Shown here: positions 1 to 49,211 of the stretch, one piece after another | How the letters are laid out: each line of letters opens with the position of its first letter | How positions within the stretch are numbered: the stretch's first letter is position 1 | NCBI GenBank assembly: GCA_016783715.1 | Contig: JADHWA010000003.1 | Coordinates: forward strand, 1-49,211 | Direction: 5' to 3' | DNA from: Candidatus Omnitrophota bacterium | GTDB lineage: Bacteria > Omnitrophota > Gorgyraeia > Gygaellales > Profunditerraquicolaceae | Length of the DNA stretch: 49,211 bases | The notes under the pieces: model-generated | What the model was told of the DNA's origin: nothing | The model's input: only the letters and a program-made list of their open reading frames with translations | The model's database searches: none | Position numbers and translations under genes: made by a program

Positions 1-1
1 C

Positions 2-148
2 AAGACTCCCTGGCAATTAGCCCAAGAGAAGAAACCTGACTTGGATAAACGGCTGCTGATGGCCTCTGCAGTTGACCTTGATTTACTGCTTGAGACCTAT
101 CTTAATTTTTTGGCTCAAGGGGGTAAGAATCTATTGACCAATCCCTAA
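2..148 (+). CDS. 3' end of a partial ORF, probably an integrase-core (IS481/IS3-like) transposase
   Basis: Frame 2 is open from the window edge: KTPWQLAQEKKPDLDKRLLMASAVDLDLLLETYLNFLAQGGKNLLTNP*. The KTP motif and C-terminal pattern recall DDE integrase-core transposase tails. It is the only plus-strand gene candidate. Confidence 0.45.
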   Translation, partial: KTPWQLAQEKKPDLDKRLLMASAVDLDLLLETYLNFLAQGGKNLLTNP

Positions 149-334
149 ATATTATGGAAAACAACAGTGTGGGATGTCGGTTAAACCTAGGTATATCCTC
201 CTTCGCCAGGTACAAGTCGCATTTGGCTTCCCCCTTCGCCACTCACTCCAGTATGGCTTCGGGGACTTCGTCGGAGGATTATCCGCTTACAAAATTTAGC
301 GCATACCCATTCAATGACATCCTCCGAAGCAGCT

Positions 335-1639
335 CTATCTTCGCGCTGATCTACGTGTATGTACCTGACCTCCTGCGAAGGCGGATAAATATTTGCGGGG
401 ATCGGCAACCCTGCCCTCCAGCGCAGATGCCGCTACTGTCGCCGGTGAAGCCAGGTAAATAAAAGCCTCAGGGTTACCCATTCTGCCTTTAAAATTTCTA
501 TTGGCGGTGGAGATTGCAACTTCTTTATCGGCAAGGACGCCGTTGTGGGTACCTACGCAGGGACCGCATCCGGGGGTGACAACCGCGGCTTTGGATTCTA
601 CCAATACATCTATAATGCCTCTTTCTATAGCCTGCAAAAATATATCCCTTGATGCCGGAGCAACAATAAATTTAACTCCCGGGGCTGTTTTCTTCCCTTT
701 GAGTATCTTGGCGGCAACCTCTAAATCCTCTATCCTGCCGTTAGTACAAGTACCTAAAAAGGCCTGGTCGATCTTGATATTTTTTAGCTTTCCAACAGCT
801 ACCGCGCTATCAACACTATGCGGCCGGGAAACCTGAGGCTCTAATCTGGAGATATCGAACTCGATTACACGCTCATATACGGCATCTTTATCTGCTGATA
901 TACCCCGCCGAACCCTACTCTTCTTATCCATATGAGATTTTAGCCACTCGAGGGTCAATTTATCCTGCGGCATAAATCCAACCTTGGCACCCATCTCTAC
1001 CACCATATTGCAGATCGTAAAGCGGCCGTCCATACTCAACCTATTGATCACCGGTCCCTCAAACTCAACCGCCTTATAAGTAACACCGTCGGCTCCGAGC
1101 TTTGTAATAATGTGCAGGATAATATCCTTGGCAAAGACCCCTTTAGGGATCTTCCCCTTGACAATTATTTTAAAGGTATCTGGAACCTTAAACCAGTTCT
1201 TTCCGGTAGTAATGGCGATCGCCAGATCCGTAGAGCCGACCCCCGTGGAGAATGCCCCTAACGCACCATAGGTGCAGGTATGAGAATCCGCTCCCAACAC
1301 CAGGTCTCCGGGGCGAATCTGACCTGATTCAGGAATAACCTGGTGGCAGACCCCGCATCCGATATCATAGAGCCTTGTTGCAAAACTAGAGGAGAAATCC
1401 CTCATCTTTTTATGCACCCGCGACACCCCTTCATTAGGGGAAGGAGCACCATGATCTATCACCATGCAAAATTTTGTCTTAAGTTTCTTAACCTGCAGCT
1501 CCTTTACCCTGTCGACAATTATCGCCGATGTGCCATCCTGACCAAAGGCAAAATCAACCTTGCATATAGCAAAATCGCCGGCGGAAACTTTCTTACCGGC
1601 GTGGGTACCGAGTATTTTTTCTGCGATAGTTTTGCCCAT
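335..1639 (-). CDS. leuC: 3-isopropylmalate dehydratase/homoaconitase large subunit
   Basis: Aconitase-family motifs GADSHTCTYG, GTCTNGR, PGCGPCVG and TANRNFKGRMG. Confidence 0.88.
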   Translation of the reverse strand: MGKTIAEKILGTHAGKKVSAGDFAICKVDFAFGQDGTSAIIVDRVKELQVKKLKTKFCMVIDHGAPSPNEGVSRVHKKMRDFSSSFATRLYDIGCGVCHQVIPESGQIRPGDLVLGADSHTCTYGALGAFSTGVGSTDLAIAITTGKNWFKVPDTFKIIVKGKIPKGVFAKDIILHIITKLGADGVTYKAVEFEGPVINRLSMDGRFTICNMVVEMGAKVGFMPQDKLTLEWLKSHMDKKSRVRRGISADKDAVYERVIEFDISRLEPQVSRPHSVDSAVAVGKLKNIKIDQAFLGTCTNGRIEDLEVAAKILKGKKTAPGVKFIVAPASRDIFLQAIERGIIDVLVESKAAVVTPGCGPCVGTHNGVLADKEVAISTANRNFKGRMGNPEAFIYLASPATVAASALEGRVADPRKYLSAFAGGQVHTRRSARR

Positions 1640-1641
1640 TA

Positions 1642-2811
1642 TTATTTAAGCCATGAGGCCATCCTGTCCAACCCCTTGCCCAGCTCCTCGATACTGGTCG
1701 CGAAACTTATCCGAATATAATTATCGTCTCCAAAGGCCACACCCGGAACTACCGCTACCGAGGCCTCTTCGAGCAGGCGGGTGGCGAAGTTCACTGAATC
1801 CAGGCCCGATTTAGAAATATTGCAGAATATATAAAAAGCTCCTGCGGGCTTAGTGTAACTGATCTTGGGGATCCGGTCTAGCTTCCCAGCCGCAAAGTCT
1901 CTTCTCTTCTCGAATTCCACTACCATCTTTTCTATGAAATCACCCCCACCGCCCAACGCCGCAGTGGCTGCTTTCTGGCTGATTGAGCTCGGACATGAAG
2001 TAGAATGACTCTGCAGTTTGGAGATCGCATCAGAGACATCCTGCGGAGCACCTAAATAGCCGATACGCCAGCCGGTCATCGCATAACTTTTTGACAGGCC
2101 ACTTACGGTAATCGTCAGATTATAGATATCGTCTTTTAATGACGCAATTGAAGTCGCTTTTTGCCCCTGGTATATGAGCTTCTCGTATATTTCATCCGAA
2201 ATAACGAAGATCTTTCTCTTTGCACAGACCTCGGCTATCGATCTTAATTCATCCCCGGAGTAGACACTGCCGGTGGGATTGGATGGACTATTTATTATCA
2301 AGACCTTGGTCTTGCTGCTTATATGGCGCTGGAGATCCGAGACCTCTATCTTGAAACCGGATTCAATGTTAGTCTTAATAAACCGACTGACCCCCTGACA
2401 GAGATTCACCATCTCCGGATAACTCACCCAGTATGGTGAAGGCATCAGCACCTCATCATCCTTATCTACCAGGACCTGCAGCGCATTATAGATACTATGC
2501 TTAGCCCCGCAAGAGACGACTATCTGATTTGGCTCATATTTCAGGGAATTATCTCTCCGGAACTTCTCAGAAATTGCTTTTTTTAACTCTGGAATTCCTG
2601 TGGTAGGGGTATATTTGGTGAAGCCATTGTTAATCGCTTCTATTGCGGCTTGTTTGATATAATCCGGTGTATCGAAATCCGGCTCACCGGCAGCCAGACT
2701 AATCACATCAACCCCTTCAGCCTTTAGCTTCTTGGCTCCAGAGGTAATAGCAAGAGTAACAGATGCACTTACTTTTTCCAACCGCTCTGCCAGGCGCGTA
2801 TTGACTCGCAT
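1642..2811 (-). CDS. aspC: PLP-dependent class I/II (aspartate-type) aminotransferase
   Basis: GEPDF, NSPSNPTG, DEIY and SKSYAMTGWRIG motifs. Confidence 0.88.
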   Translation of the reverse strand: MRVNTRLAERLEKVSASVTLAITSGAKKLKAEGVDVISLAAGEPDFDTPDYIKQAAIEAINNGFTKYTPTTGIPELKKAISEKFRRDNSLKYEPNQIVVSCGAKHSIYNALQVLVDKDDEVLMPSPYWVSYPEMVNLCQGVSRFIKTNIESGFKIEVSDLQRHISSKTKVLIINSPSNPTGSVYSGDELRSIAEVCAKRKIFVISDEIYEKLIYQGQKATSIASLKDDIYNLTITVSGLSKSYAMTGWRIGYLGAPQDVSDAISKLQSHSTSCPSSISQKAATAALGGGGDFIEKMVVEFEKRRDFAAGKLDRIPKISYTKPAGAFYIFCNISKSGLDSVNFATRLLEEASVAVVPGVAFGDDNYIRISFATSIEELGKGLDRMASWLK

Positions 2812-2826
2812 TTGAGTTTTTTTAAT

Positions 2827-3399
2827 TTATAAAGAATCCCGCTCTTTCTTGAATATGCTCTTAATCCCCCCCAAAAAATTCTTAGAAGGTTTCTTAGGAG
2901 CAGAGGGCTTTTCTTTGACCTTAAGGTCGTGTTTTATCTCCTTCTTATCCTGGGGCTTCTCTTCTACGGGAACAACAGCTTCCCTTCCGAGCTGCTGCGG
3001 CTTCTTGGCTTCTGCCTTCTTATGCTTCTTGTGCTCCTGTTTTTTTATCTCTGTAAGCTCTAAAATTACTAGCTCCGCGTTATCTCCGCGCCTTCTTGTA
3101 TAATTGATAATCCTGACAAATCCTGATTTACGGTTACTAAACCTTGGCCCGATATCACCAAAGAGCACCTGCACCAGCTTATGACACCCGAGGATCTTGA
3201 AAGCCTGGCGTTTTGCATTCAGGGAATTTTGCTTGCTCATCTGGATTAGCCGTTCAATCAAAGGCTTAACTGCTTTGGCCTTAATCTTGGTAGTCTTGAT
3301 ACTCTGATGAATAATCACATTCCTGGCCATACTCTTCAATGTCGCTTTCCGCCAGCTGGTGAACCGGTTTAACTGCAGTCTTGCTTTTCTATGTCTCAT
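2827..3399 (-). CDS. rplQ: 50S ribosomal protein L17 with long C-terminal extension
   Basis: MRHRK N-terminus, RRGDNA motif, position after rpoA. Confidence 0.96.
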   Translation of the reverse strand: MRHRKARLQLNRFTSWRKATLKSMARNVIIHQSIKTTKIKAKAVKPLIERLIQMSKQNSLNAKRQAFKILGCHKLVQVLFGDIGPRFSNRKSGFVRIINYTRRRGDNAELVILELTEIKKQEHKKHKKAEAKKPQQLGREAVVPVEEKPQDKKEIKHDLKVKEKPSAPKKPSKNFLGGIKSIFKKERDSL

Positions 3400-3418
3400 C
3401 TAGTCTTCCCTTTATCTC

Positions 3419-4411
3419 TTACTTAAAGTTCTTCAGTTTCTTGGCGTCTACCTGAATCCCTAAAGCCAGCCCCATCCCGGCAAGCAGCTCTTTTATTTCA
3501 GTGAGTGATTTCTTCCCGAAGTTTTTGAAGCCCAACATCTCATCCTCGGTCTTCTTGACTAATTCGGCGATGGTTTTAATATTTGCCTCTCGCAGGCAAT
3601 TTGAACTTCTAACTGAAAGCTCAAGCTCTGAGATCGGCAGTCTCAGCTTCTCATATAGGACTACCTCATCCTTGCTCATCTCCGGTTCCTCTTCGATCTC
3701 TTCGGGGAGCTGCCCGAAATTTACGAAGATATCCAGATGCCTCTGTAAGATATTGGAAGCATACAGCATGGCATCTTTTGGAGTAAGCGCCCCGTTGGTC
3801 CAAACCTCTAAGATCAGCTTATCATAGTCGGTTCGCTGCCCCACACGGGTATTCTCTGTGTAATAATTTACCTTCCTCACAGGGCTGAATATTGAATCAA
3901 TCGCCACCATCCCCACCGGTTGGTCTTCCTTCTTATTGAGTTCAGCTGGTACATACCCGCGCCCCCTGGCTACCTCCATTTCCATCTGGAATTTTACATC
4001 CTTGGTTAGTGTCGCGATGTGGAGATCGGGATTAATAATCTCTATGGTGTCGTCGGCCTCAATATCCTTGGCTTTTAGCTGCCCCTTGGCGTGTTTCTTG
4101 ATATATATGGTCTTGGGTATTTTCGAATGTGAATTTAAGATCAGTGATTTGATATTCAGGATTATCTCAGTCACATCTTCCAAGACTCCCGGAATCGTGG
4201 AAAATTCATGCGATACAGAGCCAATTTTAACTGACGTTACAGCGCTGCCCTCGATAGAGGAAAGTAAAACCCGCCTTAAAGAATTTCCCAAGGTTACACC
4301 AAAACCCTTCTCAAACGGTGCGGCAAAGAATTTGCCATAGGTGTTAGTGTAAGTTGACTCATCACAATCCAGTCTTTTTGGCAACTGAAAGTCTCTCCAC
4401 TTTATTCCCAT
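3419..4411 (-). CDS. rpoA: RNA polymerase subunit alpha
   Basis: TLGNSLRRVLLSS; CTD LSVRSSNCL and KNFGKKS. Confidence 0.98.
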   Translation of the reverse strand: MGIKWRDFQLPKRLDCDESTYTNTYGKFFAAPFEKGFGVTLGNSLRRVLLSSIEGSAVTSVKIGSVSHEFSTIPGVLEDVTEIILNIKSLILNSHSKIPKTIYIKKHAKGQLKAKDIEADDTIEIINPDLHIATLTKDVKFQMEMEVARGRGYVPAELNKKEDQPVGMVAIDSIFSPVRKVNYYTENTRVGQRTDYDKLILEVWTNGALTPKDAMLYASNILQRHLDIFVNFGQLPEEIEEEPEMSKDEVVLYEKLRLPISELELSVRSSNCLREANIKTIAELVKKTEDEMLGFKNFGKKSLTEIKELLAGMGLALGIQVDAKKLKNFK

Positions 4412-4448
4412 CTATTCCTCCTATTAATAAAAAACTTGTTTATTTTCG

Positions 4449-5081
4449 TTACTTAGAATACAATTCTACGATCAACTGCTCTTCTATAGCAGTCGGGATA
4501 TCTTCCTTCTCCGGAAGCCTGGCGATCTTCGCTGATAACTCCGGACGGCTGAATTCCAGCCACTTCGGGACATCCCGATCCTTGGTGATTTCCAGATTTT
4601 CTTTGATCTTCTCAGCGGTTTTATCTTTCTTCACTTTGATTACCACACTGTCATTGACATCGATCTGGAAGGAAGGTATGTTTACACGCCGAGAGTTAAC
4701 ATAGACAAAATTATGACGTACTAATTGGCGCGCCTGCGCCCGGGAGACTCCGATCCCCATCCGGAATACCACGTTATCGAGCCTTCTCTCTAATATCTGT
4801 AACAGGACCTTGCCGGTAATGCCTTTACTCCTTGCTGCGATGGCAAAATACTTACGGAACTGTTTCTCCATAACTCCGTATGTCCTCTTAACTTTCTGCT
4901 TTTCTCTCAGCTGTAGGCCATAGTTTGAAAGTTTTTGCCTTCGAGCAGTCCCGTGCTGCCCCGGAGCATAGGCACGTCTGGTAATAGGGCATTTCTGGGT
5001 ATTACATTTCGCCCCTTTTAAGAATAACTTCTCTACTTCGCGTCTACATAATCTACAAACTGCTTCGGTATATCTTGCCAT
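4449..5081 (-). CDS. rpsD: 30S ribosomal protein S4
   Basis: MARYT..CRLCRRE, QLREKQK, LERRLDNVV. Confidence 0.98.
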   Translation of the reverse strand: MARYTEAVCRLCRREVEKLFLKGAKCNTQKCPITRRAYAPGQHGTARRQKLSNYGLQLREKQKVKRTYGVMEKQFRKYFAIAARSKGITGKVLLQILERRLDNVVFRMGIGVSRAQARQLVRHNFVYVNSRRVNIPSFQIDVNDSVVIKVKKDKTAEKIKENLEITKDRDVPKWLEFSRPELSAKIARLPEKEDIPTAIEEQLIVELYSK

Positions 5082-5086
5082 CTATC

Positions 5087-5476
5087 TTACACTCTCCTTT
5101 TCTTCTTTGGTCGGCAACCGTTGTGCGGAATAGGAGTTATATCTCTGATAACAGTTATCGTCAAGCCTGAGGCCTGAAGCGCTCTAATCGCCGATTCTCG
5201 GCCGAAACCGGGACCCTTGACATAAACCTCTACTTCCTTTAGCCCCACCTCTTTGGCCTTTTTTGCTGCATCCGTTGCTGCTATCTGGGCTGCAAACGGT
5301 GTAGACTTCTTTGACCCGCCATATCCTACAATTCCGGGAGTAGACCAGGCCAGGGTATTACCTTGCTTATCAGTAATAGTGATAATTGTATTATTGAAGC
5401 TGGCCTGAATATGCGCTATCCCCGAAGTTACCCCCTTGGCGATCTTTTTCTTCTTTGCTTTTTCCTTTGTAGCCAT
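5087..5476 (-). CDS. rpsK: 30S ribosomal protein S11
   Basis: SFNNTII, KSTPFAA, PHNGCRP. Confidence 0.98.
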
Positions 5477-5500
5477 CTTTAACCTTTCTCTCTAAATAAA

Positions 5501-5923
5501 CTAACCCTTCCCTGCCTTTGCGGCTGGAGCGGGCTTCTTAGCTGTATCGGCCTTTTTCACTACCGACATTCCGCCCTTACGAGGCCCTTTCCTGGTCCTG
5601 GCGTTTGTCTTGGTGCGCTGTCCTCTTACCGGAAGGCTCCTTCTATGGCGCAGCCCCCTCCAAGAACCTATATCCATTAACCTTTTTATATTCTGAGAAA
5701 TATCCCTGCGCAGGTCACCTTCAATTCTCATATCTATCTTCTGGATAGCACCGATTATCCGTGAAAGCTCATCTTCGCTTAATTCTTTGGCTCTACGACT
5801 GGGCTCGATCCCGGCCTCCTTAAGAATCTTAAGAGATACCACCTTGCCTACTCCATATAAGTAGGTAAGGGCGATATCTATTCTTTTTTCCCTGGGAATA
5901 TCTACACCTAAGATTCTTGGCAT
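5501..5923 (-). CDS. rpsM: 30S ribosomal protein S13
   Basis: [25 protein letters not shown]. Confidence 0.98.
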
Positions 5924-5935
5924 TACTTATTCTCC

Positions 5936-6025
5936 TTAATGAGCAGACGATTTATGGAGCACAACCTGCGACATAAATCGTAGCTGCATCCTTCGCTTAC
6001 GCTCCGTAAGCTCGGGCCTCATTTG
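5936..6025 (-). repeat. Junction element copy 1 (short; lacks the central arm), between rpmJ and rpsM
   Basis: Plus strand ttaatgag...ctcatttg; left arm identical to the start of copy 5. Confidence 0.85.
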
Positions 6026-6026
6026 A

Positions 6027-6140
6027 TTATCCTTGTCTTTGTTTATGTTTAGCATTAGAACAAATTACACGTACTACCCCTCTTCTTTTAATTACCTTGC
6101 ATTTATCGCACATCTTTCTAACCGACGCTTTTACCTTCAC
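6027..6140 (-). CDS. rpmJ: 50S ribosomal protein L36 (zinc-binding type); not in the ORF track
   Basis: Manual translation from [46 protein letters not shown] upstream. Confidence 0.97.
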
Positions 6141-6186
6141 CCCGCTCTTCCTCCTATCTTGTTCCCAACCCTCTGGAAGGGCTGGG

Positions 6187-6408
6187 TCATGATTTACCTC
6201 TAAAAGTAATCCTTCCCCTGTTCAAATCGTAGGGAGAAAGCTCTAATTTGACCTTGTCCCCCGGGAGAATCCGGATAAAATGCATCCGCATTTTCCCCGA
6301 AACATGGGCCAGGACTATATGGTCATTCTCTAACTTTACCCGAAACATCGCATTAGGCAATGCTTCAACTACGGTACCTTCTGTCTCAATTAACTCTTCT
6401 TTTGACAT
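6187..6408 (-). CDS. infA: Translation initiation factor IF-1
   Basis: MSKEELIE...LPNAMFRV...[14 protein letters not shown]; start moved to the ATG at 6408. Confidence 0.97.
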
Positions 6409-6421
6409 TAGAGCTCTTTCT

Positions 6422-6648
6422 TTAATGAGCGCTTGACTTACGATCCGCCGTAGGCGCAAGAGTAAGTCAATGCGCGAATTAACCCCCCACCACTTTTTGA
6501 TCAAGCTTTACAAAATAATATCTAACTATTATTGAATAATTCTAGCTTAAATATTACCAACCCCTCCACTATACAAAAAGTGGTGGGGGGTCAAATTCGG
6601 ACATATAAGTTACGTCGCTATCGCTTCCGTAACTTATGTCCTCATTTG
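6422..6648 (-). repeat. Junction element copy 2 (type A centre), between map and infA
   Basis: ttaatga|gcgc..gcgc|gaatt..ccccccaccacttttt..aaaaagtggtgggggg..ttc|ggac..gtcc|tcatt; contains the map stop codon. Confidence 0.93.
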
Positions 6649-7391
6649 ACCTTAGTTAAAATCTCGGGCCCTTGTTCGGTTATGGCAACCGTATGCTCAA
6701 AATGCGCTGAAGGAAGCTTATCTCTAGCGATCGCTGTCCAGCCATTCTCCTGAATCTGGCATTCCCATGTGCCCATATTCACCATCGGCTCAATCGCAAA
6801 AACCATCCCCTTTTTTATTAAGGGCCCCTGGTTTTTAGTGCCGAAATTAGGAATCTCAGGCTCTTCATGCAAACTGCGCCCGATCCCATGGCCAACGAAC
6901 TGTCTGACTACCGAGAAACCGTTACTCTCAACATAGTTCCCAATGGCATAGGAGATATCAAATAAGCAATTCTCTGCACGGGCCTGCCTGATCCCCTCAG
7001 AGAGGGCGTTCTTGGTCACCTCAACAAGCTTCTTAACCGGACTACTTACAGCACCGACCGGCACCGTGATCGCTGCGTCCGAAAAATACCCGTTGTAATT
7101 TACCCCGAGATCCAAGCTGACAATGTCGCCATCCTTGATAACTCTGGGGCCGGGTATCCCATGGACGACCTCTTCGTTAACCGAAACACAGACACTAGCC
7201 GGAAATCCCCTATACCCTTTAAATGCCGGTATAACCTTCTGACGCCAAAGAAGATCCTCTGTCAGATTATCAATCTCTTGTGTGGTTATCCCCGGCACAA
7301 GATTCTGCCGTAGCTGCCTTAAAATAGCCGCCAAGATTCTACCGGCCTCTCTTAATGCCTTTAGATCTTCCTCGGTCTTTAAGGGTATCAT
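6642..7391 (-). CDS. map: Methionine aminopeptidase type I
   Basis: SVNEEVVHGIP, GHGIG..LHEEP, AIEPM, AHFEHT. Confidence 0.97.
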   Translation of the reverse strand: MIPLKTEEDLKALREAGRILAAILRQLRQNLVPGITTQEIDNLTEDLLWRQKVIPAFKGYRGFPASVCVSVNEEVVHGIPGPRVIKDGDIVSLDLGVNYNGYFSDAAITVPVGAVSSPVKKLVEVTKNALSEGIRQARAENCLFDISYAIGNYVESNGFSVVRQFVGHGIGRSLHEEPEIPNFGTKNQGPLIKKGMVFAIEPMVNMGTWECQIQENGWTAIARDKLPSAHFEHTVAITEQGPEILTKVK

Positions 7392-7392
7392 T

Positions 7393-8037
7393 CTATTTTT
7401 TTAACAAAAGAACAATCTCTTCGAGGACAGGCTCTGCGTCCCTGTCAGCATCGATTCTTTTTAAAATTCCTTGTGCGTCATAGTAGCGGATCAGCGGCGA
7501 GCTGTCATCCTTGTAAACATCCAGGCGCTTGCTTATAGTCTGGGGATTATCGTCGCTTCTCTGATAAAGACTGCCTCCGCAGTAATCGCAGATCATCTCT
7601 TGTTTAGGCGGCATATTCTTAGCATGGAAATTCCCCTGGCATTGACTGCAAACCAGGCGTCCGCTGAGCCTCTGGATTATGATCCCCTCGCTGGTATCCA
7701 GGTAGATTACATAATTAATTTTGAGTGAGTGTTCCTGCAATAGTTTATCCAGGCTCTCGGCCTGCTTTATCGTCCGCGGAAAACCATCAAGTATAAAACC
7801 GCTCTTGGCATCATCTTGAGCGATTCGCTCTGCAATCATCTTGATCACCAACTCATCCGGCACAAGCGCGCCTTTATCCATATAGCCTTTAGCCTGTTGA
7901 CCTAATTCGCTCCCCAAAGAAACGTTCTCGCGCAGCAGGTCGCCGGTAGAGATATGAAGCTGGCCGGTTCTCTTAGCTAATTTCTTTGACTGCGTACCTT
8001 TTCCCGCACCCGGAGGGCCTAACAATATAACTCTCAC
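7393..8037 (-). CDS. adk: Adenylate kinase
   Basis: GPPGAGKGTQ, LDGFPRT, Cys-containing lid. Confidence 0.97.
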   Translation of the reverse strand: MRVILLGPPGAGKGTQSKKLAKRTGQLHISTGDLLRENVSLGSELGQQAKGYMDKGALVPDELVIKMIAERIAQDDAKSGFILDGFPRTIKQAESLDKLLQEHSLKINYVIYLDTSEGIIIQRLSGRLVCSQCQGNFHAKNMPPKQEMICDYCGGSLYQRSDDNPQTISKRLDVYKDDSSPLIRYYDAQGILKRIDADRDAEPVLEEIVLLLKK

Positions 8038-8040
8038 GCC

Positions 8041-9411
8041 TTATCTTCTCCCCTTAATCTTTCCGGTTTTAACAAAACCTTCGTAGTGGTGCATTAAAAG
8101 ATGTGATTCTATCTGTTTCACCGTATCAAGCATTACCCCGACGATAATCAGGATTCCCGTACCACCAAAGAATGAAGCCACCAGATACGGAACCTTTAAC
8201 CAGGCCATAATAAAGTCAGGAAATATAGCGATAAATGCGATGAACATGGCACCGGCCAAGGTTATCCGCGTCATTACATAGTCTAGGAACTCCGAGGTGT
8301 TATTTCCCGGCCGCACCCCCGGAATAAATCCGCCGTACTTCTTCATATTCTCCGAAAGGTCTACCGGATTAAAGACAATCGCGGTATAGAAGTAACAGAA
8401 GAAGATGATCAATAGTGCATAGACCAGCGTATATAAGAGATGTCCTCTCACCAGGCTCTGCGATAGCCGCTGAAAAGCAGGATTCGGAATAAATGATGCC
8501 AGGGTCGCCGGAAATAGGATTATCGACTGCGCAAAGATGATCGCGATGACTCCTGACTGATCCACCTTTAACGGGATATAGGTACTCTGGCCGCCAAAGA
8601 TTCTCCTGCCGACTATCCTGCGCGCATACTGAACAGGGATTCTTCTTTGCCCCTGTGTAATCAGGATAACCGCAAAGACTACACCAACCAATAATCCAGC
8701 CATAATCAACAAGGTGATCGGCTGTATCTGGCGTCTGGCAGGATTAAACGGTGAAATCAGAATAATCAGCTGGCTGAATGCTGCCGGAATGCGCGAAATA
8801 ATACCGGCGGTGATTACCAGCGATATACCGTTTCCAATACCCCTCTCCTGTATCTGCTCCCCCAGCCACATGATGAAAATCGTACCGGTAGTAAGGGTGA
8901 GTACGGTTAAGATCCTGAAACCCCACCCCGGACTCATAACTATCTGCAACCCCTCAAACCTGCTGGGATCCTCAAGCCAAAGAGCAATAAAAAAAGACTG
9001 GATAATCGACAGCACTACCGTACCGTAGCGCGTATACTGATTTATCTTCTGATGCCCAACTTTTCCTTCCTTGGATAGCTTCTCCAGGGCCGGGATCACC
9101 GCAGTCAATAGCTGCATGATGATCGAGGCGGAGATATAGGGCATAATCCCCAGGGCGAAGATAGTTAATCTCTCTAATGCGCCTCCGGAGAACATGTTTA
9201 CTATCCCAAAGAGCGCCCCAGCCTGCGTCTGGGAGACCCGGCTAAAAAACTCAGCCAGTGCCGCTCCGTTAATGCCGGGAGTCGGGATATAACAGCCAAT
9301 ACGATAAATTATCAATAACCCTGCGGTAATCAACAGACGCCGCTTAAGGTCAGGTATCTTAAAGGAATTAACTAACGGTGAAAAATTTAAAATCTCAGCT
9401 AGTGACCGCAT
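8041..9411 (-). CDS. secY: Preprotein translocase subunit SecY
   Basis: ALGIMPYISASII, GIGNGISL, IPGVRPG. Confidence 0.98.
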   Translation of the reverse strand: MRSLAEILNFSPLVNSFKIPDLKRRLLITAGLLIIYRIGCYIPTPGINGAALAEFFSRVSQTQAGALFGIVNMFSGGALERLTIFALGIMPYISASIIMQLLTAVIPALEKLSKEGKVGHQKINQYTRYGTVVLSIIQSFFIALWLEDPSRFEGLQIVMSPGWGFRILTVLTLTTGTIFIMWLGEQIQERGIGNGISLVITAGIISRIPAAFSQLIILISPFNPARRQIQPITLLIMAGLLVGVVFAVILITQGQRRIPVQYARRIVGRRIFGGQSTYIPLKVDQSGVIAIIFAQSIILFPATLASFIPNPAFQRLSQSLVRGHLLYTLVYALLIIFFCYFYTAIVFNPVDLSENMKKYGGFIPGVRPGNNTSEFLDYVMTRITLAGAMFIAFIAIFPDFIMAWLKVPYLVASFFGGTGILIIVGVMLDTVKQIESHLLMHHYEGFVKTGKIKGRR

Positions 9412-9850
9412 CTTTTATGTTGACTATCTTTCCGCCTGCTCCCTCTAACTTTTTCACCGCTGCTTTAGAGAAGGCATGGGCTTGCACGGTTAGGGGGGAT
9501 TTAACCTCGCCCTCTCCCAGAATCTTTACCGGCCTGGTTTTATCCTTTATTAACCCCTTGGTTTCCAGCAGATCGGGGTTTATACTCTCCTGTTTTACCC
9601 GGACTAAATCCTTTAAGTTGACAATCTGATATTTGTCCCTTACCCTGCCGGAGAAGCCGCGCTTTGGTATCCTGCGAATCAAAGGACTGGTTCCCCCTTC
9701 AAAACCAAGATAGAAACCATGACCACTGCGTGAGGTCTGCCCCTTGCTTCCGCGCGTAGATGTTCCTCCATGGCCGGACCCGGAACCTCGACCCAAAATT
9801 CTCTTTCGCTTATGCGCGCCTCGGGGGATAACCAGATTATGCAGCCCCAT
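9395..9850 (-). CDS. rplO: 50S ribosomal protein L15 (frame stays open upstream to 9958)
   Basis: GRGSGSGHGGTSTRGSKGQ, FEGG..PL.RRIPKRGF; start position uncertain. Confidence 0.93.
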   Translation of the reverse strand: MGLHNLVIPRGAHKRKRILGRGSGSGHGGTSTRGSKGQTSRSGHGFYLGFEGGTSPLIRRIPKRGFSGRVRDKYQIVNLKDLVRVKQESINPDLLETKGLIKDKTRPVKILGEGEVKSPLTVQAHAFSKAAVKKLEGAGGKIVNIKDAVTS

Positions 9851-9929
9851 GCGCAGCTCTTTTTTAACCCGATCCGCGCTCTTCAATTTTTTTGCCGCCT
9901 TTTTTATCTTCGGCGCAAGAAACGCTGGC

Positions 9930-18955: not shown

Positions 18956-19169
18956 TTAATGAGCAGACGATTTATGGAGCGCATCCTGCGACATAAATCG
19001 TAGCTGTATCCTTTTTCCTTATCTGTCAGCGTCTGCGAATTAACCCCGCACCTTTTATTTATTCATAAATTTAGGTATTTTTTGAATACCTAAAAAGGTG
19101 CGGGGTAAGTTCGGACTTTATAAGTTATGTTTCCGCCTACGGCGGATCCATAACTTATGTCCTCACTTA
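18956..19169 (-). repeat. Junction element copy 6 (type C centre), between tuf and rpsJ
   Basis: ttaatga|gcagac..gtctgc|gaattaaccccgcacctttt..aaaaggtgcggggtaagttc|ggac..gtcc|tcactta. Confidence 0.94.
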
Positions 19170-20372
19170 GGCAATTATCTCTATAACTACACCTGCTCCT
19201 ACCGTATGGCCGCCTTCGCGGATGGCGAAACGTGATTCTTTCTCCATAGCGATAGGAATGATCAACTCTACATCCAGGAGCACGTTGTCTCCGGGCATTA
19301 CCATCTCTACACCCTGCGGGAGAGAAGTTGCGCTTCCGGTAACATCTGTAGTCCTGAAGTAAAATTGAGGTCTATAGCCTTTAAAGAACGGAGTATGTCT
19401 TCCGCCTTCTTCCTTATTCAAGATATACACCTGAGCCTTGAATTTTGTATGCGGCGTAATCGATTTAGGCGCTGCTGCAACCATACCACGCTCAATCGAA
19501 TTCTTGTCTACTCCTCGTAAAAGCAACCCAACGTTATCACCTGCCTGACCCTCATCAAGGATCTTGCGGAACATCTCGATTCCGGTAACAACGGTTGAAT
19601 GCGTCTCAGGCCTTAAACCCACTAGCTCTATGGTGTCGTTTAGTTTTACTTTACCACGCTCGATTCTTCCTGTTCCTACCGTACCTCGTCCTTCGATGCT
19701 GAAGACATCTTCTACCGCCATCAAGAAGGGCTTATCCAGGTCTCTGGTAGGCAAAGGAATAAACTCATCGACTGCCTTCATTAACTCAAGGATACACTTG
19801 GCATCTTCACTTTTAGCATCAGCTGTTGTCATCGCTTTAGATGCGCTACCTCTGATGATCGGAGTCTTATCTCCCGGATAGCCATATTTGGTCAACAGAT
19901 CCCTGGTCTCAAGTTCCACCAGATCCAGGAGTTCCTTATCCTCCACTAAATCACATTTGTTCATAAACACGACCATCGCCGGAACGTTAACCTGCCTGGC
20001 TAACAAAATATGCTCTCTTGTCTGAGGCATCGGACCGTCGGCCGCAGATACTACAAGAATCGCACCATCCATCTGTGCGGCACCGGTAATCATATTCTTG
20101 ATATAATCCGCGTGTCCCGGACAGTCAATATGTGCATAATGACGGTTATCTGTTTCGTATTCTACGTGCGCCACCTGAATTGTCAATATCTTGGACGCAT
20201 CTCTTACTGCACCACCTTTAGCAATTTCAGTATATGACTTAGCAGTCGCCTTGCCCAGTTTACTCAACACGTTTAGGATCGCGGCAGTCAATGTAGTCTT
20301 TCCGTGATCGATATGCCCGATGGTACCTATATTTACGTGCGGTTTACTCCTGACAAATTTCTCTTTAGCCAT
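19167..20372 (-). CDS. tuf: Elongation factor Tu
   Basis: [27 protein letters not shown] before the ATG at 20372. Confidence 0.99.
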
Positions 20373-20420
20373 TAGTACACCTCCTATTTTTTTTATCAAT
20401 GGCGAAAAAAGTATCTTTAC

Positions 20421-22511
20421 TCATTTACGTGCACCTGTTGATGTCAAGCCAGAAATTATCTTTTCAGCTATATGTGAAGGCACTTCAGCGTAAAATGAAG
20501 GCTCCATTGTATAGGATGCACGGCCTTGTGTCAAGCTCCTTAAGGCCGTGGCATAGTTAAACACTTCTGCTAAGGGGACATTCGCCCTAATCGTACGTAA
20601 ATTATTCCTTTGCGCCAACGAAACTATCTTTGCCCTGCGCGAACTCAAGTCTCCAATCACCTGCCCCATATACTCTTCCGGAACAATCACTTCGACATCC
20701 ATGATCGGCTCAAGCAGTACCGAGCGTGCTGCTCGCAAACCATCATTAAAACCTATCGAGGCTGCCATCTTAAAGGCCAACTCGGAAGAGTCAACCTCGT
20801 GATACGAACCGTCCACCAAAACTACCTTAACATCGGTCACAGGATACCCTGCTAATACACCACTCTTTGCTGCCCCAAAAATACCCTGCTTTACCGGTGA
20901 GATATATTCGCGGGGTATAGCTCCGCTCTTAATCTTATCTTCAAATGTTATACCGGCCCCGGGAGTATCTTGCGGCTCCATCTCCAGGACTACGTGCCCG
21001 TATTGTCCGCGGCCACCGCTCTGAGAAATAAACTTCCCAACACTCTTTACACTCTTGCTAATTGTCTCCCGATAAGCAACCTGAGGAAAACCGACCTGCG
21101 CCTCTACATTAAACTCGCGTAAAATCCGGTCAATAATTACCTCCAGATGCAGCTGCCCCATCCCGGCGATCAAGGTCTGTCCTGTTTCCTGATTATAAGT
21201 CACCTTGAAAGACGGATCCTCTTCCTCTAATTTATGCAGCGCCAAACCCAGCTTCTCCTGGGCATCTTTACTCTTGGGCTCGATCGCCTGCTGAATAACC
21301 GGCTCGGGAAAGTGTATCGCCTCGATAAGAATCGGATTCTCCTTGGTGCAGAGTGTATCCCCGGTCTTAGTCTGTTTTAAACCTACAACTCCGGCGATCT
21401 CACCGGTATGTACCTCCTCAATTATCTCCTGCCTATTGGCATGCATCTTTACGATCTTTGTTACTCGCTCCTTCTCTCTATGGGTGGTGTTATAAGCATA
21501 AGTCCCTGCCTTAAGGCTGCCAGAGTAGACCCTTACGTAATTAATCTTGCCCACAAATGGATCGGTGGCGACCTTGAAACACAAACCGCAGAAGGGAGCA
21601 CTATCAGAGGCCTTAATCTCTTCAAACTCTCCGGTTTCCGGATTGGTGCCTTTTATCGCAGCCACATCTACCGGCGCAGGAAGATAATCGCAGACCGCAT
21701 TTAATAGCAGCTGGACGCCTTTATTTTTAAAAGCAGATCCGCAGAGGATCGGAACAAACTGACAGGCGATTGTGGTTTTGCGTATGGCCTTCTTTAACTG
21801 GTCATTGCTAATCTCTTTACCGTGCAGATAATCTTCCATAATCGAATCATCTACCTCGGCTAATTTTTCAATCAATATTGTGCGGCATTTTTCAACCTCC
21901 CCGGCAAGTTCAGCCGGTACTTCCTGCTCCTGAATATCCTTACCCAAATCATCCTTATAGATGAATAGTTTCCTCTCGATTATATCGATAATCCCTTTAA
22001 AATCGGCTTCCTTGCCATAGGGGATCTGGATCGCCGCCGCATTTGCCGCCAGTCTTCGGTAGATCTGCTCTATCACCATGGAAAGATCGCTTCCGGTACG
22101 ATCCAGCTTATTTACAAAGGCAACCCTGGGAACATTATACCGGTCGGCTTGACGCCAGACGGTTTCTGATTGCGGCTCAACTCCGCCCACACCACAGAAT
22201 ACCACCACCGCTCCGTCAAGGACTTTAAGCGAACGCTCTACCTCAACCGTAAAATCGACATGACCCGGAGTATCTATGATATTGATCGTATAATCATTCC
22301 AGCTACAGGTAGTGGCCGCAGCAGTAATAGTAATCCCCCGCTCCTGCTCCTGCACCATCCAGTCCATAACCGCAGTACCATCATGGACTTCGCCGAGCTT
22401 ATAGGTCTTGCCGGTATAATAGAGGACACGTTCGGTAGTAGTAGTTTTACCGGCATCAATATGCGCGATAATCCCAATATTCCTAATTTTTTCTAAAGGA
22501 ATCTTTCTCAT
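20421..22511 (-). CDS. fusA: Elongation factor G
   Basis: [24 protein letters not shown]; start moved to the ATG at 22511. Confidence 0.98.
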
Positions 22512-22518
22512 AATTAAA

Positions 22519-22989
22519 TTACCATCTAAAATGCGCGTAGGCCTTGTTTGCATCGGCCATTTTGTGAGTATCATCTCTCTTCTTTATCGCAGAACCCTCT
22601 CCCTTAAAAGCCGAAACGACCTCATCGGCCAGCTTCTCTTTCATGGTTCTGCCTTTTTTATTCTTTGAGAAGTCGCGAATCCAGCGTAAAGCAATCGACG
22701 TCCCTCTCTCCTGCCTTACCTCGATAGGCACCTGATAAGTAGCTCCGCCAACCCGCCTTGGTTTTACCTCTAATCGCGGCCTGACGTTATCAATTGCCTT
22801 ATAGAAAGCCTTAAGCACGTCCGCTTCATTAAGCTGCTTGGCAACAATGTCTAATGCACCATAAACGATCTCTTCGGCAATAGATTTCTTTCCTTTGAGC
22901 ATTACCATATTTATGAATTTCGCCACGACCTTGCTATTATATTTCGGGTCTTCTAAAAGCTGTTTATCATGCGCTCTTCTTCTTCTCAT
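22519..22989 (-). CDS. rpsG: 30S ribosomal protein S7
   Basis: [23 protein letters not shown]. Confidence 0.98.
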
Positions 22990-22990
22990 A

Positions 22991-23233
22991 TTAAATGAGC
23001 ACATAACTTACGAACACGTAGTGCGAGTAAGTTATTGTGCGAGTTTAACCCCCCACCACTTTTTGATAAAGTTTTATAAAATTATATCCTGTACTACCGC
23101 TCACTTCACAGCTAAATTTTACCGCCCCTCCACTATACAAAAAGTGGTGGGGGGTGAGTTCGGACAAATAAGTTATGTCGCTTCTATGATCTGAATTTAA
23201 AATATGCTGCTCCATAACTTATGTCCTCACTTA
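22991..23233 (-). repeat. Junction element copy 7 (type A centre), between rpsL and rpsG
   Basis: ttaaatga|gcac..gtgc|gagttt..ttc|ggac..gtcc|tcactta. Confidence 0.94.
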
Positions 23234-23602
23234 TTTTGGCCTCTTGGCTCCGTATTTTGAACGGGATCTCCTGCGGTTACTTACTCCGGAGGTATCCAGG
23301 GTACCTCTTACGATATGGTATCTTACCCCGGGAAGATCCTTTACGCGTCCGCCCCTGACTAAAACTATCGAGTGCTCCTGCAAATTATGCCCTTCTCCGG
23401 GAATATAGGCGGTTACTTCGATCCCTGTGGTTAACCTGACTCTGGCAATCTTACGAAGCGCGGAATTCGGCTTCTTAGGAGTCATGGTGCGTACCTGCAA
23501 ACATACACCGCGCCTCTGAGGACACCCCTTTAATGCAGGCGACTTACTTTTCTTCTTCTTTGAAACCCTTCCCAACCTGATTAATTGGACAATTGTCGGC
23601 AT
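23231..23602 (-). CDS. rpsL: 30S ribosomal protein S12
   Basis: [21 protein letters not shown]. Confidence 0.99.
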
Positions 23603-26600
23603 TAAACTTTTTCCTTTTCCTTTTCCGTTTCTTTCCCTTTTTCTTTTTTCTCTTTAGAGTCAATAATTTTTTCTACTGCTATATTCCTGTGGACATGGAA
23701 ACCAGTACCTGCGGGAATCAGATGCCCCACAATCACGTTCTCCTTAAGACCGAATAGTTCATCCGTCTTCCCGGAGGCTGCCGCATCGGTAAGGACCCGG
23801 GTGGTCTCCTGGAAGCTTGCCGCAGAGATAAAACTCTCGGTGGTCAAAGAAGCCTTGGTAATCCCCAGCAACAATGGTGTAGCCAGTGCCGGTTTGCCGC
23901 CTTTTTTGATTACCCGGGTATTCTCCTTCTGGAATACCCATTTATCCACCTGCTGGGTGGCCAGGAAGTCGGTATCTCCGGAATTCTCTATCCTTACCTT
24001 CTTTAACATCTGCCGGATGATTAACTCAATATGCTTATCATTAATCCGTACGCCCTGCAGACGGTATACCTCCTGCACTTCATTGACTAAATATTCCTGC
24101 AAAACCTTGTCTCCGCATACTCTTAATATATCCTGCAATACCACCGGCCCGTCAGTCAGCTGCTGTCCGGCAATTACCTTATCCCCCTTATAGACATTCG
24201 GATGCTTGCCGTGAGGTATTGTATATTCACACTCCATCCCTGTCGGAGAACGAACGATAATTACCCGCTGCCCCTTCTTGCTCTCGCCGAACTCGACGAA
24301 ACCGTCGATTTCGCTGACGATCGCAGGTTCCTTCGGACGTCTTGCCTCAAATAGCTCGGCTACCCGAGGAAGTCCTCCGGTAATATCCCTGGTCTTACCG
24401 ACAACCCGCGGGATCTTCGCTAAGAGCTCGCCGGCAGCTATTTTATCTGCGTCTTTAACCATAATATGGGCATTTACCGGAATCGGATAAATACCCAGAA
24501 CCTCCTGTTTCTCATCTAAAATCAATACCTGCGGATGATATTCCTGCTTATGCTCAACTACGACTCTTTCAGGTAATTTTGTTACCGGATTCACTTCCTC
24601 TCTTACCGTAACCCCTTCCTTTAAATCCTCGTATTTCACGCGACCGCTAACCTCGGTAAGAACCGGGATGGTATAGGGATCCCAGCGCACAAATATTACC
24701 CCTTTGTTAACCTCGTTGCCGTCTGCAATATTGATATAGGCACCCTGAAGTATAGGATAACGCTCCAGTTCCCTGCCCTGTTTATCGTTTATGCTGATAA
24801 ATCCGTTTCTATTTAAGACAATGAACTCCTTGTTCTTTGCGGTTATCCTTAGGGCATGATATTTAGCCAGCCCCTTGTTCTTGGACTTCAAATATGACTG
24901 CTCAACTGTTCTTGAGGCCGTACCGCCGATATGGAAAGTTCTCATTGTAAGCTGAGTTCCCGGCTCTCCGATGCTCTGGGCGGCGATTACCCCTACTGCT
25001 TCCCCGACTTCAACCGTCCTGCCGGTAGCCAGGTTTCTTCCATAGCACCTGGTGCAGACTCCCCGCTCGGACTCACAGGTAAGCGCACTTCTGATGCGGA
25101 TCTTTTCAATTCCCAACATCTCAATCCTATCCGCCTTCTCTTCGGAGATATCGCTTCCTGCCTCGACGATTACTTTATCGGTAATGATATCTACTATATT
25201 ATCCAATGCGGTTCTTCCTACGATACGGTCTTTTAAACTGACCACTTCTTCATCGCCTTCAATGATCGCTGCGACCGTAATCCCGTTTAAGGTACCGCAA
25301 TTCTCTTCGCTGACGATAACTTCTTGCGCGACATCCACCAACCTGCGGGTCAGGTAACCGGCATCCGCAGTCTTAAGCGCGGTATCCGCCAACCCCTTGC
25401 GCGCGCCGTGTGTTGAAATAAAATACTCCAACACCGTCAGCCCCTCCCGGAAGTTTGCAGTAATAGGGCTTTCAATAATCTCTCCCGACGGCTTTGCCAT
25501 CAGACCTCGCATCCCGGCAAGCTGCCTTATCTGCAGGCGTGATCCTCGTGCTCCGGAATCAGCCATCATAAATATGGGATTAAAGGCCGCCATCTCCTTA
25601 AATAATAGATCCGATACCCTATCAGTGGTATGGGTCCAGATAGCGATAACCTTATTTGAGCGCTCGCTGTCGGTAATAACCCCTCGATGATACTGTTCTT
25701 CCACTTTGGCTACTTCGCCACGCGCCTCCTTCAAGACATCCTTCTTCTCCTTGGGGATCACCAAGTCATCTATACCAATCGAAATTCCCCCTAAGGTGGC
25801 ATGGATAAACCCAAGCCTCTTGAGTTCGTCTAAGAGTTTTATGGTTCTGGTGTGGCCAAAGCGCTTGTAGGTTTCAGTAACAATATCTCCGACCTTGGTT
25901 TTATTCAGTTCTTGATTGACAAAACCAAAGCCCTCCGGTAATACTTCGTTAAATACTACCCTGCCGCAGGTAGTTGTAATCATCTCTGGCTTATCAGTAA
26001 ACTTCTTATCTTCAATCTCAAAGGTCGACTTTACCCTTACCCTAATTCTTGCATGCAGATCTATCTGGTTATCGGAATGCGCGGTAATCACTTCATCGGC
26101 ATTTGCGAATACCTTATCCTCGCCTTTAGCTCCTGGCTTTTCTTTTGAAAGATAGTTGAGTCCTAGAATAATGTCTTGGGTGGGGGTGATAATCGGGCGG
26201 CCATCTGCGGGTGAGAAGATATTGTTAATAGAGAGCATCAATATCTTTGCTTCTATCTGGGCTTCCAGAGATAGGGGCACATGTACCGCCATCTGGTCGC
26301 CGTCAAAATCCGCATTAAAGGCAGTACAGACCAACGGGTGGATCTTAATTGACTTACCTTCGATCAGGATCGGCTGAAATGCCTGTATACCCAAACGATG
26401 CAGCGTAGGCGCACGGTTTAAGAATACCGGATGATCCTGAATCACTTCATCTAATATATCCCACACTTCTATCTTTCCGCGCTCCACCATCCTGCGGGCG
26501 CCTTTGATCGTATGGACAAATCCCTTCTCTCTGAGCTTCTTAATGATAAAAGGCTCAAATAACTCCAAGGCCATCTGCTTAGGCAGACCGCATTCATGGA

Positions 26601-27657
26601 GTTTTAGCTCCGGCCCGACTACGATTACAGAGCGGCCAGAGTAGTCAACGCGTTTTCCTAGGAGATTCTGACGGAACCTTCCCTGCTTCCCCTTAAGCAT
26701 ATCTGAGAGAGACTTCAAGGGACGGTTGTTGGCGCCCAGCACCGGGCGACCATGCCTTCCGTTATCCAAGAGCGCATCCACAGCTTCCTGAAGCATGCGC
26801 TTTTCATTGCGGATGATGATCTCCGGGGCGTTGAGCTCAATTAACTTCTTTAATCGATTATTACGGTTAATTACCCGGCGGTATAAGTCATTGAGGTCCG
26901 AAGTAGCAAATCTTCCACCGTCTAAAGGAACCAGAGGCCTTAAATCCGGAGGGATCACCGGCAGGATCTCTAAGATCATCCAGTCCGGCTTATTATCTGA
27001 TTTTTTGAAATCCTCTATCAACTTTAAGGATTTTAGAATCTTGCGGTTATTTGCTGTCTCCTTTGTTTTGTCAAGGTCCTTGCGTAACTTACGGCAATAG
27101 GTATCAACGTCAAGTTCCTTTAGGAGATCCTGGACTGCCCCTGCTCCGATCTTTGCCTTAAAGCCGCTGCCGTACTTCTCAATGGCTTCCTGATATTTAT
27201 CCTCCGTCAGGAGTTCTTTTTTCTTTAAAGGAGTAGTGCCGGGATCCAGGACTACATATTCTTCATAATAGATAACCTTCTCGAGGTTCCTTAAGCCGAT
27301 ATCCAATAAAGCTGCCAGGCGCGAAGGCACGGCTTTAAAAAACCAGATATGAGTGACGGGTGCGGCTAACTCAATATGCCCCATACGCTCACGCCTGACG
27401 CATGAACGGTCGATATGGACACCACAGCGGTCACAGGTTATACCTTTGAATTTTATCCCCTTATACTTGCCGCAATTACACTCCCAGTCGCGGACCGGAC
27501 CGAAGATCTTCTCGCAAAACAGGCCGTCTTTCTCGGGCTTGAGTGTGCGGTAATTGATCGTCTCGGCTTTCTTTACTTCGCCTTTAGACCAGGACTTGAT
27601 CACCTGCGCAGAGGCAATCTTTATGGAGATACTGTCAAAACTAGTGGTCTCTTCCAT
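23602..27657 (-). CDS. rpoC: RNA polymerase subunit beta'
   Basis: NADFDGD, zinc-finger cysteines, [14 protein letters not shown]; start moved to the ATG at 27657. Confidence 0.99.
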
Positions 27658-27659
27658 AT

Positions 27660-27899
27660 TTAATGAGCGCATAACTTACGATCCGCCGTAGGCGCAAGAG
27701 TAAGTTATTGCGCGAATTTAACCCCCCACCACTTTTTGATAAAGTTTTATAAAATTATATCCTGTACTACCACTCACTTCACAGCTAAATTTTACCGCCC
27801 CTCCACTATACAAAAAGTGGTGGGGGGTGAGTTCGACCAGATAAGTTATGTCGTTTCTATCATTCTTGAATACAGCTCCATAACTTATGGTCTCACTCA
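27660..27899 (-). repeat. Junction element copy 8 (type A centre), between rpoB and rpoC
   Basis: ttaatga|gcgc..gcgc|gaattt..ttc|gacc..ggtc|tcactca. Confidence 0.94.
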
Positions 27900-30800
27900 T
27901 TTTGTCTTCTCCGTTTTAATATCCAGACACAATCCCTGCAACTCTTTCAGTAATACGTTAAAGGACTCCGGTGTACCGTGAACCAGACGCTGCTCTCCTT
28001 TTACTATCGCCTCATAGATCCTGGTTCTCCCTGAGACATCGTCACTCTTTACGGTCAGCATCTCTTGTAAGGTAAAGGCAGCCCCATATGCCTCCAGGGC
28101 CCAAACCTCCATCTCCCCTAATCTCTGTCCGCCGAACTGAGCTTTGCCGCCTAATGGCTGCTGAGTGACCAACGAATATGGCCCGATAGAGCGGGCATGG
28201 ATCTTATCATCAACCAGATGAATCAGCTTCATTATATAGATATAGCCTATAGTAACCTCCTGATCAAAAGGTTCTCCGGTGTATCCGTCGTAAAGGCGGA
28301 TTTTACCGCTGGTAGGCAAATTCGCTTTCTTAAGCATCTCTTTGATCTCCGACTCCTTGGCGCCGTCAAAAACGGGTGAGTCAAATTTCAGCCCCAGAAT
28401 TTTACCTGCCCAGCCAAGGTGTGTCTCTAAAATCTGCCCCACATTCATACGCGAGGGAACGCCTAATGGATTCAATATAACCTCGACCGGAGTTCCGTCA
28501 GGCGTAAAGGGCATATCCTCCTGAGGAATGATTTTGGCCACCACACCTTTATTACCGTGCCTACCTGCCAGTTTATCACCCTCGGATACTTTGCGCTTGG
28601 TAGCGATATAAACTACCACCCTCTTTAAGACTCCGGGAGGCAATTCATCGCCCCTGCGAACTTTATCAACCTCCTGCTGCTCCTCTGCCATTAATTCCTG
28701 GAGCTGCTCGTCAAAAGAAGATGCCAGAATCTTGGCCTCTTCGTTATCACTGAAATCCATCTTCTGGATTTTCTTTTTATCTATACCTGAGATCTGGCTT
28801 AAGCGGTTTACTTTTTCTGTCTCAAGAAACTCTACCTCCTGCTTATAGTAGGCCTTAATCTCTCTTATTTTTGCCAGCTCCTTTGATTTCTCCTCTTTGG
28901 TTTTTCTCCCTCTATCCTTACGGGAGAAAACGTGCACCTCTATAACCACCCCTTCGACTCCCGGGGGGGCGGTCAGGGAAGTATCACGGACATCCCCGGC
29001 TTTCTCACCGAATATCGCACGCAACAATCTCTCCTCCGGAGATAATTCAGACTCAGTTTTCGGGGTAACCTTACCTACCATAATATCACCCGGCTCAACC
29101 TTTGCACCCATACGGATAATCCCGGTCTCATCGAGATTGCGCAATGCTTCCTCGCTGACGTTGGGGATATCACGGGTGATATCCTCATTACCCAGGCGGG
29201 TCTCTGTAGCTTCAATATCAAACTCCTCTACGTGTATAGAGGTAAAGGTATCTTCCTTTACCAGCTTATCGCTTAGGATGATCGCATCTTCAAAGTTATA
29301 CCCCCTCCAGGACATAAAGGCACATAAAACATTCTTGCCTAAAGCGAGTTCCCCATTCCTTGTAGCAGTTCCGTCGGCAATAACCTCGCCTTCGGCCACC
29401 CGCTGGCCGATTTTGACGATCGGCCGCTGATTCAGGCAGGTATCTGCGTTTGTGCGCTGGAATTTCTTTAAATGATATATCTTTTTTCCGATGGCGATAG
29501 TGGAGACGTCCAGGTTAGTCACCTTGCCTGAGCCTTCGGCTAACACAACACTACCGGAGTCTGCGGCAACCTTAGCCTCCATCGCCGTACCCACAATCGG
29601 AGCCTCGGTAATCATCAATGGGACTGCCTGCCTCTGCATATTTGACCCCATTAAGGCACGGTTGGCATCATCATGCTCTAAGAACGGAATCAGAGAGGCG
29701 GCCACAGAAACCAACTGCTTCGGAGAAACATCCATATATTGGACCTGCTTGGGCGGAACCTTCGGCAGGAAATCCCCCCGATGTCGGCAGGAAATCTCCT
29801 TCTCCGCAAAATAGCCTTCGTTATCTAAAGGAATGTTCGCCTGGGCAATGACCTTATCTTCTTCTATATCTGCAGTTAAATATTCGATCTTTCGTGTTAC
29901 TCGCCCTTCTTCAACCTTACGATAAGGCGTCTCTATCAGCCCAAGCGGATTTACGCGCGCATAAGTGCTTAAAGATGCAATTAACCCGATATTCGGGCCT
30001 TCAGGGGTTTCAATCGGACAGACGCGGCCGTAATGAGAAGGATGGATATCTCTCACCTCGAACCCTGCTCGCTCCCGCGATAGGCCTCCCGGCCCTAATG
30101 CACTCAAGCGTCGCTTATGAGTCATCTCTGCCAGTGGATTGACCTGGTCCATAAATTGAGATAACTGGCTGCGGGCAAAGAAATCCCGTATCTGATTAGA
30201 TAAAAGTTTCGAATTAATCAAATAATGGATATTGAGCGTGTCTAAATCACCCAGGATGCCCAGTCTTTCACGGATAGAGCGCTCAACCCGGCTTAATCCG
30301 ATCCTAACCTGATTCTGGACCAGTTCTCCTACCGTCTTCACACGACGGTTACCCAGATGATCGATATCATCGATCTTTCCTTCTCCGCTTTTGAGTTTTA
30401 TCAGATACTCCATTACCTTTATTACGGTGGCCGAATCCAATATCCTCTTCTCTAAGGAGACTTCCATCCCCAGCTTGCGATTAAGGATAAATCTACCGAC
30501 CTTCTCTAAATCATACCTGGCCGGATCAAAGAACAATCTATAAAATAAGCCTTCTGCTGCTTCCTTGGTTACCGGTTCTACCGGACGCATCTTACGGTAA
30601 AAATCTAAATAGGCCTCTTCTTTACTTTTTGTGGGATCTTTCCTGAGTGTATTCTCGATCTCGGGATATTCTGCGCCGAATGCTGTGATGATATCCTGGT
30701 CACTGGAAAACCCCAAAATTCTCAATATCTGAGTGGCAGGGAAGTTTCTTCGCCTATCGACATAAGCCAGGATGGTCTCTGTAAGGTCATACTTAAATTC

Positions 30801-31307
30801 AAGCCAGGCCCCGCGATAAGGGATGATCCGGCCGTGAAATATCCTCTTGCCGGTAGGATGCTCTTCTTCCTCAAAAGAAACACCTGGTGATCTCTGAAGC
30901 TGACTTACTACCACCCGCTCGTCTCCGTTAATAATGAAGGTCCCTGTTTCAGTCATCAGGGGGATATCTCCGAAGTAGGCATCCTGCTCCCTAGTCTCGC
31001 GCGGAGTAGTTAATCTGAATTTTACTTTTAAGGGTGCCGCATAAGTTACCGAGCGACGCTTAGACTCGGACATATTATACTTAGGCTTGCCAAGAGTATA
31101 GCTGATAAACTCCAGCTTGAGAGATCGCTCGTTATTCTCGATTGGAAAAATCTCATCGAATACCTCCTGGAGCCCCTGATTATTTCTACCGGCTTTTGCA
31201 GTTACTTCCATCTGCAGAAAGTCGCGGTAAGCATTCAGCTGCACCTCTAAAAAGTCAGGTAGTTCGTAAACTTCTTTGAGTTTTGCAAAGGTTCTACGTT
31301 TTGCCAT
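27897..31307 (-). CDS. rpoB: RNA polymerase subunit beta
   Basis: [31 protein letters not shown]. Confidence 0.99.
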
Positions 31308-31347
31308 TTTTCCCCGCTTTTATTTAGTACTGGTGAAGTAATTTTTA

Positions 31348-31734
31348 TTACTTTAACTCTACGGTTGCGCCGGCCGCTTCCAATTTTTTCTTCATCTCTT
31401 CGGCCTCTTCTTTGGTCACGCCTTCTTTAATAGCCTTGGGAGCTGCATCAACCAACTCTTTGGCTTCCTTTAGACCCAGGCTGGTCATAGTCCTGACTTC
31501 TTTAATCACGGAGATCTTGTTTCCTCCGGCACTCGCTAGGACTACGTTGAAGCTGGTTTTCTCTTCCTCTGCGGCTCCGGCAGCTGCACCTGCACCGCCT
31601 GCTGGCATAGCCATCATCGGCATATTTGCCTCAACACCAAACTTCTCCTCAAGGGCCTTGACCAAATCAGCCAACTCCAAGACACTCATCTCTTCGATCG
31701 ATTTAATCAGATCTTCCTTCTTTGCACTAGCCAT
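31348..31734 (-). CDS. rplL: 50S ribosomal protein L7/L12
   Basis: [15 protein letters not shown] before the ATG at 31734. Confidence 0.97.
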
Positions 31735-31754
31735 TTTCACCTCCTGGTATAGTC

Positions 31755-31894
31755 ATCAGGTATAACTATGGATTATACCTGATTACTGTGATTATTTTAG
31801 ATTACGGAGATTAAATTTTTTAATCGCAGTAATCTCTTTTCCTAATCTATGCAATCAAGGCATCCCCCTATTGCTTCGCTTCCTGGGATGCCTT
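31755..31894. repeat. GATTAC/GTAATC palindromic intergenic element, copy B (rplJ-rplL)
   Basis: Hairpin atcaggtataa/ttatacctgat; gattac.. and ..gtaatc arrays; aaggcatccc/gggatgcctt hairpin over the rplJ stop. Confidence 0.7.
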
Positions 31895-32410
31895 CTTCTC
31901 TCTTATTTTATCTATACAAATCACAAACTTCTTTAAGGTGTTATTCAGCACCATTACAAAACCGGATATCGGTGCATTCAGGGTCATCACCAGCTTTGCG
32001 CGCATAACCTCCTTAGAGGGTAGCTTTGCCAACTCCTCTATATCCTTTTGCTCTAAGACCTTATCCTTTAAAAAGCCCCCCTGGAGAATCAACTCTTTGT
32101 GCTTCTTAGTAAAGTCATAAAGAACTTTTGAGGCGTCTACGGGTTCATCCTGCACGAAGACAAGCCCGCAAGGCCCCTCGATATTCTTAACCGTGTCTTT
32201 GTGTCCTGAAGACTCCAGCGCTCTTCTGGCGACGGAATTCTTTACCACAAAAAGGCTGGCATTTGAACTTTTCAGACTGGTGCGCAGACCGCTCAGATCG
32301 GGACTTGCTACTCCGGAATACTTTACAATAAAAAAACAGTTTGAACCCTTTAAGGCAGTCTTGATCCGATTTTCCGCAGTTTCTTTAAATACTATGCCGA
32401 TTTTTTTCAT
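31868..32410 (-). CDS. rplJ: 50S ribosomal protein L10
   Basis: [17 protein letters not shown]; conserved synteny. Confidence 0.95.
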
Positions 32411-32424
32411 CTTTTAACTTTTGG

Positions 32425-33105
32425 CTATGATACTGTCAGTCTCAATCCGGGATTCATGGTTACCGAAATAAACAGGCTCCTGACGAACTTACCCTTAACC
32501 GAAGATGGCTTTGCCTCATTTATTGCCTCAATGACCTTTGTGGCATTATCAGATAATTGCTCCGGAGAGAAGGAAACTTTTCCTACGCTCAAATGTATTC
32601 CACCTTGCTTATCAACGCGAAACTCAACCTTGCCTTTGCGCACATCCTCAATTGCCTTAGTGATATCATTGGTAACCGTCCCTGTCTTGGGGCTAGGCAT
32701 CAAACCACGCGGCCCTAGGATCTTACCAAGCTTACTTAATTCCCTCATCATCTCAGGAGTCGATATCGCACAATCAAAATCCAGGAACCCTCCCTGGACC
32801 TTTTCAATCAGATCCTCTGCGCCTACATAATCGGCCTGCGCATCCTTAGCCTTGGCTTCATGCTCTCCTTTGCAGAAAACCGCAACCCTTATCTTCTTAC
32901 CGGTGCCATGCGGCAGGACTACCGTACCGCGGACCATCTGGTCTGACTTCTTAGAATCCACGTTCAGGCTAAAATGCAGGTCTACTGAACTATCAAACTT
33001 AGGCGCCTTGAATTTCTTTAAAGTTGCAATCGCCTCTTGCAACTGAAAAATTTTGCTATTATCCGTCTCTTTAACTGATTCTCTATATCTTTTACTTTTT
33101 TTCAT
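32425..33105 (-). CDS. rplA: 50S ribosomal protein L1
   Basis: [23 protein letters not shown]. Confidence 0.98.
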
Positions 33106-33622
33106 CTGTCTTATCCGCTGCCTTCTCTGCTGGTTTGGCTGCAGGTTCTGCCTGCGCCTCTTCTTCGGGTTTTGCGGTTATATGGGCATCTGAGAGCTTC
33201 TCTACCACCTCTATACCCATGCTTCTGGCGGTCCCCTCGATTGTCTTGATCGCCTGTTGAATATCTGTAGTATTTAGGTCCTTCATCTTCTGCTTGGCGA
33301 TATCCTCTACCTGCTTACGCTCGACCGCACCTATGATTTCTTTGCCGGCGATACCTGAGGCCTTAGCCAGGTTTGCTGCACGTTTGAGCAATACCGAAGA
33401 TGGCGGGCTCTTAACTATAAAGGTAAAGGATCTGTCTTCAAATACGGTAATTACTGCCGGCATGATCAATCCTTCTTTGCCCTTGGTCTGCTCATTGAAT
33501 TGCTTACAAAACTGCATGATATTGACACCATGCTGACCTAATGCCGGGCCTACCGGAGGCGCCGGATTTGCCTGTCCGGCCGGACAATACAATTTTATTT
33601 GTGCTGTAATCTTCTTAGCCAT
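33092..33622 (-). CDS. rplK: 50S ribosomal protein L11 with C-terminal extension
   Basis: [20 protein letters not shown]; start moved to the ATG at 33622. Confidence 0.98.
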
Positions 33623-33623
33623 A

Positions 33624-33853
33624 TTAAATGAGCCCACAACTTACGGAACGACAGTAAACGTAAGTTGTCTGGGCGAATTTAACCCCCCACCACTTTTCTA
33701 TAAAGCTTTTTAATTTTATTCTCCGATTTTGCCAAATGCTTCACGATTAATTTTTACCACCCATCCACGATACAAAAAGTGGTGGGGGGTAAGTTCGGTC
33801 ATATAACTTAGCTTCTCCGCCTGCGGCGGATCGCTAAGTTATGACCTCACTTA
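33624..33853 (-). repeat. Junction element copy 9 (type A centre), between nusG and rplK
   Basis: ttaaatga|gccca..tgggc|gaattt..ttc|ggtc..gacc|tcactta. Confidence 0.94.
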
Positions 33854-34378
33854 TATCTTCTCTACTTGCCAGTATTCTAATTCTACGGGAGTTGACCTGC
33901 CGAATATAGAAACGCTGACCTTGAGTTTTCCCCTTTCGGGATGTATCTGCTCTATGGTGCCATTAAAGTTTACAAATGGACCCTCGTTTACCCGGACCTG
34001 TTCCCCTTCTTCAAAGATGGTCTTCGGACTGGGCTTGGCTTCGGTCTCCTTGGTTCTCTTTAAGATGCTATCGACTTCCGCCTGCGGCAGAGGCATCGGC
34101 TTCTTTCCTAAGCCGATAAATCCTGTGATTCCCGGAGTTGTCTTAATCAAAAGATATGCTCTTTCGTCAAGATCCATCTCCACAATAAGATAACCGGGAA
34201 AAAATTTCCGCGCAGAGATCTTCTTCTTACCTGAGCGGATTTCGGAAACCTGCTCGGTAGGGATAATTATCTGAGTAATTGCCTCCTGCATCCCCTGGGT
34301 TGAGATTCTATTCTCCAACAGGGTCTTGACCTTATCTTCTGCTCCGGTTTGCGTATGAACAACGTACCACTTCTTCAT
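33851..34378 (-). CDS. nusG: Transcription termination/antitermination factor NusG
   Basis: WYVVHT, FPGY, IFGRSTPVEL. Confidence 0.98.
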   Translation of the reverse strand: MKKWYVVHTQTGAEDKVKTLLENRISTQGMQEAITQIIIPTEQVSEIRSGKKKISARKFFPGYLIVEMDLDERAYLLIKTTPGITGFIGLGKKPMPLPQAEVDSILKRTKETEAKPSPKTIFEEGEQVRVNEGPFVNFNGTIEQIHPERGKLKVSVSIFGRSTPVELEYWQVEKI

Positions 34379-34383
34379 AATAG

Positions 34384-34575
34384 TTATTTAAATAATCGGC
34401 TTAAGACTTGAGATAGGATCAAATCTATGGTTCCGATAAATAACGTCACGATCCCGGTTACCATGATCACAACCACCGTCGCCCCCATCAACTCCTGACG
34501 CGTCGACCAGGATACCTTGCTTAACTCCTGTTTAACTTCCCTTAAAAACTTTATCGGTTTAAATAATATTTTCAT
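34384..34575 (-). CDS. secE: Preprotein translocase subunit SecE
   Basis: EL.KVSW motif plus one transmembrane helix; lies upstream of nusG. Confidence 0.93.
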   Translation of the reverse strand: MKILFKPIKFLREVKQELSKVSWSTRQELMGATVVVIMVTGIVTLFIGTIDLILSQVLSRLFK

Positions 34576-34591
34576 TATTTTTGTATTTTAG

Positions 34592-35029
34592 CCGTAACCA
34601 ACAGGAGCGGCAGGGCTGCGAACCTGTCGTTCGCTTTCGCTCACTCCTCATAGGGAAAACCGTTTGGTTTTCCCTCCATGACGCTCTCCGCCTTCGGCGG
34701 ATCGCTGTCACCCTTTCCTCCGCAAATTATCAAATATTCTTAAGGGGAAAACAATCTTTTCCCCTTAATAATCCCCTTTTTAGGTTCTCGCCGTAACCAA
34801 CAGGAGCGGCAGGGCTCGAACCTGTCGTGCCCCTTATTCGGCGGGGTCACTCCTCATAGGGAAAACCCGTTTGGTTTTCCCTTATGACGCCCCTCATCTT
34901 TTACGCTGGGCTGTCACCCTTTCCTTCGCATCTTTTCAATTTTCCTTAAGGGGAAAACAATCTTTTCCCCTTAAGAACCCCTTTCGAGGTTCTCCCCGTA
35001 ACCAACAGGAGCGGCAGGGCTCGAACCTG
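34592..35029 (-). repeat. Tandem ~200-bp repeat; each unit ends in a copy of the tRNA-Trp 3' end
   Basis: ccgtaaccaacaggagcggcagggct(g)cgaacctg at 34592, 34791 and 34996; the units share internal hairpins. Confidence 0.9.
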
Positions 35030-35076
35030 CAGTCACGGTTTTGGAGACCGTTGGTTTGCCATTAACCGACGCTCCT
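35006..35076 (-). tRNA. tRNA-Trp (CCA); 3' CCA not encoded
   Basis: AGGAGCG acceptor stem, anticodon arm ACGGT-CTCCAAA-ACCGT, GGTTCGAG T-loop. Confidence 0.95.
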
Positions 35077-35080
35077 ATTT

Positions 35081-35269
35081 TTATCGAGCAGATAACTTAC
35101 GGAGCGATGCGTCGTAAGTTATAACTGCTTCATATCTTATTAGCAGTGTCTGCGAGCTAACCCCGCACCCAGTCTAGTATCTACTACTACTTGTTTGGGT
35201 GCGGGGTAAATTCTGACAGAGACTTATGTTCTCCGTCCTCGGCGGATCCATAAGTCTCGTCATCATTTA
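35081..35269 (-). repeat. Junction element copy 10 (type C centre), between rpmG and tRNA-Trp
   Basis: ttatcga|gcaga..tctgc|gagctaaccccgcaccc..gggtgcggggtaaattc|tgac..gtca|tcattta. Confidence 0.88.
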
Positions 35270-35412
35270 ATTTCTTTATGCGCAGAATGCTTGCGGCAGA
35301 ACCTACAATATTTGGAGAGTTCCAGTCTGTCCTGATGCAATCGCTTATTTTTGGTTGTAGTATAATTCCTGTTTTTACAAACCGTACATTCTAACGTAAT
35401 TAATTCCCGCAT
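35263..35412 (-). CDS. rpmG: 50S ribosomal protein L33 (zinc-binding type); not in the ORF track
   Basis: Manual translation: [49 protein letters not shown]. Confidence 0.96.
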
Positions 35413-35457
35413 AACAGTTTTACCGTTTAAATTTACTGCCCCTGTCTAAAAAAAATA

Positions 35458-35530
35458 AGCTGGAGACGGGGATCGAACCCGTGACCCCGTCCTTACCAAG
35501 GACGTGCTCTACCAACTGAGCTACTCCAGC
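35458..35530 (-). tRNA. tRNA-Thr (GGT); 3' CCA not encoded
   Basis: GCTGGAG acceptor stem, TAGCTCAGTTGGTAGAGC D-arm, GGT anticodon, GGTTCGAT T-loop. Confidence 0.96.
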
Positions 35531-35683
35531 AAGCTAAGGACACGGCCATTCTTTGCATTTTCCGTCGACAAACAAAAAAAACCTAAAAAATTTATAGAAT
35601 CCCCACCCTCTAAAAATACACTGAATTCTTAGGCAAATTTGCTGTAACCCTAAGATTTTATTGGAGATTTACACAGACTCGTA

Positions 35684-35711
35684 AGTATATATTAAAATTG
35701 CAGATTGTCAA
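35684..35711 (-). promoter_or_regulatory. sigma70-type promoter for the tRNA-Thr/rpmG superoperon
   Basis: TTGACA-16 nt-TATACT on the minus strand, with an A/T-rich UP-like tract upstream. Confidence 0.75.
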
Positions 35712-35799
35712 GTTTTTTTTGTGTTTTTATTAAAAAACTCAAAAAAGGCTAAAAAACTGATTAAAAAGATTTAATAAACGACTGCTCTAGATGTGGCCT

Positions 35800-35960
35800 C
35801 TTTTTACCCACCTTCGCAGAAAGCCATGTCCGTAAGGCCGTGGGTGAATGCATAGTGGGTAACCCGCCAAAGACGAAAGTTCTCATGAGCGAAGGCGGAT
35901 ACTGCTTCGGCGGGTTTCGCCGAAGCAAGCGAAGATGCTTTTGGCCGATAGGCCGTAGAG
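35800..35960. other. Hairpin-rich non-coding segment downstream of rsmA, including an IS200/IS605-end-like motif
   Basis: ttacccac..gtgggtaa stem enclosing aagccatgtccgtaaggccgtggg; tgcttcggcg/cgccgaagca and ggcc-gata-ggcc hairpins. Confidence 0.45.
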
Positions 35961-35962
35961 CT

Positions 35963-36760
35963 TCACTTTTTTAATGAATTGGCGAGATTTGCGAAGTCCT
36001 GGAGGGTAAGTCTTTCGGGCCGGATCTTCCTGTCTATATCATACTCCCTAAAAAAGCTCTCTAGCCGGCCATCAGGGACAATTCTACGCAAACTGTTGAC
36101 CAGGGTCTTCCTCCTCTGATTAAATGCGCTGCGGATAAGTTTAAAGAAGAGCTTCGGATCTTGGGCATCAACTGCCGGGCAGCTGCGAAACACCAGATGC
36201 AATAATGATGAATCTACTTTGGGGACAGGATAAAATGACCCCTTCTTTATAGAAAAGAGGATTTTGGCCTGGGCATAATACTGGATGAAACAAGTTAGAG
36301 CGCCGTACTCTTTGCTGCCTGCAGGCGAGATCACCCTGCGGGCAAATTCTTTCTGAACCGTAAGAAATACATCCTGAATCAGGCTCCTATATGTCAGGAG
36401 GTATTCGATTATCGGAGTTGTAATATAGTAAGGGATATTTCCGGCCACCCTGATCTTAGCCTCACCCTTTCCAAAGAGCTCTCTAAGGTCAACTTTGATT
36501 ATATCCTTATTGATCAGTTTTACCCGATCCCTAAATTCAGCTAAATTGTTATTAAATGAGTCCTTGAGGTCTTTATCAATCTCTACGGCGTAAACTTTTT
36601 TTGTGCGCTCTGCAACCAGGCGGGTCAACTCTCCCTTACCTGAACCGATCTCCAATACTGTGTCCCGGAGAGAGAAATTGCAGGCGGAAACAATTTTGTT
36701 TAGAACATTTTTATCGGCAAGAAAATTCTGCCCTAGGCTCTTTTTTGGTTTCTTGTGCAT
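35963..36760 (-). CDS. rsmA: 16S rRNA m6,2A dimethyltransferase
   Basis: KSLGQNFL, EIGSG.G.LT, NIPYYIT, PKVDS. Confidence 0.97.
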   Translation of the reverse strand: MHKKPKKSLGQNFLADKNVLNKIVSACNFSLRDTVLEIGSGKGELTRLVAERTKKVYAVEIDKDLKDSFNNNLAEFRDRVKLINKDIIKVDLRELFGKGEAKIRVAGNIPYYITTPIIEYLLTYRSLIQDVFLTVQKEFARRVISPAGSKEYGALTCFIQYYAQAKILFSIKKGSFYPVPKVDSSLLHLVFRSCPAVDAQDPKLFFKLIRSAFNQRRKTLVNSLRRIVPDGRLESFFREYDIDRKIRPERLTLQDFANLANSLKK

Positions 36761-37698
36761 TTTACGGCTAGCTTTATTGCCTCAATCATGGGACGGATAT
36801 CGGCTGCCGGGTTTCTTTTGGCTGCGATATCAAATGCTACCCCGTGCAGCGGCGTGGTCCTGATAAACTCTAACCCCAGAGTCAGGTTAACCCCGGAATC
36901 AGCACCGCTGATTTTTAGCGGAATTAAAGCCTGATCATGAAAGAGCGAGATGACACAGTCAAACTTACCGCCAATTGCCTTAGAGATCGCTGTATCGGCC
37001 GGCAACGGCCCCTGGATGGATGGTATCTTTTTCTTGAGTTTAACCACCGCAGGCTGGATGATCCACTCTTCTTCTCTGCCGATCAGTCCGTTGTCAGAGG
37101 CATGGGGGTTAAGCGCAGAGATAACTATGCGGGGATTCTCAATTTTAAATAGTCGCCTTAATGAATCAAAAGCTATCTCGGTAGTTTTACAAATCCCGGC
37201 GGTTGTTAATCTTGAGGATACAGCATTGAGAGGGATATGGCGGGTAACCAGAGCGCACCTCAGCCGCTTATTCAATAGCATCATCACAGTATCCTTTGCC
37301 CTGCAATTTTGGGCAAAATATTCGGTGTGCCCGGAGTAATTATACCCGGCCAGCTTAACCGCTTCTTTTGAGATCGGCGCGGTTACCAGACAGTCGATTC
37401 GCTTACCTTTAATTAACTCCAATGCCTTATCTAAATACTCAATTGAAGCCCTGCCGTAATCGGCCGAGACCTTGCCAAATTTAAAACCTCTCCTTGAGAC
37501 ATTATTTAAATCTATGAAATCAAGACTCTTCCCTAAACCAGATTCAGCAACTCTATCGAATACCCGGCGGTCTCCGATGATTACAAAGTCGAATCTCCCC
37601 CTTAAGGCAGAAACCGCCCTTGCGGCTATCTCAGGACCTATCCCCGAAGGATCACCCAGGGTTAAACCGATCTTTAAATTAGATAAGGGGCTTTTCAC
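36733..37698 (-). CDS. pdxA: 4-hydroxythreonine-4-phosphate dehydrogenase
   Basis: GDPSGIGPE, TAPISK, GHTE, NPHA, HDQ. Confidence 0.94.
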   Translation of the reverse strand: MKSPLSNLKIGLTLGDPSGIGPEIAARAVSALRGRFDFVIIGDRRVFDRVAESGLGKSLDFIDLNNVSRRGFKFGKVSADYGRASIEYLDKALELIKGKRIDCLVTAPISKEAVKLAGYNYSGHTEYFAQNCRAKDTVMMLLNKRLRCALVTRHIPLNAVSSRLTTAGICKTTEIAFDSLRRLFKIENPRIVISALNPHASDNGLIGREEEWIIQPAVVKLKKKIPSIQGPLPADTAISKAIGGKFDCVISLFHDQALIPLKISGADSGVNLTLGLEFIRTTPLHGVAFDIAAKRNPAADIRPMIEAIKLAVKCTRNQKRA

Positions 37699-38717
37699 TT
37701 AAAGGTCTTAATATAGGAAAGATCTTTGAGTTCCTGGAGCCACACATCCATCTTCTCGCCCATCTCATTATTGACCAGGATCAAGCGTATGTCTTCCTGA
37801 ACCTCCTCCAGGCTTAATTCCCGCGGAGGGATTAAGCTATCGAGCCTGAAGATATAATATGCGCGATCTATCTTAAATGGTTTCGAAGACTCTCCCGGCT
37901 TAAGGTCAAATACTGTCTTCTCGATATCCTCTCTTAGTTCACCGCCCCGATAGACCCTGATCTTATTCATCGAGAGAGAATATCTTTGAGCCAAATCTTC
38001 GAGGCCCTCGCCATTCTTTACGGCTCTGGAGACTTTATCTACCAGCCCCCGATCATCTATACGCAGGGTCCTGAACTCCCATTGTTGCGGCTCTTTAAAA
38101 TCCTGCTTGTGCTGCTGATAGTATGTGGTTACCTCCGAAGGCGTAACGATAATCTTGCCTCGAACATTTTCCTCAATTACCGCATACATCAGCATCTGTT
38201 CGGAGATCTTTTCTTCCAGGTCAGCCTGGGTTATTCCCTGACTGGATAAATCATCGCGGAAATCCGCTTCGCTTCGATAATTCCCTTTGATCTGGTTAAT
38301 CCTGGATTCCAGAACCTCCGGATTAAGTACTATATCGTCCTTCTTAGCCTGCTGCAGGATCAGACGATCTTCTATCAGCTTCCAAAGAAGCTCCGGCTCC
38401 ATCTGCTCCATCTTATCGTCTAGCTGTTTACCGGTATATTCCTGGGCCATCTGCATGCGCATAAAATTCGAAAAATCTTGGAGGTCACGGCGGGTGATCG
38501 CCTCGGAGTTAACGATAACAATGATCTTCTCCTGGGCATAGCAGTTCAGCGCAAAGCATAAAGCGCAAAGCGTAAAACTAAAGCTTAAAACGAAAAGCTT
38601 TGCGCTTAAAACTTTTCCCGCCAGAATATTCCATTGCAGGCGGGACCCCGCAATAGATTTATTTTTGTGGCGGGGAACTTTGCGTTTTGCGCTTTGAGTT
38701 TTGAACTTATCCATCAT
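37695..38717 (-). CDS. SurA/PrsA-like peptidyl-prolyl isomerase chaperone
   Basis: IVN.E.IT SurA N-terminal pattern, degenerate parvulin region, surA-pdxA-rsmA synteny. Confidence 0.8.
   Translation of the reverse strand: MMDKFKTQSAKRKVPRHKNKSIAGSRLQWNILAGKVLSAKLFVLSFSFTLCALCFALNCYAQEKIIVIVNSEAITRRDLQDFSNFMRMQMAQEYTGKQLDDKMEQMEPELLWKLIEDRLILQQAKKDDIVLNPEVLESRINQIKGNYRSEADFRDDLSSQGITQADLEEKISEQMLMYAVIEENVRGKIIVTPSEVTTYYQQHKQDFKEPQQWEFRTLRIDDRGLVDKVSRAVKNGEGLEDLAQRYSLSMNKIRVYRGGELREDIEKTVFDLKPGESSKPFKIDRAYYIFRLDSLIPPRELSLEEVQEDIRLILVNNEMGEKMDVWLQELKDLSYIKTFK
38543..38707. repeat. Inverted heptamer-repeat palindrome within the 5' end of the SurA-like gene
   Basis: Minus strand GTTC-AAAACTC-AAAGCGC-AAAACGC-AAAG ... 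CTTTGCG-CTTTATG-CTTTGCG-CTGAAC. Confidence 0.75.
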
Positions 38718-40608
38718 TTAATTCAACCTTTTTAAATGTACTGATTGCTTCTCTTAAGAGCCGACAGTAAAGATCAAATCCTACCGCGGCAATAAATCCG
38801 TGCTGCTCCTGGCCCAACAGATTACCTGCTCCCCTTATCTCTAAATCCTCCATGGCAATCTTAAAACCTGCCCCCAGATATGAGTGCTCCTTAAGCGCCT
38901 CCAGCCTCTTCTGGGCATCACTATCTAAGATCCCATGCTTTGGAATAAAAAAATATGCATAGGCGGACCTGTCAAATCTGCCTACCCGTCCGCGCAACTG
39001 ATGCAGATCAGACAATCCGAAATGCTGCGCATTATTTACTATAATCGTGTTAACATTCGGTATGTCTATCCCGGACTCAATGATCATCGTAGCGACCAGG
39101 ATATCGATCGCCCCCTCAAGGAACCCAAGCATTACCTTCTCCAGGGTCTTCGGCGGCATCCTTCCGTGGACAACCCCAATTCTGGTATTTGCCGGCAATA
39201 GAGATGCTATTCTTTCTCTAATCCGCGAGATGTCCTCAATGCGATTATGTATAAAAAAGACCTGTCCTTTTCTTTTGAGTTCCTGCCGGCATACCTGAAG
39301 GAGCAGGTCTTCATCATATTTTACCACAACCGTCTTAATAGGCAATCTATTTTGGGGAGGCGTATTAATTACCGAGAGATCCTTGGCTCCGGTCAGACTC
39401 ATATATAATGTCCTAGGAATTGGGGTAGCAGTAAGCGTCAATATATCAGTAGTAAGGCGCACCTTTTTGAGCTTCTCCTTATGTTTTACTCCGAAACGCT
39501 GCTCCTCATCGATAATCACAAGCCCTAGGTCCTTAAAACCTATATCGTCAGACAGTAGCCGGTGCGTGCCGATAATTACATCAACACTCCCTCTCTTTAG
39601 CTCCTCGACAATCGCTTCCTGCTCGGACTTGGTTTTAAAGCGCGAGAGCATCGCCACGTTTAATGGAAAATCCCGAAGGCGCTGGGTAAAATTTTTGTAG
39701 TGCTGCTCAGCCAGAATGGTCGTGGGAACCAAAAAGGCAACCTGCTTATTATCCATTACCGCCTTGAATGCTGCGCGCATAGCTACCTCGGTCTTACCAT
39801 AGCCTACATCACCGCAGAGCAACCTGTCCATTGGCGCAGATGACTCCATGTCGGCTTTGACCTCCTGGGTGGCTTTGATCTGACCCGGAGTCTCTTTATA
39901 GGGAAACCCTGCCTCAAATTGCTCCTGCCAATCTGAATCCTTCGAATATACAAACCCCTTTACCGACAGGCGCATCGCCTGCAGAGTAAGCAGCTCCCAG
40001 GCCATCTTCTGAATACCCCTTCTTGCCCTGGTTTTTATCCGCAGCCACTCCTTAGTCCCCAGGCGGGAAAGCTTAGGCCTGCGCACCTGAAAGGCGATAT
40101 ATTTCTGCACCAGATGCATTGACTCCACCGGCACATAGAGCTTCTCCTGGCGGTCATATTCGACAACGATGTGATCCCTGTATTTTTGACCAACCTTGAT
40201 CTTCTCCAGCCCCAGAAATCTTCCGATGCCGTGCTGATTATGCACCAGGTAGTCGCCGATATTTAAATCCAGGAAATTATCGACGGGGAATTCCTCGGTA
40301 AAGCTAGCCTTCTTTGTGGCGCTATGTGTTTTCCTTACCGGCAGGATTATCGCCATCTTATGCTCCCAGAGGCCTTCCTGCGTCAGGGGGTTAAAGCTCT
40401 TGATTGAAGAGATTGTATCCAGGTCTAACTTGATTCGTATCGGCAACTCGAAGGCGAAAGGAAAGATATCGATAATCTGGCCTCGGCGGGCAAAATCACC
40501 CTCTTCTTTTACACTATCAAACCTTCTGTAGCCAAGTTCACTCAAGGCTACAAAGAAAGGTTCTGTGTCAATATTGGCGCCGGTATAAATTTTGAGGGAT
40601 TTAAACAT
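38707..40608 (-). CDS. mfd: Transcription-repair coupling factor, compact form (~633 aa)
   Basis: UvrB-like segment (GDFARRG.IIDIFP), RID (VH.QHGIG), CGDVGYGKT, DEEQRFG, QLRGRVGR, DLEIRGAGNLLG. Confidence 0.9.
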   Translation of the reverse strand: MFKSLKIYTGANIDTEPFFVALSELGYRRFDSVKEEGDFARRGQIIDIFPFAFELPIRIKLDLDTISSIKSFNPLTQEGLWEHKMAIILPVRKTHSATKKASFTEEFPVDNFLDLNIGDYLVHNQHGIGRFLGLEKIKVGQKYRDHIVVEYDRQEKLYVPVESMHLVQKYIAFQVRRPKLSRLGTKEWLRIKTRARRGIQKMAWELLTLQAMRLSVKGFVYSKDSDWQEQFEAGFPYKETPGQIKATQEVKADMESSAPMDRLLCGDVGYGKTEVAMRAAFKAVMDNKQVAFLVPTTILAEQHYKNFTQRLRDFPLNVAMLSRFKTKSEQEAIVEELKRGSVDVIIGTHRLLSDDIGFKDLGLVIIDEEQRFGVKHKEKLKKVRLTTDILTLTATPIPRTLYMSLTGAKDLSVINTPPQNRLPIKTVVVKYDEDLLLQVCRQELKRKGQVFFIHNRIEDISRIRERIASLLPANTRIGVVHGRMPPKTLEKVMLGFLEGAIDILVATMIIESGIDIPNVNTIIVNNAQHFGLSDLHQLRGRVGRFDRSAYAYFFIPKHGILDSDAQKRLEALKEHSYLGAGFKIAMEDLEIRGAGNLLGQEQHGFIAAVGFDLYCRLLREAISTFKKVELNDG

Positions 40609-40615
40609 TGAAGAT

Positions 40616-42814
40616 TTACTTTGCAGGCCTTCGTGTCCAGGCAAGAACCAAAGGCGAGGCAATGTAAATTGTGGAATAGATGCCGGAGATAAAACCGACA
40701 ATTAAGGTAAAGGCAAAGTTGCTTAAAACCTCTCCTCCGAATAAGAAAATCGAGATAACCACCAATAACGTTACTACCGTAGTAAGTACCGTACGGCCGA
40801 GCGTCTGATTAACACTCAGGTTTATCAGATCATAGAGCTTGAGCTTCCTGTATAGGTGGCTGTTCTCCCTGACACGGTCATAGATAACGATTGTATCGTT
40901 AATAGAGTAACCGGCGATAGTTAAAAATGCGGTAATGCTCAAGAGATCCAACTGTCTGCCGGTAATCATCAAGAATGCCAGTGCAATCCCTACATCATGC
41001 AGCAGGGCGATTACACCTGCCATGGCAAAGTTAAAGTGCTTGAATCGAAAAGAGACATATGCCAATATCCCGATCAGAGACCAGATCAGGGCCTTGATTG
41101 CCTTGTGCTTCAGATGTCTGCCGGCCACCGGACCGACGCGTTCTATTCTCAAGATTTCGATATCCTGATCAGGAAAACGCTCATTCAGCCTATCGGTAAT
41201 CAGCTCTGTTCTATCCCTTTTAGTCCTGATTAGAACCACGCGGGGATCTTCTCTGAACTGCTGGATACTGGCATCTTCAATCTGCAGTTCATCAAGCAAC
41301 CGCCGCAGCGAGTCTACCGGGACTGCCGTCTTAAAACTATACTCCTGTAATTGACCGCCGACGAAGTCTATCCCATGAGCCTCGGAGCCTCTCTTGAAGT
41401 AAGTAAAAATCCCTATCCCGATAATAACCAGGGAAACCAGATAAAAGAACCTTCTCCTGCGGATAAAATCGATTTTTGTCACTCTGAATAGCCTGATCAT
41501 CGGCAGGATTTTGAGAATCTTTAAGCTCAATAATAGCTCAAATATCAACCTGGTAACCACAATAGCGGTAAATAAACTGGCAGCCAGACCTATAGTTAAT
41601 GTCACCGCAAACCCTCTAATCGGACCAGTGCCGAATTGAAAGAGCAGGAATGCCGCAATTAAGGTAGTAAGATTGGAATCTAAGATTGCGCTGAATGCCT
41701 TACTATAGCCGTTTGATATTGCCGTGCGCAGATGTTTGCCGGCAGAGAGTTCCTCTTTTATACGTTCATTGATCAGCACATTGGCATCTACCGCCATACC
41801 CAAAGCAAGTGCGATACCGGCGATACCGGGAAGTGTCAGTGTTGCCGATATTCCGGGAAAGAGAACCGGAAGTATCCCCAATCCTCCCAGGATAAGTAAT
41901 AGATTCAGCATAAGCGCGATATCTGCAATCATCCCGGCTATAATATAATAAATCAACATAAAGACCAGGACTAATCCTGCGCCGATAAGCGTGGCTTTGA
42001 TGCCTTTATTTATCGAATCCTGCCCCAACAAAGGACCAATGGTCCTCTCTTCTTCAATATGCATTGGTGCAGGTAAGGCACCGATCCGCAAGACAATCGC
42101 CAGATCCTGCGCCTGTTCCGGGGAAAATCGGCCGCTGATTACAGCTTCTCCTGAAGGTATTGCCTCCCTGATACGGGGAGCTGACTGCACTTTTCCGTCT
42201 AAGACGATCGCCAGCCTCTTTCCGACGTTATCTGTGGTAATCTCGGCAAACTCCCTGGCGCCATCGGAATTAAATTCCAGGGCCACGATAGGCTTACTAA
42301 GCTGGTCAAAGCGCACGTAGGCATTAGAGAGCGCTCCTCCGGTCAAAGCCGAATCTTCATTTATAAGCAGAGGTTCATCATCCTCATCTGCTCGCAGCAA
42401 CTCATACCCCGCCGGTACCTCACCGGCCAAGGCCTGCTGCAGCGCTGCCACATCAGGGGAGACAAGTTTAAACTCCAGGAGCGCGGTCTTGCCGATCAAT
42501 TCGATTGCCCGCTGCCGGTCGGTGATCCCGGGAAGCTGTACGACAATCTCATCCTCCCCCTGCCTCTGTATCGTCGGCTCTCGCACGCCGAAGGCATCGA
42601 TTCTGTTTCTGATCACCTCCAGCGCCCGATCACAGGCATCAATCCTCTCTTCGGGAGGCAGGTCTGCGGTATCGACCTTTAGCAAAAGATGCATCCCGCC
42701 CTTTAGATCAAGTCCTAAATTTATCCTTTTATCCAAAGGAAATGCATAATAAGCAAAAAAACCAACCAGCCCCAGAATAAAGATTAACCTGTAGATTATT
42801 TTTCTATTCATCAA
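40616..42814 (-). CDS. secDF: Fused protein translocase subunit SecDF
   Basis: LGLDLKGG, AVDANVLI.ERI, GIDF.GG, GYSINDTIV.YDR. Confidence 0.96.
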   Translation of the reverse strand: MMNRKIIYRLIFILGLVGFFAYYAFPLDKRINLGLDLKGGMHLLLKVDTADLPPEERIDACDRALEVIRNRIDAFGVREPTIQRQGEDEIVVQLPGITDRQRAIELIGKTALLEFKLVSPDVAALQQALAGEVPAGYELLRADEDDEPLLINEDSALTGGALSNAYVRFDQLSKPIVALEFNSDGAREFAEITTDNVGKRLAIVLDGKVQSAPRIREAIPSGEAVISGRFSPEQAQDLAIVLRIGALPAPMHIEEERTIGPLLGQDSINKGIKATLIGAGLVLVFMLIYYIIAGMIADIALMLNLLLILGGLGILPVLFPGISATLTLPGIAGIALALGMAVDANVLINERIKEELSAGKHLRTAISNGYSKAFSAILDSNLTTLIAAFLLFQFGTGPIRGFAVTLTIGLAASLFTAIVVTRLIFELLLSLKILKILPMIRLFRVTKIDFIRRRRFFYLVSLVIIGIGIFTYFKRGSEAHGIDFVGGQLQEYSFKTAVPVDSLRRLLDELQIEDASIQQFREDPRVVLIRTKRDRTELITDRLNERFPDQDIEILRIERVGPVAGRHLKHKAIKALIWSLIGILAYVSFRFKHFNFAMAGVIALLHDVGIALAFLMITGRQLDLLSITAFLTIAGYSINDTIVIYDRVRENSHLYRKLKLYDLINLSVNQTLGRTVLTTVVTLLVVISIFLFGGEVLSNFAFTLIVGFISGIYSTIYIASPLVLAWTRRPAK

Positions 42815-42820
42815 TACCTT

Positions 42821-43114
42821 TTATGAAGATTGCACTGATTGTGTTTTCTTTAAATAGGCGATGCAATTCTTATCGATCTCAACTTTTACATTGTCGTCAA
42901 TACGCAGAGTCAGGGTCTTATCTTTTAAGTTGACGATTGTACCATGAATTCCGCTGGACGTCACTACTTCATCATTCTTATTGAGTTTACCAAGCATAGC
43001 CTTGTGATCTTTTTCTTTACGTTTCTGCGGACGAATCAGCAAAAAATAAAAAATAACAAAGATGAAAATAAGCGGAAATAAACTTACTATTGGATTTCCT
43101 TGTGCTGTTGGCAT
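42821..43114 (-). CDS. yajC: Preprotein translocase subunit YajC
   Basis: FYFLLIRPQ, V.T.SGIHG. Confidence 0.96.
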   Translation of the reverse strand: MPTAQGNPIVSLFPLIFIFVIFYFLLIRPQKRKEKDHKAMLGKLNKNDEVVTSSGIHGTIVNLKDKTLTLRIDDNVKVEIDKNCIAYLKKTQSVQSS

Positions 43115-43125
43115 CTTTCTCTCCT

Positions 43126-43265
43126 TTAAATGAGCCTCGCCTTATGCGTGGGGCTAATCCTTCGATTCACTTGGCTCGCTCAGGATGGTGAGCGAGGGCT
43201 GTTACGTCTGTCCGAATCGAACCATTTATCCCGAGTGCCGCCATATTGGCCGGACCAGGGATCTT
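43126..43265 (-). repeat. Junction element copy 11 (partial or divergent) joined to other palindromes, between rpsP and yajC
   Basis: ttaaatga|gcctcgc..gcgtggggc|taat left end, then ttcgattc..gaatcgaa and ctcgctca..tgagcgag stems. Confidence 0.55.
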
Positions 43266-43273
43266 AATTAGTC

Positions 43274-43519
43274 TTATCCTGTCTTAGCTAACTTCTTCAC
43301 CAGACTCTTTACTGTTTCTGACGGCTGGGCCCCCTTACTCTTCCAATGATCAAAACGCTCTTTTTTTATACTGGCCTCCCCGGTAATAGGATTATATGTG
43401 CCTATCTCTTCGATAAAACTGCTGTCTCTGCCTGCAGTTCTCTCGCAGACACAGATCCGGAAATACGGCTTTTTTTTGGGATTCTTCCCAACTCGCCTTA
43501 AACGTATACGAACTGCCAT
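43274..43519 (-). CDS. rpsP: 30S ribosomal protein S16
   Basis: MAVRIRL.R.G, IE.IG.YNP, GAQPS.TV; AGGAGG before the ATG at 43519. Confidence 0.97.
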   Translation of the reverse strand: MAVRIRLRRVGKNPKKKPYFRICVCERTAGRDSSFIEEIGTYNPITGEASIKKERFDHWKSKGAQPSETVKSLVKKLAKTG

Positions 43520-43533
43520 TTCTTGTTCCTCCT

Positions 43534-43761
43534 TTAATGAGCGCATATTTTACGGAAGCTCCTTTAGGAGCAACGTAAAATATAGCTTCTTTTGTTTACT
43601 AATCTATCAGCGTGCGCGAATTAAACCCCCCACCACTTTTTAATCTAACTACCTTGTGTATAAAACCACTTACCACTTTTTCTCCAAAAAGTGGTGGGGG
43701 GTCAAGTTCCCCCGCACCCAGTCTAGTATCTACGCTACTTGTTTGGGTGCGGGGTCACTTG
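43534..43761 (-). repeat. Junction element copy 12 (type A centre, type C module used as right arm), between trpE and rpsP
   Basis: ttaatga|gcgca..tgcgc|gaatt..gttc|ccccgcaccc..gggtgcgggg|tcacttg. Confidence 0.92.
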
Positions 43762-45255
43762 ACGTATAGCCTCAAACAAGGCCTTTGCCTTATTGACGGT
43801 TTCAAGATATTCCTTATTGGGCAGAGAATCCGCCACAATTCCCGCCCCTGCCTGAATATAGGCGACTCCCCCTTTGATCACTATCGTCCTTATGGTAATA
43901 CAGGTATCCATATTATGAGAGAAACTAAAATAACCCACACAGCCCGCATAGGGGCCACGGCGTAGATTCTCTAACTCATCTATGATCTCCATGGCGCGGA
44001 TCTTTGGACTGCCGCTGACTGTCCCTGCGGGAAAGCCAGCCCTCAAGACCTCATATACATCTAGATTATCCTGCAACCTCCCTCTGACCTCAGTCACCAG
44101 ATGCATTACATGGGAGTATTTTTCTACGTTCATAAACTCACTTAGCTTGACAGTCCCGGGCTTACAGACCCGGCCTAAATCATTCCTTCCGAGATCAACC
44201 AGCATTATGTGCTCTGCTCTCTCCTTTGAGTCATGCAAGAGCTCCTTCTCAAGCCGCAGATCCTCAGCCTGATTCCGCCCCCGTGGCCGCGTGCCGGCAA
44301 TCGGCCTGGTCCTAACCACCCCTTCCTCACAACGCACCAGCATCTCAGGAGATGACCCGACTAAATAAAAACCCTTAAACTTCAAGAAATACATATAGGG
44401 CGAGGGATTGAGGCTGCGCAGAGCCCGATAGATATCAAAAGGCTCTCCGGTAATTTTCGCAGAGAACCGCTGCGAGAGAACAGTCTGGATAATATCACCT
44501 TTTCTTATGAAAACCTTTGCCTTCTTAATAATCTCCTGAAATTCACTCCTTTTAAAGTTAGAGTTGATTCTTATTTTATTCGATTTGCCGCTTTTTTGCT
44601 TAACAAGGGTAATCTCTCCTTTAAGCTGAGCCTGGATATCCTTGATCTTCCCAAGGGCCTGCCTATAAAGCCTGCGTTTGGACTTCTGTGATAGGGCCGC
44701 CTTCTTTGGCTCCGGGAGGATGACATTTGTGACGATCTTTATAGTATGATTTATATGATCAAAGACCAGAATAGTATCGGTAAGCATAAATACCGAATCA
44801 GGCAGCCTTAAATCATCCCGGTTTTTATCGGGGATATCTTCAAAGAACCTGATCAGGTCATAACCGGCAAAACCTACCAGGCCGCCGTAAAACCGAGGAA
44901 GCCCCTTTATCGGAACCGCCTTGAACCTCTGCATAATCTTTTTTATCTCCTGCAGCGGGTCGCTCTTGGTTATAAAACGGCGGACACTCTTCCTGCTAAA
45001 ATCCCTGATCTCGATATTTCTTGCCTTACTGCGTATGACCAACGAAGGATTAGCCCCCAGGAATGAAAATTTGGCGATATTCTCCTGGCCTTCAACCGAT
45101 TCTAAGAGAAAGGAGTACTCGCCTTTTTTGATCTTTAAAAACGCAGATACCGGTGTATCCAGGTCGGCATTGATCTGGCCGTAGACCGGAATCACATTCC
45201 CTTTTTTGGTAAGTTTTAAAAACTCTTCTTCTGATGGATAATAAGAATTTCTCAT
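43735..45255 (-). CDS. trpE: Anthranilate synthase component I
   Basis: FLLESVE, NPSPYM, PIAGTRPRG, EHIMLVDLGRND, PAGTVSGSPK. Confidence 0.95.
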   Translation of the reverse strand: MRNSYYPSEEEFLKLTKKGNVIPVYGQINADLDTPVSAFLKIKKGEYSFLLESVEGQENIAKFSFLGANPSLVIRSKARNIEIRDFSRKSVRRFITKSDPLQEIKKIMQRFKAVPIKGLPRFYGGLVGFAGYDLIRFFEDIPDKNRDDLRLPDSVFMLTDTILVFDHINHTIKIVTNVILPEPKKAALSQKSKRRLYRQALGKIKDIQAQLKGEITLVKQKSGKSNKIRINSNFKRSEFQEIIKKAKVFIRKGDIIQTVLSQRFSAKITGEPFDIYRALRSLNPSPYMYFLKFKGFYLVGSSPEMLVRCEEGVVRTRPIAGTRPRGRNQAEDLRLEKELLHDSKERAEHIMLVDLGRNDLGRVCKPGTVKLSEFMNVEKYSHVMHLVTEVRGRLQDNLDVYEVLRAGFPAGTVSGSPKIRAMEIIDELENLRRGPYAGCVGYFSFSHNMDTCITIRTIVIKGGVAYIQAGAGIVADSLPNKEYLETVNKAKALFEAIRQVTPHPNK

Positions 45256-45590
45256 TACTTGATTAACCTGTAAAAACAGCTGCGATTACCCGTATGACAG
45301 GCTACCCCACTCTGGCGCACACTGATAAGCAGCGCATCCATATCGCAGTCGTATCTAACCTGCTTGACAAACTGAAAATTTCCCGAAGTTGCCCCCTTCA
45401 CCCAATACTGGCGGCGGGATCGCGACCAAAAAACAGTTTTTTTGAGCCTGAGTGTACGCTTCAGGGATTCCTTATTCATATAGGCTAGCATCAATACTTC
45501 TTTGCTCTTATAATCCTGGATGACCGCCGGAACCAACCCCTTGCGGTCATACTTTATTAAATTTGCATCGAATTTCTTTGTCTTTTTCAT
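45255..45590 (-). CDS. hisI: Phosphoribosyl-AMP cyclohydrolase
   Basis: WSRSR..W.KG.TSG, DCD.D, ACHTG..SCF. Confidence 0.96.
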
Positions 45591-46342
45591 AATCTAACCG
45601 GCACTCCTTTATCCTTTAGGTAATCCTTTACCTGTTTAACCGAAAGCTCCTGGTAGTGAAATACCGAAGCAGCCAGAGCTGCATCAGCGCCAGATCTAGC
45701 GAAGACCTCATAAAAATGCTCTAGCCTACCTGCTCCTCCGGAGGCAATCACCGGAATCCCTACAGCAGTACTGATTGTCTTTGTCAATTCAAGGTCATAA
45801 CCGTCTTTTGTGCCGTCATAATCCATGCTGGTCAAGAGGATCTCTCCGGCCCCTAATCCGGCAACCTGCTTCGACCATTCTACGGCATCCAGGTCCACCG
45901 GAGTCCTGCCGCCGTTAATATAAACTTTCCAGCCATCTGCCTCTTTTTTGACATCAATAGCAACCACGATACACTGGCTGCCGAACTTAAGGCTAGCCCT
46001 GCTTATAAGCTCAGGCAACTTCACTGCCGCAGTATTAATTGAAACTTTATCCGCTCCGGCATTTAAGAGATCCCTGATATCTGAGATATTTCTCACCCCG
46101 CCGCCTACGGTAAAAGGCATGTAGATATTCACCGCGATCGCCTCTACCAGACCTATCAGCGTAGATCTGTTTTCGTAGCTGGCGGTGATATCTAAAAATA
46201 CTAACTCGTCTGCCTTCTGCTGATCATAGATCCTGGCCACCTCTACCGGGTCGCCGGCATCACGCAGACCTAAAAACTTTACACCTTTTACCACCCGGCC
46301 CTCTTTAATGTCCAGGCAGGGGATTATACGCTTGGTAAGCAT
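45587..46342 (-). CDS. hisF: Imidazole glycerol phosphate synthase subunit HisF
   Basis: [21 protein letters not shown]. Confidence 0.97.
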
Positions 46343-46346
46343 GCTT

Positions 46347-46781
46347 TTACTTTACGGGCTTCTCTAAAAACACCTGAAGCAGTCCCCAGGTTTCTTTGCC
46401 AGCTTTCCCGTCAACCTTCAGATCATTAGCCTTCTGAAAGGCCCGGACAGCCTCTTTGGTTCTTTGGCCCATTTTACCGTCAATCTTCCCCGGGTCAAAG
46501 CCGGCACTACTTAAAGCCATCTGAATATCTTTTGTCGATGGCTTAGGACTCTCTAACTTCGGACTCTTCTTTGCTTGCTTCTGATTAAGTTCCCAGATTA
46601 CATCCTTTAGATCAGATATCTCATCATCTTTAAGCTCGACCTGCGATTCAAGGAGCGAAATCTGATCTCTTAGCCCCTGCACCTGTAAATCGTCACCTTT
46701 CTTAGTTGATGTGGCGCAGCCACCAAGAACAAAAACAAACCCGACTAACAACAATAGCACAAAAATTCTTTTTATATACAT
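46347..46781 (-). CDS. Lipoprotein with coiled coil and C-terminal peptidoglycan-binding domain
   Basis: Signal peptide with LGGC lipobox; IQ.AL..AG.DPGKIDG.MG..T..AV..FQ....L.VDG..G.ETW. Confidence 0.85.
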
Positions 46782-47521
46782 ACTCCCTCTCCTTTCTTAG
46801 TTCCGCCGATCTTCAGCGCTGCACTCAATGTAAACTTCCCTTCGTATAAGGCCTTGCCGACAATTACTCCGGTTAGACCCTCTTTCTCCAGAACCTTAAG
46901 CCGCCTTAGGTCCTGCAGGCAAGATACCCCCCCTGAGGCGATAACCTTCATGGTGCTTATCTTAAGCAGTTTTTTTAGCTCTCTTATGCTCGGGCCTTTT
47001 AAGGTTCCGTCTTTGGAGATATCCGTATAGATAACCTCTCTGAAACCGTTATTCTCCAATGAAGCAGCAAACTCCGAAGTCCTTATCCGCCGGCCGGAAC
47101 TCTTCCAGCCCTTGGTCATCAATATGTCATTCTTGACATCAATGCTGACAATGACCTTGCCTCTAAATTCTCTGGACACCTTCTCCAGAAACGCCTGATC
47201 CTGGATAGCCCTGGTGCCCAAGACTACCCGCCGCACTCCAAACCCTAGAACCTTTCTTATCATCCCAATACTTCTTAGGCCTCCGCCGAACTGTACCGGG
47301 ATATCAATATTTTGGGCAATCTGCTTTACTATCTTTAAGTTTTTTGGCACCCCTTGAATTGCCCCATTCAGGTCAACCAGGTGAATTAGCCCAGCGCCCT
47401 GGCTTACCCAATCCCTGGCAGTCTTTAGAGCATCCCGGGAGTAGACCCTCTGATCTCTCTCTCCCTGGACAAGCCGCACGACCAAGCCATCTCTTAAATC
47501 AATAGCAGGAATTATCAGCAT
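46772..47521 (-). CDS. hisA: ProFAR isomerase HisA
   Basis: IPAIDL..G..VRL.QG, HLVDL, TDIS.DGTL. Confidence 0.96.
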   Translation of the reverse strand: MLIIPAIDLRDGLVVRLVQGERDQRVYSRDALKTARDWVSQGAGLIHLVDLNGAIQGVPKNLKIVKQIAQNIDIPVQFGGGLRSIGMIRKVLGFGVRRVVLGTRAIQDQAFLEKVSREFRGKVIVSIDVKNDILMTKGWKSSGRRIRTSEFAASLENNGFREVIYTDISKDGTLKGPSIRELKKLLKISTMKVIASGGVSCLQDLRRLKVLEKEGLTGVIVGKALYEGKFTLSAALKIGGTKKGEGVCI

Positions 47522-48141
47522 AGCTCTACAAAGTTTTTTAAAATCGCCAGACCCTCTTCCTGGCTCTTCTCCGGATGGAACTGAACCCCATAGAGGTTAT
47601 CTTTGGAAACAACAGCAGCAAATTCAAAACCATATTCGCAGGTGGCCTCAATCGTCTTTTTATCCGCCGGAGCCACATAATAAGAGTGACAGAAATATAC
47701 ACAGGGATCAGCCGCCAGGCCTCTTAAAAGAGGGCAATCTGACTCCCGAGTTGAAGGCTTGGTGATTTTAAGTTGATTCCACCCTATGTGGGGGATTTTT
47801 TTAACCTGACGGGGATCAAAACGCCTAACCTCCCCTGCAAACAGGCCTAACCCCTTCTCCTGCCTGGCTTCCTGACTTCTCTCAAAGAGCAGCTGCATCC
47901 CCAGACAGATCCCCAAAAGGGTCCTTTTACTGTTTAGTTCCTGCTTCAGGAAAGTATCGAACCCCTTCTTCTTCAACTCCAAGATAGCATCATCAAAAGC
48001 GCCTACCCCGGGAAGGACTATCTTATCCCCATCTTTCAACTTTTTAGGGGAGGAAATTACAGAAGTCTCCTGGCCAAAAGACTCCAGGGCCTTCTGTACG
48101 CTGTGAATATTCCCCATTCCATAGTCAATAATCGCGATCAT
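47515..48141 (-). CDS. hisH: Imidazole glycerol phosphate synthase subunit HisH
   Basis: DYGMGN, PGVG, GICLGMQ, QFHPEKS. Confidence 0.97.
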   Translation of the reverse strand: MIAIIDYGMGNIHSVQKALESFGQETSVISSPKKLKDGDKIVLPGVGAFDDAILELKKKGFDTFLKQELNSKRTLLGICLGMQLLFERSQEARQEKGLGLFAGEVRRFDPRQVKKIPHIGWNQLKITKPSTRESDCPLLRGLAADPCVYFCHSYYVAPADKKTIEATCEYGFEFAAVVSKDNLYGVQFHPEKSQEEGLAILKNFVELC

Positions 48142-48142
48142 T

Positions 48143-48338
48143 TTAATGAGCAGACGACTTACGGAACGACAGTGACGTAAGTCGTAGGCCGTAAGGCCGT
48201 CTACGAATTAACCCCGCCCTTTTGGCAGGGTAGCTTATTTAAATTATATCCCCGCCAAAAGAGCGGGAAAAGTTCGGACATATAAGTTATGTCGTCAAAA
48301 TTATTAATATATTGTTCCATAACTTATGTCCTCACTTA
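48143..48338 (-). repeat. Junction element copy 13 (type D centre), between hisB and hisH
   Basis: ttaatga|gcagac..gtctac|gaattaaccccgcccttttggc..gccaaaagagcggg..ttc|ggac..gtcc|tcactta. Confidence 0.93.
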
Positions 48339-48947
48339 ATCAATCAAACCTTTTGTTGAAGGGATACCTTTACGGCGGGCATCTATCTGCGTGGCCTGGT
48401 CAAGAGCCTTGCCAAAAGCCTTAAATACAGGCTCAAGGTTTGTGTGCAGGTCAGTATTGGCGCCTGAGATTTTTATATTTAGGTTCATCCCTAATTTATT
48501 AGCAAAGGACTCAAAGAAATGGTTGGCATATTCCAGATTATATCCGAACTCATCTCTATCAATAACTGAACCAACCGGCCTTTCTATCTCTTTAAAGAAA
48601 GCTCTGCCGCTTAAGTCAAGAACGACATTAGCTACCACATCCTCCATAGGGAATGAAGCTGACCCGCTGCGCTTAATGCCTAATTTATCTGTTAAGGCAT
48701 CCTTGAATGCCTCCCCTAAGACAAGCCCGATATCTTCATTTGTATGATGCATATCGACCTTTGCAGTATCCCCCTTGGCCTTCAGCTCTAAATCAAACAA
48801 CCCGTGAAAAGCAAATAGCTCCAGCATATGGTTCAGGAGCCCGATCGGAGTATCTATCTTAGACTTACCTTCTCCGTCAACAGTTAACTTAACCGTTATA
48901 TTGGTTTCGGTAGTCTTACGGGATTTCGTAGCAACTCTCTTTTTCAT
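48336..48947 (-). CDS. hisB: Imidazoleglycerol-phosphate dehydratase
   Basis: R.T.ET, HML, D.HHT.ED, FKAFG.AL, PSTKG. Confidence 0.93.
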   Translation of the reverse strand: MKKRVATKSRKTTETNITVKLTVDGEGKSKIDTPIGLLNHMLELFAFHGLFDLELKAKGDTAKVDMHHTNEDIGLVLGEAFKDALTDKLGIKRSGSASFPMEDVVANVVLDLSGRAFFKEIERPVGSVIDRDEFGYNLEYANHFFESFANKLGMNLNIKISGANTDLHTNLEPVFKAFGKALDQATQIDARRKGIPSTKGLID

Positions 48948-48960
48948 AGTGATTACCCCT

Positions 48961-49211
48961 TTAATGAGCGCATAACTTAGCGAAGCTAAATTATAGCGTC
49001 TATGGTTTTACATGTCGATCAGCGTGCGCTAATTACACCCCCCACCACTTTTTAATAAAAGTCTAAAATAAAATTAACGGTATAACTAACCATTCTTTAC
49101 TTAAATCCCCCAACCCACTCTTTCTCTAAAAAGTGGTGGGGGGTAAATTCGGACACGGCTTTTTTGCCAATAGCTTACGTCATTTCATTCCGTAAACTAT
49201 GTCCTCATTTA
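48961..49211 (-). repeat. Junction element copy 14 (type A centre), upstream of hisB; ends at the window edge
   Basis: ttaatga|gcgca..tgcgc|taatt..ttc|ggac..gtcc|tcattta. Confidence 0.92.

Follow-up and report, generated by a model that had tools for sequence, protein, structure and literature searches.

A lineage-specific family of modular palindromic repeats, probably mobile, at cistron boundaries in Omnitrophota

Resemblance to described bacterial repeats

Repeats of the REP, BIME and REPIN type are described from Proteobacteria, where they are mobilised by RAYT tyrosine transposases (PMC3733652, PMC3116915, PMC3337134, PMC2817692), and the REP unit is given as a 20-40 bp palindrome in which a GTAG or CGTC tag stays unpaired (PMC3733652). 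Correia, ERIC and Chunjie are reported as bacterial MITEs residing inside operons (PMC3184786, PMC10969869), the last with 21-bp inverted repeats and 9-bp direct repeats (PMC3184786). The repeat analysed here was noticed in a window of 49,211 nt (contig JADHWA010000003.1), which belongs to a 65% complete MAG from the Omnitrophota. Members of this phylum are uncultured bacteria with small genomes.

As far as these accounts describe them, REP, BIME and REPIN sequences share with the Omnitrophota repeat palindromic units that stand singly, in inverted pairs or as mosaics, high copy number, non-autonomy, probable transcription and a location between co-directional genes, immediately after coding regions; the two terminal modules, inverted relative to each other, are comparable to a REPIN. 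The Omnitrophota unit, however, is some 70 nt long, has about 20 pairs and contains a 2x2 internal loop, against the 20-40 bp reported for REP, and 23 aligned modules show no conserved GTAG or CGTC column. It also differs in that the same module sequence recurs phylum-wide and is placed exactly from stop to start codon. With Correia, ERIC and Chunjie, as characterised in those reports, it has in common a length of about 100-250 bp, terminal inverted symmetry, highly stable predicted folds, full or partial copies numbering in the dozens and insertions that leave the operon unbroken. Unlike these operon MITEs, it combines interchangeable hairpins into mosaics, and its full copies are all gene-oriented; against the 9-bp repeats reported for Chunjie, the sole clean Omnitrophota site has a 3-nt repeat.

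Palindrome-associated elements derived from IS200/IS605, together with other single-strand elements mobilised by HUH enzymes, have hairpin ends, strand-specific orientation, small or no target duplications and short motifs at the hairpin foot. By analogy, the Omnitrophota repeat would resemble them in its hairpin ends, which take the place of long plain inverted repeats, in its strand-specific orientation, in its small or missing target duplication and in the short motifs conserved where its hairpins begin. It differs in its symmetric ends and in that the 65%-complete MAG yielded no TnpA/TnpB.

The repeat is probably a family of small, non-autonomous mobile DNA elements that is specific to this lineage and of the REP/BIME/REPIN and MITE-like kind. 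The copies are dispersed and mosaic, have strictly Watson-Crick stems, and are present or absent at identical junctions in close relatives. The initial annotation had set MITE and REP families aside, but the inverted symmetry, mosaic modules, 73 loci and presence/absence pattern point to precisely that kind of element. The family itself is new; a literature search found no paper describing it, and an Rfam scan at gathering cut-off returned two tRNAs only, in keeping with the earlier failure to recognise a riboswitch family. The kind of element is already familiar, and its placement at gene boundaries is unusually precise. The only Rfam matches within copies at E<=1, to miRNA hairpins, reached 27-28 bits against cut-offs of 85-90, which is chance level.

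Copies, modules and turnover

With nhmmer at a cut-off of E<=1e-3, a profile built from 12 window copies recovered 13 of the 14 copies initially listed on the contig (E 2.8e-9 to 3.6e-51; Table 1), leaving the locus at 43126 as just a degenerate remnant. All 13 loci lie on the minus strand, which is the gene-sense strand, and the single orientation noted before is thereby borne out. Among the flanking genes, Pfam named S13, Met-aminopeptidase, L5, S14, S19, L22, S10, L3, EF-Tu, S12, S7, RpoB, RpoC, NusG, L11, S16, YajC, TrpE-like, HisB and HisH-like products. An open reading frame through the repeat was present in only 1 of 31 copies and is not conserved. The initial description of a conserved, structured repeat that carries no transposase is supported.

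Table 1. Copies of the repeat in the window, with flanking genes and profile matches (SD, Shine-Dalgarno site)
Feature	Position	Strand	Flanking genes	nhmmer match	Remarks
Short two-hairpin copy without central hairpin	5936..6026	-	rpmJ (L36) / rpsM (S13)	5936-5993, E 2.8e-9	SD after 3' end; S13 is a Pfam call
Full three-hairpin copy	6421..6649	-	map / infA	6419-6649, 150.9 bits	Minimum-energy fold closes into a 3-branch junction; neighbour Peptidase_M24 by Pfam
Full copy	11969..12216	-	rplE (L5) / rpsN (S14)	11967-12216	L5 reading frame enters by 20 nt; S14 ATG 4 nt past end, no SD
Full copy	15543..15736	-	rpsS (S19) / rplV (L22)	15541-15739	Flanked by 3-nt direct repeat ATT (+ strand, 15540-15542 and 15737-15739)
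Full copy	18459..18657	-	rpsJ (S10) / rplC (L3)	18457-18659	S10 stop TAA within 5' octamer; L3 ATG 4 nt past end
Full copy	18956..19169	-	tuf / rpsJ (S10)	18955-19170
Full copy	22991..23233	-	rpsL (S12) / rpsG (S7)	22990-23235, 171.4 bits
Full copy	27660..27899	-	rpoB / rpoC	27657-27901	rpoC ATG 4 nt past end, no SD
Full copy	33624..33853	-	nusG / rplK (L11)	33622-33855
Copy with diverged termini	35078..35300	-	Two tRNA genes, 35458-35530 and 35006-35076 (Rfam scan)	35078-35271, 116.1 bits
Degenerate remnant	43126..43270	-	rpsP (S16) / yajC	No match at E<=1e-3	By eye, only 3' terminus and following SD recognisable
Mosaic copy	43534..43778	-	trpE-like gene / rpsP	43532-43778	First hairpin is the module forming the centre of copy 35078
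Full copy	48143..48338	-	hisB / hisH-like gene	48141-48340	ATG 3 nt past end
Full copy	48961..49211	-	Upstream of hisB	48959-49211	Contig stops exactly at 5' terminus of copy

In the 716,592 bases of the MAG, the profile search identified 73 non-redundant loci of 53-303 nt, and a model of the module (about 73 nt) matched 98 of 150 sampled genomes assigned to Omnitrophota by record title, compared with none of 101 in a control phylum. The copy profile itself matched only 3 of 80 L2-centred loci of more distant relatives. The window is enriched, as it holds 13 of the 73 loci but 6.9% of the bases (binomial p=0.0013). The unusual density in core operons that had been remarked upon therefore holds only in degree, since the family is both genome-wide and phylum-wide. 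Module scores of 65-78 bits throughout the phylum are odd for selfish repeats and suggest that a partner or a function has been conserved. It is a tractable question which conserved factor preserves a 70-nt palindrome in recognisable form throughout the phylum while copies turn over.

As read from the MAG loci, each locus comprises one to five hairpins, usually three. In the 5' module, an outer helix is followed by a 2x2 GA/GA internal loop and an inner stem some 14-20 bp long; the centre is a C-rich/G-rich hairpin, and the 3' module, with a TC/TC loop, is approximately reverse-complementary to the 5' one. Terminal inverted repeats are present (5' T-(A/C)-A-R-TGAG, 3' CTCA-T-T-N-A-A). Whole terminal modules are near reverse complements. 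The scaffold regular expression matches both strands, in agreement with the two-fold symmetry seen at the outset, and weak reverse-strand matches lie 30-130 nt upstream of strong ones, the two modules being inverted about the centre. Modules occur in varying combinations among loci, some as tandem units (e.g. L200). In the alignment of 23 modules, the flanks AAATTCG and CTCATT are conserved and the 14-pair inner stem is 97.2% paired; ten pairs are changed on both sides, and no G-U pair, which would mark a one-sided change, occurs in 322 cells. These strictly Watson-Crick stems lean towards hairpins that act as DNA rather than as RNA.

Contigs of runs X7 and X8, which stem from a different study and are about 95.6% identical to the window (record 20: 180 other letters in 4114), lack the copies at the S19/L22 and L5/S14 junctions, and X7 also lacks the tuf/S10 copy. 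At S19/L22, positions 15524 and 15737 are connected in X7 (record 20) and X8 (record 27) by 15 letters equivalent to 15525-15539, and 15540-15736 are missing, which leaves a clean empty site with the 3-nt direct repeat at its borders. At L5/S14, both runs have 17 other letters replacing 11968-12213, and at tuf/S10, X7 has 16 other letters replacing 18956-19166. Clean insertion with duplication is thus seen at only one of three compared junctions; at the other two, the native spacer and its SD were replaced. The absence of copies from such closely related contigs indicates that the repeat was gained or lost recently. Occupied junctions also vary from genome to genome among 91 ribosomal-operon loci, most S19/L22 and many S10/L3 junctions are short among the first 44 of the 80 L2-centred loci, and some repeat-bearing junctions consist of overlapping stop and start codons in close relatives. 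The family offers a ready marker of strain-level variation in Omnitrophota.

The enzyme that moves the repeat was sought without success. The MAG, at 65% completeness, contained no match to Y1_Tnp, TnpB-type PF07282, DDE_Tnp_1, DDE_Tnp_4 or DDE_3 and no parent insertion sequence with the same ends. In contrast to the REP/RAYT arrangement, the Y1 genes of relatives are not flanked by modules (12 loci, with one strong module match, 1.2 kb away), and 12 module-bearing genomes gave no Y1 match, including G180 (96% complete, 19 module matches). Y1 occurs in 18 of 23 relatives with the repeat versus 11 of 17 without. In G188, the one pair of modules separated by 1.5 kb encloses a tRNA, a secE-sized ORF and nusG, with no transposase between. 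As a leading guess, the mover may be a strand-specific mechanism acting on hairpins of single-stranded DNA.

Placement at cistron boundaries

Each of the 32 near-full copies points the same way as the gene downstream of it. Among 645 called MAG genes, no more than 31 are found on the strand that carries fewer genes in their contig, and with 95% of genes co-oriented, repeat orientation is inseparable from replication direction. In 19 of 24 copies preceded by an ORF of at least 100 codons, the upstream stop lies at -7 to 0 of the repeat's TGA. The 5' octamer (T-A/C-A-R-T-G-A) contains stop codons in two frames; in most cases it provides the stop of the upstream gene or overlaps it. Among the 61 3' ends that could be parsed, 33 precede an SD and a start codon 10-19 nt on; another 18 have a start codon 1-6 nt on (mostly 3-4) without an SD, a group that includes rpoC, rplV, rplC, rpsJ, rpsG, rplK and rpsN.

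Under the mobile-repeat interpretation, copies would insert, or survive, only at cistron boundaries and be co-transcribed with the operon, and the stop codons of the octamer and the fixed 3' spacing to the SD or start codon may jointly make the insert tolerable. Copies show no excess of terminator-like sites (23 versus 18.7+-4.5) or promoter-like sites (28 versus 30.0+-5.8), and transcription through the repeats is plausible. By a crude gene call, the MAG has a coding density of about 94%, and such a genome tolerates repeats of about 200 nt inside ribosomal and RNA polymerase operons, even between rpoB and rpoC. The family is a natural test of structured-RNA load between coupled cistrons.

The strict sense orientation and the exact stop-to-start placement could nevertheless point to function instead of tolerance. 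An unlikely alternative is an intercistronic cassette that works as RNA, in which the hairpins insulate or process cistrons, the next gene starts without an SD and mobility is secondary. It is consistent with the 18 SD-less starts directly after the last hairpin, with the sense orientation, with the phylum-wide module and with the missing terminator signal. The repeats at L5/S14 and tuf/S10, moreover, occupy the place of a spacer that carries an SD-like motif in the related genome. In its fullest form, which is similarly improbable, a portable cassette long kept by Omnitrophota would arrive by transposition with its own stop codons; one subfamily would bring its own SD and the other replace the native stop/SD spacer, and essential genes such as rpoC, rplV and rpsJ would be translated SD-independently from an AUG 3-4 nt past a hairpin of about 20 bp. 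Possible routes are re-initiation across the compact folded array, or nuclease cleavage at the last hairpin base, which would yield a near-leaderless mRNA. The conservation of the module across the phylum would then stem from binding or cutting by a host protein that is itself conserved. If SD-less copies do support translation of essential genes, a little-studied type of internal initiation becomes directly testable.

Several observations speak against a primary role in RNA. The stems contain no G-U pairs, most relatives lack the repeat at the same junctions, and there is no conserved coupling ORF. The apparent extra stability of the sense strand was equalled or exceeded by random coding segments (-7.1 kcal/mol; 117 of 150) and is therefore compositional.

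Pairing within the repeat

The initial annotation had described a perfect four-way junction of a closing stem and three arms, in RNA or single-stranded DNA; on such a model the junction would be the selected feature. The termini are indeed complementary (AATGA with TCATT), and when 31 full copies were folded at minimum energy, the closing stem formed in 18, a 3-branch junction in at least 9 and a gap-free junction in at least 5, the last two being lower bounds as the loop walk halted at the first bulge. In the alignment of 12 window copies, however, the junction pairing had 74.1% of cells paired and a covariation of 0.035, values equalled or exceeded by 447 and 491 of 500 shuffles, respectively. 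The rival pairing, in which each terminal hairpin is lengthened through its linker, reached 83.7% and 0.170, with none of 500 shuffles as good. The positions that vary do so together with the neighbouring linker, as in the pairs 41:114 (GC 7, AU 3) and 231:320 (UA 6, AU 3). Pair 11:74 shows the same behaviour (AU 9, UA 7, CG 3). In the 15 of 32 copies readable by the parser, the hairpin model had 10.3 of 12 Watson-Crick pairs versus 6.9 for the junction, and was higher in all 15.

RNAalifold likewise returned three hairpins, and copy 33624 folds as three abutting hairpins both as RNA (z -8.2) and as DNA (z -8.3). The evidence favours a fold of three side-by-side hairpins, not a four-way junction, and selection for the junction is very improbable. 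A better reading of the "invariant" TGA, GAA, TTC and TCA is that they form 2x2 internal loops within long palindromes, with GA facing GA and TC facing TC.

Integron attC sites are folded imperfect palindromes between co-oriented genes. Sites of this kind for a site-specific recombinase, instead of a transposon, would fit palindromes lying in one orientation between co-oriented genes and a structure more conserved than loop sequence, yet this is the least probable reading, given that module sequence is conserved too, the flanking core genes, ribosomal and for RNA polymerase, stand in their usual order and are not cassettes, and the gene order of the S10 operon is the same in genomes with and without copies.

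Copies of the repeat and their filled and empty sites

The copies, repeats of about 200 nt that usually consist of three hairpins, are likely to represent a new family of small mobile palindromes that is lineage-specific. In mRNA sense, they start with T-(A/C)-A-R-TGAGG and finish with GCTCATT-N-AA, and a C-rich/G-rich central hairpin is flanked by two terminal hairpins. A profile built from 12 window copies identified 13 loci on contig C39, the whole of which forms the window, with E values between 2.8e-9 and 3.6e-51. Every locus lies on the minus strand, as do all real genes of the window. Fourteen copies had been listed in the initial annotation; 13 of them were recovered by the profile, but the remaining one is a degenerate remnant that is visible by eye only. 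Pfam matches assign the genes of the window to the alpha, spc, S10 and str operons, rpoBC, the L11 cluster with nusG and some biosynthetic genes, and the encoded L2 protein shows at most 77% identity to MAGs titled Candidatus Omnitrophota. In the whole MAG (45 contigs, 716,592 bases, 65% complete), blastn detected 69 regions and nhmmer 73 non-redundant loci. The density first considered unusual for this stretch corresponds to an approximately three-fold enrichment, as 13 of the 73 loci fall within 6.9% of the bases (p=0.0013), but the family is spread genome-wide.

Inspection of the locus sequences revealed between one hairpin and up to five in series, in varied combinations of a limited, recurring set of modules. 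At one locus of the complete genome G188 (L200), a single stop codon is followed by three tandem, near-identical units of a 5' module, a small hairpin and a linker, which indicates that modules can be amplified in tandem. The last base of the window contig coincides with the 5' terminus of a copy, while contigs of the short-read run X2, the likely source run, break within or at copies; the repeats probably contribute to assembly fragmentation.

Evidence for mobility was obtained from contigs of two DNA runs of another study (X7 and X8), in which about 4.4% of letters differ from the window. None of the runs listed for this region is an RNA run. At the S19-L22 junction, the element is absent from these contigs; in the window, this copy has a 3-nt repeat (ATT, plus strand) at both borders, and in the X7/X8 genome the S19 stop and L22 start codons overlap (TAATG). 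Short sequences take the place of the element at the L5-S14 and tuf-S10 junctions. With its flanks, the former provides L5 with a different short C-terminus and a TAA stop, and places a GGAGGA motif ahead of the start codon of S14. Of the three compared sites, one is a clean insertion, while the native spacer was replaced at the other two. In more distant relatives, junctions at these places are mostly short and the profile matches 3 of 80 L2 loci. As the best L3 identity found in metagenome contigs was 69%, metagenome loci yielded no exact empty sites. A further difference to the X7 contigs concerns a stretch between rplP and the next small ORF, which contains a short hairpin and two sense copies of ATCTGTGTAATC as a direct repeat. 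It lies outside the hairpin family and has the appearance of another indel, unrelated to the first.

Coordinates of individual features and their counterparts in the X7/X8 contigs
Feature	Coordinates	Counterpart
S19-L22 element	15540-15736	15524 joined to 15737 by 15 letters matching 15525-15539
L5-S14 element	11968-12213	17 letters
tuf-S10 element	18956-19166	16 letters, including AAAGGA
160 nt between rplP (L16) and next small ORF	13913-14072	19 letters (X7)
L5 reading frame extending 20 nt into its copy	12189-12216
Two tRNA genes and the copy between them	35006-35530
Degenerate remnant	43126
Contig end at 5' terminus of a copy	49211
Partial copy in the MAG of the window (G000)	C19:705-895
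Tandem units (L200)	G188:C1:542781-545852
Two-hairpin copy, nusG-rplK (L225)	G188:C1:715800-718900

Placement between stop and start codons

All 32 near-full copies share the orientation of the downstream gene. An ORF of 100 codons or more lies upstream of 24 copies, and in 19 of these copies its stop codon falls within the first octamer of the element, where either the TGA itself or a TAA four bases ahead of it is used. The reading frame of ribosomal protein L5 extends into its copy, and the C-terminus of L5 has thus been rewritten by the element, with a short tail that differs from the one implied by X7. Two arrangements were observed among 61 parsed 3' ends: 33 exhibit a GGAGG-like SD at a fixed three bases, with the start codon 10-19 nt further on, and 18 lack an SD and are followed by a start codon within 1-6 nt (mostly 3-4). 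The latter class includes eight window copies, among them those preceding rpoC, rplV, rplC, rpsJ, rpsG, rplK and rpsN.

The same architecture (stop, 5' module, 3' module, start) was found at 25 of 25 loci in the complete genomes G182 and G188. Tabulated against transcription and replichore, the element is always in gene orientation at these loci, but the two causes are inseparable, as all loci are also compatible with two replichores. Gene calls for the whole MAG, which were made with a crude codon-score ORF caller and have approximate start codons, gave 572 co-directional neighboring pairs versus 28 switches. Given this extreme co-orientation, in which just 31 of 645 called genes are encoded on the less used strand of their contig, transcription and replication cannot be distinguished as the cause of the orientation.

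Two copies stand out in orientation or surroundings. A partial copy on another contig of the MAG is ambiguous in strand (24.3 versus 22.3 bits) or inverted, with termini that seem reversed with respect to the neighboring genes. It still fills the exact interval between the TAA of a 239-codon ORF (putative murI, judged by its translation) and the ATG of a putative queD ORF. The window copy located between two tRNA genes ends a few bases short of the downstream tRNA and thereby adjoins a processed RNA instead of a start codon.

Three hairpins versus a four-way junction

The initial annotation proposed that the element folds into a perfect four-way junction, which requires pairing of terminus with terminus and of linker with linker. 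In the alternative model, each terminus pairs with the adjacent linker and thereby lengthens the terminal hairpin. For the 12 aligned window copies, the junction model pairs 74.1% of cells with a covariation of 0.035, values that are reached by 447 and 491 of 500 shuffles; most of the variable positions lack a partner in this model. The hairpin model pairs 83.7% with a covariation of 0.170, and none of 500 shuffles is as good. Compensated pairs under the hairpin model include 41:114 (GC 7, AU 3) and 231:320 (UA 6, AU 3), and the outer pair 11:74 occurs as AU 9, UA 7 and CG 3 times in an alignment of 23 3' modules taken from this and seven additional genomes. A strict parser, which dropped 17 copies with bulged stems and read 15 of the 32 full copies, counted 10.3 of 12 Watson-Crick pairs for the hairpin model versus 6.9 for the junction, with the former higher in all 15. 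RNAalifold yields three abutting hairpins with no unpaired bases between them, as does folding of copy 33624 as RNA (z -8.2) or DNA (z -8.3). Each hairpin contains a 2x2 internal loop (GA/GA in the first, UC/UC in the last one). When 31 copies were folded by minimum energy, the closing stem formed in 18 cases and a gap-free junction in five. Consequently, the junction is an accessible alternative rather than a supported structure.

Within the 3' module, the inner stem of 14 pairs reaches 97.2% pairing, and ten of its pairs show changes on both sides. One-sided changes were found in 0 of 322 cells, so that G-U pairs do not occur in this stem at all, which is expected of palindromic DNA and less expected of an RNA helix. 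Selection on the transcribed RNA was considered since the sense strand of full copies folds 4.3 kcal/mol better (24 of 32), with more G-U pairs. However, random coding segments show an even larger sense bias (-7.1 kcal/mol in 117 of 150). The advantage therefore reflects base composition and was discarded as evidence. A mini-ORF coupling the flanking genes is present in one of 31 copies only (copy 15543: an SD-like GAGG, an ATG and 58 open codons up to the TAA preceding rplV), and no conserved ORF across the element was found in these 31 copies. Matches suggestive of a terminator or promoter role were not in excess of shuffles.

Distribution and relation to known repeats

With one copy as blastn query, 23 of 40 relatives gave module-length matches. 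Of 150 genomes sampled from the phylum, 98 were matched at full length, with 65-78 bits, by a covariance model of the 3' module (R1, about 73 nt). R1 matched 58 places in G188 and 15 in G182. Matches were also obtained in 10 of 61 genomes from the phylum that includes a MAG titled Auribacterota, and in none of three unrelated genomes or 101 genomes of a control phylum. The genome G192, reached via a locus titled Planctomycetia, is identical to the Omnitrophota genome G117 in its top R1 place and score, and is probably the same genome. At 91 ribosomal-operon loci, all strong matches lie on the gene strand, with weaker reverse matches, corresponding to 5' modules, just upstream; the junctions occupied vary by genome.

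A mobilizing enzyme was sought. In the 65% of the genome that the MAG covers, no match to Y1, TnpB-type, DDE_Tnp_1, DDE_Tnp_4 or DDE_3 was found. Y1-like ORFs exist in 29 of 40 relatives and in 122 of 150 sampled genomes. A RAYT/IS200 partner was rejected, as modules were not seen to flank Y1 genes at 12 Y1 loci of relatives and co-occurrence is not clear, with 12 module-bearing genomes showing no Y1 match. The Y1_Tnp-like ORFs (160-350 aa, 50-70 bits), often several per genome, form an abundant family in the phylum. The sole module pair spaced by 1.5 kb in G188 was considered as an autonomous copy and rejected, since it encloses a tRNA, a secE-sized ORF and nusG.

Rfam scans at gathering thresholds and at E<=1 matched no family. 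No description of the family was found in the literature, and among the matches listed, none joins Omnitrophota to repeat elements. The initial annotation did not recognize the element as any REP, ERIC, MITE or riboswitch family. It differs from REPs in unit size, tag and RAYT linkage, and agrees with MITEs in its inverted ends, its small size, its copy number and its presence or absence among relatives. Its nearest counterparts are REPIN/BIME repeats and MITEs that reside in operons. Phylum-wide module conservation, exact stop-to-start placement and uniform orientation set the family apart, as do essential genes that are left without an SD and whose start codon lies a few bases past a long hairpin. 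It is these genes that lend the family a moderate interest. In G188, a genome from another family of the class, a two-hairpin copy with an ATG directly after it lies at the nusG-rplK junction (L225), and this junction is filled in the window as well.

Follow-up and report, generated by a model that had tools for sequence, protein, structure and literature searches.

Here, we present a family of intergenic hairpin elements from a Candidatus Omnitrophota genome. Our analyses support a mosaic nature of each element, with conserved junction bases as the sites at which hairpins are exchanged. We regard it as fairly probable that these elements form a REPIN- and BIME-like family that is gained and lost at gene junctions and whose hairpins are swapped by recombination at four short connectors. 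The window that we analyzed is a 49,211-nt stretch of a metagenome-assembled genome (MAG; here G000) of 716,592 bp in 45 contigs with 45.6% G+C. Because this genome is only 65% complete, all counts from it are lower bounds and absences are weak. The nearest relatives of the S7 protein encoded in the window are from Candidatus Omnitrophota MAGs (74-81% identity). The window is the home of the ribosomal protein and RNA polymerase operons, and all of its genes, including those for RpoB, S12, S7, EF-Tu, S10, L3, L11, and S16, are on the minus strand.

In mRNA sense, an element is composed of c1, which follows the stop codon of the upstream gene, the hairpin H1, c2, a GC-rich center hairpin of 26-112 nt, c3, the hairpin H3, and c4, which precedes the ribosome binding site or start codon of the downstream gene. 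The connectors have the consensus sequences WAARTGAG for c1 (usually TAAGTGAGG or TCAAATGAGG), CGAAYTTR for c2 (CGAACTTA or CGAATTTGA), TYAAATTCG for c3 (TTAAATTCG or TTAATTCG), and GCTCATTWAA for c4, which is followed by either a Shine-Dalgarno sequence and an ATG or the ATG directly. In some elements, an A-rich linker (GCAGACGCTGATAGATTAGTAAACAA...GACGCTA) lies ahead of H3. The pairing of c1 with c2 spans a GA/GA internal loop and that of c3 with c4 a TC/TC internal loop, and the connectors form the feet of H1 and H3. Consistently, c3 and c4 covary (42 units concordant versus 7 discordant, Fisher p=1.5e-6), and c1 and c2 form five of five Watson-Crick pairs in 13 of the 16 correctly delimited elements, with seven compensatory variants (e.g., TAAGT/ACTTA, CAAAT/ATTTG, TGAGT/ACTCA, and TGAAT/ATTCA); in copy 12, all five pairs are formed by CAAGT/ACTTG. 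For H3, ungapped covariation counts were unusable beyond 5 bp, as bulges shift the register. The alternative of a four-way junction, in which c1 pairs with c4 and c2 with c3, was rejected because the covariation favors tandem hairpins. H1 with its GA/GA and H3 with its TC/TC internal loop represent a single hairpin type in opposite orientations. Thus, the element as a whole resembles a REPIN, with an inverted doublet enclosing a spacer hairpin. The slots are optional and multipliable; the number of hairpins per element ranged from one to five, and tandem half-elements were also observed. The elements of the window are listed in Table 1, in which copy 12 is resolved into its parts.

Table 1. 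Hairpin elements of the window and parts of copy 12; connector sequences are given in mRNA sense.
Feature	Position	Strand	Remarks
Copy 12 c1, TCAAGTGA	43755..43762	-	Directly 3' of trpE reading frame; pairs with c2
Copy 12 first slot (H1 position), type C GC-rich hairpin	43710..43754	-	
Copy 12 c2, GAACTTGA	43702..43709	-	
Copy 12 center, type A CCCCCCACCAC...GTGGTGGGGGG, short 76-nt version	43626..43701	-	
Copy 12 c3, TTTAATTCG	43617..43625	-	Pairs with c4
Copy 12 H3 slot, A-rich linker GCACGCTGATAGATTAGTAAACAA... then hairpin TATATTTTACG...CGTAAAATATGC	43542..43616	-	
Copy 12 c4, CTCATTAAA	43533..43541	-	Followed by GGAGG and S16 start ATG at 43519
Copy 1	5938..6041	-	Two hairpins, without GC center
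Copy 2	6413..6648	-	H1, A center, H3; apical part of H3 identical to that of copy 8
Copy 3	11972..12222	-	H1, A center; H3 slot is linker and 26-nt type D hairpin
Copy 4	15534..15737	-	H1, B center, H3; H3 96% identical to that of copy 13
Copy 5	18462..18657	-	S10/L3 junction; H1, B center, H3; H3 88% identical to that of copy 6
Copy 6	18958..19169	-	EF-Tu/S10 junction; H1, center CCCCGCACCTTTT..., H3
Copy 7	22983..23233	-	S12/S7 junction; junction empty in most relatives
Copy 8	27651..27904	-	rpoB/rpoC junction; mosaic of copy 7 center and copy 2 H3
Copy 9	33616..33853	-	Upstream of L11; H1, A center, H3
Copy 10	35072..35269	-	After tRNA-Trp; type C in center slot (35161-35206)
Copy 11	43129..43275	-	Different architecture; GATCCC...GGGAT hairpin and others, end GCTCATTTAAAGGAG
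Copy 13	48134..48338	-	H1, center CCCGCTCTTTTGGCGGGG..., H3
Copy 14	48952..49210	-	H1, A center, linker and hairpin; cut by window end

The first-pass annotation of this DNA had claimed that the center of copy 10 is reused as the right arm of copy 12, i.e., in the first slot when read in mRNA sense. Indeed, both positions are occupied by the same module. This type C hairpin (ccccgcacccagtctagtatctac..tacttgtttgggtgcgggg) is 45 nt long in copy 12 (43710-43754) and 46 nt long in copy 10 (35161-35206), is identical in its first 22 nt, and differs only in the loop (tac versus gc, amounting to one indel and two substitutions). On the plus strand, the copy-12 hairpin is flanked by ...GTCAAGTTC on one side and TCACTTGA on the other; the same brackets hold the arm GGACATATAAGTTA...GTCC in other copies, confirming that it occupies the right-arm slot. 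The gene upstream of copy 12 encodes a TrpE-like anthranilate synthase (trpE), the reading frame of which extends into the type C hairpin and ends at a TAG stop codon (43735-43737) in the hairpin loop. Allowing up to three mismatches, the 22-mer has 14 matches in G000, while neither the reversed control nor 40 related genomes have any, showing that the repetition is not due to chance. Among the genomes searched, the type C hairpin is a module known only from G000. Based on two combined genome searches, G000 has 16 type C hairpins, of which nine are in the center slot, six in the first slot, and one between c1 and c3, and the loop is found in both orientations in both the center and the first slot. 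Copy 12 shares its layout with five to six other loci in G000, with type C in the first slot at C22:5191, C24:7823, C31:2573, C40:36367, and C37:5455 and different neighbors each time. All 16 hairpins are flanked by connectors; accordingly, a search for free-standing modules, as suggested in the first-pass annotation, identified none outside the connector grammar among these 16 copies. Two details of the earlier proposal had to be abandoned. First, instead of four center types, many more are found genome-wide. Second, the centers of copies 6 and 10 are different modules rather than one type, because they have only the 9-nt stem start CCCCGCACC in common. We also found 240 CCC-initiated hairpins, which form families of 4-16 copies.

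The proposal that arms and centers assort independently was borne out when we extended the analysis from the window to the genome. A one-pass regular expression for whole elements yielded only two matches, and we, therefore, used a parse anchored on c4. Of its 58 records, seven were dropped (four matches due to chance, copies 2 and 14 read from the opposite strand, and one mis-parsed record), leaving 51 units, of which 23 have three slots. Clustering of minimum-free-energy fold branches was noisy, merged unrelated pieces, and served to spot module reuse only. Among the 23 three-slot elements, assortment was nearly independent: in Mantel tests, identity in H1 was weakly correlated with identity in the center (Spearman r 0.14, p=0.024), while the center and H3 (r 0.04, p=0.23) as well as H1 and H3 (r -0.03, p=0.62) were not significantly correlated; approximately 6 of the 23 H1 segments were mis-delimited and kept in, adding noise to these comparisons. 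The weak correlation between H1 and the center counts against full independence. Moreover, element pairs with at least 85% identity numbered seven for H1, eight for the center, and five for H3, and a second module also reached this level in only one, one, and none of them, respectively.

Individual elements display the same pattern. As originally noted, copies 4 and 13 share a left arm (15534-15614 versus 48134-48214, 96% identity) and have different centers, and so do copies 5 and 6 (18462-18565 versus 18958-19061, 88% identity). The breakpoints between shared and unrelated sequence are at the junction bases, as had been predicted: the arm common to copies 4 and 13 ends at GAATTAACCC; copy 8 has its center in common with copy 7 and its H3 with copy 2; and, in the related genome G001, two elements from different junctions match at 166 of 170 positions between c1 and TTAAATTCGCA, after which they are unrelated. 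Modules also change slots. A 26-nt hairpin, CCCCGCCCTTGCATGCAAGGGCGGGG, is in the H3 slot of at least six elements, is also found in the H1 slot, and occurs alone between c1 and c4; the short CCTTGACATC hairpin is present in both middle and H3 slots. Altogether, the modularity, the near-independent assortment, and the breakpoints at connectors held genome-wide, in agreement with the cassette-like shuffling of hairpins at the junction that the first-pass annotation had suggested.

The pattern AATTCGC-N30-60-GCTCATTWA, which represents connectors together with the H3 hairpin, was found in 27 of 41 genomes of the order. In the phylum, 145 of the 301 genomes sampled had it, a single genome having as many as 42 matches, while the reversed control had 11 matches in total in the 301 genomes. 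The listed matches from the phylum form hairpins that share a conserved ACTTAYG/CRTAAGT core and have compensatory stem changes. A stricter 24-base pattern, searched in one genome for each of 185,579 species, matched at least 119 stretches; among the 80 matches listed, 66 are from genomes named Omnitrophota, Omnitrophica, or Saelkia, eight from MAGs with a Planctomycet label, five are without a name, and one has a Syntrophomonadaceae label. Judging from these matches, the family appears to be essentially restricted to Omnitrophota. Some centers other than type C, such as CCCAGCACTAATTT and CCCTTGACA, are common to G000 and G001.

Whole elements are gained and lost at orthologous junctions. Among six genomes of the same family, an element is present between the genes for S12 and S7 in G000 and G001, between S7 and EF-G in G001 and G022, between EF-G and EF-Tu in G001 and G209, between EF-Tu and S10 in G000, between S10 and L3 in G000, G001, G209, and G010, and between L23 and L2 in G010; in G004, the 10-kb stretch of these junctions is without an element. 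The genome L004 has the same layout as G209 and was left out of the separate count. In L001, the S12 and S7 genes overlap as ATGA, while approximately 250 nt of element lie between them in G000. At the EF-G/EF-Tu junction, the filled site in L004 reads TAA[GTGAGG...GCTCAT]TAA compared with a single TAA in L002 and L003; the S12/S7 and rpoB/rpoC sites lack a clean TAA duplication. We found no earlier description of these elements in the literature searched, and the accessible portions of the Omnitrophota genome papers examined do not mention hairpin, palindromic, or intergenic elements of this kind. Thus, the family appears to be undescribed.

How might these mosaics arise? Between adjacent genes, the four short connectors delimit as many as three or more hairpin slots, and whole elements come and go at gene junctions over genus-level time. 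Within a genome, the apical hairpins are probably exchanged among copies by homology-guided recombination, either by gene conversion or by template switching where forks stall. Connectors and stems that the copies have in common would anchor such exchanges and, in this way, give rise to mosaics such as copy 12; recombination between the two arms of a stem would also flip the loop. We attribute the exchange to recombination between dispersed copies because the modules stay within the grammar, the breakpoints are on connectors, and the loops flip in place. Similarly, we favor recombination or template switching over independent insertion of hairpins because no free-standing type C copy was found. 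Counting against the recombination account are that no enzyme or process is tied to the exchange, that sequence conservation throughout a phylum is unexpected of a selfish repeat, and that c4 follows a strong orientation rule (both detailed below). The recombination mechanism is what we infer from these patterns, as are co-transcription of the elements with the flanking genes and any benefit to the host.

A second interpretation, which is compatible with recombination and which we consider possible but not probable, is that the elements function in the host as operon punctuation at the RNA level. According to this model, an RNase would cut the polycistronic transcript at the connectors, H1 would serve as a 3' stabilizer of the upstream cistron, and H3 together with c4 would provide a protected short leader or a nearly leaderless 5' end to the downstream cistron; selection would act on structure and connectors only, and the hairpin interiors would be free to swap. 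The relation of the elements to genes fits this model. c4 is polar, with a gene on the same strand downstream in 45 of 52 intergenic units, and a start codon is within 40 nt of c4 in 41 of 51 units. Of these 41 units, 26 have a Shine-Dalgarno-like spacer, while 13, including those at the genes for S7, RpoC, L11, S10, and L3, have an ATG 3-4 nt after GCTCATTWAA without a Shine-Dalgarno-like sequence. The orientation of c4 and its proximity to start codons indicate a constraint at the level of RNA or translation. The overlap of S12 and S7 in L001 implies that coupling had to survive the insertion. Elements are also dense in the ribosomal protein and RNA polymerase window, with 13-14 in 49 kb versus approximately 40 further c4 units in the remaining 667 kb of G000. 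Finally, the connectors and the ACTTAYG/CRTAAGT core of H3, with its compensatory stem changes, are conserved in primary sequence throughout the phylum, which is unusual for a selfish repeat and points to a conserved trans-acting factor or to a function in the host.

However, other observations speak against punctuation. Occupancy of the junctions is not kept between genera of one family, and the loops of modules are found in either orientation. Moreover, no signal specific to the sense RNA was detected, because isolated G-T mismatches are no more common than A-C mismatches in the sense strand (2 versus 1 in H1, 6 versus 7 in the center, and 8 versus 5 in H3) and H3 is less stable in the sense strand, which is lower in energy in only 14 of 51 units; we, therefore, do not claim a sense-RNA structure. 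The single RNA run (X10) consists of only 11 short contig pieces, of which a 151-nt piece covers 43403-43553 with seven differences, and it shows neither transcription nor ends. Other searches for RNA-level features were also negative. With the covariance models of Rfam 15, self-cleaving ribozymes included, only two tRNAs reached the gathering score in the whole window, and copies 7 and 12 had only chance-level miRNA-type matches in Rfam (E 0.027-0.87, far below gathering). In the part of the window from 30000 to 49211, we found 25 terminator-like sites compared with 20.0 +/- 4.7 expected, using a scan that is blind to loops of more than 8 nt, and 22 sigma-70 promoter-like sites compared with 26.9 +/- 5.3 expected; relative to shuffled sequence, neither type of site is enriched. 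Three candidate features were rejected: selection for UNCG tetraloops in H3, as the units of G000 fold with mixed loops; a hammerhead-like reading of AATGAGC...GCGAA, in which the core G is missing by eye and for which Rfam gave no match; and a small open reading frame starting from GAGGAC-N7-ATG inside H1, the frame of which stops after 11 codons in copy 8. As a separate observation, programs that call open reading frames push gene starts into H3 via the in-frame ATG of GTTATG.

In a third interpretation, each GC-rich hairpin would be an autonomous REP-like unit inserted singly by a RAYT/IS200-type Y1 transposase or another HUH enzyme. As far as the accessible parts of their descriptions go, REPs and REPINs resemble the Omnitrophota elements in being short GC-rich intergenic palindromes and in forming inverted hairpin doublets with a spacer (PMC3337134, PMC3116915, PMC3733652); both can adopt local hairpins or one long hairpin, and both are amplified in a lineage-specific manner. 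The inverted H1/H3 doublet, the amplification of type C in this lineage only, and the presence of PF01797 (Y1 transposase/RAYT) proteins in 29 of 41 genomes of the order are consistent with such an origin. However, PF01797 had no match in the 65% complete G000, and element counts and PF01797 matches do not correspond in the 41 genomes: the element-rich genomes G022 (13 matches) and G032 (12 matches) have no PF01797 protein, and G019, G036, and G038, with 3-4 PF01797 proteins, have no elements. We scanned 18 Y1 transposase loci for connectors and, at the eight RAYT-like loci of which the flanks were read, a different repeat (GGGACA...GTCCC) and not the connectors lies beside the genes. Furthermore, none of the 16 type C hairpins is outside the connector grammar. 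Based on the lack of PF01797 in G000, the mismatch in abundance, and the other repeats flanking RAYT-like genes, we discarded a link to RAYTs, and we consider the insertion of autonomous units improbable.

We also compared further features of the elements with those of these systems. Elements derived from IS200/IS605 require subterminal hairpins of the same form on one strand as well as TnpA or TnpB in the genome, while H1 and H3 are mutually inverted, and a Y1 transposase was not found in the 65% complete G000. In the relevant part of the source, the palindrome of REP families bears a GTAG or CGTC tag, which is unpaired, at one of its ends (PMC3733652). The type C hairpins are flanked by connectors, without GTAG, and the sequence GACGCTA, which reads TAGCGTC on the opposite strand, lies in front of the cargo hairpins of the H3 linker. 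The connectors are conserved phylum-wide, while REP sequences, in the accessible accounts, are species- or genus-specific. Unlike REPINs, the Omnitrophota elements fit between a stop codon and a start region, have a fixed polarity and three or more slots with exchangeable contents, and have no association with RAYTs that we could find.

The least tenable explanation, that a chimeric copy 12 was created by misassembly of repeated hairpins, would fit with assembly graphs that break at element repeats, with Logan contigs that begin at 43615-43621, and with an approximately tenfold higher sequence depth over elements, but is extremely improbable, as contigs assembled independently from two studies contain the same junctions with zero to one difference and other loci, with different neighbors, also have type C in the first slot. 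In an independent study, a 1964-nt contig (X3 record 21) matches 43621-45502 except for one difference and spans the A center, the junction, the C hairpin, and trpE; a second contig (X1 record 4), possibly from the source sample, covers 43615-45338 with no differences; and a contig of a related strain (X6 record 27) covers 43696-44625 with 12 differences. Thus, the caveat raised in the first-pass annotation, that chimeric copies might be assembly artifacts, does not apply to copy 12. We also rejected the idea that depth peaks, joints, and loose ends at elements represent population variants; they are due to paralogous copies and to other organisms.

Having set out these alternatives, we return to a mosaic family shaped by recombination and compare it with other known systems. 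Among these, REPINs, BIMEs, and transcribed MITEs are the most similar to the family. Enterobacterial BIMEs are mosaics of several types of palindromic units with short linker motifs. In the accessible part of the source, the mosaic intergenic regions of Neisseria similarly combine types of palindromic units and short conserved linkers in varied arrangements (PMC3733652). Compared with both, the Omnitrophota elements have unrelated sequences, linkers that are paired hairpin feet, and ends that abut stop and start codons. MITEs such as ERIC/IRU and Correia elements are non-coding sequences of 100-250 bp with inverted termini that are located in transcribed intergenic DNA, fold as RNA, and vary in presence and absence between relatives. 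The Omnitrophota elements resemble them in size, intergenic location, variable presence between relatives, and inverted termini, with c1 (AARTGAG) and c4 (CTCATTT) being complementary over 7 nt with one G-T pair, while the covariation favors the c1/c2 and c3/c4 pairs; they differ in a far greater internal modularity and in their conservation across a phylum. In mitochondrial tRNA punctuation, folded RNAs separate cistrons, and starts without a Shine-Dalgarno sequence follow within a few nt of the 3' end. The elements are similar in folding between cistrons and in having some starts near their 3' end without a Shine-Dalgarno sequence; they differ in that a tRNA-like fold and evidence for RNase P/Z were not found. 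In plastid DNA, small hairpin-associated inversions flip loops between the arms of inverted repeats, and, in sponge mitochondria, repetitive hairpin-forming elements reportedly invade intergenic spacers. Both features recall the Omnitrophota elements; unlike these, the plastid and sponge hairpins belong to organelle genomes and have no connector grammar. Altogether, the family differs from the known systems in its grammar, its placement from stop to start codon, its phylum-wide conservation, and the absence of a RAYT link.

These findings have several implications. To the known bacterial intergenic repeats, they add a large family from one phylum that has an explicit grammar and is present in approximately half of the sampled Omnitrophota genomes. 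As hairpin cassettes are exchanged naturally in this family and the breakpoints are on 7-9-nt connectors, it is also useful for analyzing recombination between dispersed palindromes. For genome annotation, the elements matter because starts are over-extended into H3, genes such as trpE read into hairpins, and assemblies are broken at elements. According to the accessible part of a 2026 preprint, windows called "hypervariable" include the S12-S7-EF-G-EF-Tu-S10-L3 operon in 150 of the 223 Omnitrophota genomes surveyed, for which the preprint gives no mechanism (10.64898/2026.06.07.730766). We find it plausible that the turnover of elements is a cause of this S12-to-L3 hypervariability. A bolder and, in our opinion, doubtful extension is that a dedicated candidate nuclease or binding protein, specific to the phylum, would read the four-connector grammar and cut or organize polycistronic mRNAs as hairpin punctuation, with element turnover causing the operon hypervariability. 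If so, each punctuation unit would have a hairpin at its 3' end and little or no leader, which would explain the starts without a Shine-Dalgarno sequence 3-4 nt after c4. The 13 essential or highly expressed genes that start at this distance from an element without a Shine-Dalgarno sequence raise the question of how translation starts there.

The elements run into the annotation of the genes on either side of them. The TrpE-like reading frame passes the first connector (c1, one of the short conserved motifs of the element), enters the type C hairpin and terminates at a TAG in the hairpin loop, thereby gaining ~8 residues beyond the chorismate-binding domain. At the other end of the element, the 3' strand of H3, the hairpin between connectors c3 and c4, frequently carries an in-frame ATG (GTTATG); consequently, S7, rpoC and S16 appear in the mechanical ORF list with starts that are premature by five to nine codons and with N-termini such as MCSFN... 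and MRSLN..., whereas the start used in relatives is the later ATG. In some copies only, H3 is preceded by an A-rich linker. In copy 14, the element at the window end, this linker scores as a sigma-70-like promoter (TCGACA-17-TATAAT, 11/12); the homologous linker in other copies has weaker promoter-like versions ending in TATATT or TATAAC. Some elements may carry a promoter.

Features discussed in this part (window coordinates unless a locus is named)
Feature	Position	Strand
c1-like motif, EF-G/EF-Tu junction	20421-20440	minus
In-frame ATGs in H3 3' strand	23002-23004, 27670-27672, 43544-43546	
Two ~200-nt units downstream of tRNA-Trp	34578-35021	minus
tRNA-Trp	35005-35077	minus
TrpE-like ORF end, through c1 into type C hairpin	43735-43762	
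Promoter-like linker, copy 14	48990-49018	
Long palindrome, S12/S7 junction of G010	L126:14553-14724	

The otherwise "empty" EF-G/EF-Tu junction has TAAATGAG immediately 3' of the stop codon, i.e., a c1-like motif without an attached element; it may represent either a favoured target or a remnant. The S12/S7 junction of the relative G010 holds a different long palindrome, made up of GTAACTAGTAA-type repeats and lacking all of the connectors. Hairpins of other kinds also insert at this site.

Downstream of tRNA-Trp lie two more units, both of which contain the palindrome AAGGGGAAAAGATTGTTTTCCCCTT and end in a copy of the tRNA-Trp T-arm and 3' acceptor strand, GGTTCGAGCCCTGCCGCTCCTGTTGGTTACGG; neither was called by ARAGORN or Rfam.

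RAYT-like Y1 transposase genes (163-238 codons) are present in relatives (L097-L103 and L107, from G010, G012, G006, G004, G008, G014 and G015) and are flanked by a separate repeat family of GGGACAC...GTCCC type hairpins, a classical REP-RAYT arrangement. These repeats are unrelated to the connectors of the Omnitrophota elements.

A preprint (10.64898/2026.06.07.730766) reports that, in 150 of the 223 Omnitrophota genomes it covers, ribosomal-protein operons fall into windows classed as hypervariable, by a mechanism that it leaves unresolved. The variable intergenic hairpin elements are a candidate cause of this hypervariability.
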